Origin: an uncultured virus (IMG/VR IMGVR_UViG_3300032295_003347)
Taxonomy: Duplodnaviria > Heunggongvirae > Uroviricota > Caudoviricetes
Strand: one strand, 5' to 3'
Virus record (IMG/VR): IMGVR_UViG_3300032295_003347
DNA length: 64,000 nt
In this document: one piece after another, positions 1 through 64,000 of the stretch
Numbering within the stretch: position 1 is the stretch's first letter
Layout of the letters: each line of letters starts with the position of its first letter
Notes under the pieces: generated by a model
The model's input: only the letters and a program-made list of their open reading frames with translations
Told to the model about the DNA's origin: nothing
Database searches by the model: none
Made by a program: the position numbers and the translations under genes

Positions 1-1
1 A

Positions 2-946
2 TACGGCTATATCCAAGCTGTCATTGTGGAGACGTATCCTTTCACTGGAATTTTAAAGCTTCGCAAGTCGGGTTCTGTTGAAGCAACACCAGACTCGGCG
101 TTGATTACACCAGCTACCAAAGGTCCCAGTCTTAATAGATACCTGATAACTGGCTCAAGATACTGTTGTTCTTGCCAAGACTTTACCCATCGTGATTACT
201 CGTTTATGAATACTCTTGGCGAAGGTACTAAAAAGATATTCCCGCGAACAAGCCTTGCGTCTGTTAAGCCTGGTCGATATGAGAAAACAAAATTAAACGG
301 AAAGTTGAATAACAATGCGATGACAAGTGCAACGGTTGATCGCAAAATGGACATTATTGCGCCCTCGGCACAGTACACAGTTCCACCTGAAGTAAACACA
401 ACATCAACGGTAGATCCTGATGCGACCAGGGATTTTGCTGGAGTCTTTCGTGAGTTTGGTGCTACATACCTAAGAAATACAAGTAACCCTTCCATCCCTG
501 GCTCCAGGGCGGAAGGGATGCCTTTATATGAAGACTACACTTCAGCCAATGGTCAGATTACTTCGATTACAGATTTTTGGGCACCGCTACTAGATGAGAT
601 GCGTTACTGCAAACACATCTATGCCATGAAGTTTGCAGAAGGTAATTTCCCACCAGAGCCGTCTGATTTTCCAGTGGAAGAAGGAAGCATGGCTGCGTGG
701 GAGCAAAGGTTGGTTGATCAAACTGAAAATGAACAGAAGGAGTTGATTGCAGCGGACTTGTCAAGAACATCTTTGTCAATGATGGACGTGCCCCCATACA
801 ATTGCCAATCACCAATGATGATGCCGATGATGCAAAAACTGTTCAATATTCCAGCCAACTTTGTCATGATGAGAGGTTTTACAATGTATGACAAGGATGG
901 CACTGCATACAAGCCATCACTAGGCCAAAACCCTTCTTCGTCATGA
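2..946 (+). CDS. Hypothetical phage protein with split SWIM-type Zn finger (5'-truncated by window edge)
   Basis: Frame open to window start; YCCSCQDF ... YCKHIYA motifs (CxC...CxH) about 140 aa apart. Confidence 0.6.
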   Translation, partial: YGYIQAVIVETYPFTGILKLRKSGSVEATPDSALITPATKGPSLNRYLITGSRYCCSCQDFTHRDYSFMNTLGEGTKKIFPRTSLASVKPGRYEKTKLNGKLNNNAMTSATVDRKMDIIAPSAQYTVPPEVNTTSTVDPDATRDFAGVFREFGATYLRNTSNPSIPGSRAEGMPLYEDYTSANGQITSITDFWAPLLDEMRYCKHIYAMKFAEGNFPPEPSDFPVEEGSMAAWEQRLVDQTENEQKELIAADLSRTSLSMMDVPPYNCQSPMMMPMMQKLFNIPANFVMMRGFTMYDKDGTAYKPSLGQNPSSS

Positions 947-1173
947 CAACGCCAAATTTTGGAGATGTTGTAGATACAAACTTTATTTACTCACAAGAAC
1001 AGGATGATGTTCGCAAGTACGGTTTTAGTGAGTTCCAGGTAAGTGGTCGGCCTACCATCTATCATGCTGGTGATGTTGTTCATTTACCTTTTGCCTCTGG
1101 TGAGCTATCGACAATTGAAGCCGTGGGACTAGCCTGGTCTGGTTATGTGAACGGTATCCCGCCAGAAGAGTAG
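943..1173 (+). CDS. Hypothetical protein
   Basis: ATGA overlap with upstream gene; followed by terminator. Confidence 0.7.
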   Translation: MTTPNFGDVVDTNFIYSQEQDDVRKYGFSEFQVSGRPTIYHAGDVVHLPFASGELSTIEAVGLAWSGYVNGIPPEE

Positions 1174-1180
1174 ACAAAAT

Positions 1181-1206
1181 AAAGCCCCGCACAAGACGGG
1201 GCATTT
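1181..1206. terminator. Probable bidirectional intrinsic terminator
   Basis: GCCCCG-cacaaga-CGGGGC hairpin with A-run before and ATTT after, between convergent genes. Confidence 0.6.
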
Positions 1207-1225
1207 GATCAATACTTGACTAGCT

Positions 1226-1444
1226 TCAGGCAGCAGCCATTTGCATTTCAAGTTTTTTCAGGTGCTTACGCACTGCAGAAATGTTCCAGCGGTAGTTGTC
1301 GCGTGAACGAGTCTCAGGAAAAGCGGCGAAGTGGGGGCCAAGTTTCAGCGTGCCATTGTCGCGGTACTTGAAGAGAGTCTTGCGATCAATGCCGAGGAGT
1401 TCTTCCGCTTGCTGGACGGAGACCCATCCTGGGTGCTTAGCCAT
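1226..1444 (-). CDS. HTH DNA-binding protein (excisionase/MerR-like)
   Basis: WVSVQQAEELLGIDRKTLFKYRDNG HTH signature; ATG at 1444. Confidence 0.7.
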   Translation of the reverse strand: MAKHPGWVSVQQAEELLGIDRKTLFKYRDNGTLKLGPHFAAFPETRSRDNYRWNISAVRKHLKKLEMQMAAA

Positions 1445-1580
1445 GACCAAAGGAGTCGTGTACTCACTTAACTTACACCACGTCAAGAGCCTGTCAACAG
1501 ACTTAAGAAAAATTTTATCTCTTTACTTAACCGAGAACAAATATGGGTCAAATTAAAATAGATTAACAGCACAAAAGAGT

Positions 1581-1943
1581 ATGTTCAATTGCGAACAGGA
1601 ACCCCTTGCCCTGCTCATTGAATTAACTCCAAAGCTAGCCAAGAAACGTTACCGTCAATCTATATACGACGCCTGGGACTGTAAATGTGCTTATTGCGAG
1701 GCGGATGCCACGTCATTAGATCATGTAATTCCCAGATTTAAATCGGGGTCTAGTAACAGAACAAACCTTGTACCCGCCTGTCGCAGATGCAATACATCCA
1801 AGGCAAGCACCAAGATGAACGAATGGTTTGAAAGGCAAGAGTTCTTTACTCAAGCTAGGATGGATAGAATTAATGCCTGGATCAAACAAGAGCCGTTTGA
1901 TGTTTTTGTTTGCGATTTAACTGTGTTTAGGGAAGCTGTTTAA
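1581..1943 (+). CDS. HNH endonuclease
   Basis: CAYC ... SLDHVIP ... NLVPACRRCN. Confidence 0.85.
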   Translation: MFNCEQEPLALLIELTPKLAKKRYRQSIYDAWDCKCAYCEADATSLDHVIPRFKSGSSNRTNLVPACRRCNTSKASTKMNEWFERQEFFTQARMDRINAWIKQEPFDVFVCDLTVFREAV

Positions 1944-1944
1944 G

Positions 1945-4900
1945 ATGTCAATTTCATATGATGCAGGTCAGAATAAATGGGATATTCAGTACCAGAGCGA
2001 AAATAACCCTTTAGTTGACAAGGTATCTATTAAACGCAAAGTACCCAATTGGGGATATGTAAACTATGGTTCCAAGGGCGCAGGTGTTGGTATTACTGGA
2101 TACACCGAAAAAACAGCAACAGTAGACGTTAACGGCGGATATTGGGATGTCATAAATGCTCTTAATGCAGCTGGTATTCCTAATCCAGAACCATGGGAGG
2201 CAGAGAATGCTTTAAAAACAGAACAGGCAACTGCGCGCAGTAATAATGCTGCAAGTATTAAAAAAAATGAAGAGGCAGCAAAAGTTAATTCTTTATACAG
2301 AACAATCGACACTTACGCAAAGGCAGCCAAGCCTGGAATGTATTTAGATGCTAAAAAAGCAATTGATAACTCTAATGTAGACGACGCAATAAAAAAGAAT
2401 GCTAAAACTGCTTTTAATTCTTTCTACACAACAAAGGTAGTGTCTCCCTGGGACACGTCTTCAGGGGCAAAAGTTCCTTTTGAGGGTTTTGAAAATACAA
2501 TTCGATTTAACCCTGAGTACTACGGCGGCACAACAAGTGGCAAAAGCGCAAAAGAAGCCTGGGATAACGCAGTAAAAAATGAAGACCTTGACATATTGGG
2601 GCGTTACCCAAACTATGAAGCATACGCGTTATGGCACTACAGTAACATTGGTCAAAATGAAGCAAAGAAAAAGGGGGAGCGGGATCCAGGCTTCAAGCCC
2701 CTTACACCTACTGATGGTTTTGAATATGGCAAGGTAGAAGAGTCTGTTCCAGGAAAAACAGATGCCGCCCGTCAGTTTGAACGCGACAAGATTGCAACCG
2801 ATATTCTTGGATTAAAACAAACAACTGAAGGCTACCAGCTTCGCGACATTGCTAGTCAATACAGAAATCTTGTCACTAGCAACGCACAGCTAAAAGATCA
2901 ATGGAGTACCGCCAAGTCCGAAATTTTATATTCAGAGCGTTTCCCTAAAGAAGCCAAGCAGCCTTGGGCAAAGCTTTATGAAGCAGTAAAAGAAGCCACT
3001 GGTGCCGAACCAGAGATTCAGTCAGAAGCTGGCTTTGGTGAGTTATTGACCAAAGCATACCAACTGGACTCAGACCAGTACCCAGGTGCTCAGAAATTAA
3101 TTAAAGATATTCAGGCCAACAAAGAAATAAAAGCGGTTGACACAAAGTTATCGGAATACGACACAGCGCTCACTAAGGTTGCGGGCGAAGCTGAAGCTAA
3201 GCAAACCGAAAGGGCAGCCGTATTTCAAAAGCAGTTTTTAGAAGACTCACGCAGGGCTTTGATTGAAGCAAAAAAAGCAGAGCAAAAGTTTGACTTGTTA
3301 AGTGGTACTTCATTTGGCCAAGAGATTCTTGGTATGCGTGAGAATATTGCAAATTCTATTTTGCAAGAATCCGGGGTAGGAGGCATTCTTTCACTGGGGG
3401 GACAACAAAAAGATGACCTTGCCAAGAAATTTAACTTGTCACTAGACACAGGAAAAGTATTTGGAAGCAACAACGGACTGTTGTACAACTGGGAGAAATG
3501 GTTCTTTGATGAGATTGAGAAAAAATACGCAGGTGATTTAGACGTACCAAATGATTACGTTCCTGGTTACCAGCGTAATATTGGCAATGGTTTTGTTACT
3601 GAAGAACAGGTTAAATCTTGGAAGCAATACGACGATGCATACGAGACGTTAAAAAAAGATCCAGGTAATATCAGTGCTCAGCAAAAAGTTAATGCAGCTA
3701 ATCTTCCCAAGGATTACGTACCAGTCGATAAGCGTAAAACAACAAAACAAGAGTGGATTGATTACGAGGCAGCACGTCGTGCCAAAGGTTGGGTTGATAA
3801 TGACACGCTAGCTAAATGGTCGGATTATGACGACGCGTACAAAACACTAAACAGCCCGACAGCAACACAACAAGAAAAACAAAAAGCACAAAACATTTAC
3901 AACAACAAACCAGCGGACTACCTGGAGCCAGACAAAAGAATTGACTCTGACATTCAATTTGCGCAAGACTTCTTTAATGATTATTTGCTGCCTAGATTTA
4001 ATGCGTCAAAATCGATTAGCGAATTTAGGGATTACATCAATGTAGACAAAGATAAGCAAAACATTTTTCAAACGGAAGACCGTTTGCAAAGTTTAAAAAA
4101 TGCGGCGGAATCAGCTTCTGTTTCCTGGATGAAAGCCCTTGACTCCCTGGGGACAAGTAAGTTTAATTCTGATTATTACTTTGACCCAGGTAAGTACTAC
4201 CTTGAAAAAGGTGTTGGCACGGAAGGAAAATCTCCTGTGCTTTTGGGGGACCAGTTCCAAAAGGAATGGGGCAGCACCATTCCCGATCAATACATTAAGC
4301 AAAAGACTGATATTGCAAATGACTGGGAGAAAGCAAAGGCTGGTGAGATAACAAAAGATGATAATGGCAATGATATTAACTGGCAAGCCAAGGCATACCT
4401 ATATGGTTTTGACGTAAACAACAAAGAAGATTTTGCCAAGCTGCACTATGAAGTATTAGGACAAGCCAGACAGTACGACTCGGCTCCTGATGTATTCAAT
4501 CCACGCATTGCGCAGATCTACTTAAAGCAAGTACTAACGCCCTACCTTGCCGATAAGTACGCAAAAATTGGAACGGTCTTTGGTCAGTTTGTGAACCCAG
4601 AAGAGTTTGCCGATGAGTTTGTAAATAAACTAGACCCGTTAAAAAATAAAGAACAAACAGAGAAGGTCTTAAAGCTTTATGGCCTGGATCCAAATACAGA
4701 AGATCTTACTCAATTAAAGAAGATGATCTCTGATGGTATTCGTAGTTCGGATGCCTTGGACATTAGAGAACAAATTAAAAAGCTGAATCAGGAAAGCGAA
4801 ACCCCAACACAAGAGTTATTAGGCGTTGAGTACATTCAACGTGCTTCTGACAAAAGAGAAGAAGATGCAAAAGTTGACGACGCTTTGTTTAATCGTTTTA

Positions 4901-5334
4901 AATCGGCGGGGTACCAGGGAAGTCAAGAAGAGTTTTACAGTGACTTCATGCCCGATGCCACAGAAGAAGATAAGAAAATTTTCCAAACTGTTTACAGTGG
5001 CAAGGCGCCCAGTGAACTTTATAAATTCAAGCCGACAGGAGATCCTTTTGCGGATATTGGTCAACTCGAAAGTTTGTCTTCGTTTGGCGAAGAAGAAAAA
5101 CCTAAGAAGGAAACGCCTAAAGCGACAGAACCTAAAAGCAAATACTTTTCTTTCTTCCCAGATGAAGATACACAAGAAGAGGAAGAAGAACCAAGTTCTC
5201 CAGTTAAAATTAAGAAAGGTAGTGATATTCTTTCGGAATTTAAATCACGTTTAAATCTTTCTCCTACCGCAGGTAAGAAGAGTCCATCTGATTTGTCCGA
5301 TCCTTTTTCTAGTTCTTTCTTTGGTTCTTTCTAA
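1945..5334 (+). CDS. Large hypothetical protein, probably virion-associated
   Basis: 1129-aa ORF; internal repeat WxxYDDAYxTL...(P)xDY; acidic C-terminus. Confidence 0.7.
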   Translation: MSISYDAGQNKWDIQYQSENNPLVDKVSIKRKVPNWGYVNYGSKGAGVGITGYTEKTATVDVNGGYWDVINALNAAGIPNPEPWEAENALKTEQATARSNNAASIKKNEEAAKVNSLYRTIDTYAKAAKPGMYLDAKKAIDNSNVDDAIKKNAKTAFNSFYTTKVVSPWDTSSGAKVPFEGFENTIRFNPEYYGGTTSGKSAKEAWDNAVKNEDLDILGRYPNYEAYALWHYSNIGQNEAKKKGERDPGFKPLTPTDGFEYGKVEESVPGKTDAARQFERDKIATDILGLKQTTEGYQLRDIASQYRNLVTSNAQLKDQWSTAKSEILYSERFPKEAKQPWAKLYEAVKEATGAEPEIQSEAGFGELLTKAYQLDSDQYPGAQKLIKDIQANKEIKAVDTKLSEYDTALTKVAGEAEAKQTERAAVFQKQFLEDSRRALIEAKKAEQKFDLLSGTSFGQEILGMRENIANSILQESGVGGILSLGGQQKDDLAKKFNLSLDTGKVFGSNNGLLYNWEKWFFDEIEKKYAGDLDVPNDYVPGYQRNIGNGFVTEEQVKSWKQYDDAYETLKKDPGNISAQQKVNAANLPKDYVPVDKRKTTKQEWIDYEAARRAKGWVDNDTLAKWSDYDDAYKTLNSPTATQQEKQKAQNIYNNKPADYLEPDKRIDSDIQFAQDFFNDYLLPRFNASKSISEFRDYINVDKDKQNIFQTEDRLQSLKNAAESASVSWMKALDSLGTSKFNSDYYFDPGKYYLEKGVGTEGKSPVLLGDQFQKEWGSTIPDQYIKQKTDIANDWEKAKAGEITKDDNGNDINWQAKAYLYGFDVNNKEDFAKLHYEVLGQARQYDSAPDVFNPRIAQIYLKQVLTPYLADKYAKIGTVFGQFVNPEEFADEFVNKLDPLKNKEQTEKVLKLYGLDPNTEDLTQLKKMISDGIRSSDALDIREQIKKLNQESETPTQELLGVEYIQRASDKREEDAKVDDALFNRFKSAGYQGSQEEFYSDFMPDATEEDKKIFQTVYSGKAPSELYKFKPTGDPFADIGQLESLSSFGEEEKPKKETPKATEPKSKYFSFFPDEDTQEEEEEPSSPVKIKKGSDILSEFKSRLNLSPTAGKKSPSDLSDPFSSSFFGSF

Positions 5335-5621
5335 TGGCTGATAAACGTAAGAAAGCGGCTAGTGCCGCAAACAGATTTCAGAAAGATAAGATGGAGTGCA
5401 ACAAACCGCAACGTGCTCCTAAAGGTGATAAGCACAAGTACGTTGTCAAAGGGTGCCAGGACGGGAAGGAGAGCATTGTACGGTTTGGCTTGCGGGGTTA
5501 TGACGACTACTTGTCGCACCATGACGAGGGAAGACGTGCTAACTTTAAAGCCAGGCACAACTGCTCCGAGAAGAAGGACAAACTGACTCCGGGGTATTGG
5601 GCCTGTAACCACAACTGGTGA
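5334..5621 (+). CDS. Conserved small basic phage protein
   Basis: VRFG..GYDDY..H.D..RRANFKARH.C ... YWAC..W pattern; TAATG coupling. Confidence 0.7.
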   Translation: MADKRKKAASAANRFQKDKMECNKPQRAPKGDKHKYVVKGCQDGKESIVRFGLRGYDDYLSHHDEGRRANFKARHNCSEKKDKLTPGYWACNHNW

Positions 5622-5626
5622 AAACC

Positions 5627-5752
5627 ATGGCAAAACCAAAGTCCAGCTCATCTCTTAAAATCGAATCCAAACCCAAGAAGACAAGGCAAGGACAAGGTCA
5701 ACACTCGTTGCCTAATCACGGTCGCAAAAAAACTCGCGGCCAAGGCAGGTAA
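5627..5752 (+). CDS. Small basic peptide (41 aa)
   Basis: Read manually: MAKPKSSSSLKIESKPKKTRQGQGQHSLPNHGRKKTRGQGR. Confidence 0.6.
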   Translation: MAKPKSSSSLKIESKPKKTRQGQGQHSLPNHGRKKTRGQGR

Positions 5753-5787
5753 GTTGTGTATATTGGGGGTAATGAATAGTTGCCCCC

Positions 5788-6462
5788 ATGTCTGACTTTT
5801 CGCGTGCAATTTATTTAATCTGCAAGCATGAGGGCTTTAACGAGAAAGCCTACGCCGATCCAAGTACAGGTGGGGAACCTTACACCATTGGATATGGCAC
5901 ACAATTTTATCCTGATGGCTCGCCAGTGAAGCGCGGACATCTGTGCAGTAAAGAAAAAGCGCTTGAATATTTGTTCCACGAAGTAGATGTAATTGATACA
6001 CAACTATCAAAATTAAACATTGGCCTGAGTGAATCTGTAAGACAGGCCCTTATTTCATTCATTCATTCTGTCGGCTGGGAATCGTTTTTCTACAGCAGCA
6101 TTGTTGACAGCTTAGAACATGAAGACCTAAAGGAAGTTACGGAGGAAATGAGTCGATGGGTTTTTGATGCCGATCATCAAGTCATTGGTTCCATGTTGAC
6201 TAGGCGTCGGGAAGAAATTAATATTCTGCTTATAGATTCCAATGTTTTTATCCAACCTTGTACACAGTTATTGTTGGCTGCGTTCAGGTGTTACTCTGGA
6301 GCGTTACACGAAATTCAAGCAATCAAGCACCTGGAGGAGAGTTTGAATCCGTACGTACTATCCAGATTTGTAAACGAGTTTCGGGTCAGTGAAAAACCCT
6401 GGGACACATTCCGCACTGACGAGTACGACCCCGATGATTTCAACACTGTCTTTGACAGGTAG
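5788..6462 (+). CDS. Phage lysozyme (GH24-like) with C-terminal extension
   Basis: HEGFNEKAYADP...YTIGYGT catalytic motif; LTRRREE. Confidence 0.8.
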   Translation: MSDFSRAIYLICKHEGFNEKAYADPSTGGEPYTIGYGTQFYPDGSPVKRGHLCSKEKALEYLFHEVDVIDTQLSKLNIGLSESVRQALISFIHSVGWESFFYSSIVDSLEHEDLKEVTEEMSRWVFDADHQVIGSMLTRRREEINILLIDSNVFIQPCTQLLLAAFRCYSGALHEIQAIKHLEESLNPYVLSRFVNEFRVSEKPWDTFRTDEYDPDDFNTVFDR

Positions 6463-6498
6463 AATTAGAATAGTTGCATTAAAAACGTGCAAAGCGGA

Positions 6499-6789
6499 AT
6501 GGAGCGTTCAGTAGAGCCACGGGAATTTGAACTTCCTTTAGAGCTTCAATTCTCGATGCGCAAAGCTGAGCTTGCGGCCCAAGAGATGACCTGGGACGAC
6601 CTATATGCAGCCCTATTGAACCTCTACCATCAACGCCTGATGGAGTGGTATGCAGTCAAAGAGATCATGGCGTCTGAAAATATTGAGATTGACTTCGACA
6701 TTCCTACTGACCTGGAGTTAGCAGAACTCGCCGCCGCATGTATATACGACGACGAGGACGAAGATGAAGACAATCTTCAGCCGTTCTGA
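6499..6789 (+). CDS. nblA: NblA-like phycobilisome degradation protein with acidic tail
   Basis: LPLELQFSMRKAELAAQEMTWDDLYAALLNLYHQRL fits the NblA L.LEQ.F ... M..E ... L..LY.Q helix-loop-helix pattern. Confidence 0.65.
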   Translation: MERSVEPREFELPLELQFSMRKAELAAQEMTWDDLYAALLNLYHQRLMEWYAVKEIMASENIEIDFDIPTDLELAELAAACIYDDEDEDEDNLQPF

Positions 6790-7271
6790 ACTTCGTCAAG
6801 CAGAACAAGGCGCTTCAGGTACCACAGGGCTTTCTTCAGCGATTCTGTACCGCCTTTGTGGCGTTCGCGCCAGGTGTACTTTAAATTGTTGCCTTTGCAG
6901 TAACCACGAAATTCTTCGGTAGTTAAAGCTGCTTCAATGGCATCAATACATTCAATTTCGCCATCAGTGTAGTGCGAAGGATGATTTACCAGATCCTCCT
7001 GGACCACAGGAGCAGTTTCTTTGGTGGCCCAGGGAACTGGGCAAACACCATCCTTGCACTCAGTCGACTCGCTAATTATCGGCGCAAACCACGGCGAAGA
7101 CGAGACTGCTCCATCATCTCCTCGTTGGGTGCCCCCAGGTCCAGCACTAACGCCTTGGGCTTCGGTGATGCTCCCATCGCCAGACCCTGTTCCATTGTTG
7201 GAATATATCCCGTTGCTCCAGGCCGTCCCCCCTCGAGTGCCAAGTTTGTCCGTTCCCTTCCGTCCTGACAT
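6777..7271 (-). CDS. DUF3310 (SaV-like) protein; start uncertain
   Basis: VNHPSHY...IECIDAI...GN.LKY.WR...KGG.ESLKKALWYL. Confidence 0.75.
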   Translation of the reverse strand: MSGRKGTDKLGTRGGTAWSNGIYSNNGTGSGDGSITEAQGVSAGPGGTQRGDDGAVSSSPWFAPIISESTECKDGVCPVPWATKETAPVVQEDLVNHPSHYTDGEIECIDAIEAALTTEEFRGYCKGNNLKYTWRERHKGGTESLKKALWYLKRLVLLDEVQNG

Positions 7272-7417
7272 AGGGTTAACCCTCTGTTGTACATATCCAT
7301 TAAGGGTACATCATTTTCTTCGTTGGCGAGAGGTGCGCCAAAATCTTCTTCACTAAGACAACGACAATTCAGTTCATCCTGAACAAAACTATCTAAAAAT
7401 CCCGCCGCGCCGTGCAT
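7076..7417 (-). CDS. Hypothetical protein
   Basis: 113-aa ATG ORF, overlaps the DUF3310 frame. Confidence 0.5.
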   Translation of the reverse strand: MHGAAGFLDSFVQDELNCRCLSEEDFGAPLANEENDVPLMDMYNRGLTLCQDGRERTNLALEGGRPGATGYIPTMEQGLAMGASPKPKALVLDLGAPNEEMMEQSRLRRGLRR

Positions 7418-7458
7418 GACTATTAAGTGGCTTGATTTACTGTTTTTATAATATTATC

Positions 7459-7839
7459 ATGGCAAGATTCTTCGACGCTACATACGACCCACGCAACGAT
7501 TCTGGTACGTCGGGAGCTGAAGTTTCTGACCTAAATCCAGAGCAGGCGTACGATACTGACCTGCGTCGCGTCGACTCGGATGCAAGAGCATCTGCAGAAA
7601 GTCTTAATGATTCGCAAGATCGTATTGCAAAGTTCCTTCGGGCATCCAAGAGTGCCGGGAAGTTTCAGCAAACACGCATGTTAAGGGACACCACCATGAA
7701 TGGAAAGACCCCAAGGTCGGAGGCGACTATTGGAGGAGTCACCATCCCAAACCTTGGGGACCGCATTGGGGAAGCTGGTGGCACCAACTACGCAAGGAAA
7801 CCTGGGCGCAGTGGCGGCACCTTCTATGGTTTTGGTTAA
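7459..7839 (+). CDS. Hypothetical protein
   Basis: ATG preceded by TATAAT. Confidence 0.65.
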   Translation: MARFFDATYDPRNDSGTSGAEVSDLNPEQAYDTDLRRVDSDARASAESLNDSQDRIAKFLRASKSAGKFQQTRMLRDTTMNGKTPRSEATIGGVTIPNLGDRIGEAGGTNYARKPGRSGGTFYGFG

Positions 7840-8423
7840 ACCTGGCTGTAGACAACCTCATAGGGTTGGTTCTGGTACTTACCCTTACGATCTTGGTAGC
7901 TCACGTGGCAAGGCTCACCACGATAGAAAAGGAGCTGCGTAATGCCTTCGTTTGCATAGATGCGATTAAACAGTCCCGTGCAGTTGCTGATCTCAAGGGT
8001 CAGGTGACCTTCCCAGGCAGCTTCGGCAGGTGTGATGTTTACCAAGATTCCCGATCGTGCATACGTAGATTTGCCAACCGCAACTACGGTCACATCACGT
8101 GGAAGTTTGATGTGTTCCATGGCAACGCCAAGGCAGTAGCCATAGGGTGGAAGCAGGAAGTACTCACCCTTTTCGTCTTCCAGCAACTCGGCTGGCTTCA
8201 GGATGTTTTCATCAAAAGCTTTGGGATCACAATCTCCCGCCTGGATCTTACCAAAAATTAAGCATTGCTTTGGTGATAGGCGAATGTCGTAGCCGTATGA
8301 ACTGAGACCATAGCTGAGCAGGCGCCGTCCATCCTCTTTGTTGATTAAACGATCAACAAAAGGAGAGATCATCTCTTCTTTTTCAGCCAGCTCTTTGATT
8401 TCCCAGTCGGCTAGTACGCTCAT
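7836..8423 (-). CDS. dcd: dCTP deaminase
   Basis: SYGLSSYGYDIRL, GKSTYARSGI, WEGHLTLEISN, YANEGITQLLF, Y.DRKGKYQ. Confidence 0.95.
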   Translation of the reverse strand: MSVLADWEIKELAEKEEMISPFVDRLINKEDGRRLLSYGLSSYGYDIRLSPKQCLIFGKIQAGDCDPKAFDENILKPAELLEDEKGEYFLLPPYGYCLGVAMEHIKLPRDVTVVAVGKSTYARSGILVNITPAEAAWEGHLTLEISNCTGLFNRIYANEGITQLLFYRGEPCHVSYQDRKGKYQNQPYEVVYSQV

Positions 8424-8455
8424 AAGACCGTTGATTCGATGATCAGTCTACATAA

Positions 8456-9049
8456 TTAGGTGATGATCCGCCCTTTCTCCGAATAAATGTCAATGAAATT
8501 TTGGGTGTAGTTGTCCAGGCCATCGCTTGGCTGTAGGTAGACAATAAAAGAACTGCACGTATTTTTAGCTTCGACTCGACCGTCCTCAAAGTAATGCCGT
8601 CGAAGCATGGGTGTGTTTTTTAAAAAACAGATAGGAAAATCAAAGATGTCCTGGGCGTAACGAATCATGTCAGGACAGTTGCCAAAGTACAAGCCTTGCT
8701 TAACTTCACCTGACAGCCACTTTCTCTTTAGAGTTCGCCACCACAGTGCGTACCCTGAAATCAAAGTATGCGACAAGCCGCGTGTACGCTTCCACCTCTG
8801 GGACTTAATGTCCCAAAAGTACGTGTAGTTTGGAGGAAAGACGTAAACATTTCCAAACCAGTCCTGCTCATTTAATGCGTCATCCTCTGGTGTATAGAAG
8901 TGGTCGGCATTGACGTAGCTATTTGCTACAGCAGAACTTGCCGGGTCAAGGTCGATGCCTCCCATTAGCATGTGCGCAGAATTGATCAGGTCAGCACCAG
9001 AGATCCACTCGAATGTATCGGTGTGCGCATTACCACGAAAAGACGGCAT
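8456..9049 (-). CDS. Phage DNA N6-adenine methyltransferase-like protein (atypical motif IV)
   Basis: IDLDPASS..AN, YT.EDD.L.Q.W.G.VYVFPPNY. Confidence 0.65.
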   Translation of the reverse strand: MPSFRGNAHTDTFEWISGADLINSAHMLMGGIDLDPASSAVANSYVNADHFYTPEDDALNEQDWFGNVYVFPPNYTYFWDIKSQRWKRTRGLSHTLISGYALWWRTLKRKWLSGEVKQGLYFGNCPDMIRYAQDIFDFPICFLKNTPMLRRHYFEDGRVEAKNTCSSFIVYLQPSDGLDNYTQNFIDIYSEKGRIIT

Positions 9050-9435
9050 TACTTCTCGCTCACCTGGCAATAATCAATCTCAAGATAACGCATGCCATCG
9101 TTATCGTTAACAAGATATCCAGCTTTCTCCTGCGGATTAATTTTTTGCGCCGCCGCAAGTATGCGTCTAAACGTTTCTGCGAGGTCACCATTGTCTTCTC
9201 GTTCGCAACTTTCTTGCGCTGAGTGCAGTTCTTTTAGTGTCATAAAGAACATTGAGCGTTCTTTGTTTGTGGGCTGAAACACCATGATGCCGGGCCCTTC
9301 TGCATCCCATAGCTTGCAGTAATGTTGCCCCATGTCACCAAGAATCAGCTTTATGGTGGCATCAAGCATCCTGGTTTTGGTCGTATCCAGATCCCCTTGG
9401 AGCGCAGAGGCAATTAATTTTTCACGCCTGTTCAT
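9049..9435 (-). CDS. Hypothetical protein
   Basis: Translationally coupled ORF. Confidence 0.7.
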   Translation of the reverse strand: MNRREKLIASALQGDLDTTKTRMLDATIKLILGDMGQHYCKLWDAEGPGIMVFQPTNKERSMFFMTLKELHSAQESCEREDNGDLAETFRRILAAAQKINPQEKAGYLVNDNDGMRYLEIDYCQVSEK

Positions 9436-9892
9436 TTTTTAAGAGTCCTTGACGAATAAGTATTTGTTTCATCTTAGGAAGTGGCTTGTAGATTACGACA
9501 AGTTTTCCTAGATTACCTCGTTTTTTGATGAGCTTTTGATTCTCGTCTTTTAGCTTGTCAAATTCTCCTGCCCGAATTAAGTACTCGGCTACGCAACGCA
9601 AGCGTCGCTTGAGAGACAAGTCAGCTTCTGGAAATTTACCACAGATTGTGTCTGGTGCCATATCTGCAAATGCAATACGCAAGCGATTGGCCAGAGTCAC
9701 ATTAAAATGCGGATCCTCCTTTTCGAATTCTTTTATGTTGTACAAGTACCTGCGTAGGACATCGGTATCAAAAGAGCCTTCGGGAGGCAAGAACATTTCC
9801 ACTTGATCTGCAAGGCCTTTGGGAAGAAGGTCCTTGTAATTTTTAGTGGTGATTAAGTCAATTTCAATAGTATGGAAGCGATTATTCGCCAT
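9422..9892 (-). CDS. Hypothetical protein
   Basis: ATG at 9892 overlaps the upstream gene end. Confidence 0.65.
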   Translation of the reverse strand: MANNRFHTIEIDLITTKNYKDLLPKGLADQVEMFLPPEGSFDTDVLRRYLYNIKEFEKEDPHFNVTLANRLRIAFADMAPDTICGKFPEADLSLKRRLRCVAEYLIRAGEFDKLKDENQKLIKKRGNLGKLVVIYKPLPKMKQILIRQGLLKNEQA

Positions 9893-10334
9893 CTTCCCCC
9901 CTGGGCACAGAGCGGTCAGGAACATATTTCTGCTTGTCTTCCTGCACATCTTTGTACTTTGTCCTGGCTCTGAAAGACAAAAGAGATACGTCGTTATTTT
10001 TAGCAAACGAAGCGATCAGTCGATTCCAGGGAATTCGAATTGTATCTTTTTTCTTGATGTCAGGAGAGATGTTGACGTAATGAATGTTTTGGGTCCAGCC
10101 TTTGGACGGATCTTTTTTGCCAATCAAGATCCAATTGCGAATAGTTTGATCTGAAACATTAAGCCTTTGGGCACACTCTTCTGTTGAGATGTACTCATCT
10201 GCATAGGCCTCTGGGCCAACTTGATCAGTTTCATTGTTTTTGTACCTGCTACTCCACATGGCACCCAGGATGTTTTTGATGCCTTTAAGTTCGTACGCAA
10301 TGTCTTCAAGACCTTTGCGAATACCGTATGCCAT
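9882..10334 (-). CDS. HTH DNA-binding protein (excisionase-like)
   Basis: YISTEECAQRLNVSDQTIRNWI. Confidence 0.7.
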   Translation of the reverse strand: MAYGIRKGLEDIAYELKGIKNILGAMWSSRYKNNETDQVGPEAYADEYISTEECAQRLNVSDQTIRNWILIGKKDPSKGWTQNIHYVNISPDIKKKDTIRIPWNRLIASFAKNNDVSLLSFRARTKYKDVQEDKQKYVPDRSVPRGEDGE

Positions 10335-10388
10335 AAAGCAGTTTCTTTGTTTAGATGCTAGTCTTTTTTTAGCATCTATGCGTGTTTT

Positions 10389-10712
10389 ATGGAAGATCAG
10401 ATTCCCGTTAGTCAAGTCCCTGCAAGCATCCCGTCTGAGCCGCCGAGTCCCCCGCAGGTGCCAAGTGGGAGGATCAGTCCCCAAGACCTGGAGTTAATGA
10501 AGGCTCGTGCCAGGGAACTTGCTGTGCAGCAAACGTTGATGCAACAAACAGCAGCAGCCCAGGCCCCTCGTGTCGTCTATGTGCGTCGCAATCTTACGGT
10601 TGCTGAGCTGATTTTGATTGTTACGTTGTCTTGTGGAATTGTTACGGTTGTCCAAGCCGGCTGGAATTTTGTATCAAGTTCACTGCCTAGGGTGGAAATT
10701 AAGGTCAAGTGA
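10389..10712 (+). CDS. Hypothetical membrane protein
   Basis: Pro-rich N-terminus, C-terminal hydrophobic helix. Confidence 0.65.
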   Translation: MEDQIPVSQVPASIPSEPPSPPQVPSGRISPQDLELMKARARELAVQQTLMQQTAAAQAPRVVYVRRNLTVAELILIVTLSCGIVTVVQAGWNFVSSSLPRVEIKVK

Positions 10713-10763
10713 ATTAAACACACCCGAACTATAATCTTTATATAAGGGATTCTAGTTTAATAC

Positions 10764-12740
10764 GTGGCCAATCGTCGTATTTCTGAACTTCCGCTCCTAG
10801 CTGGGACGGATGTAGCTGAGCAGGATCTGCTGACGATGGTCCACGTATTTGAAGTGGACCCTACTCTTAAGAATAAAAAGATTACAATCTCTGGTTTTGG
10901 AGATTACCTCTCAACTAAATACGTAACGACCACTGGTGGCACAGTAACCGGCAATGTCCTGGTACAAGGGAACTTAACTGTAACTGGCGTTACTGTTGTC
11001 AATGCATTCACTAGTAGTGGTCTTGGAACGTTTAGTGGCGTCTTAGTCCAAAACAACCTGACTGCAAGTGGAACGATTAGTGGCCAAACAATTACAGGTC
11101 AAGCACTTCAATCTGTAACAATTAATTCGGCAACGGGTACATTCACTACGGTTACCGGGGCGACTTCAAACTTTGTAAGTGGGAATTTCAGTACCCGACT
11201 CTCGGGTGCAACCATTACTGGTAATACGCTTCAAGCAACGTCCGGACAATTTACTTACCTGAGTGGTGCCACAATTACAGGTGGTTTGGTCCAGGGTGTA
11301 AGTGGTGTTTTTGGTACACTTGCTACGCCTGTTCTTGATGTAAGTGGCAACTTGTCTGTCGCTAGTGGACTGACAGTTACTGGCCTTGCTCAATTTGCAT
11401 CAGGCGTACAAGTCACTGGTACGTTATCAGGAACAACCGTCACTGGGACAGCGGCACGTTTTACTAGTGTCACTGGTGTAACGGGTGTATTTACAACTAC
11501 GTTGTCAGGCGCGTCCATCACAGGGACAACCGTTAACGCAACGTTAATTACAGGTGTATCTGGTACGTTTACAACAAGGGTATCGGGAGCAACCGTAACT
11601 GGTAACGTAGGTTCCTTTGGCTCAGTTAGTGGGATTTCGGGCGTATTCTCCCAGGTTCTTTCTGGTGCTGTAATTACTGGAGACGCTGGTCAATTCACTG
11701 CAATCACCGGTGTGTCCGGTGTGTATACCAATTTATCTGGCGCCACGGTTACTGGTGATACTGTTGCAGCCACAAATGTATCGGGTGTTTCCGGTGTATT
11801 TACTAGCCGTATCTCAGGTACTACCGTTACCGGCACCACTGCAGCTTTTACAACCATTACAGGTGTCTCTGGTGTATTCACTACTCAGGTATCAGGAGCA
11901 ACCATCACTGGTACCAGTGGTCAATTCACAAATGTAACGGCAGGCACTGGGGTCTTTACTCTTGTTTCTGGTACTACTGTTACGGGTAATACAGGTGCGT
12001 TCACTAACCTCACTGGTATTGCAGGCGTCTTTACCACCAGTGTTTCAGGTGCAACCGTAATAGGTACAACGGTTACCGGTGCGACAGGCATTTTTACTTA
12101 TGTAACTGGTACCACGATTACCGGCGTAAACGTTAACGCTGCTACTGGTGTATTTACCACACTTCAAGCAACAAACCTTAGCTTTACTAACACTACAATC
12201 TCAGGCAACTTAAACGTTGTTGGCTCTGGTTTTATTGGTTCTGGTTTGTCTGTAACAGGTACGATCAGCGGACAAACAGTAACCGGTACAACGGCAGCCT
12301 TTACCTCTGTCACTGGAGTGTCCGGTGTCTTTACCACGCGTTTATCGGGTGCAACCATTACGGGTAACACTGGATTATTTGCAAATGTAACAGGTGTTTC
12401 TGGTGTATACACTTATCTTTCAGGTGCAACCGTTACAGGTGATACTGCTAATTTCAGTAATGTAACTGGTGTTAGTGGCACATTTACGACACGTTTGTCA
12501 GGTGCAACCATTACCGGTAACACGGGACAATTTAGCAACATCACAGGTGTTTCCGGTACGTTTACAGCTACCCTTTCAGGTGCAAACATTTCTGGAACCA
12601 ACGCAACTATCACCAATATCACCGGCGGAACACTTGCGATTACAACTCCGTCTGGTGCTACTCCCGCCATTGTTTGCTCAGGTGTTGTTTCTGGTAGCGC
12701 CAGTGGTTTTATAATCAAAGGCCCCCTGATTATTCTTTGA
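10764..12740 (+). CDS. Tail fibre/spike-like protein with T/G/S/V repeats
   Basis: MANRRISELP N-terminus; many TGVSGVFTTRLSGATITG repeats. Confidence 0.75.
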   Translation: MANRRISELPLLAGTDVAEQDLLTMVHVFEVDPTLKNKKITISGFGDYLSTKYVTTTGGTVTGNVLVQGNLTVTGVTVVNAFTSSGLGTFSGVLVQNNLTASGTISGQTITGQALQSVTINSATGTFTTVTGATSNFVSGNFSTRLSGATITGNTLQATSGQFTYLSGATITGGLVQGVSGVFGTLATPVLDVSGNLSVASGLTVTGLAQFASGVQVTGTLSGTTVTGTAARFTSVTGVTGVFTTTLSGASITGTTVNATLITGVSGTFTTRVSGATVTGNVGSFGSVSGISGVFSQVLSGAVITGDAGQFTAITGVSGVYTNLSGATVTGDTVAATNVSGVSGVFTSRISGTTVTGTTAAFTTITGVSGVFTTQVSGATITGTSGQFTNVTAGTGVFTLVSGTTVTGNTGAFTNLTGIAGVFTTSVSGATVIGTTVTGATGIFTYVTGTTITGVNVNAATGVFTTLQATNLSFTNTTISGNLNVVGSGFIGSGLSVTGTISGQTVTGTTAAFTSVTGVSGVFTTRLSGATITGNTGLFANVTGVSGVYTYLSGATVTGDTANFSNVTGVSGTFTTRLSGATITGNTGQFSNITGVSGTFTATLSGANISGTNATITNITGGTLAITTPSGATPAIVCSGVVSGSASGFIIKGPLIIL

Positions 12741-12787
12741 CTATAAGTTTTAAAAAGCTAGAATCGTAAAAAGGATTTGTTAAAACA

Positions 12788-14803
12788 ATGCCATACGGTG
12801 AAATTCGGGTTGATACCATTACCTTTACCAACGCGGGCGTCGATAAAAGCATTACCGTTTCTGGGTTGTTTGCCTCTACCTCCGGTAATTTAACTGTTAC
12901 TGGAACTGTTTCAGGTACCACGTTTACCGGAACAACCGCAAATTTCACAAGCGGTAACGTCACCACGTTTAGCGGTGGTACCTGCACTATTACTTCAGGT
13001 GTTTTTGCCTCTGGTACGGCCACAAACCCGTCAATTAGTTTTATTGCAGACTCAAATACAGGTCTTTATTCCCCCGGTGCAGATCAAGTTGCTATTGCAA
13101 CTAGTGGAACGGGGCGGTTACAGATAAACAACGATGGTTCTATTGGCATTAACACCGGAGCAAAGCTTGGTTTTGGTGGGTTTTCAGCTAATCCAGGGGC
13201 GCATTACATCAAATACGACTCAGGTATTGATGGCCTGGAATTGAATGGCTATGGCGCGATTGCGTTCCAGACTTTAGGCACCGAGCGCATGCACATCGAC
13301 AGCTCCGGTCGCGTGGGGATTGGGACTAGTAGTCCTTCAGGTACTCTTACTGTTCAAGGCGCAGTTTTAGGAGCAACCTCATATCTAAATGAACAGGTCT
13401 CCATCTTTAATTCACAGACTGGCTCAACAGGAAATCAGGCGACATTAGGTTTTCACCTCAATAACGCGAACTGGGGGCCTGCCACTACATATGCCCGCGT
13501 GTCTGCCGTGCTGGAGAACGGCACGACAGGAGCAACATCGCTAGCTTTTGGAACAGCAGCCGATGGTTCGCTTTCAACGCCGAATGAACGCGTTCGCATC
13601 GACAGCTCCGGTCGCGTGGGGATTGGGACGAGTAGTCCTATTTCTCGTCTTCACATAAACGATGGAGAGCTAACCATTTCTACAGGAGGAAACACAAGTG
13701 ATGCAGGCGGGATTATCAATTTCAGCATTGCGGCATTGCCGTCATATTCGCCTATAGCAACTGTTCAAGGGTTGCTGGTAAATGCAACAGGAACAGAATT
13801 GCAAGGTGGTCTAGGCTTCTTTACTCGCCCCTCAGGTGCAGCAGGTCAGTCGCTTCATCGGCGGATGACGCTAAGTGAAGCAGGTAACTTGGGAATCGGA
13901 GTCTCAAGCCCAGGTTACAGATTGGATATTACGAGCGCAGATACAACTGCAAGTGTTGGTTATGCAGTACGATTACGTGCAAATGCAACCGCTGGCGCTG
14001 CAGCGCTTCAATTTACTGACAATGGTGCAACAGCGCAGTATGGGTATATTGCATGCGATTCATCTTTAAATCTTAAGTTTGCAACTGGAACTACAGAACG
14101 CGTTCGCATCGACAGCTCCGGTCGCGTGGGGATTGGGACTAGTAGCCCTCAGGCACTACTGGATTGCAGCGCCACTGGTTCGCAAGAAATACGCATTTCC
14201 AGTGTTACGTCTGGCGATGTTCGCTTTGGAATGAGCGCTGTCGGCGCAACGTACAACTGGATTGATACCGAAAGGTCGTCGTCAGCAATGAAATTTGGTG
14301 TAGGTAACACCGAACGCCTCCGCATCGACAGCTCCGGGATCGTAACACTGCAAACTCCAACTAACGCAAACGGCCTTAACCTTGGTACTGAATCAAAGGT
14401 TTGCACCGATAAAATTATTTTCACTACATCTGCATACTATGTAGTTAATGGAAGTGCAGTTGGAGTTATTTTGTCCACCGGTAGTACCGCATGGGCAGCC
14501 AATTCAGACGAACGCCTAAAAACAGATTTAGAGCCCATTACCGATGGCCTTGAAAAGGTCGGTGCTCTTCGAGCGGTAACAGGTAAATACATAAGCGATG
14601 AAGAGGGCGTCAGACGTAGCTTCCTAATTGCTCAAGATGTGCAAGCAGTTCTTCCTGAAGCAGTTTCTATCGGCGAAGATGAAGATGAAACACTCAGCCT
14701 TCGCTATACCGAAGTTGTACCTCTTCTTGTAGCAGCCCTTAAGGAAGCAAAAAAGCGCATCGAAACCCTCGAGGCCAAAGTTGCAGCCCTTGAAGCGCCG
14801 TAG
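12788..14803 (+). CDS. Tail fibre protein with C-terminal intramolecular chaperone (peptidase S74)
   Basis: ERxRIDSSGRVGIGTSSP repeats; SDERLK ... IAQDVQAVLPEAV ... Y ... coiled coil. Confidence 0.85.
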   Translation: MPYGEIRVDTITFTNAGVDKSITVSGLFASTSGNLTVTGTVSGTTFTGTTANFTSGNVTTFSGGTCTITSGVFASGTATNPSISFIADSNTGLYSPGADQVAIATSGTGRLQINNDGSIGINTGAKLGFGGFSANPGAHYIKYDSGIDGLELNGYGAIAFQTLGTERMHIDSSGRVGIGTSSPSGTLTVQGAVLGATSYLNEQVSIFNSQTGSTGNQATLGFHLNNANWGPATTYARVSAVLENGTTGATSLAFGTAADGSLSTPNERVRIDSSGRVGIGTSSPISRLHINDGELTISTGGNTSDAGGIINFSIAALPSYSPIATVQGLLVNATGTELQGGLGFFTRPSGAAGQSLHRRMTLSEAGNLGIGVSSPGYRLDITSADTTASVGYAVRLRANATAGAAALQFTDNGATAQYGYIACDSSLNLKFATGTTERVRIDSSGRVGIGTSSPQALLDCSATGSQEIRISSVTSGDVRFGMSAVGATYNWIDTERSSSAMKFGVGNTERLRIDSSGIVTLQTPTNANGLNLGTESKVCTDKIIFTTSAYYVVNGSAVGVILSTGSTAWAANSDERLKTDLEPITDGLEKVGALRAVTGKYISDEEGVRRSFLIAQDVQAVLPEAVSIGEDEDETLSLRYTEVVPLLVAALKEAKKRIETLEAKVAALEAP

Positions 14804-14851
14804 TCACCTGTTAATTATTCCCCCCTGTTAAACTAAAAGAAAACATTTGTT

Positions 14852-15175
14852 ATGGCTAACACTGTTTGGGATATTGCACAGCTTGAGCGTCATCTTCCCG
14901 ATGGCGATACTTGTCCTGATGGCGCTATCTACACTGTCCACTGGACAGCTTCCCTGGAAGAAGACGGCGAAACTGCAGGTGCATATGGCAGCATTGGCCT
15001 TGGCGCCCCCGACCCTTCCTCCTTTGTTCCTTTCAATCAACTGACCAAAGAAGAAGTTGTTGGTTGGGTACTGTCTGCCCTTGGTGTCGATCAAGTTGTT
15101 GCTATTGAAGAATCGCTTCACAACCGAATTGAACAACGGCTGCATCCCACCTCTGCTGCTGGTGTTCCCTGGTAA
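14852..15175 (+). CDS. Tail-fibre-associated small protein
   Basis: WDIAQLER...TVHW...GAYGSIGL...FVPFNQLT.EEV.GWV...GVPW, typical neighbour of S74 fibres. Confidence 0.7.
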   Translation: MANTVWDIAQLERHLPDGDTCPDGAIYTVHWTASLEEDGETAGAYGSIGLGAPDPSSFVPFNQLTKEEVVGWVLSALGVDQVVAIEESLHNRIEQRLHPTSAAGVPW

Positions 15176-15210
15176 TTACTTGCTATACTTTTTGAAGCCA
15201 CTTGTTTAAC

Positions 15211-15387
15211 ATGGCTTGCAAAAAGTCGGAACTTATCTCTGCCATCAATTCCTTTGGTTCTGCCCGTGCTACCGGCGATGGCAACCTTATTGCTTTTGCC
15301 GGTAACTTGATTGGCCAACTCCTGGATACCCTTGAGTTTGAGCCCGAAACACCCGAAGAAACCACTGAAACTGAAGTCGTAGAGTGA
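15211..15387 (+). CDS. Hypothetical protein
   Basis: ORF after TATACT; acidic tail. Confidence 0.55.
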   Translation: MACKKSELISAINSFGSARATGDGNLIAFAGNLIGQLLDTLEFEPETPEETTETEVVE

Positions 15388-15429
15388 TTTGGTACACCTG
15401 ATTTAGAGTTAGTAAAAAGCTCTAGGTCG

Positions 15430-16542
15430 ATGTCTATAAAACTTGTTGAAGCTGCTCGGTACTTCAAAGAACAGCCCCATCAAATTGATGCGTGGAATTG
15501 GCTCCAGGCTCAGATACCTTCTGAGATCCTGGAGTCTTTTGCTGTCAAATACCGCACAGTGCCAAAACCTGTGGAAAACTACCCCAATACTTGGGAAGGC
15601 GTGATGAAAGCAGGCAAGGACGCTGGGGCAAAATACCCTGAATGTGTTGCTGCTCAATGGGCACTTGAATCAAATTGGGGTAAACACACATCAGGCACTA
15701 ATAACTACTATGGGCTCAAGGGATCTGGCACTACGGTCAACACTCAAGAATTCATCAACGGTCAATGGGTAACAATCAAGGCTGGGTTTATTGATTTTCC
15801 CGACCTGTACACATGCACTTGTTACCTGGTTGACCGCTGGTACAAAGACTACGGCACATACAAAGGTGTGAATCGTGCAACAAGTAGGAATAACTGTGCG
15901 CAACTATTAGTCACCGAAAAGTACGCTACAGATCCTGGCTACAGCACCAAGTTAATCCAGATCATGGACAAACAACTTGGCACGCCAGGTGTCAATACCG
16001 CTGATGTAACAACGTCTAAAACGCTGTCCGTACCTTACTTCTATCAGCTTGACAATCAGTCAGGAACAGGATATCGCGAGTGTTTTTCTTCAAGTTGTGC
16101 CATGGTAGCAGGTTATTACAACTTGGTAAAATCGGACGACGAATACAATAAAATCCGTGCCAAATACGGAGACACGACCAGCAAAGATGCTCAGCTTGGA
16201 GCTCTGCGTTCCCTGGGACTCAAGGCGACATTCATCACCAACGGTAATGCAGCCCTACTAGAAAATGAAATTCGCAACGGCAGACCAGTAGCTGTTGGTT
16301 GGCTGCACCAGGGGAGCATTAACTACCCGACTGGTGGCGGACACTGGACTTGCTGCATCGGGTTTACGCCAGATACATTTGTACACAACGATCCAAATGG
16401 TGAGGCCGATATGTTAAATGGTGGGTACGTCAGTAATTTTGCTGCGCGTGGCAAAGGCGTCAAGTACAGCAGAAAAAATTGGTTGCGCCGCTGGGAATGC
16501 GACGGTAATAATACAGGCTGGGCAATTCTTGTATCAAAATGA
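15430..16542 (+). CDS. Bimodular endolysin: GH73 glucosaminidase + C39-like peptidase
   Basis: AQWALESNWG, NNYYGLKG, YATDPGY; VPYFYQLDN, ECFSSSCAM, GHW, HNDP. Confidence 0.85.
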   Translation: MSIKLVEAARYFKEQPHQIDAWNWLQAQIPSEILESFAVKYRTVPKPVENYPNTWEGVMKAGKDAGAKYPECVAAQWALESNWGKHTSGTNNYYGLKGSGTTVNTQEFINGQWVTIKAGFIDFPDLYTCTCYLVDRWYKDYGTYKGVNRATSRNNCAQLLVTEKYATDPGYSTKLIQIMDKQLGTPGVNTADVTTSKTLSVPYFYQLDNQSGTGYRECFSSSCAMVAGYYNLVKSDDEYNKIRAKYGDTTSKDAQLGALRSLGLKATFITNGNAALLENEIRNGRPVAVGWLHQGSINYPTGGGHWTCCIGFTPDTFVHNDPNGEADMLNGGYVSNFAARGKGVKYSRKNWLRRWECDGNNTGWAILVSK

Positions 16543-16700
16543 AACGTAATAAAGATTTAAGAATTCGCATAAACATGTGTTGGGAGGTTAGCGACGAAAA
16601 AAAATGCGCAACCCTCAGTAAAGAAGAGGCTTACGCAACAAGAAAATGGGTTGAAGACAACGATGGCGTTGTGTTCTGGAGTCAGGTATTAACTGATTGA
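16539..16700 (+). CDS. Hypothetical protein (53 aa)
   Basis: Read manually; ATGA overlap with endolysin stop. Confidence 0.5.
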   Translation: MKRNKDLRIRINMCWEVSDEKKCATLSKEEAYATRKWVEDNDGVVFWSQVLTD

Positions 16701-16865
16701 TCAGCGTTGTTTGGCGCGACCGATCACTAAACCGCCAATTTCAATTAACTTGTACAACTTACGGACGATCAGATCGTCTTTAGGCGTCGGGGTCAAAGCA
16801 CAAATAGCGGAACATGCCGCATGAATGGCAAGAGCCACTTCTAAGTACTGGTTAAGGTGTGCCAT
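16701..16865 (-). CDS. Small membrane protein, possible holin
   Basis: MAHLNQYLEVALAIHAACSAICALTPTPKDDLIVRKLYKLIEIGGLVIGRAKQR; TPTPKDD motif; next to endolysin. Confidence 0.55.
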   Translation of the reverse strand: MAHLNQYLEVALAIHAACSAICALTPTPKDDLIVRKLYKLIEIGGLVIGRAKQR

Positions 16866-16893
16866 GGGTTTATCTTGTTTCTTTTATTCTAAT

Positions 16894-17310
16894 TTACTTA
16901 CAGTATAAAAAATATTTGAATTCAACATTGACAACCCAAGAGTTGTCTTCATGTTTTGTGAACCATTTCTGCCAAATTTTAAACTGTTTATCGGAAACGC
17001 ATGATTCACATACAAACGTAAGGAGATCGTTCTGGGGAATAATATTGACCCATTTACGAAGTTGACGAACGGCAATAGCTTGAGTACGTGGGCCAACCTT
17101 GCCTGTTAAGGTGTTGTTTAATTGAGCTGCTCGTTTATTTTTTCTTTTGTTTAGCCAATCATTTAATTGTCTTTTTGATTTGCTTACCGCAAGCGACACT
17201 AACCATACGTAGTTTTTGCCAGTTTTATACCAGGGCAGCAGACGCATTTTTAAATACTGCCCATCTTCTAAACAGATGGTTAAAACTTGCTTGCAGCGTT
17301 TAGTCTTCAT
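16894..17310 (-). CDS. Hypothetical basic protein
   Basis: ATG at 17310 overlaps CP12-like gene. Confidence 0.55.
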   Translation of the reverse strand: MKTKRCKQVLTICLEDGQYLKMRLLPWYKTGKNYVWLVSLAVSKSKRQLNDWLNKRKNKRAAQLNNTLTGKVGPRTQAIAVRQLRKWVNIIPQNDLLTFVCESCVSDKQFKIWQKWFTKHEDNSWVVNVEFKYFLYCK

Positions 17311-17413
17311 AGATGCGGCATTCACGCGCCCATGGATTATCTTGACAATAAGCAGCAAATGCTTTTGTGGGATTGTGTTTTTTCTTAAGTAAGTGCAAGA
17401 TGAATTTGAACAT
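17300..17413 (-). CDS. cp12: Minimal CP12-like peptide (C-terminal Cys pair only)
   Basis: FAAYCQDNPWARECRIYED fits the CP12 C-terminal motif YCxxNPxxxECxxYD/E. Confidence 0.65.
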   Translation of the reverse strand: MFKFILHLLKKKHNPTKAFAAYCQDNPWARECRIYED

Positions 17414-17417
17414 ATTG

Positions 17418-18344
17418 TTACGGGCGGTCAATAAGAGGGAGGAAAATTTCAGGTAGATGTGCATCGGGATCTCTTTCACGTTTCCATGCATCGGACCATT
17501 CCGCTAATGAATGTTCATGTTCTACATCCATAGTGTAGCTGTCACTTGGCTCTAATTCAAATTTGTCGTCAGTTTCTGGTGACACAAACCCAATAAACCA
17601 AGTTGAAGTGGCTGGTATTGTCACGGTTACGCCACTGTTAATAGATGCTGCACTAAACGTATACGCGTTAAAACCTACCGGTATTGAGTAATTAACGTTA
17701 AAACTTGGGCCGATGACAATTGTATTGGAAAAGTCAAGCGTTGTTTCGGCAACCAAGAAGCTTCCATCTAGATCTTCTAGCAAGATAAAGGAGTCAAGTG
17801 CAGGGAATTCAACAACAAGTCCCAGGGTGTAATCAAGCGGTTCATTCCTGGTGCTGGAAACACAGATTAAATAACTTCCTGCCTCCAAAATAAAATACAG
17901 GTCATTTCCTTTGTTTACCGTATACGAATTGAAGTTATTTGCCAGGTCCGAGCCAGCGCCCATCACATGGCCAAGATACGGATAAAAAACTTCACTGTCC
18001 CCAACGGTAGTAGAAACGCTATCCGCTTGAAAGATCATGCGTCCTTCAATTGGGTTTTTGTTTAAATCAAAGGCTGATACTTCAATATAGTTTGGGCGCG
18101 GGCCGCCTTTGCGAGTAATGATCCAGGCGGGGCTTGTGATATTGACCTGGAACCAATGGTTCATGGTGCCACCACCAAAACCACCATTTGAATATTGGTT
18201 TGTATCTGCGCGACCTACAACTTTATTTTCGGGGCCCAAGGAACCACGTAGCTCTCGCAGCGAGGTTTCACTAAAGGTTCCAAGGACCAAAGGGTTTTCT
18301 TTTGTTCGTTGACGTTGAGAAGTACTAGTTGAATAGCGTGACAT
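17418..18344 (-). CDS. Hypothetical protein, beta-rich, possibly structural
   Basis: 308-aa ORF. Confidence 0.7.
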   Translation of the reverse strand: MSRYSTSTSQRQRTKENPLVLGTFSETSLRELRGSLGPENKVVGRADTNQYSNGGFGGGTMNHWFQVNITSPAWIITRKGGPRPNYIEVSAFDLNKNPIEGRMIFQADSVSTTVGDSEVFYPYLGHVMGAGSDLANNFNSYTVNKGNDLYFILEAGSYLICVSSTRNEPLDYTLGLVVEFPALDSFILLEDLDGSFLVAETTLDFSNTIVIGPSFNVNYSIPVGFNAYTFSAASINSGVTVTIPATSTWFIGFVSPETDDKFELEPSDSYTMDVEHEHSLAEWSDAWKRERDPDAHLPEIFLPLIDRP

Positions 18345-18372
18345 TATTTATTTGTTACCTTATCTTTCTATT

Positions 18373-19026
18373 TTACTCTTCGGTTTCTTTTAGTAACTCT
18401 GGTTTAGTAATTGAGAACTTGTATTGTTTTTTGAGAAACATGCCAAGGGTACCAGCTTCTTGCTGTTGTGCGTAGAACACAAGTTTGTTGGCCTTGAATT
18501 CGGTTTCAAAAGGAGCGATCACTTGAGGTGCAGTGGTGCGATTAAAGCTTGACACCATGTGCAATGGGTTAAAGCATTGTTTGTTTCCACATGTTCGAGT
18601 GACGCTAAGCGTGCCCACATCGCCCCAGGCGCATTGATACACAGCCTTGTGCAGTGTTACGTTTTCGGCAGCCTGCTTGCTGTACGCAGCCCGATAAGAG
18701 GGCATACACACGCGTTTCAGTTCCTTGTGCGTTGACCTTTTGGGCAGCCAGCAGTCACTGGTATTGCCTATCTTAATTGAGTCCCAGATTGTGGCGTATT
18801 TGTGTTTGTAGCGGGCGTCAAGGTAGTTGAGGTCAAAGCCACAGATGTTTGAAACAATCTTGTGGACGCACTCATAGCACCAATGTTGGTCTTGTTTGCG
18901 AATGATGTGACCGTGTGCGCAGGGATAGCCGACGTAGTAGCCAGCTTGCTCCAGGTCATCCTCCGATAGTTTGGTTAAGTCTCCTAAGTATTGAAAGGAG
19001 ACAACCGTTTCAATTACCTTCGCCAT
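18373..19026 (-). CDS. His-Me/His-Cys box endonuclease-like protein
   Basis: CAHGH..CYEC; DCW ... LHKAVY ... TCGNKQCFNPLHM. Confidence 0.6.
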   Translation of the reverse strand: MAKVIETVVSFQYLGDLTKLSEDDLEQAGYYVGYPCAHGHIIRKQDQHWCYECVHKIVSNICGFDLNYLDARYKHKYATIWDSIKIGNTSDCWLPKRSTHKELKRVCMPSYRAAYSKQAAENVTLHKAVYQCAWGDVGTLSVTRTCGNKQCFNPLHMVSSFNRTTAPQVIAPFETEFKANKLVFYAQQQEAGTLGMFLKKQYKFSITKPELLKETEE

Positions 19027-19399
19027 TTTGAGGATTGGTGTTGGGGTTGAAATCTGAGCGTGTGGTGCGTGGCTTGGCAGCTTTTGGTTTCTTCCTGGCA
19101 AAAAGGAAAAGACGCTTCCGGTTGTCCTTCTCTGGGTTGTCGTCACCGTGCATGACATCCATGTTGCCGGGATCCTTGCCCGTGCGTAGGTAGTACACGA
19201 TGCGGTGAGCGTGGAATTGGTCGCCATTCATGCGAATGACGTAGTAATGGCCCGTACCGTTCCACTTGCCAGCCATATCACCAGCCTTGTGGCGACCCGT
19301 TGTCTCCCGCCATTCCAGGGCACTGGGGTACTTGAGGGACAACTTGAGCTTGGCTCTGAGGTACCAGAGGGGTAGGAGAGGTTTGTACGCCCTTGGCAT
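19010..19399 (-). CDS. HNH endonuclease-like protein
   Basis: GDMAG...YYVIRMNG..FHAHRIVYYL.TG.DP...VMH.DDN..DN. Confidence 0.7.
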   Translation of the reverse strand: MPRAYKPLLPLWYLRAKLKLSLKYPSALEWRETTGRHKAGDMAGKWNGTGHYYVIRMNGDQFHAHRIVYYLRTGKDPGNMDVMHGDDNPEKDNRKRLFLFARKKPKAAKPRTTRSDFNPNTNPQNGEGN

Positions 19400-19462
19400 G
19401 GACTCCATAATCGGATAACCAATCATACATGCCATGATTGGGTCCGTCAAGGAGCAGGGAGA

Positions 19463-19697
19463 GGTGGGTGGAAAAACCGACTATACCCCTATTTTATCTT
19501 TTATATAACCAGCATTACATTTTGGTCCATTTTGTAATGGTGCTCCATCTAGGTGCTTTGTATAATCGGAATCTCAGCCCTGTCTCAAAACTGTCTCACT
19601 GAGCAGGTACAATCGGAAAACATTACATTTTCACCCAAAATGTAATGTTGGCCATATAAGGGTTGAAACGGGGGTATAGTCGGAAAAACCACCCACC
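19463..19697. repeat. Nested long imperfect inverted repeat; candidate replication origin
   Basis: Arms 19463-71/19689-97, 19477-89/19671-83, 19513-25/19635-47 are perfect reverse complements. Confidence 0.75.
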
Positions 19698-19800
19698 CTT
19701 TGCCCCTCCAGACACCCTTATCCGTACTCACTCCGCATAAGGACACCATTCCCTGGTACAAACCAACCACTTTTCTTGTGTTCGCCAGTCTCATCACCCA

Positions 19801-19831
19801 ATAAAAAGGCCCCCGCTAATGCAGGGGCTCT
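19801..19831 (-). terminator. Intrinsic terminator after glycosyltransferase
   Basis: GC hairpin followed by T-run on minus strand. Confidence 0.55.
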
Positions 19832-19849
19832 TGTCTCACCAATATCAAC

Positions 19850-21124
19850 TCACTTGCCCAGGCGCTTCTTCTTGCGCTTGTGACGAGGGGTCGGGGCTTC
19901 CACTACGAGAGTTTTCTCCACGTCATGGGCATCGCCGTAGGAGCCATCCAGCACCTCCTGGAACAGCCCTGCAAACTGAGGTGCGATGTTGTCCCAGTCG
20001 TAGCAGGGGGAGGTGGCACGCTCGTAGCAGAGGCGTGCAGTCTCATCAAGATTCTCACGGTTCTCATATAGATCCGTCAAGATTTCAGCAAGGTGATCAG
20101 CGGATGGGCAGGGCATTTCCCGTGCGTAGTTCGTATCCACATCCACGTGGTCACAACGGATCAGGCGGCCAGCACCCTCAAAGATCTCCTTGGTACTGGT
20201 ATGGTCGGGCACCACCTGAGCAACCCGGCAGCCCGCATGCTCATGGTTGACCAGCCCGTGGCCCTCACCCTTGCAAGTGTTGACGCCTACATCGGCTGCG
20301 TTGTAGATCGCATTCAGGAAATCCACCTCCACATTCGGCGGCCCTTCTGTTTGCGCCGTAAGAATGATGCGTCCATTGGGATCCAGCCCTTCCCGACCCA
20401 TTGCCCTGGCAAACAGTGGCATCAAGTCCCAACCTTGATCTTTGAGTCCCATGTGTAGATACAGTTGCGTATCCGGCTTGTCCTTCGCAAACTTGGCAAA
20501 AGCCTCAACCGTAATGTCGATCCGTTTGCGGAACTGGTTGCGGTTACCGTTGAACACCACAAAGATGTCATCCGACAGGCCAAGCCTCTTACGAGCCTCA
20601 CTCTTATCCATGGGATAGAACTGACCCTTGGTGACGCCGTGAGGAATCACAGCGATGGGCTTCTGGTAACCAGCAGCCACCACTTCTTTTGCGCCAAATT
20701 CCGTATAGCAGATAGATGCATCCCACTCATTCATGGTGTCAAGGATGCACCCAGTCCAGCCGTAGCTGTCCATGGGGTAGTAGCCAACAAACTTGAAGGC
20801 ACCAGTCTTATGGATGTCCTGGATCTGACGATACAACTCATTCAGAATCCACAAATCATTCATGATGAAGATAAGATCCGGCTTCTCTTTCTCCACAATC
20901 TCTCGAATGCGTTGCTCACCAAAGGGTGCGGTCTGGTGGCGAGTGGACGAGGGATAAATCAGGTACTTATCACAGAGTGGATGTGGGTCACCCCACCAGT
21001 TATTACCGAGCACTACAACTTCATAGTCATCACAAAGACGCTCAAGCACATTTTCCGTGACACGAGCAAACCCGGTCTTGGCGATGATGTCACCGGACCA
21101 GAGCAATTTAGGTTTTTTGGTCAT
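19850..21124 (-). CDS. Glycosyltransferase (GT-B, family 4-like)
   Basis: TGFARV, IPHGV, NRNQFRKRID, YNAADVGVNTCKGEGHGLVNHE. Confidence 0.9.
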   Translation of the reverse strand: MTKKPKLLWSGDIIAKTGFARVTENVLERLCDDYEVVVLGNNWWGDPHPLCDKYLIYPSSTRHQTAPFGEQRIREIVEKEKPDLIFIMNDLWILNELYRQIQDIHKTGAFKFVGYYPMDSYGWTGCILDTMNEWDASICYTEFGAKEVVAAGYQKPIAVIPHGVTKGQFYPMDKSEARKRLGLSDDIFVVFNGNRNQFRKRIDITVEAFAKFAKDKPDTQLYLHMGLKDQGWDLMPLFARAMGREGLDPNGRIILTAQTEGPPNVEVDFLNAIYNAADVGVNTCKGEGHGLVNHEHAGCRVAQVVPDHTSTKEIFEGAGRLIRCDHVDVDTNYAREMPCPSADHLAEILTDLYENRENLDETARLCYERATSPCYDWDNIAPQFAGLFQEVLDGSYGDAHDVEKTLVVEAPTPRHKRKKKRLGK

Positions 21125-21147
21125 TTAATAGAGAACGTCTTGCTCAA

Positions 21148-21507
21148 CTATACAGAAACACAAGGAGTTGTTGATCGTACTAATTCTTTTTGTTCGGCTA
21201 TTTCTGCTTTGAGTTTTGTTTTTAAAAACTCAGCTGCTCTATGTGTTTGTGTTGTATCACCACAGGTGTACAAATCAATTGCGGCATACCCAATCTCTGG
21301 CCAGGTATGCACACTTGCGTGGGACTCTGCCAATAATGCAAGCAGTGTCACGCCTTGTGGTTCAAATTTTTCACCAATGATCCGTAGGATATTGGCTTTA
21401 GCCATAACAAGAGAAGCTTCAAGCAATCGCTGAAGCTCCTCGTAGTCATTTAAAACCTCTGGGTCACACCCATAGAGATCTAAAATTAAGTGGCGACCGT
21501 TGCTCAC
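21148..21507 (-). CDS. speD: S-adenosylmethionine decarboxylase proenzyme family
   Basis: GRHLILDLYGC, FEPQGVT, LLAESHASVHTWPE, DLYTCG. Confidence 0.9.
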   Translation of the reverse strand: MSNGRHLILDLYGCDPEVLNDYEELQRLLEASLVMAKANILRIIGEKFEPQGVTLLALLAESHASVHTWPEIGYAAIDLYTCGDTTQTHRAAEFLKTKLKAEIAEQKELVRSTTPCVSV

Positions 21508-24131
21508 ATTTCTTCTGCAGCAACTTCCATTGTCTCATTAGTAGGTGTATCCAGGGTGGATCCGTAGAAATCCCGATATTTTTCACGGTCGGAAGACACT
21601 TCCACAATCGACGGGTAAGCGTCATATTTTTGATTGGACTCCCGTACGGCTGCATTAAATACCCGCATGCCTTTTGTATTCTTGGTGGCATAGACATTCA
21701 GCTTGAGCTGGTGCTTGCAGATGTCAAGAAACAGGGGTTCAAACCGACCGCGTGACATGATGCCAACATTGCAGCTACGGCAGAACTCCGCGTAACTTGC
21801 ATACATCCACTGGTTCCAGTTCATGTATGCACCTGAGCTTCCACCCGGCAGCGGTTTACAAAAACCAACGGGAGCAGATGCACCTGGGTCAAATACGACC
21901 TTGTGATCCAGCCAATCCAACAGTGGGTTGGAACGCAGGCTTTGCTGCTTCTCATACCGCTGGAAGAAATCAACTTTCTTGCCGGTCTCCATTAGGTATG
22001 TCCGCATTTCTTCTGCAGACATATCCAATAGCCAGTTCACCAAACCAGGCAGCATGGGTGCAAACACACCTTGCGGCATACCCTTGGCATCAAACTTGAT
22101 CAGTTCTTTTTGCTCTGCTTGTCCACCTTCAAATGGACGATCAAACGGAACAGTGAGACGCCGACGAGCAAGACCAGAAGTGTAGTCAGTGGACTGAATA
22201 GCTTCATTGGCCGTGATCATGACGACCCCGTGGTACTGGAAGGGATCTTGACTTTCCGTTTGATACTTGCGTTCAGAACGAATCCAGTCATTACCAGTGA
22301 TGGCCTTCAGTTTTGATACCGACCCACCCCAACGGTCTGCATCCTGAAACAGCAACAGTTTTTTACCCATGTAGCTAGCTGCTTCAAACCGGTTTTTTTC
22401 CAGATTCTCAAAGTCTGTTGAGTAGGTATTCTGCTTACCAACTAATGCCACGGCAAGGTTTGCGTAGGTGGATTTACCAGACTTACCTGGGCCCACAATC
22501 TCAATAAACTTCTGGATCTCGTAGCAACCCAGGAGTGTAGCCCGCAACCAAGCACGTAGAACCTGAGCACGTTGCCAGCTACCATGTTGAGTGTGCTTCA
22601 ACCAGATGACAATTTCTTCACAAGTGGCAGATGCGTCATAGTTGTACGGCATCTGTTGGATCATGTGAAGCTCCCTATCAAAAGGAAGTAGTTCACGTGT
22701 ATCAATATTTAGGACACCATTGGTGAACAGCAGATACTCACCACCTTCATACCAATTGTCGAATGCCAACTCAGCTTGCAGCTGAGCAAAGACATCATTC
22801 ATAAGGTTTGTACTGAACCCTTTGGGAAGGAAGTCACCCAACTCTTTGAGCTTGCCCCTTATATCACCAAGCACATCGATCTTGGTCAGCGGTGACCAAA
22901 GGCCTTTCTTTTTGTCCTTCTCGTATAAGAAGAACTGACCATGGGGTTGACTGTACAGCAGATTGCCCCTATACATTTGGAGCAATACATCCGTGACCTT
23001 GTCCGATGAAGGGTTCCGTCCTTTGGAGTCTTCTCCTTCTTTGTCTACCTGTTTTGCCGGCACATGCTTCGTCTTCTTTTCAAAGACAGGAGCTTGTTCC
23101 AATGTGGTTCCCTGACTCATCTCTAGATCCTGTTCTAATTCTTCCAGCAGTTTCGACACATGTTCTAATGTCGCATCATCGACATTCATCGCCCTGTGAT
23201 CCTGGGGCGGCTGCCAACCGTTCTCCTTCGCAATGTGAACAAGAGAACCAATCCCACGACCACCACCACGACTGAAGGACAGCCAGCGACGGTGACATTC
23301 ACCTTCCTTGTACTTCTCCGATTGCTTGGACCAGTTGTCCCATTCATCTAATAGGGATTCGTCCAGCGAGTGAAGCGACTGACCGACCGTGATCCAAATG
23401 TCGTAGTCATCAGTTGCTTCCGGAGGCAGTGCCCACATTGCCTCTCTTGCCAACTTCATGTCCCGATCAAGATCAATCTGAACATTGACTGCAAAACTTG
23501 GACCAACAAGCCGAGTAGTTTCCTTAGCAGGAACCCCCTGCTTTACGTTTTTGTTGACGATGGCATTCAGCAGCCATTCCGGAAACTCAGGCAGTTCCTG
23601 GACCCACTCAAAACCACAGTCCTCACCCGTAAAGTAACCATCGGTTTCAGGGTGCAGACCCATTAGCACACCCTGGTGCCGCTTCCAAAGAATCTCAAGT
23701 TTTTCTTTGTTCTCTTCTCCGTGCCAAGTGTATTTGTTTCTGACGAAATGCTTGTGATTTTCCCGTTTCAAGCGGTAAAGCTTGCGTTCACGCCCGATTT
23801 TGCCACTGAAAACGGTCAGCGTTTGGGGCAATGCTTCATTAAGAGGCAAGCCAGAGAGTTGTTCGATAAGTGGATAGATGCTCGGTCCATCAACATCAAC
23901 CCAGACCAAGCCATAAGGATAGTTGTAGACAGGCCCGCCAAGTAAACCGACAGCTTTGCACTTGCCGGTAAGGATTTCCTCCTCAATTTCCTGTGCACTA
24001 AATGGCTTGTTCTGCCAACCTGATACATATGGATCCTTGTTTGCGCCAAGCGGCGTGAGCGGCCAATCTTTGGGGATGTAGTCAAGACGTACCTCGCCGG
24101 GCTTCAGGATCAATTGTTGTTTGCTTGTCAT
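21504..24131 (-). CDS. Primase-polymerase / PriCT-2 / SF3 (D5-like) helicase
   Basis: N-terminal WVDVDG prim-pol; DYDIWITVGQSLH PriCT-2; FTNGVL; Walker A GPGKSGKS. Confidence 0.9.
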   Translation of the reverse strand: MTSKQQLILKPGEVRLDYIPKDWPLTPLGANKDPYVSGWQNKPFSAQEIEEEILTGKCKAVGLLGGPVYNYPYGLVWVDVDGPSIYPLIEQLSGLPLNEALPQTLTVFSGKIGRERKLYRLKRENHKHFVRNKYTWHGEENKEKLEILWKRHQGVLMGLHPETDGYFTGEDCGFEWVQELPEFPEWLLNAIVNKNVKQGVPAKETTRLVGPSFAVNVQIDLDRDMKLAREAMWALPPEATDDYDIWITVGQSLHSLDESLLDEWDNWSKQSEKYKEGECHRRWLSFSRGGGRGIGSLVHIAKENGWQPPQDHRAMNVDDATLEHVSKLLEELEQDLEMSQGTTLEQAPVFEKKTKHVPAKQVDKEGEDSKGRNPSSDKVTDVLLQMYRGNLLYSQPHGQFFLYEKDKKKGLWSPLTKIDVLGDIRGKLKELGDFLPKGFSTNLMNDVFAQLQAELAFDNWYEGGEYLLFTNGVLNIDTRELLPFDRELHMIQQMPYNYDASATCEEIVIWLKHTQHGSWQRAQVLRAWLRATLLGCYEIQKFIEIVGPGKSGKSTYANLAVALVGKQNTYSTDFENLEKNRFEAASYMGKKLLLFQDADRWGGSVSKLKAITGNDWIRSERKYQTESQDPFQYHGVVMITANEAIQSTDYTSGLARRRLTVPFDRPFEGGQAEQKELIKFDAKGMPQGVFAPMLPGLVNWLLDMSAEEMRTYLMETGKKVDFFQRYEKQQSLRSNPLLDWLDHKVVFDPGASAPVGFCKPLPGGSSGAYMNWNQWMYASYAEFCRSCNVGIMSRGRFEPLFLDICKHQLKLNVYATKNTKGMRVFNAAVRESNQKYDAYPSIVEVSSDREKYRDFYGSTLDTPTNETMEVAAEEM

Positions 24132-24453
24132 GCTTCTGTTTGCTGCTTGATCTCCACTTTAAAGTCCCGCTCAGGGAATGCCGTGTTTTTTACCAACATA
24201 TATGCATGAAAATGCATGTCGGTAGGCAGACAAAAACAATCCCCGTCAGCCGCATTCATCATGAGGCTTTGGAGCGTATTCATCCACTCACCAACGGAAA
24301 TAACATGGATTTCCATCGGGGGGTTGGGTTGTGTGTCTTCTTATCCTAGGGTGCCCAACCCAAATAAACCCTTAGCCCTTTATAAAAAAATGAGACGCAT
24401 TAGTCCAAGGTTAAAATATAACCGTTTAAAATATGTACATATGAAGTATTGTA

Positions 24454-24996
24454 ATGGCCGGATTAAATCTTGAGGCATATTACCGTTCACGTCCTGATGT
24501 TGCAAAGTACATCAGAGATGCACGGCAAGAAGGCGTAGACACTGGAACCGAGTACGAGAAGGCCTATGGCACTTCTACCAAAGGTTGGGAAGAAGGCTGG
24601 AGAAATGAAGCAAATAAAAAGTATGGTAGAAATGAAAGTGATATTGGCAAGTACTCAGAAGACGAATTGGCAAGGCTCCACTATTCAAAGTGGGGAGAGA
24701 AAGAAGGTACAACAGGCAGCGAAGCCTACAAAAATGCGCTTGCTGGTTTAAGTGATTACGAACGGCGCACTGGCGCACTTCGTGGAGATGAAAACATTGA
24801 CGAAAATACACGTAAGCAGTTAGTAAAAGAAAATTTTGAAAAAGAATACACTCCTTCTAGTTTTGATATGGGTGAGTTTGAATCTCTTTTAGGCAAGCTA
24901 GAGGGTTCCAAAATGAAACAACAGAGGCAAAAGTCTGTTGAAGGAAGGCGTGACATTATGTCCGGGGGTCTTGCTAGTATGATGAGTAATTTTTAA
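24454..24996 (+). CDS. Hypothetical protein
   Basis: YYRSRPDVA ... LHYSKWGEKEG motif resembles parts of the 1945-5334 protein. Confidence 0.65.
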   Translation: MAGLNLEAYYRSRPDVAKYIRDARQEGVDTGTEYEKAYGTSTKGWEEGWRNEANKKYGRNESDIGKYSEDELARLHYSKWGEKEGTTGSEAYKNALAGLSDYERRTGALRGDENIDENTRKQLVKENFEKEYTPSSFDMGEFESLLGKLEGSKMKQQRQKSVEGRRDIMSGGLASMMSNF

Positions 24997-25188
24997 TTAA
25001 CTCTTAAGGTTGTCCGTGGCCTTATACGAAAAATTCCACGGGTTTTTTTCATCGACCTCATCCCATTCGTCCATGAGTCTGTTGTAAACATCTACAGGAT
25101 CCTGCCTAGTCTTAATGCAAGACGAAGTTGCGACAGACCAGGCAATTCTCTTGCGTCTTTCTATAGGATCATCAGTATTCCAGGGCAT
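24997..25188 (-). CDS. Hypothetical protein
   Basis: ORF directly after exonuclease. Confidence 0.55.
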   Translation of the reverse strand: MPWNTDDPIERRKRIAWSVATSSCIKTRQDPVDVYNRLMDEWDEVDEKNPWNFSYKATDNLKS

Positions 25189-25191
25189 GGC

Positions 25192-26046
25192 TCAAATCAA
25201 GTCTGGATCATAAACATTGCAGCGTTCGATCTGGCTGTAGTACTCTTCCACTACTTTCAGCCAGTCACCCCTCAAAGAATCCAAAAACTTCCTGGAGATC
25301 TTGAAGACTTGAGTGCGGACAGGCGTGGACACCAAGATGGCTGCCTGCTGGACCCGCATCCCAAGAGTCTGCTCAATACCAAGATCGTACGCAGCAAGTT
25401 GCTTGCACGTCTTTTTAAATTTCATGTGCCCACCCAAGATGTCGCGCCACTCCATCGACCCTTTCTCCAGGTCCTTGGGCCACTTGCGACTGTAAGGTTT
25501 GACACTAGTCTTAAGGTCGGCAAGCGTCAGTTTGTTCCCTACAACACCAATGATGTCAGGCGAACCAACCCATGCCCTGCCCTCATCGTCATGTGCCCAC
25601 ACCCTACCGATACCATCGTCTGATAGTGTGAATTGATGTTTGTCAAGCAGAGGGGTTTCAGCCCACAGCACTTCGTCAAATTGATCGAGGATCCCTGGCA
25701 TACCCGACCAAAAATCCTGGTAGTCAGGCGGGATCTCAGGGTTCTTGTCCCCTTTCAGGTAGCACTCCATGCCATAGTGGATAGCTGTACCGCGCTCGGC
25801 AGCTGCTTCTTTTACGCCTGGATTGTTCTTACTCCACATCTCCAGCTTCCGTTTGTTTGCTTCGGATGCTGTCTCTGAAATAATTGTTGTGACCGATGGC
25901 GCCGGCCCTGTTACAAACGGTGTATGGTAGTGTCGCTTTCCGTTAATTGTAATACGGGCGGGGCGGCTGTTCAGCTCCCGCATCAACTCTGGTTGCTCTT
26001 GATATTTCAGCGACCATGGATCGCTTGACTCAATTCTAGCAACCAT
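25192..26046 (-). CDS. PD-(D/E)XK exonuclease
   Basis: PSVTTII, RGTAIH, E, G.PD, ADLKTS, QLAAY. Confidence 0.85.
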   Translation of the reverse strand: MVARIESSDPWSLKYQEQPELMRELNSRPARITINGKRHYHTPFVTGPAPSVTTIISETASEANKRKLEMWSKNNPGVKEAAAERGTAIHYGMECYLKGDKNPEIPPDYQDFWSGMPGILDQFDEVLWAETPLLDKHQFTLSDDGIGRVWAHDDEGRAWVGSPDIIGVVGNKLTLADLKTSVKPYSRKWPKDLEKGSMEWRDILGGHMKFKKTCKQLAAYDLGIEQTLGMRVQQAAILVSTPVRTQVFKISRKFLDSLRGDWLKVVEEYYSQIERCNVYDPDLI

Positions 26047-26098
26047 TGAAGGTTTTGTATATTGCTGTTATCCTAACGTATATGCCTAGCAACTGACG

Positions 26099-26203
26099 AT
26101 GGAAAATCAAAGACGGACAATCATGTGGCTGATTGCAGCTATTGTTCTTGTCGTAGGGCTTGACGCCTACCTGTTTGCGGCCGAAGTTTTTAGAAACCAA
26201 TGA
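26099..26203 (+). CDS. Small membrane peptide
   Basis: MENQRRTIMWLIAAIVLVVGLDAYLFAAEVFRNQ; ATGA overlap with hli. Confidence 0.5.
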   Translation: MENQRRTIMWLIAAIVLVVGLDAYLFAAEVFRNQ

Positions 26204-26439
26204 ACAAAGCAGTGCTCTGGATCCAAGGTTGGTACAACTGCCTGTCCTGGATCATCCAAGAAATTATCAGCCGCTACTGCCCAGACCTCAACATTGCAAC
26301 TTTGCCAACCCATCCTGAGGATTACCTCTGGTATGCCGAGCGTTTCAATGGTCGCGCCGCTATGCTTGCCGTGATCTTCATCCTGCAATGGGAGTTTGTG
26401 ACCCACAAATCCATCTGGGAGTTTGTAGGTGTCTATTAA
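26200..26439 (+). CDS. hli: High-light-inducible protein
   Basis: AERFNGRAAML chlorophyll-binding motif plus TM helix. Confidence 0.85.
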   Translation: MNKAVLWIQGWYNCLSWIIQEIISRYCPDLNIATLPTHPEDYLWYAERFNGRAAMLAVIFILQWEFVTHKSIWEFVGVY

Positions 26440-26586
26440 CCTCACCAGGTTTTATTACGACATCGATGACGAGCAGCGCACCGGCCTACTGAATCAATGC
26501 GTAGTTGACGACGTTGAGACAATTGAAGCCGATGCGTTTGAATTGGAGTTACAATCCAAGGATATTGAATACATCCGAGTCGACCT

Positions 26587-27183
26587 GTGACCCAAGCAAC
26601 GGACTGGACCACGTATTTTTCCACGGTCAAACCTAGGCTTGGTGATCGGGCTGACGGCTTCCAAAAAATTTTCCAACACCTAAATGGGGTCAAAAACCCC
26701 ATTATTATTGAGACGGGCACATACCGAGAGGTAGACAACTACACAGGCGATGGCTGCTCTACCCTCCTCTTTGACGAATACGTTAGTGCCCATGGTGGCC
26801 AGCTGATTTCTGTTGATATTGACCCGGACGCTTGTGAGCTAGCAAGTTCAAGTACAAGCAGCAACACCGAAGTTATTGAGTCGGACTCGGTTGAGTTCCT
26901 TGGAACCCTGGAGGGGCGCTGTGATCTGTTGTACCTAGACTCGTACAACATCACCGACTGGAACAATGATTGGGAGCCGGCTTCTCACCACCTCAAAGAG
27001 TTGTTTGCCGCCAAGAACATCATCAACCCTGGCACCTTACTAATTGTTGATGACAATAGAAAATCTCTGCAAGGCAAGCGGCTGGGCAAAGGACGCTTGA
27101 TTTATGAACTCATGGAATCTCTTGGCATCCCTTGTTTTATTGATGCTTATCAAGTCGGCTGGATCTGGGAAGAATTACAGTAA
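26587..27183 (+). CDS. Class I SAM-dependent methyltransferase
   Basis: IIIETGT, SVDID, DSVEFL, DLLYLDS, IVDDN. Confidence 0.8.
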   Translation: MTQATDWTTYFSTVKPRLGDRADGFQKIFQHLNGVKNPIIIETGTYREVDNYTGDGCSTLLFDEYVSAHGGQLISVDIDPDACELASSSTSSNTEVIESDSVEFLGTLEGRCDLLYLDSYNITDWNNDWEPASHHLKELFAAKNIINPGTLLIVDDNRKSLQGKRLGKGRLIYELMESLGIPCFIDAYQVGWIWEELQ

Positions 27184-27308
27184 TCCCTACTATTTTTTTA
27201 ACTTATCCACTAGATATGTTAAGAAAAACGTGACATACTTAACGTATCATTTATGTGGATAGAATGCCACAAGTAATTCTTTTACCACGAAACCCCAAAG
27301 GTTCTGAA

Positions 27309-27515
27309 ATGACTCTTTCCAACCAGGTCAAACAAGCCCTTGATAATGCTACGGCAAGTCTGCGGGAAGCCCTTGCGTTTGCAGCCCGCACCGAGCATCC
27401 TGTAACAATCAGCACACTGACTGACACCCTGGTACGCCTAGAGTCAATCGAGTCGATCGAGGAAATCATGCACAAATTTGGTAAAGAGCACGACATCCCC
27501 ACCAACTTTGGCTAA
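27309..27515 (+). CDS. Hypothetical protein
   Basis: Helical ORF MTLSNQVKQAL... Confidence 0.6.
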   Translation: MTLSNQVKQALDNATASLREALAFAARTEHPVTISTLTDTLVRLESIESIEEIMHKFGKEHDIPTNFG

Positions 27516-27661
27516 GTATCACATTCCAACGGAGGCTGAACGCCTCCAAAATTATTTTTGGGAACTCGAATCAAAGATCCCAAACCCTGGTAAGGACTGG
27601 GCACGGTCTGCCAAAGAATGTAAGTGGCTTAAAATATTAAAAGAAAGAGAACTAAAGTCGA

Positions 27662-27946
27662 GTGGCGCAGGACGATAGCAAGTATTCCAAACCGGAATTA
27701 CGTGAGCGCATTAAAGATCGTGTGATGGCTGGCTCTAAGGGTGGCAAGCCAGGCCAATGGTCAGCACGTAAAGCTCAACTTGTAGCACAAGAGTATAAGT
27801 CGGAAGGTGGCGGATATAAAGGCGGTAAAGGTGAGAAGCAAAAGTCCCTGGAGAAATGGGGCGAAGAGAAGTGGCAAACCAAAGACGAGTACGAGAAACG
27901 TTCTAAAGCTAAAGCTGCGGCGAAGAGGTATAAAGATGGCGAGTGA
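27662..27946 (+). CDS. Conserved basic phage protein
   Basis: Y.KPELRERIK...GSKGGKPGQWSARKAQL....YK..GGGY. Confidence 0.75.
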   Translation: MAQDDSKYSKPELRERIKDRVMAGSKGGKPGQWSARKAQLVAQEYKSEGGGYKGGKGEKQKSLEKWGEEKWQTKDEYEKRSKAKAAAKRYKDGE

Positions 27947-28145
27947 CAAAGCAATTCAACCTGGCTACACCAAGCGTTACTTGCCGGAAAAAGCATGGGC
28001 CTCTTTATCCAAAGAAGAAAGAGAAGAGACTGATCGCAAGAAACGCGCTGGCAGTAAAGAAGGTAAACAGTTTGTACCTAACACAGAGACAGCAAAGAAG
28101 GCGGGCAAAGCAGCCCGTGCATCCAAACGTTACAAAGACAAATAA
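27936..28145 (+). CDS. Basic phage protein
   Basis: RYLPEKAWASLS.EE...T.RKK..G...GKQFV.NT. Confidence 0.65.
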   Translation: MASDKAIQPGYTKRYLPEKAWASLSKEEREETDRKKRAGSKEGKQFVPNTETAKKAGKAARASKRYKDK

Positions 28146-28178
28146 CTCACTTATACTTAATAAAGATTCCTGATTATC

Positions 28179-28349
28179 ATGGAAAAGAAAAAGGCTATTC
28201 CCCCCAAGAAAGCTGTGCCTCCTGCTAAAGGCAAAGCTGCTCCCCCTGTCAAAGGCAAAGGTGGTGCATCTGCTAAGCAAACTGAAGCGCGTGACAAGTT
28301 CAAAGAAATGATTGCGAAGAAGAAAGAGGCTGCTGCCAAAAAGAAATAA
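28179..28349 (+). CDS. Lys/Ala/Pro-rich basic peptide
   Basis: Read manually: MEKKKAIPPKKAVPPAKGKAAPPVKGKGG...KKK. Confidence 0.6.
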   Translation: MEKKKAIPPKKAVPPAKGKAAPPVKGKGGASAKQTEARDKFKEMIAKKKEAAAKKK

Positions 28350-28465
28350 GGTATCGCGCTATACTTTCATTGCTCAATACACACGTCTCGTCCCGTAGGT
28401 ATTGGCGGTAAGTAGTTAGTCCTAGTCCTGGTCTGAGCAACCAGGATTTTTTGTGTATAATAAAA

Positions 28466-28588
28466 TTGATAGAGGTCAGGTCCCTGGCTAGATACGCCTG
28501 GTTAACTCACAGCCCGATTGTCGGTACGCTAGTCACACCTGATCCATCAACACCCCCTATGCCTCTCAACGATGCACAAACCTGGGGG
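28466..28588 (+). ncRNA. Putative structured non-coding RNA(s)
   Basis: Follows TGTATAAT; helices TTGAT..GGTCAGGT/ACCTGATCCATCAA, TGGCTAG/CTAGTCA, CCCCC/GGGGG; no ORF. Confidence 0.5.
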
Positions 28589-28592
28589 TCAC

Positions 28593-28664
28593 TCAACCGG
28601 TAGTCCAGTGGCAGGACACCCCGACAAGGGAGTTGAATAGCTGGTTCGATTCCAGCACGGTTGA
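28593..28664 (+). ncRNA. tRNA-like RNA with degenerate anticodon arm
   Basis: TCAACCG/CGGTTGA acceptor, GTCC-AGTGGCA-GGAC D arm, GCTGG-TTCGATT-CCAGC T arm; no canonical anticodon stem. Confidence 0.7.
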
Positions 28665-28671
28665 TTTAATT

Positions 28672-29520
28672 TTAACTATAGGTCCGAGGATCAATAGGCG
28701 TTTTAATTTTTTGCAATCTTGACAATCCTTGCTTGGCAACATCTAAAGCCATTTCAGGATCTTTATTTAAAAGGTCTGTGGTAGTTGCAAAAAATATACC
28801 TGCTTCTTCTTTTAGTCCTGCTGCTTCTAGTCCATTTTTAACATGCATAGATAAAACAGCCGCTTTTTGTTGTGGGTTTGTAATTTGCTCCGACAAACCA
28901 AAGTCAATTTGCATTGGTCGGTTTGTCATTTTATTTACAAAAATATTTTGAGCATGTCTATCAGTCAAGCTAACGTTATTTAAAGCTAGTTGCGCTAATT
29001 GTTTATGTGTATCTAGTGTGATTTTTTGAACTTGTTTGTTAGTTAGTTGTGGATTTGTTTCAATATATGCACCAGGAGCAGGGCCTCCAGTAAAGTCCGG
29101 CTCTATATAATGAGCGAATTGGTCTCCCGTATTTACTCCTAGTGGAATATAGTTTGTTCTTAAATCTTCCATTACTATTTCACCACGCATAGAAGGGTTT
29201 GCTCCTGGCTCTAAAGGAACAACAGTGTTTCCTATCCTAGGCAAATCCAAAGAAGCACTTTGAATTTTAGGTGCAATACCCAACTCTGCTGCTTTTGTTT
29301 GCATATTAATTTCATTTAGTAAACTTTGTTTTTTTTCTAAAGTAATTTCTTTGGTTACAAAGCCAGGTGAGGTTTCATATACCTGACCAAATTGACCACC
29401 ACCAATCCTTTGTTGCGCTCTCCTAGCTGCTTCCGCAGCCATTGCACGAACTTCTTCCGGACCAACCCCTTGACGAACTGGTGTGTTTTTGTTTAATATA
29501 TTCTTTATTAGTTTTAACAT
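28672..29520 (-). CDS. Protein kinase-like protein
   Basis: IGGGQFGQVY, VTK, E helix, IVMEDL, DRHAQN, IDFG; AT-rich. Confidence 0.8.
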   Translation of the reverse strand: MLKLIKNILNKNTPVRQGVGPEEVRAMAAEAARRAQQRIGGGQFGQVYETSPGFVTKEITLEKKQSLLNEINMQTKAAELGIAPKIQSASLDLPRIGNTVVPLEPGANPSMRGEIVMEDLRTNYIPLGVNTGDQFAHYIEPDFTGGPAPGAYIETNPQLTNKQVQKITLDTHKQLAQLALNNVSLTDRHAQNIFVNKMTNRPMQIDFGLSEQITNPQQKAAVLSMHVKNGLEAAGLKEEAGIFFATTTDLLNKDPEMALDVAKQGLSRLQKIKTPIDPRTYS

Positions 29521-29551
29521 TTTATTGTTACGTTTATTACTAGTATACTTT

Positions 29552-29630
29552 GCCCCCCTGGTCCGAGACAATTGGATAGTACGGTTACTGCCGCTGCAGA
29601 ACGATGTAGGTTCGACTCCTACCCAGGTGC
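29552..29630 (+). ncRNA. tRNA-like RNA with degenerate D and anticodon arms
   Basis: CCTGG/CCAGG acceptor, GTAGG-TTCGACT-CCTAC T arm; follows TATACT. Confidence 0.55.
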
Positions 29631-29659
29631 TTTATACTAAGTAGATCTTGGCAAGTTAG

Positions 29660-30292
29660 ATGAGCTACTTAAATCACAACCTGCCGACGTTCACCTGCTA
29701 CATCCGAAACGAATTCTTATATAATCACAAACAAGGCCATGGTGACGTGACATTATGCGACGTACACTCCGTGGCATCCCTGGAAAAACACGTCCCTTTG
29801 TTTGAGGTGTTCCTAGAGAATGGTGTTAACTGGACAAGGCGCCCAATCCATGCTCTTTGCTGGAAACCAGATGCGCTTAAGCCTGAACTTAATGAGTGCA
29901 TGTGGTGGGATTGTTTCTCTCCGTATATTGATGTACAGGTTAGGTCACGCCTTTCAAATTTACGTGCGAAGTTAATCAATTTCAAAGGTGAGAAAAAGGG
30001 TGGCATCTACATGTTCACCCTTGACTGGTCGTGGGAATCCAAGTCAACTCTTAATACCAATTTCAGTGAAACACCTGAGCACAAGTGTGCGCATTTCTTC
30101 CGGATGGATGATGGCAATTTTTATGCATACCCCAATAACCGAATCATCTGGTACGACGATGCATGGCTCAAGAACAGGATTGAAAAGAACCCTGGGTACG
30201 AGATTGACTTGACTGAGTACAGCGTAGAGAACTCACGGATGATAGAAACATCCGATCATTTTATATATGAGACGACTACCACAAACGGCTAG
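29660..30292 (+). CDS. Conserved hypothetical phage protein
   Basis: 210 aa, W/H/C-rich (EHKCAHFF..DDGNFYAYPNNRI.W). Confidence 0.75.
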   Translation: MSYLNHNLPTFTCYIRNEFLYNHKQGHGDVTLCDVHSVASLEKHVPLFEVFLENGVNWTRRPIHALCWKPDALKPELNECMWWDCFSPYIDVQVRSRLSNLRAKLINFKGEKKGGIYMFTLDWSWESKSTLNTNFSETPEHKCAHFFRMDDGNFYAYPNNRIIWYDDAWLKNRIEKNPGYEIDLTEYSVENSRMIETSDHFIYETTTTNG

Positions 30293-30323
30293 TGGTTTAC
30301 TGTTATATTTACCTTAGCAATAC

Positions 30324-30581
30324 TTGGCTTTAGTGCCAACCTCCAAAGAAATACATCAACGCAATAGGGGAAAGTTACTTGCGTACAAGAAGACTTTAAG
30401 CTGTCAGCATTGCGGGCTAGCTGATCATCGTGTCCTTGAGTTTCACCATATAGGTGAGAAGGACCATAACATATCAAATATGGTCAACCACGGATACAGC
30501 TGGCGCCGTATCGAAGAAGAAATAGAGAAATGTATTCCGTTATGCTGCAATTGCCACAGGCTTGAACACTGGAGTGATTAA
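30324..30581 (+). CDS. Small HNH endonuclease-like protein
   Basis: CQHCG...LEFHH...EIEKCIPLCCNCHR; start uncertain. Confidence 0.7.
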   Translation: MALVPTSKEIHQRNRGKLLAYKKTLSCQHCGLADHRVLEFHHIGEKDHNISNMVNHGYSWRRIEEEIEKCIPLCCNCHRLEHWSD

Positions 30582-31132
30582 CTATTCCTTAGGGTAGCTT
30601 TGATTTGCCAAGCTGCTTTAAAAGCTTGGCCTGTCAAGTCGGCAAGGAAGTTTTGAATATCAATAGCTCCAACTTTAGAAGCAATAGGCTCTAGTTTTTT
30701 AGCTTTCATACCAAGCTCCTCAAGATTTTTGTAGTACACCCCAAGCATGTCGGTTCCTTTATAGCTAGTAACATGCTGGATACCTGGCCCCGCATCAGCC
30801 AACCCCTTGCTACACATTGGGGTATAAAAATCCATGCTGCGAATAAACTCACCAAGCGCATCAAATTGCGCAAGGTGAGCTTCGTATTGCTCTTTAAGGA
30901 ATGCGTGAACTCCCAAAAAGTTTCCGCCCTCATAGTTTAAATGGCAAAGGTGTGCCTGCGTTTCTAGCTCTTTAAGGTATGAGCAAAGAGAGATGCATTG
31001 CTGGATAAAGGCACCTACATCACCGCCAGCCTTGGACTTGGCAGGAGCTTTTGGCTTGTCCTGGGGCTGAGGAACAGCTTGAAGCTGAGCGGTTTCAACA
31101 GGCTGATACTGTTGGGGTGCAGGGGTATACAT
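30578..31132 (-). CDS. Dps/ferritin-like protein
   Basis: HLCHLNYEG.NF..VH.FL.EQY......D.LGE.IR. Confidence 0.75.
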   Translation of the reverse strand: MYTPAPQQYQPVETAQLQAVPQPQDKPKAPAKSKAGGDVGAFIQQCISLCSYLKELETQAHLCHLNYEGGNFLGVHAFLKEQYEAHLAQFDALGEFIRSMDFYTPMCSKGLADAGPGIQHVTSYKGTDMLGVYYKNLEELGMKAKKLEPIASKVGAIDIQNFLADLTGQAFKAAWQIKATLRNS

Positions 31133-31181
31133 AAGTCTTGATCAATAGTTCCAGTTTATCAGCTATTAACACCTTAACGCC

Positions 31182-32630
31182 TCATCTCGAGATTTCCTCC
31201 CAGTCCATTGATGCATGCACGGTAGAGTTACCTGCAGCAGCCGTTAAAACAAGACTTAACTCATACGGAGTATTCGTTAAACCGTCTCGTTCTAGTTGGA
31301 AACTAAACAATGCTTCTTTGAGGATATCAATAGGAGCACTACTTTGATTACTAGAAGAGAAATACCCTTGCGCAAGAATACGACCACCCGTTGTAGCAGT
31401 ACCTGTTAAGTTATATTCCACACTAGAGTTGGCTCCAGCACTAACCCAAGTGCCACCTGTAGTTGTAGCAGTAGCAACAACACGCCAAAGATAGTTGGTA
31501 CTACTAACACCCAGCATTGAAAGGGCAGTAAGAATAACAATTGCATCTAAAGCGGTTGACTTAAGACGCAATGAGATAACAGGATAGAAAGTACCAGCCG
31601 TCGTTAAGTTATGCGGTGCAGTAATGGTTGTACCAATAGCTTGCTGTAGGCCACGCAATTCATAGCCACCTTCCGAAAGTACGGTAGAACAGACTTGTTT
31701 TAGTGTGCTGCTACTAGCCGTCGTATTGGTATTGGTGATTTCGTAACGAAGCGGAAGTGATGCCGTGGTGATATAGGTTGAAGTAATTAAGTTGGCATGA
31801 TGGAATGAATGGCAGTGGACGAATTGACCGTTGATAATAAAACCAAGGCGAACCGTGCCAAGCCCAAGCCATTCAATATCCATCCAAAAGATTTGAGCCT
31901 TGCTTAAATCCAGTGTGTACCCAGATGGACCTGTGCCATCCATTGGGTCTACATTCCAGTCAGCCTTAGCAACTTTGGTGTCAACAGGAGAACCTGTAAC
32001 TAAACTGCGCTCAACAAGTGATACGGTAGTACCATCTTGCTCGATGAACATGCCATTATTGACACCGTAGTAACCAACGCGTTGCCGCAGATTTGCTTTA
32101 GCTGCGTTCATTACAAACGTAGACATAACCAACAGGGATTTCCCTGGCTGGTATGAAAAACATTTTGTTGTTTCTCGTACAATTGAAGAACCAGAAGCTG
32201 TGGTTGTATTGAGTGTTACTAGTCCAGCATTAGCATCGAACGTTGTGGTGCCACCAGTTCCCGTAGCCGTGGTCCACAGGCCATTATCTTTGTAGCGATG
32301 GCTTGAATCAAATAGTGTTAAAGGACTAGCAACACGTAAACGGCCAAATGCATCAGAGCCCGTACCACCAGCTTGAACAGTAACCGTCCCACTAGTTGTC
32401 GTTGTTACTTCAATAGGTTGTCCACTAGCAGTAGTGACGACAATTCCAGAACCGTAATCGGCGTAACCAGAGGTACCATCGCCGTAATCATTGATATAAC
32501 GACTAATCACTTTGCCAACACAGATACTTTCTATTAGTTTAGTTGAGACAACCTTTGTTAGACTTGTAAAAAATAGGTTATAAACAATGCCTTTAGTACG
32601 CGAGAACTCACAACTGTATGAAGTTATCAA
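31182..32630 (-). CDS. Virion structural-type protein (true start probably near 32510)
   Basis: DAFGRLRVASP.TLFDS, YQPGKS, EWLGLG.VR.GF, ends WEE. Confidence 0.7.
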   Translation of the reverse strand: MITSYSCEFSRTKGIVYNLFFTSLTKVVSTKLIESICVGKVISRYINDYGDGTSGYADYGSGIVVTTASGQPIEVTTTTSGTVTVQAGGTGSDAFGRLRVASPLTLFDSSHRYKDNGLWTTATGTGGTTTFDANAGLVTLNTTTASGSSIVRETTKCFSYQPGKSLLVMSTFVMNAAKANLRQRVGYYGVNNGMFIEQDGTTVSLVERSLVTGSPVDTKVAKADWNVDPMDGTGPSGYTLDLSKAQIFWMDIEWLGLGTVRLGFIINGQFVHCHSFHHANLITSTYITTASLPLRYEITNTNTTASSSTLKQVCSTVLSEGGYELRGLQQAIGTTITAPHNLTTAGTFYPVISLRLKSTALDAIVILTALSMLGVSSTNYLWRVVATATTTGGTWVSAGANSSVEYNLTGTATTGGRILAQGYFSSSNQSSAPIDILKEALFSFQLERDGLTNTPYELSLVLTAAAGNSTVHASMDWEEISR

Positions 32631-33219
32631 AGTCGGTACAGTTGCTGGCGAAACTTTAAATACTTCAATTTCAGGTGTAACACCATCTAACGGCGCACTG
32701 CCAGTTAGCGATAGTAATAGTAGCCTTACCGTAGATGGCAGGGCATTTCGTGCTGCAGTAACTATTACTCGTCCCAGTAATACTACTGCTTATACTGCCG
32801 GTGATGTTGTTGGTAGCACTAGTGGCAGTGCAATTATTACACTGCCCAGCATCGGTCCTAGCGGCGGTTATGTATTGCTTCAATCAGTGCGTCTTCTGAT
32901 TGGTAGCACCAGTGTCCCCAGTGGCATGGGCGCATTCCGGCTCCATCTATATACCGCAACTCCGAATGCCATTGCAGATAATTCTCCTTTTGATTTGATG
33001 AGTAGTGAGGTGGCTAACTACACTGGTTATATTGATTTACCTGCACCGCAAGACCTTGGCAGTACATTATTTACGCAGGCTGATTATTGTGGTACAGCTA
33101 TTAAGTTAGCAACTGCAAGCACCAGTTTGTTTGCTGAGCTGGAAACTCGTGGTGCATTTACTCCCGCAAGCGCCACTTTATTTGATCTTCGTGTGATGAC
33201 GCTGGAGGCTGGACTCTGA
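32587..33219 (+). CDS. Hypothetical virion protein
   Basis: TRPSNTTAYTAGDVVG; coupled to next gene. Confidence 0.7.
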   Translation: MPLVRENSQLYEVIKVGTVAGETLNTSISGVTPSNGALPVSDSNSSLTVDGRAFRAAVTITRPSNTTAYTAGDVVGSTSGSAIITLPSIGPSGGYVLLQSVRLLIGSTSVPSGMGAFRLHLYTATPNAIADNSPFDLMSSEVANYTGYIDLPAPQDLGSTLFTQADYCGTAIKLATASTSLFAELETRGAFTPASATLFDLRVMTLEAGL

Positions 33220-34541
33220 TGCTCGGCTCAGCAGCGTTTCGTACAGCAGTTGCCCCTGGCGGCGTACTAGCTGGCCCATGGGTTAAGAATGAATTGTGGC
33301 GTCGTGCTCGTGCGGTACCATCGCTGGATTTGCGTTTTGCTGACAACAAAACCTTGACTGACGCCGCTAGCGGCCAAAACCTCGTCACCTTCACCCGCGC
33401 CAGCAGCGGCACCTTTACGGATAGCGACGGGCTGATCAAGACCGCGACGACTAACGAGCCACGTTTCGACCACAACCCAACAACGGGTGAAAGCCTGGGA
33501 CTGTTGGTGGAAGAGCAGAGGACGAATTTGGTACTTAACAGCGAACAGTTTAATGACGCAAGTTGGACAAAAACAAACTCCACTATTACATCAAATACGA
33601 TTGTTTCGCCCGATGGATCGACAACTGGCGACAGCATAACGTCAAACGCTGGAATACTGGGTTATGTTTTTCAAAATACAAGCCAAATTACAGGCACAGC
33701 GTACACTCTTAGCACTTTTGCAAAAGCGAATCAATACACTTTCTGTCAATTAAGAATTATAGGCGCTGTTGTGGGGTCAATCACAAGGGCGTATTTTGAC
33801 TTGGCAGCAGGAACAGTTACTGGAGCGGCAAACTGTACTGCGTCCATAGAACCTGTTGGTAGCGGTTGGTACAGGTGTTCAATTACCTACACTACTATTT
33901 CAACGGCAACAGCAGCACCAAGAATCTACGGTCAGGTGGCTGCTTCTGACACGGTAGGCGACGGCACCTCTGGCATCTATATCTGGGGTGCCCAACTAGA
34001 AGTCGGCTCCTTCCCCACCAGCTACATCCCCACCACCACCGCCACAGTTACCCGCAGTGCAGATTTGGCCAGCATTACCGGGGCAAATTTTAGCTCTTTT
34101 TATAACCAGGTAGAGGGGACAATGTTTGCGGATAGCGTTCAAGCAGTTGTCACTCCTGCCTCACGTTTAGTTTCAGCATCGGATAATACAAGTTCAAATA
34201 GAGTTGCGCTCAGTAGAGGTTCGGGTTCAGGCGGTAATATCAATACAACTGTTACCAATGCAGGGTCAGCTCAAGTATCCGCTTTGCTTTTAGGAACCGG
34301 TATTGCCGCTGGAACACCCAACAAAGTTGCTGCTGTTTACAAGGTCGCTGATTTTGCAGGCAGCGTCAATGGTTTGACACCCGTAACTCAAGGAACTGGA
34401 ACATTACCTGGTGTACTGACGCAACTAAGCATTGGCAGTGGGGAAGCTTTAGGGGGCAACAGCATGAACGGCACCATCAAACGCCTCACCTACTGGCCGC
34501 AGCGCCTTCCCAACAGCACCCTCCAGGCGGTGACCCAATGA
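33219..34541 (+). CDS. Tail/head fibre-like protein with lectin (LamG-like) domain
   Basis: TFTRAS, PRFDH, GLLVEEQRTN, WGAQLE.GSFPTSYIPT, NGTIKRLTYWP.RL. Confidence 0.75.
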   Translation: MLGSAAFRTAVAPGGVLAGPWVKNELWRRARAVPSLDLRFADNKTLTDAASGQNLVTFTRASSGTFTDSDGLIKTATTNEPRFDHNPTTGESLGLLVEEQRTNLVLNSEQFNDASWTKTNSTITSNTIVSPDGSTTGDSITSNAGILGYVFQNTSQITGTAYTLSTFAKANQYTFCQLRIIGAVVGSITRAYFDLAAGTVTGAANCTASIEPVGSGWYRCSITYTTISTATAAPRIYGQVAASDTVGDGTSGIYIWGAQLEVGSFPTSYIPTTTATVTRSADLASITGANFSSFYNQVEGTMFADSVQAVVTPASRLVSASDNTSSNRVALSRGSGSGGNINTTVTNAGSAQVSALLLGTGIAAGTPNKVAAVYKVADFAGSVNGLTPVTQGTGTLPGVLTQLSIGSGEALGGNSMNGTIKRLTYWPQRLPNSTLQAVTQ

Positions 34542-34774
34542 CCCACTACCTTCGCTTCCCTGATGCCGTAGCGGGCATGGCCGCGTTGACCGACGCCGGA
34601 TTCGCCACCACCGACGGCAGCGTCCTCACCGCCAGCCACATCCACGCTTTAGATGTGATTGGCTTAATTGATGGTTACTCCGGATGGCATGTAAATTATA
34701 TTGGTGATTTACCAAGTGATTGGACGATGCATCTGGTAAGTCCTGCAAAACCAATCAGAGTTTTTGCATCTTAG
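34538..34774 (+). CDS. Small fibre-associated protein
   Basis: YLRF.D, ALDVIG, GWHVN, P..P.RVFA; ATGA overlap. Confidence 0.65.
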   Translation: MTHYLRFPDAVAGMAALTDAGFATTDGSVLTASHIHALDVIGLIDGYSGWHVNYIGDLPSDWTMHLVSPAKPIRVFAS

Positions 34775-35009
34775 ATTTTTTCATATATAACTTACGCATT
34801 TCTTTGTGGCTTAAACCACCATAGTCTCGTGGCTCTGTAACAGGTACATTCTTGGAACCGCAAACACCGCAATCACCAACGTGGTAAGTAGCGTAATGAG
34901 ACGGAGGTCCTACATATGCACTACCCTTGTACCAAATCCCGTGGGTTCTCCCACAGTCATCACAGATCCATTCAGGGTAATACTCTTGCGTTTTCATTCT
35001 TACTTGCAA
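34755..35009 (-). CDS. Zn-ribbon hypothetical protein
   Basis: WICDDCG ... CGVCG ... VTEPRDYG. Confidence 0.6.
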   Translation of the reverse strand: MQVRMKTQEYYPEWICDDCGRTHGIWYKGSAYVGPPSHYATYHVGDCGVCGSKNVPVTEPRDYGGLSHKEMRKLYMKKSKMQKL

Positions 35010-35401
35010 CGCAGCAGGTCAACTAGCTCTTGAGCTTTATCATGTTCTTTTTTGACATGCTCAGCATTGTTACATGCAGCAGCCAGGAAACATTCAAAGA
35101 GTTCAGCGCCTGACATCTCATTAAAGAACTCAGCAATTGTGTCAGCAAAATACTCAGTTGCTTTTTCTTTGCGGCTAGAAGCAAAACTTTCTTCAGTAAA
35201 GAACTCACTCCAAGTCATGTTCTCAGGATTAACTCCATCCCATCCTGGCATAACACTCGTGACATTGCTTGTATCATGAAGAGACTCACGTGAGCTTTTA
35301 GAGGCACCAGGCGTATCAATCTCAGCAATTACACGGTTAGCTCGATACCATTCTTGCCATTTACCAATGGCATTCATCGGTTCATTCACTTGATCTTTCA
35401 T
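35000..35401 (-). CDS. Hypothetical protein
   Basis: ORF; start uncertain. Confidence 0.55.
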   Translation of the reverse strand: MKDQVNEPMNAIGKWQEWYRANRVIAEIDTPGASKSSRESLHDTSNVTSVMPGWDGVNPENMTWSEFFTEESFASSRKEKATEYFADTIAEFFNEMSGAELFECFLAAACNNAEHVKKEHDKAQELVDLLRCK

Positions 35402-35465
35402 AACAAAAAAAGAACGTACCACTAGTGTGGCACGTTCCATAAGTATAAATTGTTTAACTTGAACT

Positions 35466-35759
35466 TTAGGCTGCAACCTCAAGTTTATTTTGTTTTGCTA
35501 CCAATTCCTCGTATTCTTTAACTGCGGCAAGCATTTCAAAGTACCGTTCACGCATTGTGGTACCAGCTTCGGTCAAGCAGAACCGTTCCCACAGACCCGT
35601 GTAACACTTGTTAGTAGGCTGATAGACCTGGTACAGGCGCTCCATAAAGTCAGCCTTCTTCTGCTCCTCCACCACGTCCCAGTTACGCAGTTGCTCTTTC
35701 AACCAAGGTGTATCGAATGCACCAGTGGTATTCAGTTTCTTAAGAAGTTCTTCAGTCAT
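35466..35759 (-). CDS. Hypothetical protein
   Basis: MTEELLKK start overlapping upstream stop. Confidence 0.6.
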   Translation of the reverse strand: MTEELLKKLNTTGAFDTPWLKEQLRNWDVVEEQKKADFMERLYQVYQPTNKCYTGLWERFCLTEAGTTMRERYFEMLAAVKEYEELVAKQNKLEVAA

Positions 35760-35949
35760 TGGAATCAATTGCGGTGATAGAAGTGAAGACACCTTTGACG
35801 GCAGGGCTTGTTTCAAAGAGGAGATCGTCTAGCTCATCCTGGAGAGCAATAGCAATATCCTGTGTAGTGCGACCGCCAAAGCTGTCGTACTCAACCTCAA
35901 GATCAACCGCAAACGATACGGTTAGCCGAGGAACAATAACGGGTTCCAT
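35752..35949 (-). CDS. Hypothetical protein
   Basis: MEPVIVPRL ORF. Confidence 0.55.
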   Translation of the reverse strand: MEPVIVPRLTVSFAVDLEVEYDSFGGRTTQDIAIALQDELDDLLFETSPAVKGVFTSITAIDSND

Positions 35950-35974
35950 TGCTGGTAGTAAAGACTGAATTACT

Positions 35975-36232
35975 TTACAGCAACTTCTCCAAAGAGTGCA
36001 CTTGATTTTGCTGATAGTAACCAAGACGCTCTTGGATCAGATGCGTGTAATTGATGGCAGCATCAACCATCTCAGTTGCGTCCATTGATGCAGCAAGGTT
36101 TTCATTTGCTAACATCCCTGCTGTTAACGCAGTAACCTGCCACTCAAGCTTGGTACCCACCAATGCGGGAAGAGGTGTCCCTGCCTGAGTGAAACCCGCC
36201 AGTAAATCAACCAGCTTACTTTCATCAGTCAT
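35975..36232 (-). CDS. Hypothetical protein
   Basis: 85-aa ORF. Confidence 0.6.
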   Translation of the reverse strand: MTDESKLVDLLAGFTQAGTPLPALVGTKLEWQVTALTAGMLANENLAASMDATEMVDAAINYTHLIQERLGYYQQNQVHSLEKLL

Positions 36233-36508
36233 GGAACACCTCTTGTATCTATTTATTGTATGGCAACTTATTTATCACCACGTGCCAGGTAGTACCAGTA
36301 GGCACGGGCTGCGTTCTGGTGGAAGCGCTTACCAAGCAAAAGCTTAAGTTTCTTTTGCTCAAGCTCATCAACCTTATCGTTGTGGTAAGGCACTGGCTCG
36401 TCACCGTCACACAGCATGGACATCTCCAGTTCATTCATTTGGATCTGGAGATTGAAGTCATCAACACTATGGTTGTGACATGACATGCGGATGTGTGCAT
36501 CCTCGAGA

Positions 36509-37222
36509 TCAGTCGGTGGCTCCAACTTCTGGTAGAAGTTCTCCGAGATGTTCGGATGCCTCCAGATCCACTGACTGGACTGAGAAGATGCGCTTGGAAC
36601 GGACCGAGTATTCTTGGACAACTTTGACTCCGTGTGGTAGGTGCTGACCGGTTTGGTAGGCGTTGCGGATAGCATCGAGGTTGGGGAGAACTTCTTGTTT
36701 AGTTCGAGGTTCAGTCCTTTCTTCAAGGACTTCTCCTGACATTGAACGTACCACGATTCGTTTGGTTGTGGTTGTTTCTTGCTCAATGCAGAATTTGTTG
36801 CGTTCTTCAGTGTCCCAAAACTCTGGGTCTGACGTGATCTCAACAGTTAACTCCTTCTTACGTATGAGGGTGAATTGATAATTGCGTCCACTGATCTTGT
36901 TGGAATCAGATGGCAGTGCACGCCGTAACCAATTTAGCAAACCCTTGAGGGATCGGAGTTGAGATTCATGGTGACGCTTGGCTTGGGTAATGAGATCCCC
37001 TTCCTTCTTGATGCGTTCAAGAGCATCCTCATGGGCCGCCATAGCGTAATAGATACGGTCGACCTTCTCTGAACGGAGAGAGGCACAGGCCTCCAGCTCA
37101 GCTTGCGCCAGCTCTTGGGACTCAGGAGTGAGGAGAGGAAGACTACGTTCCAGGGCACCATAGTGCTCGTAAAGTTTGAGGATGTTTAGATCCTTGAGTT
37201 TAGCTTGAGTAAGTTGAGTCAT
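36509..37222 (-). CDS. Siphovirus Gp157-like (Gam-like) protein
   Basis: Coiled coil KVDRI...IKKE...L..AK....QL..LK; C-terminal AIRNAYQTG...GV.V. Confidence 0.6.
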   Translation of the reverse strand: MTQLTQAKLKDLNILKLYEHYGALERSLPLLTPESQELAQAELEACASLRSEKVDRIYYAMAAHEDALERIKKEGDLITQAKRHHESQLRSLKGLLNWLRRALPSDSNKISGRNYQFTLIRKKELTVEITSDPEFWDTEERNKFCIEQETTTTKRIVVRSMSGEVLEERTEPRTKQEVLPNLDAIRNAYQTGQHLPHGVKVVQEYSVRSKRIFSVQSVDLEASEHLGELLPEVGATD

Positions 37223-37225
37223 GGC

Positions 37226-37345
37226 TCAGATGTTTTGGAGATGAGCTTGAAGTTTGTTTAGTGCATAGGCCAGCAGCGCTGCGGCTGCTGTCCAAAGAAT
37301 ATCTTTGAGAACAGGAAGAACAATTGATGCAATGGTTTCGAACAT
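37226..37345 (-). CDS. Small hydrophobic peptide (39 aa)
   Basis: MFETIASIVLPVLKDILWTAAAALLAYALNKLQAHLQNI after pseudoknot element. Confidence 0.55.
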   Translation of the reverse strand: MFETIASIVLPVLKDILWTAAAALLAYALNKLQAHLQNI

Positions 37346-37365
37346 GAGTTAGTTGTATATAGGGT

Positions 37366-37392
37366 GGTCAGTTTTACGTCATGACCAGGACG
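37366..37392 (-). promoter_or_regulatory. 27-nt pseudoknot element (family B, copy 1)
   Basis: CGTC-CTGGTCAT-GACG-TAAAAC-TGACC. Confidence 0.7.
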
Positions 37393-37397
37393 ATTGA

Positions 37398-37724
37398 TCA
37401 CTCTGGTTTTACCAGAATTTCTTTAATAGATTTGAGTTCATCCATCATATCTTGCCGAGTAAAACCTGCGATTGGATCGTAACCACGTTCTGCAATTTTC
37501 TCAGGGTTTTCAGTCTTCTGGAGAATACGAGCCTCATCGTTTGCATCATACGTAATGCTTTCGTACATCTTCCAGATCACATCATGGGGCCACCCATTAA
37601 GATCCACGTCGTTCTCTCGTGCTACAGAAACAAGTGCACGCATTGTTCTAAAAAGAAACCTTGCTTTGTCTTCAAAGATCTCAAGGTAACGATCTTCATC
37701 AAGGCCGTAAGTGTCAATCGACAT
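37398..37724 (-). CDS. Hypothetical protein
   Basis: ORF MSIDTYG. Confidence 0.6.
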   Translation of the reverse strand: MSIDTYGLDEDRYLEIFEDKARFLFRTMRALVSVARENDVDLNGWPHDVIWKMYESITYDANDEARILQKTENPEKIAERGYDPIAGFTRQDMMDELKSIKEILVKPE

Positions 37725-37909
37725 AACAATCAAGTGCGTTGGTTAATGCTTCGATGATAAAGGATTTTTGTCCTTCTTCACCAAGGTTTGTCCAGTATTC
37801 AAGATCTGGATCTTTATTGTCCCAATGAATGTAGATAGTACAACCACCATCCTCTTCATCAATGACTTCCACCTCTAGCTTTTCAAACCAATTGGTGGTT
37901 AATTTTTCT

Positions 37910-38485
37910 TTAGTCATTGTCAAGCTCCTGTTGCGGCACCGGCAGCACCCAGTGGGGGAGCCAGTGGGAGAAAGCGTACTTGAGCTGTGGCACTCCAGGA
38001 TTGTCGATACTGATCAACCTCCAATCTCCATCAACCTTCCCGCACATCCAGCATCTTCCCTGATCATCGCAATCCTCTGGTCCCGGCAGCCGCCCACTCA
38101 CCGGCACCGGCTCAATGGCGGGGCGGCCCCAGCGGGCGAGGGCTTCTTGGATTACCCATTCAACCGACTTGTTTCCTTTAACGCAGTGAAGTGCTAGGTC
38201 TTGCATCTCCGAATCCGTCGGCCCCTGCGGCTTGGGCTGGGGCTCAAGTTCACCTTTGATTTCCCCGCAGTCGCAATACTCAGGTCCCTGCTCGCATGGG
38301 CCCCCACACTCTGCAATGGTGACCGGGCTGTATCGATAGACCATCTTGGGCTCGGGCTGGGCCAGGGCGGTTGCGGTGCGAATACGGAGTTCAGCTAAAC
38401 AAGACGTACCGCTGTACTCGTCTTCCACTATTTCAAAAAGCTCAGCGCACAGCTCTCGCCAGTCGGTGGAGGAGAGGTCAGTCAT
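37910..38485 (-). CDS. MTDLS-family modular hypothetical protein
   Basis: MTDLSSTDWRELCAEL ... ALARWGRPAIEPVPV..RLPGPEDCD..GRCW ... HWLPHW.LPVP. Confidence 0.7.
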   Translation of the reverse strand: MTDLSSTDWRELCAELFEIVEDEYSGTSCLAELRIRTATALAQPEPKMVYRYSPVTIAECGGPCEQGPEYCDCGEIKGELEPQPKPQGPTDSEMQDLALHCVKGNKSVEWVIQEALARWGRPAIEPVPVSGRLPGPEDCDDQGRCWMCGKVDGDWRLISIDNPGVPQLKYAFSHWLPHWVLPVPQQELDND

Positions 38486-38804
38486 TGGGCAGGGCCTCCA
38501 GTGCGCGGCGGATGGTGTAAAGATCGTCTGTTGGATAACCACTACGTTCGATTCTGTCGACAGCAATGTATGCTTGCTCCTTCAAGCTTGGCTGCTTGGG
38601 ACGTCGGGTGGTACGAAGGTCTTCAAGATGGCAGGGATTCCAGCCTTCGTTAATACGTACTTGAAACCACTCACAACACGCCTCCAGCTCCTGGTCGGCG
38701 CCCCATTGGGCGGCAGTCGTAAACACGTCCGCGATGCCGTACTTCTCGACAAACGCTGCCCACGCCTGCATCAGCTCAGTTGGTGGGGTAATAGGATGAG
38801 TCAT
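38478..38804 (-). CDS. HPITPP-family paralogue 1
   Basis: HPITPP, AAQWGADQELEACC, RRPKQPSLKEQA, TIRRALEALPND. Confidence 0.75.
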   Translation of the reverse strand: MTHPITPPTELMQAWAAFVEKYGIADVFTTAAQWGADQELEACCEWFQVRINEGWNPCHLEDLRTTRRPKQPSLKEQAYIAVDRIERSGYPTDDLYTIRRALEALPND

Positions 38805-39748
38805 TTCTTTTTGATTGCAGATTGCAGTTGTGGTAGTGCAATACCAGGGAATGGAACGTAGCCAGCCTCCATCATATTAAAGAACAGATCCCAGGCATGA
38901 CTCTGGTTGAAAACCTCGTTAGGTTTGTACGTACGCCAGTGGGTTAGTGGAGCCTGAGCACCAGACTTGGTATGCAACAGTACAAACTTACCCTCGCTGA
39001 CATGATCAACAGGAGGTGCATACCACCATGCCACACACTTATCAGGTGTTCCACTGGATAGTGCATTGCGTACCTCAGTGCGTTTGCACAGCAGCTCACG
39101 GTACTTATGAAACCAAGTCAGGTGGATGCACCAGGGTTTGAATCCTTCAATCTCCTGTTGGAATAACGAAACATCAAGAAGCTGACGCTGAAAGGACCCA
39201 CATGAGCAGTAAGGTTCAGGAGTGCTGGTCTGAACGCTTGAGGTGTCTTCCTCCAGCACAGACTCCAAGTCAATTGGCCGATCCGGGCCCCAAAGCCCAT
39301 CCGGCGCAACCAAATGTCCCAGATCCGTTTGTTCATTCTGGAGGAGGGCAACGACTTTGGCAGGGTCTGATAGGTGTATAAATTTGTCGGCCCAGTGCTG
39401 TTGAAGTTTTGCATTGGATGTCAGGTGTCCAAGGGCATGTGAATAGTTCCAACCTTTAAACATAATGTAGGAATTGTTACGCCATACACTTGGCCCTCTG
39501 TAGTTAGGACCAAGGTAAGCAAAGAAATCCTTGAGGCGATGTGTGTACTGCTGGAAAGAACCTTTGATTAACTGCCGGTCATAAGTTTGCTCACTACCAT
39601 CGCGACGCACCACAATACAATGATCACCTCGCAGATAAATACCAGCAATTTCGGTGTCATCAAAATCCTGGTACGCACGCCCAATGTTGGTACGTGTGTA
39701 GATCGCCGCTTGCGCTGCGTTAAGTTCCTGTTGCGTTTGGGTTGACAT
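38801..39748 (-). CDS. SWIM Zn-finger protein
   Basis: YCSCGSF ... WCIHL. Confidence 0.65.
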   Translation of the reverse strand: MSTQTQQELNAAQAAIYTRTNIGRAYQDFDDTEIAGIYLRGDHCIVVRRDGSEQTYDRQLIKGSFQQYTHRLKDFFAYLGPNYRGPSVWRNNSYIMFKGWNYSHALGHLTSNAKLQQHWADKFIHLSDPAKVVALLQNEQTDLGHLVAPDGLWGPDRPIDLESVLEEDTSSVQTSTPEPYCSCGSFQRQLLDVSLFQQEIEGFKPWCIHLTWFHKYRELLCKRTEVRNALSSGTPDKCVAWWYAPPVDHVSEGKFVLLHTKSGAQAPLTHWRTYKPNEVFNQSHAWDLFFNMMEAGYVPFPGIALPQLQSAIKKK

Positions 39749-39772
39749 GAGTTGAGTTTGAGTTGAGTTTGA

Positions 39773-39970
39773 TCAGACGTGCCAGGAGCTGTCGTCTTCC
39801 TGGATGGTAGCACGGCTCTTGGCATCCTGGTATGCTGCCCGCGATACACGGTACGTTCCGTAAGCAAGCGCAGCCCATGCCACAGGAGTGCCCACAAGAG
39901 CAAGGATACCCGCACCAAGTAGGCCAAAGGAACCTCCGACTTTTAGAACAGCTTTGTGCTCAGGCTTCAT
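39773..39970 (-). CDS. Small membrane protein
   Basis: Gly-rich hydrophobic segment. Confidence 0.55.
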   Translation of the reverse strand: MKPEHKAVLKVGGSFGLLGAGILALVGTPVAWAALAYGTYRVSRAAYQDAKSRATIQEDDSSWHV

Positions 39971-40051
39971 GGCGGTAATCCTTAATACAATCCATTGGTT
40001 TTAAATCAGCTTAAATGCCATGGTTAGAATGGAACTAAACAATTTAATCTC

Positions 40052-40279
40052 ATGTTGAAATTTGAATCATCTGCAGAGGATTTGTTTTGGCAAGAAAAGA
40101 TGTTCAGAACAATAAATGAATGTACATCACTTAGTGAGTTAAAAGAAATTGCCGTGTTGCTAACAAAGATTGCAACAACACGGCAGATAGCTATCAAAGG
40201 TTTAGTTAATGATGCCCTTGATTTAATGCAGGAGAATTACTCAAGCAAGATCAAGGACACCACTGATTCCATCAGCTAA
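40052..40279 (+). CDS. Second NblA-like protein
   Basis: S.EDLF..EKM.RTINEC.SL.ELKEIA.LL two-helix pattern; lone plus-strand gene with TAGAAT upstream. Confidence 0.5.
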   Translation: MLKFESSAEDLFWQEKMFRTINECTSLSELKEIAVLLTKIATTRQIAIKGLVNDALDLMQENYSSKIKDTTDSIS

Positions 40280-41291
40280 GGCTGCTGTCCTCACCAGTGA
40301 TTTCATCACGAGCAGGCAGAGCCTTCACCTCTACTGCATCCATGGTACGAGACACAGGAAGAATCTCGACACCATCTTTGATGCCATAGGCACCACCAAG
40401 CTTCTGTGCATCCTGCTTAGCATGGATGTTGATGTAATCATTGAACAGCTCTTGGTACTTCCAAGTAGATTCACGATCTTCATCAGGAATCGACAGGCGA
40501 TTCAATGATTCGACTGCTTCTTCTTGGGTGCTGTAACCAGGAATGTCAAAAGATTCAATTGCGCAGATCTCAACGTTGTTGGCTCCGCGCATCTCATTGG
40601 CAAGTACCGGAGTAAATACGGTAGTTGCATAGAACTTTTCATTGAAGCTCAGGGGTACTTCAGCATCCAGTGCCTTGCTCAGGCACTTAGACATTTCCTT
40701 TTCATACAGCTTGACTTTCTCAGAAACATCAGTACCATTCAATCCCTTCAGGGTCAGAACCATCGGGATCTTATGGGCACGCTTGTTGTCCTGGGTCAGG
40801 ATGTAAACCAGGTACTTTGTACGTACGCTGTACTTACGCTTGTAGAGATTGCCTTTGCTACCTTCCAGGTCAGCAGCAACCTTATCAGCTTCCCACAGTT
40901 CCTTGACATCAGGGTTGTCAAAGGTACCAATCGTCTGCCTCATCCCCGTGGTTTCCTCAACCATAAGGGGAGAACGAAGAAGGATTTGAATTCGAGGCTC
41001 AACAAAATTGAGTCCTTCTTCCACTGAAGTGTTGGGAGCCATGCCGAAAGTTTGCTTGTAGTTCCAGATAACTGAACCTTTAGCAAACTGATCTTCAGTG
41101 GCACTCCATCCGCAAGTGTCCAGGTCTGAGTTCCGCACGAACCAACCTCGAGTCTTGGACTTGTTGAGGGGCTGGATAGTGACGAGGTTCTGGTACCCCG
41201 AAACAAATTCTTTGGATTGAAAAAGTTTGAAGGAATCGAGTCCACGTGTTGCAAGCGCAGAAGTTTTCTTGGTAGTCATGGAAGCAGTCAT
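40272..41291 (-). CDS. Conserved cyanobacterial-type hypothetical protein in the recombination/replication module
   Basis: 339 aa; PRI.IL.RSPL, H.IP.VL.LKG..G. Confidence 0.7.
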   Translation of the reverse strand: MTASMTTKKTSALATRGLDSFKLFQSKEFVSGYQNLVTIQPLNKSKTRGWFVRNSDLDTCGWSATEDQFAKGSVIWNYKQTFGMAPNTSVEEGLNFVEPRIQILLRSPLMVEETTGMRQTIGTFDNPDVKELWEADKVAADLEGSKGNLYKRKYSVRTKYLVYILTQDNKRAHKIPMVLTLKGLNGTDVSEKVKLYEKEMSKCLSKALDAEVPLSFNEKFYATTVFTPVLANEMRGANNVEICAIESFDIPGYSTQEEAVESLNRLSIPDEDRESTWKYQELFNDYINIHAKQDAQKLGGAYGIKDGVEILPVSRTMDAVEVKALPARDEITGEDSSLS

Positions 41292-41313
41292 GGTTTGTTC
41301 AGGGTTTGGACGT

Positions 41314-41340
41314 GGACGCTTTTAACGCCATCCCGAGGCG
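41314..41340 (-). promoter_or_regulatory. Family B element, copy 2
   Basis: CGCC-TCGGGAT-GGCG-TTAAAA-GCGTCC. Confidence 0.55.
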
Positions 41341-41345
41341 GTGAC

Positions 41346-41585
41346 CTATACTAGGTCATTGCTGGCATCCTTGTCATAAAGCGCAGCCGCCTTTGACAAA
41401 GCTTCACGTTCATCCAGAGATTCCTGGAGCGCAGCGTAAACACTGTCTTCCTTGTACCCACAGCCCTTCATGAACATGATGAAGTGCTCAAGGATTTCAT
41501 CAGTAGTAACACCAGCGCTTTGGAATACGACGGTGTACTCTTCTTCCTCAAGGGTGAACTTCATGCGTTGATCAGTTTTCGACAT
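41346..41585 (-). CDS. Hypothetical protein
   Basis: EILEHF..FMKGCGY. Confidence 0.6.
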   Translation of the reverse strand: MSKTDQRMKFTLEEEEYTVVFQSAGVTTDEILEHFIMFMKGCGYKEDSVYAALQESLDEREALSKAAALYDKDASNDLV

Positions 41586-41796
41586 TGGTTTTTTCGATGT
41601 GTTGTTCACGGGCTTGAGAAAACATTGCTCCAATCATGTAAGAAGCAGTAGCAAGTTTTGCTACTGAATCAGCAAGTTCATCCTTCTCAAGATTTTCATT
41701 GCCAAACAAAATGGCTACGTGTTCCATAAAGAACTCATAGGCAACTGCATCTTCTAAACAGAAGTCTTCGTCAACGCCAGTAATTTGAAAAGACAT
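41572..41796 (-). CDS. Hypothetical protein
   Basis: 74-aa ORF. Confidence 0.6.
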   Translation of the reverse strand: MSFQITGVDEDFCLEDAVAYEFFMEHVAILFGNENLEKDELADSVAKLATASYMIGAMFSQAREQHIEKTNVEN

Positions 41797-41801
41797 GGTA
41801 A

Positions 41802-42611
41802 TCAGAAAGGAACTTCTTCAAGGTCAGGTGCGGAACCATACTGACCGGGGAGATCAGGCAGCCCACCACCAGAGCTTTGTGTCCAGGGGTCAGAGCCTTC
41901 CTCAGCGGTACGGCCACCCCACAGACTAGTGACATTCTCGCTGGAGGCAACGGTTGTCTGCGGTGCAATCGGCTTCACTTCCCCTTGGCCCTTAGGTGCC
42001 AGGGTCATGGACACCAGTTGGATCTTGGTGTTAGAGCGCTTCTCACCTGTGTTGGCATCCTTCCACGCATCAGTGATCAAACGACCCTGGATCGTAAGAC
42101 CAGTTCCTTTACGTGTGAAGTTAACCAGTAGTTCAGCATTGTTCAACTTATCTTCTGCCGAGTTCATGGCAAAGAAGTTAAACAGATCCGCTTGATTTCT
42201 TCCTGTGTTAACAGAAAGAGTTTGGTTGCAGATCATCAAGCCATCGGCAGTTGTCTTGAAGGCTCGTGCATCTTCTTGATCAATGTCCTTGACGCAGCGA
42301 CCGCTGAGGATAACTGTGTTGAAGATTGGGAACTGATCGTTAGCCGGAGCAATAATTCCTCCATGCAACGAAAACGTTCTGGACTCAAGTTCGAAACGTA
42401 GCTTGGCGCCGTGAATGTAGATCTGTCCACCTTTGGGTACTCGGGAAAAACGCTCGGCATTCTTACCGTACACATTGAGTTCAATTGGCGTTGGAGCTTT
42501 CTTGCCTACGGGAGGCAATATTACCATGCAACGCATGGCTGTAGAACTTGCGCTGATAAATACCTCACGCGGTACTTCAGTGGTCTGAGCGCAAACAGAA
42601 ACAAAGTTCAT
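41802..42611 (-). CDS. ssb: Single-stranded DNA-binding protein with tandem OB folds
   Basis: NTVILSGR, RKGTGLTIQGRL....W.D..TGEKRS; acidic EEVPF tail; second OB-like unit at N-terminus. Confidence 0.8.
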   Translation of the reverse strand: MNFVSVCAQTTEVPREVFISASSTAMRCMVILPPVGKKAPTPIELNVYGKNAERFSRVPKGGQIYIHGAKLRFELESRTFSLHGGIIAPANDQFPIFNTVILSGRCVKDIDQEDARAFKTTADGLMICNQTLSVNTGRNQADLFNFFAMNSAEDKLNNAELLVNFTRKGTGLTIQGRLITDAWKDANTGEKRSNTKIQLVSMTLAPKGQGEVKPIAPQTTVASSENVTSLWGGRTAEEGSDPWTQSSGGGLPDLPGQYGSAPDLEEVPF

Positions 42612-42633
42612 GTGTTCGAGAAGTTAGTTGTTA

Positions 42634-42660
42634 AGGCAGTTTAACGTCTTACCTGGGACG
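42634..42660 (-). promoter_or_regulatory. Family B element, copy 3
   Basis: CGTC-CCAGGTAA-GACG-TTAAAC-TGCCT. Confidence 0.7.
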
Positions 42661-42666
42661 AGCAAA

Positions 42667-44532
42667 CTAGTGGGTGTCTGCCCAAGTGCAGCCCACCTTA
42701 GCATCCCCTTCAATAGGACAGCGGAACCCAAAGAATTGTTGCGCTTGCGGGAACGCAGCCAATGCCTGCTCCTTGATCAGCTCAGTGTGTTGTGGATTAC
42801 ATGCCACCTGAAGCTCATCGTGGACAAACAGGAGCTGCTCCCAATCCTTGCCATGCACCAAGCCAAGGTTCTGTTCAATGTTGTTATGTGTGTTGATAAC
42901 AACTTGCTTCATGATTGCTGCACCACTTGCTTGCAACAAAACATTCAATCCTTTAAAAGCGGAACGACAATGTAACGTCCGACGATCAAGGCCGATAAGA
43001 TAACCGCGTAAGCCAATGGTTTCATCAATAATTTGTTTGAGTTTACGGAGTGCAGGCACTCCGTCCATGAATGAATTAATTGCAGTAGCTCCTAGTTTCC
43101 TAAGAACTACTTCATTTTTTTCATTCGGATCAATAATGGTACCCGCCTTCAAAGCACCAGCACCATACAAGACCCCATAAAGCAAACGCTTTGCAATGTC
43201 CCTGGTCTCTACACCAAACATCTTTTGGTTATAGATGTGGATGTCAACTTCAGGGTTTGTAACCATTGCTGAGTATTCGCCATCATCCCAGATGGCTAGA
43301 TACCCGGCAAGACACCTAAGCTCCAAAGCTTTAGCATCGATCCCAATAAGATCCCAACCATCAGGAGCATGGAACAACGAACGACATTCATGACCGTAAG
43401 GTGAATAACCTGCTGGCACTTGAGCCATGTTGGGATTACGGTGACTTGCTCGGCCCGTAATACATCCATTGGTAATGAGATCACCGTGCATACGGCCATC
43501 ATCATTATTGACAAGCTTTAGCCAAGCATTGTTGCCATCAGCAATCTGACCAAGACGTTTCTTGACTAACATATATTCAGCCAATGGCTTGGCTTCCGGG
43601 TACGGCAAGGCATCGAGTACATCATCATCAAGAACTGGATTACCTTTCTCAGTATTCTTCTCTGGTACCCAACCGTACTTTTGTTGTAGACGATCAACAA
43701 TTTGCGTACGAGATCCAGGATTGAATTCTTGATACGTGACTTTAGTAAACGGCTGGCCTTTGACATAACCACGTTTCGAGTTGTTTACCTTTGGAACAAA
43801 GATTGATTCAATCTTGTTAGGTGGAAAGATCTCTTTTAGGTGTGCCTCAAGTTCTGCTTCCTTTGCTCTGAGACTATCCACCAGATCAAGACATGCATCC
43901 ACATCAAAAGGAATACCTGCTCTAATTTGTTTTTCAATTGCCAGGGCAAGGTCATGCTCAAGCTTGAGCGCAGGCTGCGGGTAGTTTTCTTTTGTGATGT
44001 GCTGCCAAAGCTTTTTAGTAACAGCAACGTCCTGCTGACAGTATGCCAACATTTCTTCACTGTATTCACTGAAGTCTTTGAAGTCGATCTTGTGATCGGC
44101 CAACCTCCATCCCCATGCCTTGAGAGATGCAGAACCCTTGAGTCCCTTTGGAACCTGCGTATATTGTTCATCGTCAAGGGTGTAGAGGATTTCCTTGGGC
44201 CAGATGAGTCTGGTGCAGATGAGTGTGTCAATGATTCTTCCGTTGAGTTGAACAGATGGATGCAGTTTGTTTAGGACTGGAATGTCATAAAACAAAATGT
44301 TGTGGCCAATCAAAACATCAGCGGTTGCCAAATGAGCAAGAGCATCAGCAATGCAATCAGGCCCATAACTAAAAGTTTGTTGGAGTCCAATGTCATGTAC
44401 AACAATGCAATGGATTACCGTCACATTATCGTAGAGACCATCGGACTCCAGGTCAAAGATTAACCAACGTTCACCGTTGGAACCTGGCAACATCTTGAAT
44501 TGAGAGTTCTTCACCGTTGATGCTGTCGTCAT
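42667..44532 (-). CDS. polA: Family A DNA polymerase (T7-like, 3'-5' exo + pol)
   Basis: FDLESDG, GHNILFYD, YCQQDV, TGR, DAKALELR, AKRLLYGVLYGAG, VHDE. Confidence 0.95.
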   Translation of the reverse strand: MTTASTVKNSQFKMLPGSNGERWLIFDLESDGLYDNVTVIHCIVVHDIGLQQTFSYGPDCIADALAHLATADVLIGHNILFYDIPVLNKLHPSVQLNGRIIDTLICTRLIWPKEILYTLDDEQYTQVPKGLKGSASLKAWGWRLADHKIDFKDFSEYSEEMLAYCQQDVAVTKKLWQHITKENYPQPALKLEHDLALAIEKQIRAGIPFDVDACLDLVDSLRAKEAELEAHLKEIFPPNKIESIFVPKVNNSKRGYVKGQPFTKVTYQEFNPGSRTQIVDRLQQKYGWVPEKNTEKGNPVLDDDVLDALPYPEAKPLAEYMLVKKRLGQIADGNNAWLKLVNNDDGRMHGDLITNGCITGRASHRNPNMAQVPAGYSPYGHECRSLFHAPDGWDLIGIDAKALELRCLAGYLAIWDDGEYSAMVTNPEVDIHIYNQKMFGVETRDIAKRLLYGVLYGAGALKAGTIIDPNEKNEVVLRKLGATAINSFMDGVPALRKLKQIIDETIGLRGYLIGLDRRTLHCRSAFKGLNVLLQASGAAIMKQVVINTHNNIEQNLGLVHGKDWEQLLFVHDELQVACNPQHTELIKEQALAAFPQAQQFFGFRCPIEGDAKVGCTWADTH

Positions 44533-44704
44533 TCTCTTTGATCCAGCTCAAGATTTTCTGTGCACCCGAGCGGTACGGATGACTGAAGACCTTGGATAAT
44601 GCAGAGTCTGAGTCTAGCGGAATCAGTTCAAATTTATTAGAAGAACTGGAGGCAGTGACGCCGTAAGGTTCATTCCACCTCCAGCAAGCAAGCATGTAAG
44701 ACAT
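44471..44704 (-). CDS. Hypothetical protein
   Basis: 77-aa ORF overlapping the polA start region. Confidence 0.5.
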   Translation of the reverse strand: MSYMLACWRWNEPYGVTASSSSNKFELIPLDSDSALSKVFSHPYRSGAQKILSWIKENDDSINGEELSIQDVARFQR

Positions 44705-44739
44705 CTGTCAATCAAGAAGACTGACAGATGTTACCTCAT

Positions 44740-45528
44740 CTATTTAGCAACGCAAGGTTCTACAGATTCTTTTTGGAATGTCTTTCCATACCCAACGAAG
44801 CCACCATCTTTCTTGCGTTGTGTCAGGGCTTTCATCGCATCAGACCCAGCTCGCTGGCTGCCATGCACCAGGAGTGCAAACGGTTTGTCACCAAGGCAAT
44901 GGCTGTCGTCATGATCAATTTCGAGTCCGCGTGCAGCCGCTTCCTCTTCTGTGTACACAACGTAGGCCACTCGCTGGAACACATCGGGATACTTGGGGAT
45001 CAAGTAATCGAGTGTCCCACCGCAAGATGCGGTGAGATAAAAGTTGGATGGGATCTGATCACGCAAGTTGTACCACATACCAAGAGACTTGGTAAATGCA
45101 TAGAACGTTTGCTTGGGTCGCTGTGCAGCAACCATCAGCCAAGCTCGCATGTAGTTCTCAGTCCAGAAGTCACCAGACTCATGGACCCGCACCAGTTCCT
45201 TTGGTGCTTGCATGCTGAGTGACAAGTCGATCAGGTCACGCAGCAACATAGCCTGGTTCCCATTGCAATGCATGGTCTCGCGGATAAGATCCCAGTTGTG
45301 CCAGCGTGCTGCACGAACGGTAGGCCGTACCTCTGCCATTGCTGCAAAGCAACGGAACTCATCTGCTTCTGTGCCTGTGTATTGGGGCAGGTCAGTAATG
45401 AGTCCGGTGACCCGGTCAGCAAATGTCTTGCACACACCAGCGTGTGGACATGAGTGACCTGCAGGCAGCGAGAAGATCAGACGGTTCTTGAGCTTGCCGT
45501 TGCCGTTGGAAAATTTGAGGAGTTGCAT
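44740..45528 (-). CDS. GP88-like protein
   Basis: GNGKL, FSLPAGHSCP.AG.C, CFAA, RVHESGDF, YAFTKS. Confidence 0.7.
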   Translation of the reverse strand: MQLLKFSNGNGKLKNRLIFSLPAGHSCPHAGVCKTFADRVTGLITDLPQYTGTEADEFRCFAAMAEVRPTVRAARWHNWDLIRETMHCNGNQAMLLRDLIDLSLSMQAPKELVRVHESGDFWTENYMRAWLMVAAQRPKQTFYAFTKSLGMWYNLRDQIPSNFYLTASCGGTLDYLIPKYPDVFQRVAYVVYTEEEAAARGLEIDHDDSHCLGDKPFALLVHGSQRAGSDAMKALTQRKKDGGFVGYGKTFQKESVEPCVAK

Positions 45529-45561
45529 TGGTGTTGAATGTGATTGATCAGTTTTTTTAAT

Positions 45562-45588
45562 GAATGAGTTTAGGGACATCTCAGGTCC
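45562..45588 (-). promoter_or_regulatory. Family B element, copy 4
   Basis: GGAC-CTGAGAT-GTCC-CTAAAC-TCATTC. Confidence 0.55.
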
Positions 45589-45630
45589 ATTGAATCTTAC
45601 CAGACCCTCTGCGGCGCAAAGGTTTTGGTG

Positions 45631-45876
45631 CTACGATTCGTTCGTAGTTTTTTCGGAGTCACTAGGCATTCCGTCGCCGGTGGACGGCGGGTAGGTCAGT
45701 ACGCGAGAGTGCTCACCATCCACCACCTCAATTACACCAGACATCAAATCATCTGGTACAAAGTTCAAGGCATTGCGGATGTAGAGCATTGAGTCTGTGT
45801 ACTCACGTCCATCCAAACCACCAAGAACAAGAGCTTCCCAATGCTGGATAGCCAAATCTTTAATTGAGTATTCCAT
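45631..45876 (-). CDS. Hypothetical protein
   Basis: 81-aa ORF. Confidence 0.55.
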   Translation of the reverse strand: MEYSIKDLAIQHWEALVLGGLDGREYTDSMLYIRNALNFVPDDLMSGVIEVVDGEHSRVLTYPPSTGDGMPSDSEKTTNES

Positions 45877-46105
45877 AGTTAATATAGATAAGGGGTAAAG
45901 AAGAGCAGCGTCAGCCCCGAGGGAATCAGGATTTCTGCTGCTTCTCCTGGTTTTAAAGCGAATGACCTTGCGGCTTGATCACCGTGAGGTCACACCCTCT
46001 ATTGGTTGGTAAGGTGGCATTAAGTTCCCATCTACATCAATAATCCCGGCATTGATAAGAAACTGCCTAGCTTTCTCTGGTTCCTTGTAGTCTTCAATTA
46101 GCTTT

Positions 46106-46747
46106 TCAATCTGCTGAGAACACAGCCTCTCCGATGATGGGGAACTGTTCACAGAAGACGTCTTTGATTTGTTCTGCAATTTGTCGGTGTTCAAGTTGGG
46201 TTCCTGCATCACAGCGAAGTTGTAGGTAATGGATCCAAGAACGGAGCGTACCGTTCATATACATTCTGGTTTGTGTTGCAATAGGTAGCACTGAACGTGC
46301 ACATTCCTTAGCAACACCTGCACTAATCATCTCCCTGTATAGATGCTCAGCATCCTCAAAGAGATGACCAATGCGACGGTAGTAACCAGCAATCACATCA
46401 GATGACAGATCATCGATACTGTTCTGACGGTTCTTAGTGTCTTGCCTACGCAGGTGAGGAATGACTGATGAGCCAAGCTCACCTACATCTGCGTAACGCT
46501 GGCTAAATTCCTGGAACGAGAACGAACGATGCCGAAGAATCTGCGCTGAGATGCCACGAGTTGTTTCGATTTCAACACAAAGATTAGCCATCTCGTACGG
46601 CGACCAATGCTTGTGCTTGATCAGATATTTCAACAGCCGTGGTGCTGTATCCATATTATCTTGATTGGCAGGTGCACTAACGCGTGCCATCTTTGTAATC
46701 AATGATTCAGCATCAGGTGTGGCCCAGATTAGTTTGACATTAGACAT
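46106..46747 (-). CDS. thyX: FAD-dependent thymidylate synthase
   Basis: HWSPYE, QILRHRSFSFQEFSQRY, ECARSVLP, TQLEH. Confidence 0.95.
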   Translation of the reverse strand: MSNVKLIWATPDAESLITKMARVSAPANQDNMDTAPRLLKYLIKHKHWSPYEMANLCVEIETTRGISAQILRHRSFSFQEFSQRYADVGELGSSVIPHLRRQDTKNRQNSIDDLSSDVIAGYYRRIGHLFEDAEHLYREMISAGVAKECARSVLPIATQTRMYMNGTLRSWIHYLQLRCDAGTQLEHRQIAEQIKDVFCEQFPIIGEAVFSAD

Positions 46748-47030
46748 TGGATTCCTCATCCACCATTGGTAGTTCATTGATCAAAGCATAGTCACCAATG
46801 ATTGCAAGCGCTGCTTTGTTATAAGCACGTGCTGCATCAATCTCATGTTCATAAGTACCAAGGTAATAACGCTTACCTTTGAAAGTCAACATGGCACGAT
46901 ACATACCTTTGTTGCCTTTGCTAACGCCACGATATTGGCTGAATGCATTGGCTGGTCGTGGTCTTGATGCTTGGGACAGATAGAAGTCTTTATCAGACAT
47001 CTTCCTGGTAAGGTAACTGACTTTAGACAT
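46740..47030 (-). CDS. Stand-alone AP2 DNA-binding domain protein
   Basis: SQYRGV...YRA....GKRYYLGTY..E.DAARAYN.AA....G.YA.IN. Confidence 0.8.
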   Translation of the reverse strand: MSKVSYLTRKMSDKDFYLSQASRPRPANAFSQYRGVSKGNKGMYRAMLTFKGKRYYLGTYEHEIDAARAYNKAALAIIGDYALINELPMVDEESNV

Positions 47031-47223
47031 TACTGTTCTCCAATTCGGCAGCGATGTGCATTAGGTCAGAGCGCACAGTGCTTAATCTTGGATCAACCGT
47101 GGTCGGCACCACTTGATTTGCAGCGGCACGAAGAGCACCGGCGATAGATGGCCCATCCATAAGACTTGGCACAGCGCGAAACCCGTCCAGCACAGCCTGC
47201 GCGGCAGGAGAGAGGTCAGTCAT
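47023..47223 (-). CDS. MTDLS-family small protein
   Basis: MTDLSPAAQAVLD...IAGALRAAA.QVVP...IAAELE. Confidence 0.7.
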   Translation of the reverse strand: MTDLSPAAQAVLDGFRAVPSLMDGPSIAGALRAAANQVVPTTVDPRLSTVRSDLMHIAAELENSNV

Positions 47224-47593
47224 TAGGCAGGGCCTCCAGTGCGCGGCGGATGGTGTTCCATTTTTGGGTTTCGTTTATATCTCCGCCATGGCCGTAACGA
47301 AGAACCCAGTAAGCGTCGTGCGCCTGCTCCTTCAAGCTTGGCTGCTTGGGACGTCGGGCTGCGCGGAGATTATCGCTTCTGCGTTGTACTTCAAGAAGAG
47401 CGGTTGCTGAAAAGTTAGTTGCGCTATTGCAAATAATTTTACAACACGCATCTAGCTCCTGGTCAGCACCCCATTGGGCGGCGCGGTGCATCAGCCATTC
47501 TTCACGGGCAATCCCGCCGTCACGGAAACGTGGGGCTTCCTTTCGCCACTGCTGCACCAGCTCCGGCGGTGGGGTGATGGGGTGGTTAGTCAT
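47216..47593 (-). CDS. HPITPP-family paralogue 2
   Basis: Same conserved blocks as 38478-38804. Confidence 0.75.
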   Translation of the reverse strand: MTNHPITPPPELVQQWRKEAPRFRDGGIAREEWLMHRAAQWGADQELDACCKIICNSATNFSATALLEVQRRSDNLRAARRPKQPSLKEQAHDAYWVLRYGHGGDINETQKWNTIRRALEALPND

Positions 47594-47595
47594 TG

Positions 47596-47898
47596 TCATT
47601 CTCCAAGTAATGCGCAGGTTTGATCCATTAGTTGAGGAAATACTTCAACAGGACAGATGCGACATTGCGCATGTTCCGTTGGTGTCTTGAGATGATCCCA
47701 TTGAACACGCAACACTTTCATGGTGCGCTTACTCTTCAATTGCTTGGTGACCACCTCAACCACAGTACCGTACCGTTGATTGCGATACTTAGCAATGCGA
47801 TCCTTAACCTCTTGTCTGATTGCAATCAGGCCATGGGTCTTGGGTCGTTCAGCAACACGGTCACCAACTTGATAAGTGAATTGAGATTTGGTTGTCAT
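47596..47898 (-). CDS. Hypothetical SH3-like protein
   Basis: YQVGDRV ... YGTVVEV ... VQWD. Confidence 0.6.
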   Translation of the reverse strand: MTTKSQFTYQVGDRVAERPKTHGLIAIRQEVKDRIAKYRNQRYGTVVEVVTKQLKSKRTMKVLRVQWDHLKTPTEHAQCRICPVEVFPQLMDQTCALLGE

Positions 47899-48236
47899 TA
47901 GATGTGAGTCCAGACTTTGCGGTTGACAATACGTGAGACGTGTCCACGGTTGATGCCGTAGATAACAGAGATTGCAAAATTAGTTTTGCCCTCCCGTTTC
48001 AACTTGCGAATGTCCAAGATGTTCTGCTCAGTCAACACAGAGAATCCATTGTTGGATCCTTGTGTGTCCGTAAGCTTACCACCTTTCTTGGGACCACGGC
48101 GGTAATGTTCATAACGCTCAATGGTACGAAACTTAAAGCCGCAGTCAAGACAGCGGCAGTAACGTTTGCTAAATGTTTCGCTGTGATCAGTGCAAGTAAC
48201 ACGCGTGTTCTTGCTGTCACATGATTGACATCTCAT
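47898..48236 (-). CDS. NrdR-like Zn ribbon fused to HTH
   Basis: MRCQSC.SKNTRV...R.CRCLDCGFKFRTIE; LTEQNI..IR...ISVIYGINRGHVSRIVNRK.W.HI. Confidence 0.7.
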   Translation of the reverse strand: MRCQSCDSKNTRVTCTDHSETFSKRYCRCLDCGFKFRTIERYEHYRRGPKKGGKLTDTQGSNNGFSVLTEQNILDIRKLKREGKTNFAISVIYGINRGHVSRIVNRKVWTHI

Positions 48237-48574
48237 TGTGGATCAATAGAGCAAGGTGCGTTGTCTTGTGGTTCAGCAACCTTATCTAATTGCAATGCAT
48301 CAAGAATATACAGAGTGGTTTCATCACCCAGTATCTTGAATGCATCAACAATTAAATCACGGTTGCGTTCAGTTGGGTTGTAGTAATCCAAAAGGATTTC
48401 TTCTGCCCGATCAAAGTTGTCATAGTCTCCAGTAAGACTTTGCACCACTGCACCAGGCATAGCATCAACGATGTTTGCCACCAGTGAGTCACGCACTCCA
48501 GGCCATGTCCAACTTGGGACACGTGAGACTACTTCATCAACGAGATCGAGATCGATGAGATTAGGTTGGTTCAT
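48233..48574 (-). CDS. Hypothetical protein
   Basis: MNQPNL ORF. Confidence 0.6.
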   Translation of the reverse strand: MNQPNLIDLDLVDEVVSRVPSWTWPGVRDSLVANIVDAMPGAVVQSLTGDYDNFDRAEEILLDYYNPTERNRDLIVDAFKILGDETTLYILDALQLDKVAEPQDNAPCSIDPQ

Positions 48575-48575
48575 A

Positions 48576-48603
48576 GAGAAAGACCCCGACTTGCGCCGGG
48601 GTC
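48576..48603 (-). terminator. Intrinsic terminator-like hairpin
   Basis: GACCCCGGC-GCAA-GTCGGGGTC-TTTCT. Confidence 0.6.
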
Positions 48604-48684
48604 CGAACATTCCGCATGAATACTAGACGGCTTCAGCACTGGTGTCTAGTGCATCACCCATCACACCAGAGGATCTTAACTTTT

Positions 48685-49182
48685 CTAAAGATTTCCAGCA
48701 GGAAACCCTAAAGAAATTCTATGCTCCTCAAGAACCTGCTCGGCTTTTTCTTTGGTCTCATACAGACCAAGCTCAGTTCTTTTTCCATTAATAATGATTT
48801 GAGTCCTCCATTTGTTGTTTGGTTTTTGAAAATAAATTGTCCCCTTTGGGTATTTAACATGTGTCCTAAGTAAAAGATTTTCAGACGTACTCAATAAGCG
48901 CAAGTTATGAATTGAATTGTTTGATCTGTTGTAATCTATGTGATCAATTTCTTTATCAATTGGTATATCACCATTGTGTAATATCCATATAAGATTATGC
49001 GCAGCATAACCTTTGTTGTTATAACCAATACGTATATAACCATTTGGACACAAGCATCCAGCTTGTTTGCCATAGCTAACACCAGGCTTAGAGATAAGCC
49101 AATAAAGATGTCCTTTTTCGTAACGCCATGTTTGCTTTATGGTGTCTTGAGAAAGGACATTTGTTCTTTGACTTGCACTCAT
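48685..49182 (-). CDS. HNH homing endonuclease with AP2-like C-terminus
   Basis: AHNLIW.LHNG.IP...IDHID.NRSNN.I.NLR; KWRTQI..NGKR..LG.Y; AT-rich. Confidence 0.85.
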   Translation of the reverse strand: MSASQRTNVLSQDTIKQTWRYEKGHLYWLISKPGVSYGKQAGCLCPNGYIRIGYNNKGYAAHNLIWILHNGDIPIDKEIDHIDYNRSNNSIHNLRLLSTSENLLLRTHVKYPKGTIYFQKPNNKWRTQIIINGKRTELGLYETKEKAEQVLEEHRISLGFPAGNL

Positions 49183-49541
49183 GTTGGTTCTGCTTGTACA
49201 TCAATTGTGGGATCCATCATACCAGCTGCACGTAAACGGTCGAGCATGTCGCACATGATGGTGGCATGAGCATGGGTTTGATCCATGAAATGCCTGGCAC
49301 GCTCTGCGCTGATGGTGTGGACATTGCCATTGGGCTCCACGTATTTCCAGCTCCCATCAGGCTGAGGATCCCCCTGGAGGGCCAGCCTCTCTGAGTTATG
49401 TACGTAGCGAAGCTCTAGGTTATGGAAGTCTTGTAGGCCATCCTGAGCGGTCCAGGTGGCGCCAATGTTGTAGCGCTTGTCATGATCTGAGTACGCATGG
49501 AACTCAGGGACGATGTGCTTGAAGCAACCAAAGATGTTCAT
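49179..49541 (-). CDS. Hypothetical protein
   Basis: 120-aa ORF. Confidence 0.65.
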   Translation of the reverse strand: MNIFGCFKHIVPEFHAYSDHDKRYNIGATWTAQDGLQDFHNLELRYVHNSERLALQGDPQPDGSWKYVEPNGNVHTISAERARHFMDQTHAHATIMCDMLDRLRAAGMMDPTIDVQAEPT

Positions 49542-49572
49542 TGTGTTTGAGTTGAATAAATGGTTGGTACAA

Positions 49573-49600
49573 CTGGGACTTATACCTTTCGGATGCCCAG
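49573..49600 (-). promoter_or_regulatory. Family A internal-loop hairpin, copy 1
   Basis: CTGGGC-ATCC-GAAA-GG-TATAA-GTCCCAG. Confidence 0.55.
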
Positions 49601-49609
49601 TGTAAAGAC

Positions 49610-49682
49610 TACCTGGCGTCGGATTCGAACCGACACTGAACGGAGCTTAAATCCGTGGCCTCTTCCGTTGGGCTAGCCAGGC
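49610..49682 (-). tRNA. tRNA-Leu(UAA), short variable arm, no encoded CCA
   Basis: GCCTGGC/GCCAGGT acceptor, ACGGA-TTTAAGC-TCCGT anticodon arm, GTCGG-TTCGAAT-CCGAC T arm. Confidence 0.85.
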
Positions 49683-49891
49683 TCACTTGGACTTACATCA
49701 ATTGATGTTGACTGCCAAGTGTGGTCTCGTGGCAATACCTCTAAACCGTATTGCCAACTGTCGTAGTCATCCTCATTGCGAGGATCCTGCTCACCAATCA
49801 ATACATAATCAGGTGTGCCATGAGTATGTATGTACTCACCAAGATTGGCAAGTGCTTGTGCCAGGAGTTGGTCGTCGGTGTACTCAGTCAT
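49673..49891 (-). CDS. Hypothetical protein (stop codon lies inside tRNA 5' end)
   Basis: 72-aa ORF. Confidence 0.55.
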   Translation of the reverse strand: MTEYTDDQLLAQALANLGEYIHTHGTPDYVLIGEQDPRNEDDYDSWQYGLEVLPRDHTWQSTSIDVSPSEPG

Positions 49892-50009
49892 AGATAAATG
49901 CCAGCCCTAGTATCGAGGCTAAGGCTGGCAAGCCTGTGCGGGCTAGACAGACTCTAGCGCATCTGCTTGAAGTTTCAACGCTTTGCCAAAATGTCCAGGA
50001 CGTGTGACA

Positions 50010-50258
50010 TCAGTCGTTATCTACTGGGAGTAGTTCCCAGTCAGGGTTGAGCAGAGCAAGATAATCGCAGAAGCCATCTTCGTCAAGAGGGATTTGTTCT
50101 CCCTCATCCAGTTCGAAGCTTGTTCTGCATAGTGCAGGAGCGTACTCATCAGGGTCGAGGTAAGTCGACTTATGGATGAGACGCATGTCGTCAACCACTG
50201 CTGTAACTGTGACATTGTAACCGTCAATGAGTGTGTGTTCAATAGCAAGGACTTGCAT
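50010..50258 (-). CDS. Hypothetical protein
   Basis: DPDEYAPALC. Confidence 0.6.
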   Translation of the reverse strand: MQVLAIEHTLIDGYNVTVTAVVDDMRLIHKSTYLDPDEYAPALCRTSFELDEGEQIPLDEDGFCDYLALLNPDWELLPVDND

Positions 50259-50261
50259 GAG

Positions 50262-50459
50262 CTACACCTGTGTGAGTTGCTTGACTTGGGCAAACTGACC
50301 TTGAGGTCCATACTTCTGGACAAGGTCAGGGAATGCATCAAGCAAACGCTGCCGATTCTGTGGATCAGCAAAGCGTAGTGCTTGTGCAATTGAGGATACG
50401 AATGATCCACCATAGGTGTCCATACGGGCAATCATGGCGTGGAGTTCGGTCGGGTTCAT
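50262..50459 (-). CDS. Conserved small phage protein
   Basis: YGGSFV..IA.A...AD..N..RL..AFP.L..KY. Confidence 0.65.
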   Translation of the reverse strand: MNPTELHAMIARMDTYGGSFVSSIAQALRFADPQNRQRLLDAFPDLVQKYGPQGQFAQVKQLTQV

Positions 50460-50480
50460 GAGATGAAGTTGAGTTGGACT

Positions 50481-50507
50481 GGATGAGTTTAAGGACATCC
50501 CAGGTCC
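50481..50507 (-). promoter_or_regulatory. Family B element, copy 5
   Basis: GGAC-CTGGGAT-GTCC-TTAAAC-TCATCC. Confidence 0.6.
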
Positions 50508-50512
50508 ATTGA

Positions 50513-50710
50513 TCAGAACAACTTGATGTTACGTTTGCTCAAGCCTGTACCAGGCAATGAGATAGATCCACGTACACCAGATTCTTTGGCGTTAAGTGTT
50601 ACCTGGAACGGACCAAGTTGAATTGATTTGGTGAATGATTTAATACCACGCTCGGTTATGTTAAACCCAGCGATGGTCTTATCAAAATTGATGGGTGATT
50701 TGTCAGTCAT
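50513..50710 (-). CDS. DUF4236-like small protein
   Basis: SGVRGSISLPGTGLS. Confidence 0.55.
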   Translation of the reverse strand: MTDKSPINFDKTIAGFNITERGIKSFTKSIQLGPFQVTLNAKESGVRGSISLPGTGLSKRNIKLF

Positions 50711-51029
50711 CGAGTTGCTCCAGCGCGCATCGGATAAGAGAAAGATCTAAACCATACCATCGGCCATCGCAGTCGTGGGTTGGAACACGATCAAGCATTT
50801 CTAGCGCCTGCTCCTTCAAGCTTGGTGGCTTGGGACGTCGGGCGTCACGGAGCCTGTTACCACCGCTGTACATGTATTGGACTTCATTACAGCACTCCTT
50901 CAACTCCTGGTCAGCACCCCATTGTGCTGCTTGGGTAGCAAGAGTTAAGCCTCGATCAAGAGGTGAGTTGGAATGCCATTGTTCCACTAAGTCCGGCGGT
51001 GGGGTGATGGGATGTTGTTGGTTAGTCAT
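50703..51029 (-). CDS. HPITPP-family paralogue 3
   Basis: HPITPPP, AAQWGADQELKECC, RRPKPPSLKEQA, IRCALEQLDD. Confidence 0.75.
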   Translation of the reverse strand: MTNQQHPITPPPDLVEQWHSNSPLDRGLTLATQAAQWGADQELKECCNEVQYMYSGGNRLRDARRPKPPSLKEQALEMLDRVPTHDCDGRWYGLDLSLIRCALEQLDD

Positions 51030-51232
51030 CGAGTTGATTCTTCAATTTGTTTAACTGCTTTGAAATCATCTTGAGTCATCTGTGAATAAATGTATTCACA
51101 AAATTCATCATCAAATGACAAGATGTCAATCAATACAATTGCACGATGCTTGTCATGTTCAGTTAATGCCGTGTGTGGATGAGCAACAATACGTGTTACT
51201 CTGTCAAGAATTGATTGGTACCTTTCAGTCAT
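51026..51232 (-). CDS. Hypothetical protein
   Basis: Coupled ORF. Confidence 0.55.
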   Translation of the reverse strand: MTERYQSILDRVTRIVAHPHTALTEHDKHRAIVLIDILSFDDEFCEYIYSQMTQDDFKAVKQIEESTR

Positions 51233-51527
51233 CGTAGGAATCTGTGTGATGGAGTACAAACTTCAAGTCAAGATACTCGGCAGTATCTTCATCTTTGGGA
51301 TGGTATGTAGCTACAAAACCACCACTGCCAACTTGTTTCTCAGCAATGCATTCACGTAGCAAAACACGTGCCATTGCTTTAAGTCTGGGCAGTGTTGGAA
51401 CCGCATACCCATTACCTTCTGTTGTTGCCCATTGCCAGTCAAGTGCTGACATAGCAATGTGCACTCTTTCAAAGTTGAACTTACCAATGATTTCATCAAT
51501 CATTGATTCATGTACTGACTTAGTCAT
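51225..51527 (-). CDS. Conserved hypothetical phage protein
   Basis: IDEI...FNFERVH..M..LDW.W ... SGGF. Confidence 0.65.
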   Translation of the reverse strand: MTKSVHESMIDEIIGKFNFERVHIAMSALDWQWATTEGNGYAVPTLPRLKAMARVLLRECIAEKQVGSGGFVATYHPKDEDTAEYLDLKFVLHHTDSYDD

Positions 51528-51727
51528 TTGAGGTTGTCAGGTAGAAGGGCTTGGGCATCTTCATCATCCATATTTGTCATGATGAATTTTTGTCCATCGG
51601 GGGAGATGAATCCCCCGATGAAACCAACCCCATGTTTATCAGCTGATTCTTTCATCTTGGCTACAAGCTGCATAGCTTGTAGACGCTGGAGATCAACTGA
51701 GTCTGGAATGCGAATGCTGTCGGACAT
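51524..51727 (-). CDS. Hypothetical protein
   Basis: 67-aa coupled ORF. Confidence 0.6.
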   Translation of the reverse strand: MSDSIRIPDSVDLQRLQAMQLVAKMKESADKHGVGFIGGFISPDGQKFIMTNMDDEDAQALLPDNLK

Positions 51728-51832
51728 GGTGTGGTGTCAAGTGGGATCTGAGTGTGGTCACGGCAAGTCTACCAGGTGGCAGCAAGCCATGACCACTGGT
51801 CTTAATGATTCCTTAATGTTGCGGTAGGGCTG

Positions 51833-52120
51833 TTAGCTGTGCAGCTTCTGGTGCTGACGCCATGCTTCTTCAAGCATCTCCTTGGATGACAGTGGTGGTT
51901 CACTGCCATAGCCAAGGTCTTCATCTGTTGGTTCCCATTCAAGTTCATTCTCAAGCATGGGAATGATCTCGTCATTTAGTAGAGAGAGCATGGATGGAGT
52001 CAGGTGTTGATCCATTTCATGTCTCTTGCTCTCACGTTGGGACATAGCTTGAAGTTCTTCAAGAATGTCTGTGAGTTTGTGGTACTCGTTAAGATTGGGT
52101 TGACGATAGGTAGGTGTCAT
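51833..52120 (-). CDS. Hypothetical protein
   Basis: RESKR..MDQHLT block shared with 52767-53132. Confidence 0.65.
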   Translation of the reverse strand: MTPTYRQPNLNEYHKLTDILEELQAMSQRESKRHEMDQHLTPSMLSLLNDEIIPMLENELEWEPTDEDLGYGSEPPLSSKEMLEEAWRQHQKLHS

Positions 52121-52276
52121 GTCTTGGGTTGGTAAGTGAATGAATGGTGTGTAGTACAGAGGTATTTCTTATAAATTAAGGTGCACCTCTGGTACTTCTT
52201 GCGGGGGGCAGGGGGTAGGCCAGTAGTTATCTGGCAATACCACCTGTCTTATTATGTTAAATAAAGGATTTAAACA

Positions 52277-52468
52277 ATGCAGTTAGCTGGTAAGTACGCA
52301 CAACAAGCCTCTGTCTCTGACGTTGTTAAGCTTGCTAAAACAATGATGCCTGGCAAACAACTTGCAGCAGGCGATCAAGAAAGTGAACTTGTTGCACGAT
52401 TAGTTTCTGCATCAATGAAGTTAGGGTTAGATCCTGGAACTGTGGTACAACAAGTGGTAGGCCAGTAG
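52277..52468 (+). CDS. Hypothetical protein, inverted relative to neighbours
   Basis: AAGGA RBS; stop codon lies in family D repeat 2. Confidence 0.6.
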   Translation: MQLAGKYAQQASVSDVVKLAKTMMPGKQLAAGDQESELVARLVSASMKLGLDPGTVVQQVVGQ

Positions 52469-52493
52469 TTATCTGGCAATACCCTTGATGAGT

Positions 52494-52700
52494 TTAAAAA
52501 CAGTTGTGAGGCGTACCTAGTTCTTTAGTCAATTGCTCAAAGGAATAATTAACTCTTGTGCCGTTAACAATTGTGTACATGTTATGGCTGCCATAAGTTG
52601 TACGCAATTCAGTTATCTTATCTTCTGGTATAGCTAGAAGATGAGGTCTACCATCTGAAGTAACTTGAGTGGTTTTGAAAACAAAAATTCTTTGTGGCAT
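52494..52700 (-). CDS. Hypothetical protein
   Basis: MPQRIF start after family D repeat 3. Confidence 0.55.
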   Translation of the reverse strand: MPQRIFVFKTTQVTSDGRPHLLAIPEDKITELRTTYGSHNMYTIVNGTRVNYSFEQLTKELGTPHNCF

Positions 52701-52766
52701 TGTGTTAATTGCGTTGAGCTTAGATGGGTAGGCCAATAGTTATCTGGCAATACCCTGGTACTTACT

Positions 52767-53132
52767 TCATTTGTTGTAGTCTAATACTTTTTCAAGCATG
52801 TCAATAATATCTAAGACAACCTTTGAGGTTTCTGAGGTTAGATGTTGGTCTAGCATGGAACGCTTTGCTTCACGTGCAGTGACATTCTTAAGGATAGACC
52901 GTGCCTCTTCTAGGTGCACATATTCATTCTGATGTATCTCAAACTTAACTAACAATGCTTCTACTTCTGCTAATGCAACAGGTCCAATATGCTTTATGTT
53001 CAAAATATTCTTTGGCTCAAGGTTGATAATGTCTTGAATAGTGTTCAAGCCACCTCGGTACAAAGCGCATTTTGTCCTCATACTCAGATTAGGACAATCA
53101 ATAATTTCTGTTTGTAAAGTACAGAGTTTCAT
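52767..53132 (-). CDS. RNA polymerase alpha-CTD-like domain protein
   Basis: LSMRTKCAL.R.GL.TIQDI.......IL.IKHIGPVAL.EV...L. Confidence 0.75.
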   Translation of the reverse strand: MKLCTLQTEIIDCPNLSMRTKCALYRGGLNTIQDIINLEPKNILNIKHIGPVALAEVEALLVKFEIHQNEYVHLEEARSILKNVTAREAKRSMLDQHLTSETSKVVLDIIDMLEKVLDYNK

Positions 53133-53161
53133 GGTTAAGTAAAGTCAGGTTAGTTTGAATC

Positions 53162-53198
53162 CTGGGACTTACACCACATAAGATGTGTGGATGCCCAG
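53162..53198 (-). promoter_or_regulatory. Family A internal-loop hairpin, copy 2
   Basis: CTGGGC-ATCC-(13 nt)-GG-TGTAA-GTCCCAG. Confidence 0.55.
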
Positions 53199-53274
53199 GG
53201 TTGATGCTGGTACCTACTATTCGCTATTCGCAAATAGCGAATGTCATCATAACGCTAGTGTTATGTGAGGTAGG

Positions 53275-53634
53275 TTAGATCAATCCGAGAATCCTAAGCC
53301 AGCTGTCGGGATGATCTGGTTCGACTTCGTCTCCACAGGGAGTGAGGCAGATGTTATCGAATGTGTACTCCTCGATCTCTTCGTTGGTTGGAATGTCGTA
53401 CCATCCTTCGAGGTCTTCCTTGTCCTGCGCTGAGTAGTTGCCACCGGCTGGGATCCAGTAGCAACAGAGGACTCCACGCTTGGTTCGGAAGACGTTACCA
53501 GTGCAGGCGATGGCGCCTTTCGGTGCGTCTTGGAAGTCTGCGTAGGCTTGGTACTGTTCTGAAGCTTCGTCTGGACCACAGGGTTCGTAGCCGAAAGCTT
53601 CTGCGATGAGCAGTTGTTCAGGTTGAAGAGACAT
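53275..53634 (-). CDS. Hypothetical protein
   Basis: C-terminal TPCGDEVEPDHPDSWL..LGLI. Confidence 0.65.
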   Translation of the reverse strand: MSLQPEQLLIAEAFGYEPCGPDEASEQYQAYADFQDAPKGAIACTGNVFRTKRGVLCCYWIPAGGNYSAQDKEDLEGWYDIPTNEEIEEYTFDNICLTPCGDEVEPDHPDSWLRILGLI

Positions 53635-53907
53635 GAGATGAGATCTCCGATGAGTGTGATTGAGATTGAGATGAGTGTGATGAAGAGAATGATTGGGTCT
53701 TCATCCCACACTTCAGTGCGTTGAATTGATTTGGCCATGGTCAGTCACCTTGGTAAGTAAGTGGATGTTCAACTAGAATCCATTCTTCTTGATTGGATTC
53801 AAACATTGCTTGCTCCTGTTCATAGGCAAGGTCTGCCATAGCATCAAGCAAGTCAGCGTTGTAGTTCTGATCAAGTTCAGTCATGGTCTGAGTTGAGATG
53901 GAACGGT

Positions 53908-53934
53908 GAGCAGTTTAACGTCTTACTCAGGACG
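53908..53934 (-). promoter_or_regulatory. Family B element, copy 6
   Basis: CGTC-CTGAGTAA-GACG-TTAAAC-TGCTC. Confidence 0.7.
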
Positions 53935-54026
53935 TGAGTAGGATCACCCCATTGTGGGGTGATTGATAGTACGGAGGTACTTCTTCTACTTGGAATCCTA
54001 ATAACCGTTGTTTATCAAGAAAACAA

Positions 54027-54242
54027 CTAAGCCTCTTCCTCCTTAACAGCCTTTACCTGTGGTGCTGGCTGTTGCAGAGGGGGCCGGGGGGTTGAATCAA
54101 AGATGATGCCACTAGTCTTAGTCGGAATACCAATGGTTACATCTGTTCCATCCTTGGAGATGGAGATAATAACCTTGTTGTTCCTGGTAATCACTGAGAC
54201 GTGATCAGGGTTGGCAACATCAAATTGATTGAGGAGTTCCAT
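54027..54242 (-). CDS. Hypothetical protein
   Basis: 71-aa ORF with CAACTCC leader. Confidence 0.55.
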   Translation of the reverse strand: MELLNQFDVANPDHVSVITRNNKVIISISKDGTDVTIGIPTKTSGIIFDSTPRPPLQQPAPQVKAVKEEEA

Positions 54243-54340
54243 GGAGTTGGGTTGGTACGGGATTAGGTTACATGCTGGTTGCTAGCTATGCAACAACGCA
54301 TGTGGTGTGGTGCTAAAGCGGTACGCTACCTATGGTGTGA

Positions 54341-54763
54341 CTACAGGTAGAGGGTCTCGACCTTGACGATTCCCTTGTGAGATTTGCGCTGTCCTCTACG
54401 AACAGCGCGTAAGTGACCGTCGTGATAACCATTGTCTCGTGCCCAGGTGTCAAGTGAATAAATGATTTCTGTTCTGCCATCCTTCCACGTAATGCGGTGG
54501 TGTTTGGCAGTTGCAACGCAATCATTATTCTCCTTGGACTTTTGAATATGACAGGGCTTGCAAATTATTTGGCACTTTAATGCTTCTTCATAGCAGCGTT
54601 TAAAGCCATTAGAAGTAGCTAGTTCTCCAACCGCTGCAACTTTCGTAGCAAAATCAATGTGATCAAAATGCAAATCCTCGGTAGCTCCGCACTTAACGCA
54701 CTTGTTTCCAAATGCTATCCGGAGCTTATCCATTCGTTTCCGGTACTGAGATAATTCAGTCAT
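54341..54763 (-). CDS. HNH endonuclease
   Basis: CVKCG...LHFDHID ... KCQIICKPCH. Confidence 0.8.
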   Translation of the reverse strand: MTELSQYRKRMDKLRIAFGNKCVKCGATEDLHFDHIDFATKVAAVGELATSNGFKRCYEEALKCQIICKPCHIQKSKENNDCVATAKHHRITWKDGRTEIIYSLDTWARDNGYHDGHLRAVRRGQRKSHKGIVKVETLYL

Positions 54764-55101
54764 TACAAATATAAATATTGGCCAGCCCAGTCTGCTTTCT
54801 CTAGGCACCTAGCAAATGATGCGTCATCTAATAGCTGGTACCTGGCATGTTTCGCTGGTGCTTTCCATGAGGCAGGCTTGTATACAGTCCCTGTTTGCCT
54901 TGCAACAAATGCATGGACTGACCTGCCTTCACGTTCACAACCAGGGTTGCAGACGTGGATGATCTTGTAGTACTTAACGCCTCGCACAATTTCATATGTG
55001 CAAACGCGTTCGTACTGTTCATAGAAGTGATCTTGTAATGCATCGCAGAGTTCCTGGATGCGGTCTTCGATCAACTTGGTGTTAGCGCTGAGCGTTGTCA
55101 T
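54763..55101 (-). CDS. Conserved phage early protein
   Basis: KYYKII...RSVHAFV...TG.VYKPASWKAPAK.ARY.L. Confidence 0.7.
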   Translation of the reverse strand: MTTLSANTKLIEDRIQELCDALQDHFYEQYERVCTYEIVRGVKYYKIIHVCNPGCEREGRSVHAFVARQTGTVYKPASWKAPAKHARYQLLDDASFARCLEKADWAGQYLYL

Positions 55102-55279
55102 AGTGTTGAGTAGGAGTTGGGTTTGTGATGTCCATGCCGACCAGTGCACCTGCGGTGAGTGCGGCAATGATTAGTGTCAGGGCTGCCACGCAGATCTTAC
55201 TAAGTCGAGTCTCATTACAAGACTTATAAGAATCGAGGTGGACAAATCGCCCTGGTGACAGACGTACTGTGTGCTTCAT
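55082..55279 (-). CDS. Small membrane protein
   Basis: TM segment ICVAALTLIIAALTAGALVG. Confidence 0.55.
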   Translation of the reverse strand: MKHTVRLSPGRFVHLDSYKSCNETRLSKICVAALTLIIAALTAGALVGMDITNPTPTQHYDNAQR

Positions 55280-55540
55280 TCAGTTGGCTGCAAGTATGTA
55301 CTTAACGCATGCGTAGCTTGGTACTACGTAATCAGTAGGAATTTCGTGCTGATAGTACCATTCACCTTTGCAGTCAATAGATATGCAAGAGTTTTGAGTG
55401 ACAAGCTGTAGTGCTTTGGCGCCTGTTGTGCACCAAATCATGTAGACATTCGTGTCAAACAGTAGATAGTAATCATCCTGTTTGATGTCAAACTCTTTGA
55501 GTGCAGCTTGAATTTGAGCGTGGTCAAGTGTAACTGGCAT
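55280..55540 (-). CDS. Hypothetical protein
   Basis: MPVTLD start after family C repeat. Confidence 0.55.
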   Translation of the reverse strand: MPVTLDHAQIQAALKEFDIKQDDYYLLFDTNVYMIWCTTGAKALQLVTQNSCISIDCKGEWYYQHEIPTDYVVPSYACVKYILAAN

Positions 55541-55565
55541 GGTTATGCAGTTGGGTTGAGTGTGT

Positions 55566-56013
55566 GCAGACGGTGAGGTCTGCAGAAAAGGGCCGAAGCC
55601 CCTTAGTGCAAACGTCATCGAATAAAATACTTCCTTGAATCGGGGAAAATATATTCTTCATGTTCCATAGTCTTTGGGTTCCAACGTGTGTAATCAATGC
55701 CAATCCTATCCTCTAACATAGTTGTTTCTCGCTGAGCTAATTCATCAGCCATTTGAACCAATGACCTTGGATTAATTGGCAGCTGAAGATCACGTAATTC
55801 TTCCTTGGCTCGCTGAGCAAGCACAGGAAGATTGAATTGTAGTTTGTACTTGGCACGCAAAGGTGCAAGTAGTGCAGACTCGGCTACACCTTGTGTTAAT
55901 GATAAAAACTTTCCAGCAATGTTCATTGTGTAGTTAACCTGCTAAGTTGATTTTAATCGAAGCAGACGGTGAGGTCTGCAGAAAAGGGCCGAAGCCCCTT
56001 AGTGCAAACGTCA
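55566..56013. repeat. Two identical 52-bp structured direct repeats (family C) at 55566-55617 and 55962-56013
   Basis: GCAGACGGTGAGGTCTGCAGAAAAGGGCCGAAGCCCCTTAGTGCAAACGTCA. Confidence 0.95.
55615..55926 (-). CDS. Hypothetical protein between family C repeats
   Basis: 103-aa ORF; stop TGA is the first triplet of the repeat. Confidence 0.6.
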   Translation of the reverse strand: MNIAGKFLSLTQGVAESALLAPLRAKYKLQFNLPVLAQRAKEELRDLQLPINPRSLVQMADELAQRETTMLEDRIGIDYTRWNPKTMEHEEYIFPDSRKYFIR

Positions 56014-56199
56014 GAGTGTACGTTTATCCAGGCAATAATACTTATCGCCCAACACAAGATCTTTCATGTAGACAAGCTGATGCCCTGCTTTCGCTGGGCA
56101 GTGCTCGATATGATAATTGTTCAGAAGCTTCTGTACTCCAACACAGAGCAGTAAACCTGCTCCTGTGCCTAGAAGATAGGGTAGTACGCAGTCTTTCAT
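56011..56199 (-). CDS. Small membrane protein
   Basis: MKDCVLPYLLGTGAGLLLCVGVQK; stop in repeat. Confidence 0.55.
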   Translation of the reverse strand: MKDCVLPYLLGTGAGLLLCVGVQKLLNNYHIEHCPAKAGHQLVYMKDLVLGDKYYCLDKRTL

Positions 56200-56200
56200 G

Positions 56201-56422
56201 TCAGGAAGGTTGAGCGATGCTTTGGTAGTAGTCAGACATAGCAATGACAAGTTCCTTGGTCCTACATGGGATACCTCCCATGAGTGTCTGGGATTCACGG
56301 TCGATCCAATCAGGATCTCCCTTGTAGTCATCTACTTGCACCTGGTAGTGGAGCATGGTTGATTCCCCACCATGCCAGGTGATGCGCTCAGTCGCGCCTT
56401 CGTAGGGATAATAGCAGAGCAT
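56201..56422 (-). CDS. Hypothetical protein
   Basis: 73-aa ORF with CAACTCA leader. Confidence 0.55.
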   Translation of the reverse strand: MLCYYPYEGATERITWHGGESTMLHYQVQVDDYKGDPDWIDRESQTLMGGIPCRTKELVIAMSDYYQSIAQPS

Positions 56423-56503
56423 TGAGTTGAGCTCGGTAGGTTTGATAACAGGATGTTGAGTCCTGTTGAGGGGACCGTAGTCCCCAGAGCAGGAGTCAGT
56501 TGA

Positions 56504-56662
56504 TCACTTAGTTGGATACTTAGCTTGTTTCGGCATGATCATATTGGCCAGCATGACGCGACCAACAGTGATTGCTTTGCCAATCTTCTCCTTGCTACGG
56601 TCTTGTTCCAAAGCCTTGGCAGCTTTGTTGAGACCAGATGCGACGGATTTACGGATGGACAT
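56504..56662 (-). CDS. Small basic protein
   Basis: MSIRKSVASG start after element E4. Confidence 0.55.
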   Translation of the reverse strand: MSIRKSVASGLNKAAKALEQDRSKEKIGKAITVGRVMLANMIMPKQAKYPTK

Positions 56663-56738
56663 GTTGCGTTGGATGACCACTCTCAGTGAGTGGTAATAAC
56701 TGGACCAGGGTTTGCACCTGGTCACCCGCTTAGACGGA

Positions 56739-56906
56739 TCAGTTGTCAGTAACCAGCATTTGCACTGGTACTGCAGAGATGATGTAATGTTCATCATCAA
56801 GGTCATCTACTGAACGCACATAATGCTCAGCAGCTTCCCTGGTACCGTACACTCCACAGAAGTGAGAAGCGTACGGATCTTCAAGCATGACAACGTAAAC
56901 GTTCAT
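56739..56906 (-). CDS. Hypothetical protein (55 aa)
   Basis: Read manually: MNVYVVMLEDPYASHFCGVYGTREAAEHYV... Confidence 0.6.
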   Translation of the reverse strand: MNVYVVMLEDPYASHFCGVYGTREAAEHYVRSVDDLDDEHYIISAVPVQMLVTDN

Positions 56907-56991
56907 GACTTGACCTAAACTGTGCGGTGCCTATCTCCGCTGGAGGCAATACTGAGTGGAGGGTTTGACCCTCCGGCATCACGCCTGGTAC

Positions 56992-57183
56992 TCAGTTAGT
57001 CTTGTATCCGTTAGCTGCGCACCAGGCCATGTGGACCTCGTGTGCTTGCTTAGGCCAATCGTGGCTAGCACATTGCTTTGCTGTCGCTTGATCTAGTTGA
57101 TGGATCGTCACTTGCGTGCTGATCCCAACTAGTATCGCTGCGCCACAGATGATTGGAGCTACGTCGGGGAATTGATACTTCAT
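56992..57183 (-). CDS. Small membrane/secreted-type protein
   Basis: TM helix; QC.SHDWP...H..H.AWC..NGY. Confidence 0.65.
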   Translation of the reverse strand: MKYQFPDVAPIICGAAILVGISTQVTIHQLDQATAKQCASHDWPKQAHEVHMAWCAANGYKTN

Positions 57184-57267
57184 GGTGTTGAGTTGATGTG
57201 CGGTACCCATCTCCGCTGAGGGTAATGACTGGGCAGGGGTTTGCACCCTGCCTCCCGCTTAAACGGA

Positions 57268-57564
57268 TCAGTCTGTAGGCTCAAGGGCGTGGGTGTAGCA
57301 GAGCCAGCGCTCCAGTACATCCTTGCGCTTACCCCGGACCTTATAAACAACTTCGCCATCCTCGATCCATTGACCGATGATGTACCAATCAGTTTCTGGC
57401 TTCTGTGCCACTGTGGTGGCCCAGTCCAGTACATCAGATTGGTTGTACATTGTCCAGGTCTGCCATCCTTTAGCCCTTGCTTCCTGTGCAGCTTTCTCTG
57501 CAAGCCTGTTGCAAGTCACCTCGCGACCCGACAGACGAGTGCGGCGAATCTCCTTGGTTACCAT
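57268..57564 (-). CDS. Hypothetical protein, first gene of early block
   Basis: 98-aa ORF between elements E1 and E2. Confidence 0.65.
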   Translation of the reverse strand: MVTKEIRRTRLSGREVTCNRLAEKAAQEARAKGWQTWTMYNQSDVLDWATTVAQKPETDWYIIGQWIEDGEVVYKVRGKRKDVLERWLCYTHALEPTD

Positions 57565-57654
57565 TGAACTGAACTCAGGTGTGTGGTGCCTATCTCCACG
57601 GGAGGCAATCGCTGAAGCAGGGATTTGATCCCCGGCTCACGCCTTGTCTTCAGC

Positions 57655-58320
57655 TAAGCATCTACAGTCACAATCAGTTCTCGCTCCAGTAAAGTGTAGG
57701 CGAGCTATAATTGGGAGCTTTAGGTGGGGGCTTGGGGTGTGCTGACGTTACGGTTAGGTTACGGTTAGGAAACCCTAACTTACTAAGTGCGAATCTTCAC
57801 ACTCTCTTAACCTTTCAACGTAGTCAGGGTCGGGTGGGTGGGCGGCCCGCAGGGCCTAACGTAGTCAGGCAACCTGCTCTTACGCCCAATCTCCCTACGC
57901 TCTCCCCTCCTACTAAACTTTCACACCCCTCACCCTTTCTTTTTTCTATACACATCCTCTCTCGGGTGGGTGGGTGGAGAAGCGTTTAGTTACTAATAAC
58001 CCAAATGGGGTTGAAACTTGGCGCCTGCCAAAGGCGCTGCAAATACTACAAATATGTAATTTAAAAAGTAGGTTAGGTAAAGTACCAAAGATCAAAAAAT
58101 TCAAATTTACAATAAAACAAACAACGGTAAACACTAGAAAGTAACCGATTATACATAAAGTACAAACGGTGGATTCCCCTGGAACGCTCCTAAAAATATT
58201 TACGGCAAATTATTTAAATTTCAAAACACACAAAAAAATAAAACCCCTAAATGGGGCTAGAAATTATGATAAAAATGTAATGAAGTACCCTAGTTAGCCC
58301 AAGTTTTTAGCCAAAATCCC
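57655..58320. other. Long non-coding region upstream of the early block; candidate terminus/packaging/promoter region
   Basis: No credible ORF; G-tracts, short repeats, AT-rich right half. Confidence 0.5.
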
Positions 58321-58327
58321 CTATTGG

Positions 58328-58558
58328 TTACTTATTTTTCCTTACTTGGCGGGCCGCAGCGCGGGCAGCCTTACGAAATGCTTCTTCATCAGGGTGTTGA
58401 AACGCAAGTTGCTTAGCACCTTCGTTAATAAATCCACGAACGGTGAAAGCATCAGCCCCTTCAGACGCCATTTTTTCGGCACGGGACTTAATTGCCTCTA
58501 ACCCTTCTACTTTTTTGACCTGATCTTGAAGATCCATAGGGATCTTTACCCGATTCAT
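58328..58558 (-). CDS. Hypothetical protein
   Basis: Helical ORF. Confidence 0.55.
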   Translation of the reverse strand: MNRVKIPMDLQDQVKKVEGLEAIKSRAEKMASEGADAFTVRGFINEGAKQLAFQHPDEEAFRKAARAAARQVRKNK

Positions 58559-58645
58559 CAACTTTTTACTACTATACAACAAATATTTTTAGGTTTTTGT
58601 CGCATAGAATAAATCAAAGACCAAACATAGTGAGTAATAACCCAA

Positions 58646-61006
58646 ATGTTGCTGTCTCCCGCTGATTTTGACGCTTATTCTCGGGCAACAGGGCGTCCAG
58701 TACCAGAAGAACCGGAGGAAAGAGCCCGCCTGGTACCTGAAGTCTCTGAGTTTCGCCGTAATCAGCTCAAGTCACCCGAAACACAACGTAGTGAGGGCTC
58801 TGGTCTCCTTCAAGCCCTTGGTATTGGTGCAGCGGTACTTGGTGGCGGGGCATTATTAGCGCGTGGCTTGGGCCGGAGGGGCGGCATTCGGATGGGCAAC
58901 GCCCAACAGGCGGCAAAAGAGGCAGTACAAGAAGTTACAGTTCAAGATCTTGGGAATGTATACCGTGCGGCGGGGCGTCCTGCACCTTCTCGCCCTGCTC
59001 CTACACCAACTCCTACGCAGCGTACCGCGTCTACACCAGATCCGTGGGCTGCTTCGGTGACGACTACACCGGCAGCTACTACTCGTCCGGCAACTACACC
59101 TACACCTACGCAGCGTACCGCAGGTTCCAGGCAAGGTGGTGTTCAAGTAACCAACCTATACGATCTTGCAAACCTTAAATCGGAAAATTTACGTCGTGCA
59201 CCTGAAACCTTAAGTGAAGCCGCTCAATCTTTAAGTAGCCAAGATTTTATTTCTGACTATTTCAAGCGTACGGCTACACCTGCAGGTGCTTTGACTAGTG
59301 CCGCTGATGATATTGCCGCAGTCGAAAAAGTTATTCCCGAATCCCTGGTAACCAAACAACAAACTATTGGTGGACGGATTGCGGATCAAACTGCAAACGC
59401 AATTGATTCGGCAGAAGACCAGATGACTGGTCGTGTCAAATCTCAACTGCAACGCAACGAAGATCTCGACATCAGTCAGATCGACGCGCTTGAAGAAATG
59501 GCGGAACAAGACCATAATTGGATGATGGAGCAGGATGAGCCCATCAACCGTGTGGCAGCGCAACTGCCCGATGGCTTACCTGTTGATCAGGCAGAAGGTC
59601 TGGCAAAGTCAAGCGCCCAAAGCTTCCTGCAGCGTGAACGGGATGAAATTGCATCTCTCTTAGGAGAGCAAAATATTCCAGCAACTAATACACGTATTGA
59701 GCAAGAACTTAATCGCCGTCTTGGTAAAGAAGCTTCTGAGTATGGCCCTAAGTACACGGCTCGTCGTCAAGCTCTTGAACTTTATGCAAAAACAGGTGAT
59801 CCTCAACTTTTAGAAAAAGTACGACGATTTGGTTTATCACCCGTTACTTTTGAAACGGTGGAAGGAATGCCGGCAGCAAAACGAGCTGGTTTTGAATCTG
59901 CTCCTGCAATGTCCTTGGATTATTACCCAAGTGAAGAGTTGACTGCTGTAGGTCTAAGCTCTAGCCAAAACATTAATCTTCCTGGAGTCGGTAACGTATC
60001 TCTTGCCGACATTAGGCGTCCCGTTGTTACTGAAAGCACTGCTCAACAAGCCGAAGAATTTTATCAAGGACGCAAAGGTAAAGCACTTGATTGGCTTGGA
60101 GAAAAGAGAGTTGAGCTGGAGCCCAAGCGTAATCAAATTCTAAAAGAACGTCAGTTACTTGCTCAGCAAAGTGCCAACCAACTTATTCCGCAACTTAATG
60201 AAGCAAAAGCAACAGGACAGTTTGATAAAGCTAAAGAGCTTGAATTTAGCTTGAATACGCTTCGCAACTTATACAGGAATCCAAGACTTGGTACGCACCG
60301 TGAAGGTGAGCTCAGGTCTCTTGATGCACGTATTGCTAAAGCACAGAATAAAATTGCAGGAGATATTGCAACTATTCAAAAACGGTACCCAACAACTATT
60401 GAAGACTGGTCTGGAGAAGCACCTCGTTTATTTGCAGAGTTAGATCCAGATACCGGTGAAATTATTCCCGAAACCGTGGAGCTACGTACAGAACGTCCCA
60501 TGGTAGACCTGGAGCCTAAAGGTGGTGGTGGGCGAAATGTTGCTGAGTTTGCTGCTGGCTCACGTAGTGCGACAGAAAATGCTATCCGTGAAGTTCAACA
60601 AGGTGGTCGACGTACTAGGGTTCGTGACTTTGATATTGAAACCGGTGGCGCAGTTCAAAACTTTGAAGATGATCGCACTCAAACAGGAAGAGTAATTGGT
60701 CGCTACGGCATTCAACCAAGTGGCGAAAAACCTGCAGATACTACAAAACGTCCTTCACTGCCTAGGTACACACAAGAAGAAATTCTTTCCACTGCACTTG
60801 AAAATGCACAGGCTGATCCATATGGAGACGTGCCTCTTCCTCCTGATTACGAAGAGATAATGGCAATTCTTGGCACAAAAGAAAAACCGTCAAATCGCCA
60901 AAATATTCGCGCTTCTGAAGATATACTTAGGATACAAAGATCTGCCCCTCCTGGCAAAGCACAAGCACTTGTTAACCAATACTTGAATAACTTACGCGGA
61001 GCTTGA
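58646..61006 (+). CDS. Large hypothetical protein, probable internal virion protein
   Basis: 786 aa; N-terminal hydrophobic Gly segment, Pro/Thr repeats, coiled coil. Confidence 0.7.
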   Translation: MLLSPADFDAYSRATGRPVPEEPEERARLVPEVSEFRRNQLKSPETQRSEGSGLLQALGIGAAVLGGGALLARGLGRRGGIRMGNAQQAAKEAVQEVTVQDLGNVYRAAGRPAPSRPAPTPTPTQRTASTPDPWAASVTTTPAATTRPATTPTPTQRTAGSRQGGVQVTNLYDLANLKSENLRRAPETLSEAAQSLSSQDFISDYFKRTATPAGALTSAADDIAAVEKVIPESLVTKQQTIGGRIADQTANAIDSAEDQMTGRVKSQLQRNEDLDISQIDALEEMAEQDHNWMMEQDEPINRVAAQLPDGLPVDQAEGLAKSSAQSFLQRERDEIASLLGEQNIPATNTRIEQELNRRLGKEASEYGPKYTARRQALELYAKTGDPQLLEKVRRFGLSPVTFETVEGMPAAKRAGFESAPAMSLDYYPSEELTAVGLSSSQNINLPGVGNVSLADIRRPVVTESTAQQAEEFYQGRKGKALDWLGEKRVELEPKRNQILKERQLLAQQSANQLIPQLNEAKATGQFDKAKELEFSLNTLRNLYRNPRLGTHREGELRSLDARIAKAQNKIAGDIATIQKRYPTTIEDWSGEAPRLFAELDPDTGEIIPETVELRTERPMVDLEPKGGGGRNVAEFAAGSRSATENAIREVQQGGRRTRVRDFDIETGGAVQNFEDDRTQTGRVIGRYGIQPSGEKPADTTKRPSLPRYTQEEILSTALENAQADPYGDVPLPPDYEEIMAILGTKEKPSNRQNIRASEDILRIQRSAPPGKAQALVNQYLNNLRGA

Positions 61007-61008
61007 TC

Positions 61009-61230
61009 ATGGCTGACAAAAAGAAAAAAGATAAGAAGTGGATCCAGGGAATGAGCATGAAGGAAGGCGCCTTCACTGCCAAAGCAAAAAAGAAGGGCAT
61101 CACCACCGCTCAATTGCAAGAAAACGTTTTATCATCCCCTGAAAAATACGACGAAAAAACTGTTAAACAAGCTCGGTTGCGTGAGACCTTGGTAGGATTA
61201 CATCACAAGAAAAAACAAAGCGATAAATAA
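61009..61230 (+). CDS. Small basic phage protein
   Basis: KWIQ....KEGAFT.KAKK ... KQARL.ETL. Confidence 0.65.
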   Translation: MADKKKKDKKWIQGMSMKEGAFTAKAKKKGITTAQLQENVLSSPEKYDEKTVKQARLRETLVGLHHKKKQSDK

Positions 61231-61232
61231 TT

Positions 61233-61826
61233 ATGCCACGGGATGCACGCTTAGAATCAGCCACTTACTTTGATGGTACTTTTAACCGTAGTACCAAGTT
61301 AAATTTCAACGATCTTTTCCGTGTACCTGCTGACAAAGTAGGTAAAGAAGCACCCTGGAACCTAGGCCACTTTACTTCTAATGACTTTGTAGATCGTGTT
61401 CAATCAAGAGGACGGATCTTTAACTTACGCAAAGGTTTTGTAAATCCGGATGATCCGCAGCAGTCAGAAGCTTTTGTTGGCCTGGGACGCTTTGAGCCTG
61501 ATAATCCCAACACTGGATACGACTTTAAAAACGGAAGGCCTATTACTCGGTCATTCACAGAAGATCCCGACTTCAATCCCTTATGGCGTGAAAAGTTTTT
61601 ACTAAGTCCTGTGCGTAGTCCAAAGGACGATATGACCAAAACAATGCCCAGCATTTCGGACCCAGACCCACAAAACTTCCTTGCAATGCGTGCCAAGGAG
61701 CGTGCTGAACAAGATATGGAAGGATCACCGACTGCAGAACAAGTTGTTAAATCAAAAGAGTTTAGTAAAAAAGAAGAAGCAGCCGCCGGTAAAAAAGTAG
61801 AGGAAGAAGAAGCTGCAACCGAATAA
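61233..61826 (+). CDS. Hypothetical protein
   Basis: 197-aa ORF. Confidence 0.7.
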   Translation: MPRDARLESATYFDGTFNRSTKLNFNDLFRVPADKVGKEAPWNLGHFTSNDFVDRVQSRGRIFNLRKGFVNPDDPQQSEAFVGLGRFEPDNPNTGYDFKNGRPITRSFTEDPDFNPLWREKFLLSPVRSPKDDMTKTMPSISDPDPQNFLAMRAKERAEQDMEGSPTAEQVVKSKEFSKKEEAAAGKKVEEEEAATE

Positions 61827-61863
61827 ATTTCATTGAAATATAATCAAAGAAAAGGTAGACAAT

Positions 61864-62556
61864 ATGGCTGGCCGCGCTGACGTGCTACGTGGATTAGGAG
61901 CAACTCTACAGGGCTTGAAGGCGCGTTTGGGCAACGTTGGCATGGGCGCACCTGTTCAGCAAGTGCGTGTGTCGGGACAGACGGGTGTAGGTGGTACGCA
62001 AGGCGTGGCTGCCGTACGTAACCTTGGCAATGCAGTAGAAGCCTCCCCCTCAACTACCAGGCAACTAGCAGAGATGCTGGTGCCCAATTCACTATTAGCA
62101 GGTGGTCTCACCTACATGGGTACTGGAGATCTCGGTCAAGCGGCACTGGCAGCTGGACTGGATTTTGGTGTTGGTGCAGGTGGTGTTGCACTAGCTGGTC
62201 GGTTTGCTCCAGGTCGCTCTGGTACGTTGACTTATAGGAACAAAGAAGGTAAAGAAATTTCTCAAAGTCATTATCAACCTTCTATGCCGCAAAATATTGC
62301 GATGGGTGCATCGCCTGTGGTATCAACCCTACTTCTTGCGGGCATGCAACCTCCTTATAAACCGCAAAACCAAGAGCAAGTTGCTGCTCAACAAGATGCG
62401 CAAAGACAAGCCGTTAATAACCTTCAACAGGAACTAACCGTCCCTGGAACTAACTTCCAAATTCAAGGCTTACCTCAACGTGCATTAACAGGTGAACAAT
62501 CTTATGTTGCACCTAACGTCCTTGATCCTTATGGGCTATCCAGGGGCATGATGTAA
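61864..62556 (+). CDS. Gly-rich hydrophobic protein, possible ejection protein
   Basis: Glycine-zipper-like segments, Gln-rich tail. Confidence 0.65.
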   Translation: MAGRADVLRGLGATLQGLKARLGNVGMGAPVQQVRVSGQTGVGGTQGVAAVRNLGNAVEASPSTTRQLAEMLVPNSLLAGGLTYMGTGDLGQAALAAGLDFGVGAGGVALAGRFAPGRSGTLTYRNKEGKEISQSHYQPSMPQNIAMGASPVVSTLLLAGMQPPYKPQNQEQVAAQQDAQRQAVNNLQQELTVPGTNFQIQGLPQRALTGEQSYVAPNVLDPYGLSRGMM

Positions 62557-63521
62557 TGTTTGCAAAAAATTTACTTTCAGATATTCCAGAAAAACTGCAA
62601 CAAGTTAGTCAAAGCTTTGTTTCAGGTGTCAGAAAAGCGGATGCTGTTCAACGTAGGCAGGTTAAAGAAACTGGATCCAACTACGGACAAAGTATTTTCG
62701 ACCCTCGGTTCCGCTCTAAACTACAAGGTCAAGGCGTAAGTTTTAAAAACAACCCGGCCGAATTCCTTGGCGCATATGCATCCAGGGGTTTAGTTGATAT
62801 TGCTGCTGATGGCACACGCACTTACTTTTGGCGTTACAATCATCCCCTTGCAATTTCTTCTGGGTTAAGCGAACTATACCTAGGTAACTACACACGTTCT
62901 GCTACGGGTAAGGGAGCAATTGCTGCAGGTATCAGCTTCCCAGCCATTGCAGCTGCTGGTACTTACGACATTACAAATCCCGGGGAGATGTTCCGTCCCA
63001 AGGGATATGCACAGCGGTATAGCGAAGAAGGAACTGATGATCGTCGTCAAACCACTCAACCAGGTGCTGAGTTATTTGAACGTTTCTTCCTGGGACGTAC
63101 TGGTGATCCTCTTAAGTACGAAACGGCAAAACAAGATATTCCTGACCTAACACCTGAGCGCTGGGGCAACTACCAACGATTCCTGTACCAGGACAAAGGA
63201 CTACTCGGTCTTGGTGTCTTAAAAGGAACAATGGAGAATCTGGAGGGCAACCCAGAGGTTCGCCTTCTTGGCTTCCCCGCCAACATCCCAATGGCAGGTG
63301 GTTTTGTTGGCGGCACACTTGCAGCAAAAGCAGCGTTATCCCAAAAGACTCCCGTTAATACACCCAACCGTCCAGCACGTCGCCTCGCAGGTGGCTTTGC
63401 TGCTGCAGTTGGTGGTTCCATTGGCGGTGTGCTACTTGGTAATGCGGTCAATGAAGTTATCGCAATGGGCAATCGCCCCACCTACCCATCTACTAATACT
63501 TACGATCAGAATATAAGCTGA
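62556..63521 (+). CDS. Hypothetical protein with glycine zipper, possible ejection protein
   Basis: GGFAAAVGGSIGGVLLG; TAATG coupling. Confidence 0.7.
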   Translation: MFAKNLLSDIPEKLQQVSQSFVSGVRKADAVQRRQVKETGSNYGQSIFDPRFRSKLQGQGVSFKNNPAEFLGAYASRGLVDIAADGTRTYFWRYNHPLAISSGLSELYLGNYTRSATGKGAIAAGISFPAIAAAGTYDITNPGEMFRPKGYAQRYSEEGTDDRRQTTQPGAELFERFFLGRTGDPLKYETAKQDIPDLTPERWGNYQRFLYQDKGLLGLGVLKGTMENLEGNPEVRLLGFPANIPMAGGFVGGTLAAKAALSQKTPVNTPNRPARRLAGGFAAAVGGSIGGVLLGNAVNEVIAMGNRPTYPSTNTYDQNIS

Positions 63522-63556
63522 TAAAATTAAGGTAATAAATAAATCATAAGGTTCAG

Positions 63557-64000
63557 ATGATCAACGAAATGGGACTGACTCCCTCCAACAAACCGGACCC
63601 TAATGCATTTGAACAGTTGATGAACCTGCTTAACAGCGGTACAACTGCATCTAGAGAATTTATTGATGCAAATCGTGGTGGTCTTGGTAGAGCCGCTCGT
63701 TACGCCCCTGGTGCTTCTGTTGCCGTTGGTGAGCTTGCCCAAGGTGACGTGATGGGTGCTATTGGCGCTGCAGGTGGTGCGTATGCCGCAGGTCAAGCAA
63801 TGAAAGGCTTGGCAGGCGCTATCCCGGCAGTTGGTCTTCCCGGTATGCTTGCCAAAGGTGCGCTGTATGCAGGTGGTAGCCTCCTTGGTTCTAGCCTTGG
63901 TGCACAACTCGGTTCAGGTGTTGGTGCTCTCGGCAACCAGTTAATTGGTGGCACGCAAAACGCGGTGGGTGATGCAGCTAACGCAATCGCTGGTACTCAA
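63557..64000 (+). CDS. Gly/Ala-rich protein (3'-truncated by window)
   Basis: Read manually: MINEMGLTPS...GAIGAAGGAYAAG...; frame open to end. Confidence 0.65.
   Translation, partial: MINEMGLTPSNKPDPNAFEQLMNLLNSGTTASREFIDANRGGLGRAARYAPGASVAVGELAQGDVMGAIGAAGGAYAAGQAMKGLAGAIPAVGLPGMLAKGALYAGGSLLGSSLGAQLGSGVGALGNQLIGGTQNAVGDAANAIAGTQ

Follow-up and report, generated by a model that had tools for sequence, protein, structure and literature searches.

The sense-strand RNA of an uncultured phage's early and replication genes contains six compact H-type pseudoknots, and the same small intergenic pseudoknot recurs in phages of several bacterial phyla. The stretch of DNA analysed (64,000 nucleotides, hereafter the window) belongs to a relative of Synechococcus phage S-EIVl. 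The original prediction had described six minus-strand elements in it; all of them are present, each (6/6) with a pseudoknot on the minus, mRNA-sense strand, and the observation turned out stronger than had been claimed.

Pseudoknot Structure and Position in the Window

The window pseudoknots are 27–28 nt long. From 5′ to 3′, they consist of S1 (NGNC), L1 (C), S2 (U-R-R-R-Y-A), a single nucleotide, S1′ (GNCN), a UUAAAC linker, and S2′ (U-G-Y-Y-Y-A). The first helix, NGNC/GNCN, has 4 bp, and the second up to 6–7 bp; the junction nucleotide varies among U, A, and C. Invariant nucleotides include G4, C6, A13, G15, C17, and A21–A23 (numbering of alignment A2). The stems were as first described, with CGTC/GACG in three copies, GGAC/GTCC in two, and CGCC/GGCG in one. 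The proposed loop–tail pairing also stands, with its length understated, as TGGTCA/TGACCA and TGAGTA/TGCTCA both form 6 bp. A weaker second helix had been noted for copies 2 and 4, correctly, and copy 5 has to be added to them (26.9 bits); the remaining three score 41–44 bits (Table 1).

Table 1. Pseudoknot copies and leaders in the window, the higher coordinate of each copy being its 5′ end; bit scores are those of covariance model R1, and flank distances are counted from the knot.
Feature	Position	Strand	Sequence and score	Upstream	Downstream
Copy 1	37365..37392	-	CGTC-C-TGGTCA-T-GACG-TAAAAC-TGACCA; 43.9 bits	TGA stop of ORF 37398-37724, 5 nt	ATG 37345, 19 nt (conserved 38-aa ORF, MFE...)
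Copy 2	41314..41340	-	Stem CGCC/GGCG; weak S2 GGAT/GTCC; 22.8 bits	TAG stop, 5 nt	ATG 41291 of 339-aa DUF5895 gene, 22 nt
Copy 3	42634..42660	-	Stem CGTC/GACG; S2 AGGTA/TGCCT incl. U-G pair; 41.1 bits	TAG stop of family A DNA polymerase gene, 6 nt	ATG 42611 of SSB gene, 22 nt
Copy 4	45562..45588	-	Stem GGAC/GTCC; ambiguous S2 register, TGAG/CTCA or 3-bp GAT/ATT; 21.4 bits		ATG 45528 of GP88-family gene, 36 nt
Copy 5	50481..50507	-	Stem GGAC/GTCC; S2 GGAT/ATCC (or TGGG/CTCA); 26.9 bits	TGA stop of ORF 50513-50710, 5 nt	ATG 50459 (65-aa ORF), 21 nt
Copy 6	53907..53934	-	CGTC-C-TGAGTA-A-GACG-TTAAAC-TGCTCA; 42.5 bits	Hairpin CACCCC-ACAA-TGGGGTG; no ORF end found in 60 nt	ATG 53884 (47-aa ORF), 22 nt
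Leader 1	37346..37364	-	G-poor, C/A-rich, no Shine-Dalgarno
Leader 2	41292-41313	-	Equivalent of leader 1
Leader 3	42612-42633	-	Equivalent of leader 1
Leader 4	45529-45561	-	Equivalent of leader 1
Leader 5	50460-50480	-	Equivalent of leader 1
Leader 6	53885-53906	-	Equivalent of leader 1

Four copies were said to start 5–6 nt after a stop codon and, taking upstream ORFs of at least 40 codons, the spacers are indeed 5, 5, 6, and 5 nt (copies 1, 2, 3, and 5); at copy 4, the nearest such stop is 42 nt upstream. The predicted distance to the ATG (about 20–35 nt) was close to the measured 19–36 nt, with copies 1 and 4 just outside the predicted range. An ATG at 45579, within copy 4, is probably not the start codon. 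The downstream genes named were all recovered: the SSB (an OB-fold protein, PF00436), the 339-aa gene (DUF5895), and the GP88 family. Over 77 non-redundant copies, the leaders contain 35.7% C, 32.8% A, 25.4% T, and 6.1% G, and G-poor leaders are also found at knot-less genes of the same region. Strong compaction is plausible, since overlaps between neighbouring genes are frequent in this region.

Comparative Support for the RNA Fold

The covariance model, whose training set contained the six window copies, gives them 21–44 bits, while the runner-up in the window reaches 12.4 bits (E = 0.71); all six matches are intergenic and on one strand. Simple descriptors do not rise above background in the window: a 4-bp stem plus TAAA yields 19 matches against 21.4 in shuffles, and the descriptor with at least 4 bp of loop–tail pairing yields 8, the average of 40 Markov simulations being 5.75. 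The individual helices of the knot are thermodynamically marginal. Folded singly with nested pairs only, the copies give unremarkable z-scores (−1.16 to +0.29); the support for the fold is comparative rather than thermodynamic.

Among 75 copies selected without any S2 requirement, 93.5% of the pairing cells are paired, against 77.7% after shuffling (matched by 0 of 500 shuffles); with slid partners, 18–52% of the cells pair. Double changes occur at all five tested S2 pairs and at two of four S1 pairs. The wobble cells, 17 U-G and 17 G-U (13, 3, and 1 at three pairs), are compatible only with a sense-strand RNA. Loops pair with their own tails over 4.76 bp on average, against 3.11 bp for swapped tails (200 permutations, maximum 3.45). 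Among 192 unique matches to the pattern in IMG/VR and in bacterial genomes, 64.6% have an S2 of at least 5 bp (22.2% when permuted). These comparisons support a predicted RNA fold conserved in relatives, with both helices covarying. The covariation first noted among the window copies is borne out by double changes and G-U pairs, and the proposed phage-wide cis element before early and replication genes is supported as a conserved H-type RNA pseudoknot.

Gene Context in S-EIVl-Like Phages

Phage S-EIVl itself carries seven knot copies. A search of related phages, as originally suggested, gave 81 sense and 2 antisense occurrences of the motif in 21 related viral contigs; over 501 kb, the count is 105 sense versus 4 antisense matches. 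The knot is confined to the gaps between cistrons and to the coding strand. Downstream, five gene families (SSB, DUF5895, GP88, the small MFE... protein, and a large D4 protein) account for 81 of 94 copies, with 26 gene families found upstream: the knot tracks the downstream gene irrespective of the upstream one. Of the 23 genomes or contigs analysed, 22 have a knot ahead of their SSB homologue. Across 29 junction types, the modal spacer between stop and knot is 5 nt for 16 types, 6 nt for two, and 7 nt for two; no spacer is shorter than 4 nt, and the spacer sequences are unrelated to one another. The knot-to-AUG distance is 20–23 nt in 37 of 77 copies overall and in all 22 SSB copies, a cluster derived from about five orthologous groups.

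Changing upstream genes next to a constant knot and downstream gene (29 junction types), together with near-identical 28-mers shared by unrelated phages, could suggest a DNA-level junction for gene-cassette swaps between phages (PeSL- or boundary-like), to which the RNA fold would be secondary. This is hardly likely at all, as a DNA crossover site needs neither S2 covariation nor G-U pairs, and a crossover within the knot would destroy S2 pairing. The strict strand bias (105 versus 4) and the lack of promoter-like enrichment (26 sites versus 26.9 in shuffles, one adjoining a copy) also argue against it.

Distribution beyond Cyanophages

The knot unit is not confined to cyanophages, as it is also present in phages of Firmicutes, Actinobacteria, and Alphaproteobacteria. 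It spans T7-like, T4-like, and siphovirus genomes whose hosts belong to four phyla (Autographiviridae, Kyanoviridae, and siphoviruses all carry it), and the cyanophage-trained model gives 27–48 bits in phages outside its training set. Phages of Mycobacterium, Moorella, and Paracoccus are among the carriers. In phages of Staphylococcus, Lactobacillus, and Geobacillus type, the unit is found ahead of head-scaffolding genes, immediately so in all five Firmicutes phages examined. Spacing of 5–7 nt after the stop prevails in the compact junctions of cyanobacterial genomes, as well as in those of one Firmicutes contig and of Mycobacterium phage Labelle. In cyanobacterial chromosomal copies, the upstream stop stays at 5–6 nt while the downstream start varies (31–68 nt).

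What follows the knot also varies, and may be a U-tract, an adjacent Shine-Dalgarno sequence, or a ribozyme. Where a Shine-Dalgarno sequence is used, the knot-to-start distance ranges from about 0 to 68 nt. In one Firmicutes contig, a type III hammerhead (42–50.7 bits; gathering score 48.5) lies 4–5 nt downstream of four of five knots. A U-tract directly after S2′ is found in 17 of 53 bacterial-genome copies (background 6%) and 14 of 92 IMG/VR copies (background 5.3%), and at background in S-EIVl-like phages (3 of 47 copies).

These contexts bear on two alternative functions. In leaders without a Shine-Dalgarno sequence, the knot could act as a translation-initiation enhancer or standby element, docking on the 30S binding site or marking its 5′ edge and positioning ribosomes. 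Its association with the downstream gene, the 20–23 nt distance to the AUG, the unstructured, G-poor leaders, and the bulk demand for the downstream proteins (SSB, scaffold) are consistent with this role, which we nevertheless consider unlikely: the distance cluster reflects only some five orthologous groups, the distance is loose where a Shine-Dalgarno sequence is used, hammerhead-linked copies would be severed from the downstream gene, and other window leaders function without a knot.

Alternatively, the knot could cap the 3′ end of the upstream message, by blocking 3′-to-5′ exonucleases or serving as a terminator stem, which presumes cleavage or termination just past it. The 5–7 nt anchoring to the upstream stop in many unrelated contexts, the four hammerheads, and the U-tracts all point this way. 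Nevertheless, the window lineage has 26 upstream families against few downstream, copy 6 has no upstream ORF, U-tracts remain at background in the S-EIVl-like phages, no terminator-like site was called at any of the six window copies, and a terminator directly ahead of scaffold and capsid genes would be self-defeating. Such a cap, therefore, appears quite unlikely.

Relation to GP20-b and Other Known RNA Elements

The knot unit and the first half of GP20-b (Rfam RF03003) are one and the same RNA module. GP20-b is a candidate cis-regulatory motif from a survey of 224 motifs (PMC5737381), the main text of which does not mention it. As in the window knot, a 5′ NGNC in this half is followed by a nested helix around GNCG and a UAAAA-type linker, and the 3′ strand of the nested helix closes the unit. 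An Enterococcus prophage copy found by the knot pattern scores 25.5 bits with the full 62-position GP20-b model. Conversely, where GP20-b is located, ahead of scaffolding genes, the cyanophage-trained model reaches 27–45 bits (Staphylococcus phages 37 and StB12, Lactobacillus KC5a, D6E, A403, and the Enterococcus prophage). The two differ in that GP20-b is a tandem of two units, whereas the window copies are single, six to the genome, and precede SSB, DUF5895, GP88, and small ORFs rather than GP20 or scaffold genes; the Firmicutes units are also followed by a U-tract and a Shine-Dalgarno sequence, both missing from the window copies. The Rfam search first suggested gave a divided answer: RF03003 does not match the six window copies even at E ≤ 10 (gathering score 36.2 bits), and the correspondence is to half of the motif.

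The T4 gene 32 translational operator comprises a 5′ pseudoknot and an unstructured leader, bound by gp32. By analogy, the small H-type pseudoknot and unstructured leader before an ssDNA-binding protein gene might be the operator of a trans-acting protein, for example, the phage SSB, uniting replication genes in one translational regulon. The layout, its presence before the SSB gene in 22 of 23 genomes or contigs, and the replication or recombination-module genes that make up the remaining carriers would fit; the T4 operator is mentioned in PMC10690425. Such an operator seems very doubtful. The window SSB belongs to PF00436 and is not a gp32 protein, the knot is at least 20 nt from the start codon, and its targets are many. 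With five carrier families and scaffolding-gene contexts in other phyla, the comparison with T4, originally offered, is weakened and a gene 32-like SSB operator unlikely. More generally, the unit stands before scaffolding genes and across T7-like, T4-like, and siphovirus genomes, and Autographiviridae, Kyanoviridae, and siphoviruses share no evident phage protein, so that a phage-specific protein partner is improbable.

The pistol ribozyme has a hairpin loop that pairs with a downstream segment past a UUAAA-type linker. The window knot resembles it in this pairing, and lacks its P2 and P3 stems and cleavage-site junction; the pistol ribozyme is an Rfam family (PMC4604425). The knot might also be a minimal aptamer or riboswitch that recognises some ubiquitous small ligand or ion and works with varied expression platforms. 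This is suggested by the several nucleotides that stay invariant across phages of several phyla, by the varied downstream contexts, and by agreement of such a pseudoknot with the rule of thumb given in PMC5737381 for ‘sophisticated’ RNAs. It is, however, very unlikely, given a single variable junction nucleotide without an obvious pocket, six or seven copies per genome ahead of unrelated genes, and, in the window, a 19–36 nt unstructured gap downstream in place of alternative pairing or an expression platform. The Rfam search of the window copies returned no pistol or riboswitch match, even at E ≤ 10.

Luteovirus-type recoding pseudoknots have a short S1, a 1–2-nt L1 with C, a 1-nt junction, and an A-rich L3, and are placed 5–6 nt downstream of the ribosomal A-site codon. 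The window knot is analogous to these frameshift or readthrough knots in size, layout, and 5–6 nt placement. Unlike them, it has interchangeable upstream genes; no slippery heptamer was seen at the six window sites, and readthrough of the upstream stop would meet an in-frame stop within the linker (copies 1 and 2).

A Possible Role at Cistron Boundaries

Four roles had been listed originally, with none preferred: an exonuclease block, a translation enhancer, a protein operator, and an aptamer. Our best guess, a tentative one, is that the knot acts in cis, as an intercistronic boundary or as a module that stabilises the mRNA. The fuller account, combining a shared RNA module, an intercistronic position, and a boundary mechanism, is the best available explanation, and a plausible one, although somewhat short of probable. 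As a boundary module of polycistronic phage mRNA, the knot would be self-contained and would fold fast, occupying the sole ribosome-free stretch, just out of reach of a ribosome terminating at the upstream stop; from this position, it is proposed to stay folded during translation of both neighbours. It could, thus, insulate the downstream cistron from a variable upstream context and protect it from 5′-to-3′ or 5′-end-dependent decay (RNase J, RNase E scanning), with higher and more stable expression of bulk-demand proteins as the outcome. It would be partnered by generic machinery of the host, not by a phage protein. The covarying fold, the strand and placement bias, the link to the downstream gene, the spacing after the stop, and the breadth across phages are all counted in its favour. 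Known 5′ stabilisers and nuclease roadblocks, such as Bacillus 5′ stem-loops and processed hairpins between T7 genes, are simple, experimentally defined hairpins. Like them, the knot is a local fold at cistron boundaries of phage polycistronic mRNA and goes with genes for abundant proteins; unlike them, it is a sequence-conserved, predicted pseudoknot.

Several findings count against a boundary module, the marginal stability of either helix alone among them. Sequence conservation across phyla exceeds what a roadblock needs and better fits a specific ligand or binding partner. A downstream hammerhead would sever the knot from the downstream gene, the U-tract after S2′ resembles 3′-end formation for the upstream gene, and the chromosomal cyanobacterial knot is fixed to the upstream stop rather than to the downstream start. 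G-poor leaders without a knot weigh against it as well, as does a host pattern of small numbers (5/150 versus 0/150), for which phage lineage, instead of a host nuclease, could also account.

To our knowledge, beta- and gammaproteobacteria have no RNase J. At E ≤ 0.001, matches were found in 6 of 151 genomes each for Bacilli and cyanobacteria (the seed genome being counted in each) versus 0 of 151 for Gammaproteobacteria, and no record titled as a beta- or gammaproteobacterium occurs among the 53 genome matches with an S2 of at least 5 bp. Four of five knot-bearing genome bins have an RNase J family member with a score exceeding the curated cut-off, which, with the contrast between cyanobacterial or Bacilli matches and Gammaproteobacteria, is counted in favour of the boundary module.

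Architecture and Comparative Evidence for the Pseudoknot

The element described by the original prediction is found at all six sites on the minus strand (see the table of coordinates). As judged from its relatives, the first helix (S1) follows the consensus NGNC, mostly CGUC, and its 3' strand (S1') the consensus GNCN, mostly GACG. A single C forms the first loop (L1), and the second helix (S2) comprises up to 6–7 bp, with U-R-R-R-Y-A facing U-G-Y-Y-Y-A. One nucleotide (U, A or C) joins S2 to S1', and the linker (L3), which reads UUAAAC in the consensus and UAAAAC, CUAAAC or UUAAAAGC in variants, leads into the 3' strand of the second helix (S2'). An L1 of 1 nt across a 6-bp S2 and an L3 of 6 nt across a 4-bp S1 are feasible, judging by solved pseudoknots. 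Many copies embed an AUG, from which a mini-ORF might start. This reading was discarded, since U, A and C all occur at the junction nucleotide, and the AUG is missing from copies 3 and 6.

Simple pattern counts in the window do not separate the element from chance. A descriptor consisting of a 4-bp stem and TAAA gave 19 matches vs. 21.4 in shuffles, and the same descriptor with a loop-tail pairing of 4 bp or more gave 8 matches, where 40 Markov simulations averaged 5.75. Such loose counts, being no better than chance, were dropped as evidence. Nested folding energies of the single copies are ordinary, and nested thermodynamic folding is uninformative. The case for the knot is a comparative one, argued from relatives at the level of sequence.

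One of these is Synechococcus phage S-EIVl (host Synechococcus PCCC-A2c), the only record matched in the phage collection, with 76% identity over the polymerase and single-stranded DNA-binding protein (SSB) region. Its early and replication region carries seven copies, each in gene sense. In 21 IMG/VR contigs around SSB homologues (358 kb), family-type matches number 81 in sense and 2 in antisense. A wider set, picked by S1 and the TAAA linker alone and with no condition on S2, counts 105 sense vs. 4 antisense matches in 501 kb and contains 75 distinct sequences, 65 of which have an S2 of at least 4 bp. Loops pair with their own tails over 4.76 bp, vs. 3.11 bp with swapped tails (maximum 3.45 in 200 permutations).

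In the alignment of these 75 rows, 93.5% of cells are paired vs. 77.7% after shuffling, a value reached by none of 500 shuffles, and 18–52% when the partners are slid; per helix, the figures are 99.7% for S1 and 88.3% for S2. Double changes occur in seven of the nine pairs tested, including all five S2 pairs. At S1 position 1, for instance, C-G (55), G-C (10), U-A (6) and A-U (2) are found, and at position 3, U-A (66), A-U (4) and C-G (2). There are 17 U-G cells and 17 G-U cells (13, 3 and 1 at three pairs), which would be A-C mismatches on the opposite strand; the fold, therefore, belongs to the sense-strand RNA. Loop-tail pairing is thus kept in homologues and both helices covary, as had been anticipated. 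Two helices, the loop of the first pairing 3' of it, and covariation in both constitute an H-type pseudoknot, and the alignment shows this predicted RNA fold to be under selection.

A covariance model trained on cyanophage copies (R1) was built from 73 rows. Two non-family rows, L016_17061 and L018_5334, were left out of the 73-row alignment and of R1, and are counted in the 75-row pairing figures. In the window, R1 returns exactly the six copies, at 21.4–43.9 bits, all six being in the training set; the next best match reaches 12.4 bits (E 0.71), and none lies in the late-gene regions. Independent support comes from strong R1 scores in phages outside the training set.

Coordinates of the pseudoknot copies and of other features in the window
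Feature	Position	Strand	Remarks
Copy 1	37392 (5' end)	-	Canonical
Copy 2	41340 (5' end)	-	7-nt loop; weaker S2 of ambiguous register
Copy 3	42660 (5' end)	-	Canonical
Copy 4	45588 (5' end)	-	7-nt loop; weaker S2 of ambiguous register
Copy 5	50507 (5' end)	-	7-nt loop; weaker S2 of ambiguous register
Copy 6	53934 (5' end)	-	Canonical
Descriptor match, not family	7002	-	Inside DUF3310 ORF; no R1 match at E <= 10
Descriptor match, not family	58327	-	No R1 match at E <= 10
S-adenosylmethionine decarboxylase	21148-21405	-	Fragment-sized; auxiliary gene common with S-EIVl
abiF RNA (Rfam RF03085)	28553-28589	+	52.2 bits vs. gathering score 37
Ferritin/Dps-like protein	30578-31132	-	Auxiliary gene common with S-EIVl
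Hairpin CTGGGCATCC ... TAAGTCCCAG	49573-49600	-	
tRNA gene (RF00005)	49610-49682	-	49.7 bits; inside early region
28-nt repeat GGTATTGCCAGATAACTAYTGGCCTACC	52214-52241	-	Early-region gap
28-nt repeat GGTATTGCCAGATAACTAYTGGCCTACC	52456-52483	-	Early-region gap
28-nt repeat GGTATTGCCAGATAACTAYTGGCCTACC	52727-52754	-	Early-region gap
121-aa ORF	52767-53132	-	RNA polymerase alpha subunit C-terminal domain (PF03118, E 1e-6)
Hairpin CTGGGCATCC ... TAAGTCCCAG	53162-53198	-	
G+C hairpin, then TTGCCTCC..GGAGATAGGCACC	56926-56949	-	Very early gap
TTGCCTCC..GGAGATAGGCACC element, third related copy	near 57210-57270		
G+C hairpin, then TTGCCTCC..GGAGATAGGCACC	57585-57608	-	Very early gap

Distribution across Phages and Bacterial Genomes

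A pattern scan yielded at least 138 stretches in IMG/VR and 78 loci in a set of one genome per bacterial species. Among the matches listed, 192 are unique and were chosen without regard to S2; an S2 of at least 5 bp is present in 64.6% of them vs. 22.2% after permutation (maximum 26.6%). Genome records with a good S2 are mostly Firmicutes bins, together with Saccharibacteria, Chloroflexi, Phytoplasma and cyanobacteria, and none of these records is titled as a beta- or gammaproteobacterium. Where one genome holds several copies, all of them share a contig and a strand; on one contig, nine copies occur within an ORF-poor stretch of 5 kb. R1, run at E <= 0.001 on 151 genomes per class, matched in 6 genomes of Bacilli and 6 of cyanobacteria, both counts including the seed genome, and in none of Gammaproteobacteria.

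The phage collection was searched by BLAST, followed by a check with R1. In five of five cases (Staphylococcus phages 37 and StB12, Lactobacillus phage KC5a, the deep-sea thermophilic phage D6E and Anoxybacillus phage A403), the unit lies in the gap that immediately precedes the head-scaffolding gene. R1 also confirmed it in Mycobacterium phage Labelle, where a stop codon precedes it by 6 nt, in Moorella phage MTATph1 (two copies), Nostoc phage NMeng1, Paracoccus phage ParKuw1 and the T4-like Synechococcus phage S-H35. A BLAST match in Xanthomonas phage XcP1 is not a family member by R1. The unit is used by very different phages, whose hosts belong to four phyla, and spans T4-like, T7-like and siphovirus genomes of cyanobacteria, Firmicutes, Actinobacteria and Alphaproteobacteria hosts. 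The search of related phages suggested in the original prediction thus finds the element in S-EIVl and in the 21 contigs; it is also present in phages on which the model had not been trained.

PHROGs put a name to almost none of 33 ORFs around Firmicutes copies; only the downstream ORF in Enterococcus matched a head-scaffolding family. tRNA adjacency was considered as a theme and rejected, ARAGORN tRNAs being present in 9 of 216 IMG/VR and genome loci and never beside a good-S2 copy. A pseudo-tRNA is annotated next in line after the copy in the Nostoc phage, but found no confirmation.

A cyanobacterial locus (L272, ~1496–1536; genome G314, contig 1, 590270–593302) contains a CRISPR array of 16 repeats spaced 71–79 nt. 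One of its spacers holds a complete pseudoknot unit, and the cyanobacterium, therefore, took this spacer from the conserved phage element.

Relation to Known RNA Elements

Neither at gathering scores nor at E <= 10 does any Rfam 15 family match the six sites, so the Rfam search proposed for the element came back empty; the seven Rfam matches at E <= 10 in 37000–54500 all lie elsewhere. Covariance models of small pseudoknot riboswitches and ribozymes (preQ1, SAM-II/V, fluoride, guanidine-III, pistol and others) likewise gave no match at the copies.

The closest known entity is GP20-b (RF03003), given the shared architecture of its first unit and the R1 matches at GP20-b positions in six Firmicutes phages or prophages. 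The printed GP20-b consensus is a tandem of two units of the knot architecture, and its unit 1 (NGNC, a nested helix, GNCG and an A-rich linker) is shared by the window copies. Two Enterococcus copies, each with a second knot-like unit, align to all 62 positions of the RF03003 model, with scores of 25.5 and 17.8 bits that fall short of the gathering score (36.2 bits). The window copies, in contrast, do not match this model even at E <= 10. GP20-b consists of two tandem units directly upstream of the GP20/scaffolding gene, whereas the window copies are single units before SSB, DUF5895, GP88 and small ORFs; they fall outside GP20-b on score, tandem structure and gene context. On architectural grounds, the unit is best described as the single-unit, multi-copy form of this catalogued, uncharacterised motif. 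Tandem knot pairs 4 to ~60 nt apart are also present in an IMG/VR locus (L079) and in locus L255 (11037–11154), so arrangements other than GP20-b exist.

GP20-b is classed as a candidate cis-regulatory RNA and receives only passing mention in the literature searched; the main text of the survey defining it (PMC5737381) does not mention it. No description of the unit was found in the literature on S-EIVl, cyanophage pseudoknots, GP20-b or hammerhead-linked elements, and the survey supplement may differ. The core decamer of the knot does not occur in the searched supplement files of PMC10690425, which may still hold the motif. The reading as a two-helix covarying pseudoknot, the 5-nt rule detailed below and the cross-phylum distribution appear undescribed in the literature searched, and further supplements could change that. 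Until now, catalogues have listed the knot only as one half of a candidate motif that precedes scaffold genes and is itself uncharacterised; its multi-copy, single-unit form shows that the unit itself is the functional module.

Other known systems fit less well. The comparison with the T4 gene 32 pseudoknot, drawn in the original prediction, is weakened: that autogenous operator is confined to the mRNA of the gp32-type SSB itself, whereas five downstream families carry the knot here, and the window SSB matches PF00436 and not the gp32 type. A recoding stimulator calls for a slippery site or leaky stop 5–9 nt upstream and an extended ORF beyond it. The stop-to-knot spacing in the window (5–6 nt) would suit this, but the six sites share no slippery heptamer, and in copies 1 and 2 reading past the upstream stop meets an in-frame stop within the linker. 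PeSL-type cassettes need a conserved early promoter in the repeat, which the knot lacks, and no conserved hexamers were found in the 5' flanks of the copies. A promoter or terminator reading was rejected on consensus scans: promoter-like sites number 26 vs. 26.9 expected, just one of them (41377–41348) abutting a copy, and none of 21 terminator-like sites in 37000–56500 coincides with a copy.

Position between Genes

Positions were analyzed for 94 copies, of which 77 are non-redundant; they come from the window, from the 21 contigs and from S-EIVl. Five gene families follow 81 of the 94: SSB (22), a conserved 38-aa protein beginning MFE... (20), DUF5895 (17), GP88 (13) and the large protein family D4 (9). 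The upstream genes, in turn, span 26 families. The knot is intercistronic, always on the coding strand, and tied to specific downstream genes.

The upstream stop codon stands 5 nt before S1 in 36 of the 77 non-redundant copies and 4–7 nt before it in 48. Sorted into 29 junction types, each a combination of an upstream and a downstream family, the copies have a modal spacer of 5 nt in 16 types, 6 nt in two and 7 nt in two, and it is never shorter than 4 nt. The spacer sequences are unrelated, so that only length is constrained. As the genes of the early/replication region are tightly packed and often overlapping, the simplest reading of this pile-up is a hard lower limit. The mRNA helicase site of the ribosome lies ~11 nt from the first P-site nucleotide; with a stop codon in the A site and 5 nt of spacer, S1 begins at the first position that a terminating ribosome leaves wound. 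Taken with this footprint, the spacing shows a knot kept just outside the reach of the terminating ribosome, and the 5-nt rule ties the knot to ribosome footprints.

Towards the downstream gene, the distance from knot to start is mostly 20–23 nt (37 of 77 copies), a cluster that stems from few orthologous groups. The intervening leader contains 6.1% G and 35.7% C, with no Shine-Dalgarno sequence, and knot-less genes of the same region have similar leaders. In cyanobacterial genomes, four of five further gene-gap copies lie 5–6 nt after a stop and the fifth at 30 nt; the downstream ORF, where called, is Shine-Dalgarno-led and starts 31–68 nt later.

Possible Functions

The spread over very different phages makes a phage-specific protein partner unlikely, and RNA polymerase is an unlikely partner because T7-like phages carry their own. 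The remaining candidates are machinery universal among hosts (ribosome, RNases), a ligand, and the fold as such.

A tentative proposal, which we would put at rather less than an even chance, is that the knot acts as a boundary module, insulating the leader and blocking decay from the 5' side. It would stay folded between translating ribosomes and keep changes in the upstream context from affecting the unstructured leader; with decay from the 5' side blocked, the output of bulk proteins (SSB, scaffold) would be raised. Judging by the distribution of RNase J among hosts, the knot is seemingly restricted to RNase J hosts, and an RNase J family member scores above the curated cut-off in four of five knot-bearing bins. 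This apparent restriction fits a boundary module, on small numbers.

Other observations point instead to a possible cap at the 3' end of the upstream message. In locus L253 (genome G001, contig 157; phage-like Firmicutes), five units stand between small ORFs, four of them 6–12 nt after a stop and 4–5 nt before a type III hammerhead ribozyme (42–50.7 bits vs. a gathering score of 48.5), the fifth having no ribozyme. S2' runs straight into a U-tract in 17 of 53 genome copies (background 6%), in 14 of 92 IMG/VR copies among the matches listed (background 5.3%) and in 3 of 47 S-EIVl-like copies. These hammerhead and U-tract contexts favour a 3'-end cap, and so does the fact that the knot is coupled more closely to the stop codon before it than to the start codon behind it. 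The window copies, however, do not have the make-up of intrinsic terminators (a G+C-rich stem with a U-tract immediately behind it), which is seen in that subset elsewhere (17 of 53). The knot may also act as punctuation that serves both sides. Positioning in translation initiation ranks lower, as do roles as protein operator, small aptamer or recombination junction.

A more far-reaching reading, which we consider unlikely, takes the knot as a minimal functional RNA, a universal intercistronic control device shared by phages of at least four phyla and endowed with a specific activity rather than a passive structure: an RNase J-type block, ribosome binding or ligand sensing. The knot would then sit at the first nucleotide that a terminating ribosome leaves folded, the RNase J block would be directional, as a bacterial counterpart of viral exonuclease-resistant RNAs, GP20-b would be just one tandem arrangement, and any ligand would be ubiquitous.

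Should the knot set the stability or translation of mRNA segments, it would explain how expression levels are set within long phage operons, and it would offer a ready-made 28-nt insulator part for synthetic operons. Staphylococcus and Lactobacillus phages and Bacillus nucleases are indicated as tractable experimental systems.

Other Features of the Window

Several further elements lie in the window. The hairpins framed by CTGGGCATCC and TAAGTCCCAG each precede an ATG by ~25–30 nt, with a G-poor leader between, and constitute a second type of leader structure in this phage. The TTGCCTCC..GGAGATAGGCACC elements form a family distinct from the pseudoknot. The GGTATTGCCAGATAACTAYTGGCCTACC repeats adjoin the alpha-CTD-like gene, and could be a candidate operator or promoter set.

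Follow-up and report, generated by a model that had tools for sequence, protein, structure and literature searches.

Covarying cassettes of a tRNA-like fold and a pseudoknot lie between early phage genes and may punctuate the early transcript

What are four structured elements doing between the first small genes of a phage? In the window, the whole 64-kb stretch of DNA analysed here, four cassettes lie on the minus strand at 57654-57583, 57273-57200, 56996-56924 and 56744-56676, among what appear on reading the sequence to be the first small genes. Each consists of a three-way junction (module 1), an A/G-AUU linker and a second module, which is a pseudoknot in three of the four and a hairpin in the other. 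A preliminary description of this DNA had proposed one architecture common to four minus-strand elements; reading that strand, we saw it in all four, with closing stem and loop-capped stem together making 12 stacked pairs in each (7+5, 5+7, 7+5 and 5+7 in cassettes 1-4). Our analysis confirmed the four cassettes as real, strand-specific RNA structures.

All features of the array are given on the minus strand. Cassette 1, which has no ORF upstream, begins with a class B module 1 (57611..57654), a tRNA-like minihelix with a 7-bp closing stem (GCUGAAG/CUUCAGC), a GGC-GUGA-GCC side hairpin and a 5-bp stem (CGGGG/CCCUG) capped by the loop AUCAAAU (MFE -19.1, z -3.08; 57.2 bits with model R2, whose seed includes this sequence). 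Its G-AUU linker and pseudoknot occupy 57583..57610, with UGCCU/AGGCA crossed by GUGG/CCAC in the knot itself (57607-57583), and the ATG of early ORF 1 (57268..57564; 98 aa, no family) follows 18 nt past the pseudoknot. In cassette 2, the class A module 1 (57227..57273; z -3.24; 78.2 bits with model R1, in seed) has a 5-bp closing stem (GACUG/CAGUC), a CCG-UUUAAG-CGG hairpin and a 7-bp stem (GGCAGGG/CCCUGCC) with loop UGCAAAC; an AUU linker and pseudoknot (57200..57226; knot 57224-57200, UACCC/GGGUA crossed with GCGG/CCGC) lead to early ORF 2 (56992..57183; 63 aa), which starts 16 nt past the pseudoknot. Cassette 3 returns to class B (module 1 at 56951..56996; z -4.15; R2 73.7 bits, in seed), with stems ACUGAGU/ACUCAGU (7 bp), GGC-GUGAU-GCC and GGAGG/CCUCC (5 bp) and loop GUCAAAC, followed by an AUU linker and pseudoknot at 56924..56950 (knot 56948-56924, UGCCU/AGGCA crossed with GCGG/CCGC) and, 17 nt on, by early ORF 3 (56739..56906; 55 aa). 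The class A module 1 of cassette 4 (56698..56744; z -3.33; R1 79.5 bits, in seed) is built from AACUG/CAGUU (5 bp), CCG-UCUAAG-CGG and GACCAGG/CCUGGUC (7 bp) with loop UGCAAAC. After its AUU linker comes the 7-bp hairpin that had been described in place of a pseudoknot (linker and hairpin 56676..56697, hairpin 56694-56676, ACCACUC-ACUGA-GAGUGGU), and early ORF 4 (56504..56662; 52 aa, MSIRKS...) starts 13 nt past it. The orthologue of this ORF in Synechococcus phage S-EIVl is preceded by the same cassette, whose hairpin reads ACCACCC-ACUAA-GGGUGGU, a compensatory change. In the three internal copies the TGA of the upstream gene does lie inside the closing stem, as first described: the stops of early ORFs 1, 2 and 3 (57270-57268, 56994-56992 and 56741-56739) fall within the 5' strand of the closing stems of cassettes 2, 3 and 4, respectively.

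Scanned on both strands by rule (a loop NKCRANN, a junction of 2-25 nt and 12 pairs without a break), the 64 kb yielded only the four cassettes, all parsed with the 12-bp total that had been proposed, and one weak plus-strand match at 53988-54032, against an average of 0.43 and at most 1 match in 30 first-order Markov randomisations. The RNAfold minimum-energy structure was the three-way junction in all four, and module 1 alone reached z-scores of -3.1 to -4.2. For class B (cassettes 1 and 3) the 12-bp figure stands in part, as 5 bp plus a 7-nt loop presupposes a T-loop fold and RNAfold closes the loop further, to a stem of 6-7 bp with a 3-nt loop and possibly 13-14 bp in total rather than 12; loop positions 1 and 7 are complementary in both cassettes (A..U and G..C). 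The gap between the modules, put at 1-2 nt in the preliminary description, is instead 2-4 nt (AU or AUU, and GAUU in cassette 1), the value depending on whether stem 1 is taken to include its invariant U-A pair. With models R1 and R2 and filters off, no further copy in the window fell below E 0.3.

The same cassettes recur in viral metagenome contigs from relatives of S-EIVl, where we found at least 152 unique pseudoknot-anchored copies. S-EIVl was the sole isolate matched when the 1.8-kb region and two single cassettes were compared by blastn with 50,697 isolated-phage records, one of the two single-cassette queries giving no match at all. S-EIVl, which infects Synechococcus sp. PCCC-A2c, carries two class A cassettes, near 43.4-43.8 kb of its record. 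The DNA polymerase of the window is 72% identical to that of S-EIVl and, judged only from this nearest isolate, the host is probably a cyanobacterium. Across 596 Gb of cellular genomes the pseudoknot pattern occurred 62 times, with a tRNA-like context in only 2 (L269 and L301, on short MAG contigs), which rules out the cassette as a host feature; at cellular locus L248 stem 1 only was present, as read from the flanks. The cassette is essentially absent from the cellular genomes, Rfam and published literature searched.

The preliminary description had suggested looking for covariation in homologues; it is strong, and all main stems covary. Among the matches listed for class A, 97.9% of 1095 cells are paired and 10 of 15 pairs change on both sides, while none of 500 shuffles reaches the score and slid controls pair at 28-55%. 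In 134 distinct model-found copies of the class, among the matches listed and in an alignment fitted to the model, these values are 98.1% and 13 of 15, and the loop-capped stem of class B is 100% paired with 4-5 covarying pairs (again among the matches listed). G.U cells far outnumber A.C cells in class A (83:7 and 37:5), and pairing rather than sequence is kept, which indicates that the element functions as RNA, from one strand. The pseudoknot behaves similarly: among the matches listed, 98.8% of 329 cells pair, 0 of 500 shuffles reach the score, and the two strands of stem 1, which the search pattern did not specify, can pair in 182 of 183 viral matches. Two pairs covary in stem 1 (G:C/A:U 11, C:G/U:A 10) and two in stem 2 (C:G/U:A 7, G:C/A:U 2). 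The two stems are thus crossed and both are backed by covariation, so that the ABA'B' topology of the H-type pseudoknots described in three copies holds; their classical coaxial geometry does not, since the loops of 3 nt, 4 nt (AGAU) and 0-1 nt are too short for the classical stacked fold, and a side-by-side fold or alternative hairpins are possible.

Is module 1, then, a tRNA mimic? Among the pseudoknot-anchored matches listed, the distance from the end of the loop-capped hairpin to the linker is 12 nt in 115/152 and 13 nt in 21/152, and one extra nucleotide precedes AUU in 21/152, including cassette 1 of the window. Total stem length is 12 in 116 of the 126 parsed copies among the matches listed, although the partitions differ: 5+7 (72), 7+5 (24), 8+4 (13) and 6+6 (7), counts from a tolerant parse that mis-partitions some copies (the 8+4 group). 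The loop consensus is NKCRANN, with C56, R57 and A58 kept in nearly all loops of the matches listed. Class A has U54 but G55, and in class B an A or G at position 54 complements position 60, so neither form in the window is the canonical GGUUCRANYCC. Classes C, D and others carry canonical T-loops of the form UUCGAnU or UUCAAnn, and relatives have UUCGAUU (7), UUCGACU (5) and UUCAAUC (2), all among the matches listed. The first closing-stem pair is unpaired in 20/73 class A and 31/56 class B copies (among the matches listed). Compared with an acceptor/T-arm minihelix, about 12 stacked pairs running from a T-loop to an unpaired 3' nucleotide, module 1 has the same geometry, class B only with its 7-nt loop open.

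Several junction designs share this frame: a UNNAAG hairpin, a GNRA-type mini-hairpin, an 8-nt GG-containing bulge or two hairpins. Common to these unrelated designs are the NKCRANN loop, the 12-13-nt 3' strand and a near-invariant AUURCC, and they interchange in front of the same genes, each of five downstream gene families being preceded by 3-5 class labels ('other/none' counted) in different contigs among the matches listed. The canonical T-loops, 12-nt 3' strand and 5+7, 7+5 and 6+6 partitions of relatives, together with this swapping of junctions, add weight to the tRNA-like reading: module 1 is tRNA-like in shape, not in sequence.

It is not a true tRNA (RF00005): it lacks an anticodon arm, and the cassettes have no tRNA match with ARAGORN, which finds only 28593-28665 and 49610-49682 in the window and no tRNA gene in 60 related loci (loci beside pseudoknots), or with Rfam, whose only tRNA in the window is 49610-49682. 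The Rfam comparison that had been suggested, run as a gathering-score scan of the window and an E<=10 scan of 56300-58100, placed no family at the cassettes; at gathering score, Rfam 15 gives only abiF and tRNA in the window, both away from the cassettes, and no family in 12 related loci (62 kb). Known riboswitches and self-cleaving ribozymes, whose families are in the Rfam library, have no match at the cassettes, and the variety of junction sequences argues against a single catalytic core. The mascRNA-menRNA family (RF01684) was also rejected, cassette 1 scoring 20.9 bits (E 0.34) against a cut-off of 42.5 and cassettes 2-4 giving no match up to E 10.

The most conserved sequence of the cassette is the linker. 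After class A it reads A in 68/73, U in 72/73, U in 71/73, R in 73/73, C in 69/73 and C in 69/73 copies among the matches listed, and AUURCC is conserved to the same extent after class B. What follows is more variable: among the matches listed, 77 unique sequences after class A divide into 34 pseudoknots and 43 other hairpins, with RCC standing directly after AUU in nearly all, whichever the structure. Such an interchange is expected if any stable 5'-terminal structure suffices. The two positions past the unpaired linker A hold no C among the matches listed, and RNase Z, in the cited passages of PMC7479834, is suppressed by cytidines at two positions after the unpaired A.

We propose, tentatively and with somewhat less than even confidence, that the cassette is RNA punctuation, in which RNase Z would cut in the linker, so that the upstream product ended in a tRNA-like fold and the downstream product began with a structured 5' cap. 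Module 1 would fold as the top half of a tRNA, the closing stem standing in for the acceptor stem and the loop-capped stem for the T arm, stacked over about 12 bp, and would be bound by host tRNA enzymes that read shape; according to the cited passages of PMC4919913, the acceptor/T stack is the ruler along which RNase P, RNase Z and the CCA-adding enzyme measure their distance from the tRNA elbow. RNase Z would cut after the unpaired A of the A-UU linker, possibly helped by RNase E on the AU-rich trailer. The upstream message would keep its stop codon and end in a compact tRNA-like structure that would block 3' exonucleases and might be a substrate of the CCA-adding enzyme. The downstream message would start 2 nt before the pseudoknot or hairpin, which would shield the 5' monophosphate end from RNase J/E and keep the start codon at a constant distance, behind an unpaired leader of about 15 nt. 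The structures of the cassettes, with their conservation, geometry and placement, are shown by the analysis; that tRNA enzymes bind them, that a cut occurs at this position and that the ends are stabilised, we infer.

Processing by host tRNA enzymes had also been the preliminary reading, and its fold, covariation and tRNA-like shape bear up. Its excision of a mini-tRNA by RNase P plus RNase Z is disfavoured, because a 5' cut by RNase P would strip the upstream message of its stop codon; cleavage confined to the 3' side would fit better. The wider suggestion that this phage lineage co-opts host tRNA maturation for mRNA processing, with CCA-ready 3' ends and knot caps resistant to RNase J/E, we put forward with some reserve, as possible though below an even chance.

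Features that sit poorly with an RNase Z model are also present. The near-invariant UURCC exceeds what a purely shape-reading enzyme would need, an extra nucleotide stands before AUU in the 21/152 copies among the matches listed, class B may reach 13-14 bp, the first closing-stem pair is often unpaired, and the loops depart from canonical GGUUCRANYCC.

Placement between genes is consistent with punctuation and bears also on an account without cleavage. Among the matches listed, an ORF of at least 40 codons ends near the element in 97/102 cassettes; the modal stop position is a TGA inside the closing stem (47/97, with TGA the stop in 76/97), and arrays hold 4-9 cassettes with single small ORFs between them. 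On the downstream side, again among the matches listed, the start codon lies 13-17 nt past the pseudoknot in 76/95, and in 37/95 leaders the start codon is paired, in a hairpin, with the bases immediately 5' of GGAG. The cassette could accordingly be a cis-acting insulator and translation element, its tRNA-like fold and pseudoknot being stable plugs that keep the start region of the next gene undisturbed by upstream ribosomes and helicase activity, stop scanning nucleases and maintain an open leader of a defined 15 nt (or a hairpin of start codon and SD) from which initiation proceeds independently. We consider this unlikely, though it agrees with the spacing, the start-codon hairpins and the stop codon in the closing stem, which obliges every terminating ribosome to open module 1. 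Pseudoknots also occur without a tRNA-like element (16/152 copies among the matches listed, such as at the first gene of the L122 array). Insulation would, however, need no T-like loop, constant 12-13-nt 3' strand or invariant AUU, as plain hairpins would suffice. For the pseudoknot itself, which begins 2-3 nt past the presumed cut, a role as 5' cap is plausible on the punctuation model, and the constant 13-17-nt spacing to the start codon means that a ribosome-binding-site role fits at least as well as end protection.

It is rather improbable that the cassettes work as first proposed, with RNase P and RNase Z releasing mini-tRNAs of about 45 nt that, as the messages are separated, act as decoys for host factors that bind tRNA, or soak them up; the factors in question would be defence nucleases or enzymes that modify or process tRNA. 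The acceptor/T-stack shape is what RNase P reads (PMC4919913, cited passages), and plant mitochondrial t-elements are cut on both sides, by RNase P within the nad6 and ccmC reading frames, as reported in the cited part of PMC1920247. With 4-9 copies per array, among the matches listed, in the genes transcribed first, many copies would be made early, and the abiF motif that Rfam places elsewhere in the window is another possible decoy RNA. Yet a canonical RNase P cut would leave the phage's own early genes with stop-less messages, and elements without an anticodon arm cannot decoy anticodon nucleases.

A nuclease that reads sequence at AUURCC, either host RNase E or a phage endoribonuclease, with the tRNA-like fold as 3' stabiliser, guide or protein site, strikes us as similarly doubtful. 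Such an enzyme would account for an AUURCC that hardly varies between the classes of either module. The cited passages of PMC8682795 report that RNase E of Synechocystis favours sites with U at +2 and A at -3/-4 and that tRNA levels fall when the enzyme is inactivated; the linker fits that signature only in part, as the A at -3/-4 would sit inside the closing stem, and the 3-4 nt left single-stranded between two stable folds leave little room for RNase E. None of the early ORFs has an assigned function, which makes a phage-encoded enzyme possible, but no nuclease family was found among the 45 ORFs of the window compared with Pfam or the 54 compared with PHROGs. The T-like loop and constant helix length would also be left without explanation.

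In T4-type phages, promoter/stem-loop cassettes have been proposed to promote the shuffling of gene cassettes. A comparable role at the level of DNA or transcription, as repeated boundaries that shuffle early gene cassettes or as leaky intrinsic terminators, would agree with near-identical modules beside different genes, classes that swap at the same gene and a 3' strand ending in U-rich GUUAUU, but is very improbable given that G.U far exceeds A.C (83:7 in class A), that covariation keeps pairing and not sequence, that the cassettes have no consensus promoter and no intrinsic terminator (the sole terminator-like site in 56300-58700 being 58258-58242 and the sole promoter-like site lying elsewhere), and that shuffling could be a side effect.

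Processing signals shaped like tRNA have been described in organelle mRNAs and in a few long RNAs of vertebrates; the literature we searched held none as a systematic device of bacteria or phages. The mascRNA and MEN-beta elements are likewise tRNA-like folds that lie at the end of a longer transcript and are read by tRNA-processing enzymes, mascRNA being vertebrate and nuclear and cut on its 5' side to end the upstream RNA, and cassette 1 aligns weakly to RF01684 over the acceptor and T arm; mascRNA, however, is a cloverleaf with an anticodon-like arm that the phage cassettes lack. In animal mitochondria, too, tRNA-shaped elements separate the genes of one long transcript, but these are working tRNAs cut on both sides, whereas the phage elements are mimics without an anticodon arm and with a stop codon inside. 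Similar in position are the RNase III sites among the first transcribed genes of T7, structured intergenic elements that yield stable single-gene messages; they are long imperfect duplexes, in contrast to a three-way junction with T-like loop and pseudoknot. Flavivirus exoribonuclease-resistant RNAs resemble the cassettes in using a junction and pseudoknot as end-protecting fold, and plant-virus 3' tRNA-like structures in mimicking tRNA at an RNA 3' end, but both belong to RNA genomes in eukaryotic hosts and neither matches the cassettes by sequence or model. In plastids, a bound protein defines and protects mRNA ends, a task that an RNA fold would perform in the phage cassettes. The intercistronic expression elements of plastids are otherwise similar, giving stable translatable monocistronic mRNAs by intercistronic processing (PMC2230500) in an RNA decay setting of cyanobacterial type with a 5'-3' exonuclease.

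Plant mitochondrial t-elements are a further parallel, being folds within mRNA precursors, at gene borders, that are not tRNAs but have counterparts of the acceptor stem and of the T-arm stem-loop. According to the cited part of PMC1920247, they direct RNase Z and RNase P cuts that make mRNA ends, the mRNA downstream owing its 5' end to RNase Z and the released leader carrying additions of CCA type; they are scattered, cloverleaf-like, about 74 nt long and recognised by GGTTCRANYCC. The phage elements differ in measuring 44-47 nt, lacking an anticodon arm, standing in arrays and being coupled to a second module and AUURCC, and they are known here from sequence whereas t-element cuts have been mapped. 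Their window loops (GGGAUCAAAUCCC, GGGUGCAAACCCC and GGGUCAAACCC) are not canonical T-loops and do not match GGTTCRANYCC, and we did not assign them to the t-elements; in the T-loop motif check some relatives, among the matches listed, carry GGUUCGAUUCC or GGUUCGACUCC.

The cassettes form a large, covariation-rich family, with at least 152 unique copies, several interchangeable architectures and arrays of up to nine. If the cut is real, they would give a phage without its own RNA polymerase or RNase a route to stable single-gene messages by RNA alone, a viral, bacterial-world counterpart of mitochondrial tRNA punctuation joined to xrRNA-type protection. They would also be a natural counterpart to engineered tRNA-spaced gene arrays and a source of parts for cyanobacterial synthetic biology, namely a 45-nt tRNA mimic and a 25-nt pseudoknot cap. 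Should no cut occur, this is still a new structured RNA family, whose pseudoknot is unusual in geometry and whose members amount to a natural set of minimal tRNA shapes for RNase P, RNase Z and the CCA-adding enzyme. It is located in the genes that the phage expresses first, and the early transcript possibly starts, judging from consensus match alone, at a sigma-70-like promoter match (TTGAAA-18-AATATT, 58195..58224, minus strand), the sole match in the region, about 540 nt upstream of cassette 1.

The minus strand of the window carries four cassettes, one before each of the first four small ORFs past a ~1-kb divergent non-coding region (ORF 1, 57564-57268; ORF 2, 57183-56992; ORF 3, 56906-56739; ORF 4, 56662-56504). 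Each cassette comprises a tRNA-like three-way junction (module 1), an A-UU linker and a second fold (module 2), and an architecture scan placed module 1 of elements 1 to 4, in minus-strand order, at 57654-57611, 57273-57227, 56996-56951 and 56744-56698. Module 1 spans 44-47 nt. Its closing stem encloses a short side hairpin and a GC-rich stem capped by a 7-nt loop, and the 3' strand of the GC-rich stem is continuous with that of the closing one; in every copy these two stems together contribute 12 pairs (7+5, 5+7, 7+5, 5+7). The scan, run on both strands for 12 uninterrupted pairs with a NKCRANN loop and a 2-25-nt junction, returned these elements and a single weak plus-strand match (53988-54032), while 30 randomised sequences gave a mean of 0.43 matches and a maximum of 1. 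RNAfold recovered the junction in 4/4 copies; z-scores computed on module 1 by itself lay between -3.1 and -4.2. An unpaired A (G-A in element 1) and UU lead into module 2, which forms crossed stems in three copies (UGCCU/AGGCA or UACCC/GGGUA with GYGG/CCRC) and a 7-bp hairpin in element 4. ORFs 1-3 each stop at a TGA located in the 5' arm of the closing stem that follows, and start codons come 13-18 nt past module 2. Sequence reading, scan and RNAfold thus bear out, with small corrections, the preliminary description of four elements sharing one architecture. With class A denoting a 5-bp closing and 7-bp loop-capped stem, and class B the reverse, the array runs B-A-B-A, then other hairpins; models of the two classes (R1 and R2, whose seeds include the window copies) found no further copies in the window. 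After ORF 4 (56500-56425, minus strand), a stable GGGGAC-UACG-GUCCCC hairpin with a UNCG-type loop stands in place of a cassette, followed by a second, AACAGGA-CUCAACA-UCCUGUU.

The window DNA polymerase shares 72% identity with that of Synechococcus phage S-EIVl (next best match 42-43%), and on this sequence comparison we place the window in the S-EIVl lineage. Among 50,697 deposited phage records, similar cassettes were found in S-EIVl only, which has two; compared with the window, every stem of both shows compensatory changes. Viral metagenome contigs scanned with an exact pattern on the class A side hairpin yielded at least 80 unique genuine cassettes among 119 listed stretches, a further chance match that passed the stem filter having been dropped. 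An exact pattern on the pseudoknot core gave at least 183 matches in 123 loci and at least 152 unique cassettes; stem 1, whose 5' strand lies outside the pattern, was complementary in 182 of the 183 listed viral matches. The pseudoknot pattern occurred 62 times in prokaryotes (185,579 species, one genome each), twice with tRNA-like context, both on short MAG contigs, and once more with stem 1 alone; with only 2/62 in such context, we take the cassette as a viral feature and the cellular matches as a chance control. Across 79 related loci (376 kb), R1 and R2 found 157 and 64 copies, respectively. Rfam returned no such family in the window or 12 related loci, the literature searched yielded no description of such a cassette, and a 2023 paper on ~10,000 candidate viral RNAs mentions, in the portion of its text available, tRNA-like candidates, none matchable to the cassette (PMC10690425). 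We conclude that the cassette represents a new family of structured RNAs, widespread in the S-EIVl-like phage lineage. Two GC-rich viral contigs (L214, L215) carry the pseudoknot core after a different hairpin, GACCCGAG-loop-CUCGGGUC, without the tRNA-like element, so the pseudoknot module is more widely distributed than module 1.

Covariation was counted over sequences, many of them close relatives, and not over independent events. Across 73 class A sequences, with the side hairpin fixed by the search pattern, 97.9% of module 1 cells were paired and 10/15 pairs had changed on both sides; the 7-bp stem was 99.8% paired, with up to 5 pair types per position. No shuffle out of 500 reached this score, and slid controls were 28-55% paired. 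A model-found set from pseudoknot-anchored loci (134 distinct rows, alignment fitted to the model) was 98.1% paired, and 13/15 pairs covaried, including two in the side hairpin. Two class B alignments, of 32 and 56 distinct rows, had the loop-capped stem 100% paired with 4-5 covarying pairs; the mini-hairpin covaried little, and the closing stem was 81-84% paired, partly through misalignment of enlarged-junction variants. G.U far outnumbered A.C cells in class A (83:7 and 37:5), which assigns the fold to the gene-strand RNA. The pseudoknot, aligned from 37 sequences following class A elements and hence unconstrained by the search, was 98.8% paired, and each of its stems had two covarying pairs; MAFFT misaligned two 5-bp variants of stem 2. 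Its loops of 3, 4 and 0-1 nt make a classical stacked H-type fold impossible; the stems may lie side by side or be alternative hairpins. Module 2 was a pseudoknot in 34 and another hairpin in 43 of 77 unique listed sequences after class A, suggesting that any stable 5' fold may serve.

Several module 1 designs precede the same pseudoknot in relatives: class A bears a CCG-UNNAAG-CGG hairpin, class B a GGC-GUGA(U)-GCC mini-hairpin, a bulge class only an 8-nt bulge (AYGGUGYA) with a canonical GGUUCGAYUCC arm, further classes longer side hairpins, and a two-side-hairpin class forms a 56-nt mini-cloverleaf. This last variant (L131 2439-2496, L188 2194-2251) has an extra AACC-GCAA-GGUU hairpin, giving three arms and a closing stem. 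The NKCRANN loop is constant across designs (commonest among listed copies: UGCAAAC 56, AUCGAAU 22, UGCAAUG 11, UGCAACU 7, UUCGAUU 7, AUCAAAU 6, UUCGACU 5). Of 152 listed copies, 115 have a 12-nt and 21 a 13-nt 3' strand between loop and linker, divided 5+7 in 72, 7+5 in 24, 8+4 in 13 and 6+6 in 7 of the 126 parsed. Behind class A and class B elements alike, each position of the AUURCC hexamer is kept in 93-100% of sequences. In front of each of five downstream gene families, identified by N-terminal motifs, the class varies between contigs (for xDLTxGW: A 7, B 5, A'' 1, C 1, other 1), a natural swap implying that the classes are functionally equivalent. The swapping fits recognition by shape, the mode in which RNase P, RNase Z and the CCA-adding enzyme measure the acceptor/T stack, starting at the tRNA elbow (PMC4919913). 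On these comparative grounds, the reading of module 1 as a tRNA mimic is well supported. Three features qualify it: the first closing pair is often open, class B loop positions 1 and 7 (A..U or G..C) may pair, which would give 13-14 bp, and the window's own loops differ from the canonical T-loop.

Placement relative to genes is regular. In 97/102 listed cassettes with a T-like hairpin, an open frame of 40 codons or more reaches its stop 20-75 nt ahead of the linker (TGA 76, TAA 17, TAG 4), the modal stop (47 cases) being a TGA inside the closing stem. Downstream, 95/104 listed cassettes have an ORF of 35 codons or more that begins no further than 70 nt after the pseudoknot, 76/95 of them at 13-17 nt; 53 of the 95 leaders hold an SD-like motif, and 37 of these 53 pair the start codon in a small leader hairpin. 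The conserved UURCC and the fixed start-codon distance suggest an added sequence-specific or translational role. In the leader hairpin, GUG or AUG forms covarying pairs with a CAY immediately before the GGAG Shine-Dalgarno (CAGGAGAUUCCUGUG, CACGGAGAACACCGUG, CAUGGAGAGAUCCAUG; e.g. L122 2519-2540, L123, L130); the window's four leaders are CA-rich and without it. Related arrays hold 4-9 cassettes of mixed classes with a single small ORF between them, and past the array, as in the window, genes are packed without cassettes.

The comparative layout is a tRNA-shaped top half holding the upstream stop, an invariant A-UU, and a stable fold 2-3 nt on, ~15 nt before the start codon. We propose that the host tRNA 3' endonuclease RNase Z would cut after the unpaired A, leaving the upstream mRNA with a tRNA-like 3' structure and a downstream mRNA beginning pUU, then pseudoknot or hairpin. 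S-EIVl infects a cyanobacterium. In cyanobacteria most tRNA genes do not encode the CCA, so that tRNA 3' ends normally arise through RNase Z and CCA addition. A pUU before a stable fold would be a single strand too short for the 5'-end-dependent RNases J or E. The putative trailer starts with UU, never with C, and cytidines directly past the discriminator suppress RNase Z (PMC7479834). Plant mitochondrial t-elements offer a precedent for RNase Z generating mRNA 5' ends (PMC1920247). That the cassettes act in some way on RNA processing or stability is likely; RNase Z cleavage, the best explanation, is put forward tentatively, at rather less than even chances. Rivals are cleavage by a different nuclease at AUURCC, an insulator acting without cleavage, and DNA-level shuffling. 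The preliminary description had proposed that host tRNA-processing enzymes cut the early polycistron into single-gene mRNAs or, alternatively, that the released mini-tRNAs are decoys, the free decoy being a further rival. Its cassette structures stand, but full excision is disfavoured because most upstream ORFs would lose their stop codon if RNase P cut canonically at the 5' boundary, an argument that is weighty, not absolute, since stop-less nad6 and ccmC mRNAs do exist in plants (PMC1920247).

Other features of the window were recorded. A tRNA-Leu(UAA) gene (49610-49682, minus strand) directly follows an ORF within the same minus-strand gene string, and its processing would by itself cut the long transcript; a long hairpin right after it, ACUGGGCAUCC...AAGUCCCAGU (49609-49560), also occurs in S-EIVl (about 5020-5065). 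Upstream of cassette 1, the non-coding region holds two exact minus-strand copies of the 11-mer CTGACTACGTT (57817-57827, 57858-57868), with 5 matches in the window at one mismatch allowed vs 0.84 expected and two occurrences in the matching S-EIVl region (about 2150-2195); the motif could bind a regulator or belong to a promoter or an origin. On the plus strand, the Rfam abiF RNA motif RF03085 (28553-28589; 52.2 bits vs a cut-off of 37) might serve the phage as an anti-defence decoy or mimic an antitoxin, and 3 nt past it lies an odd tRNA-like gene (28593-28665) with a canonical GGUUCGAUUCC arm and a 2-nt ARAGORN 'anticodon'. A 121-aa ORF among the early/middle genes (52767-53132, minus strand) matches the C-terminal domain of bacterial RNA polymerase alpha (PF03118, E 1e-6) and is a possible host-RNA-polymerase mimic or modifier.
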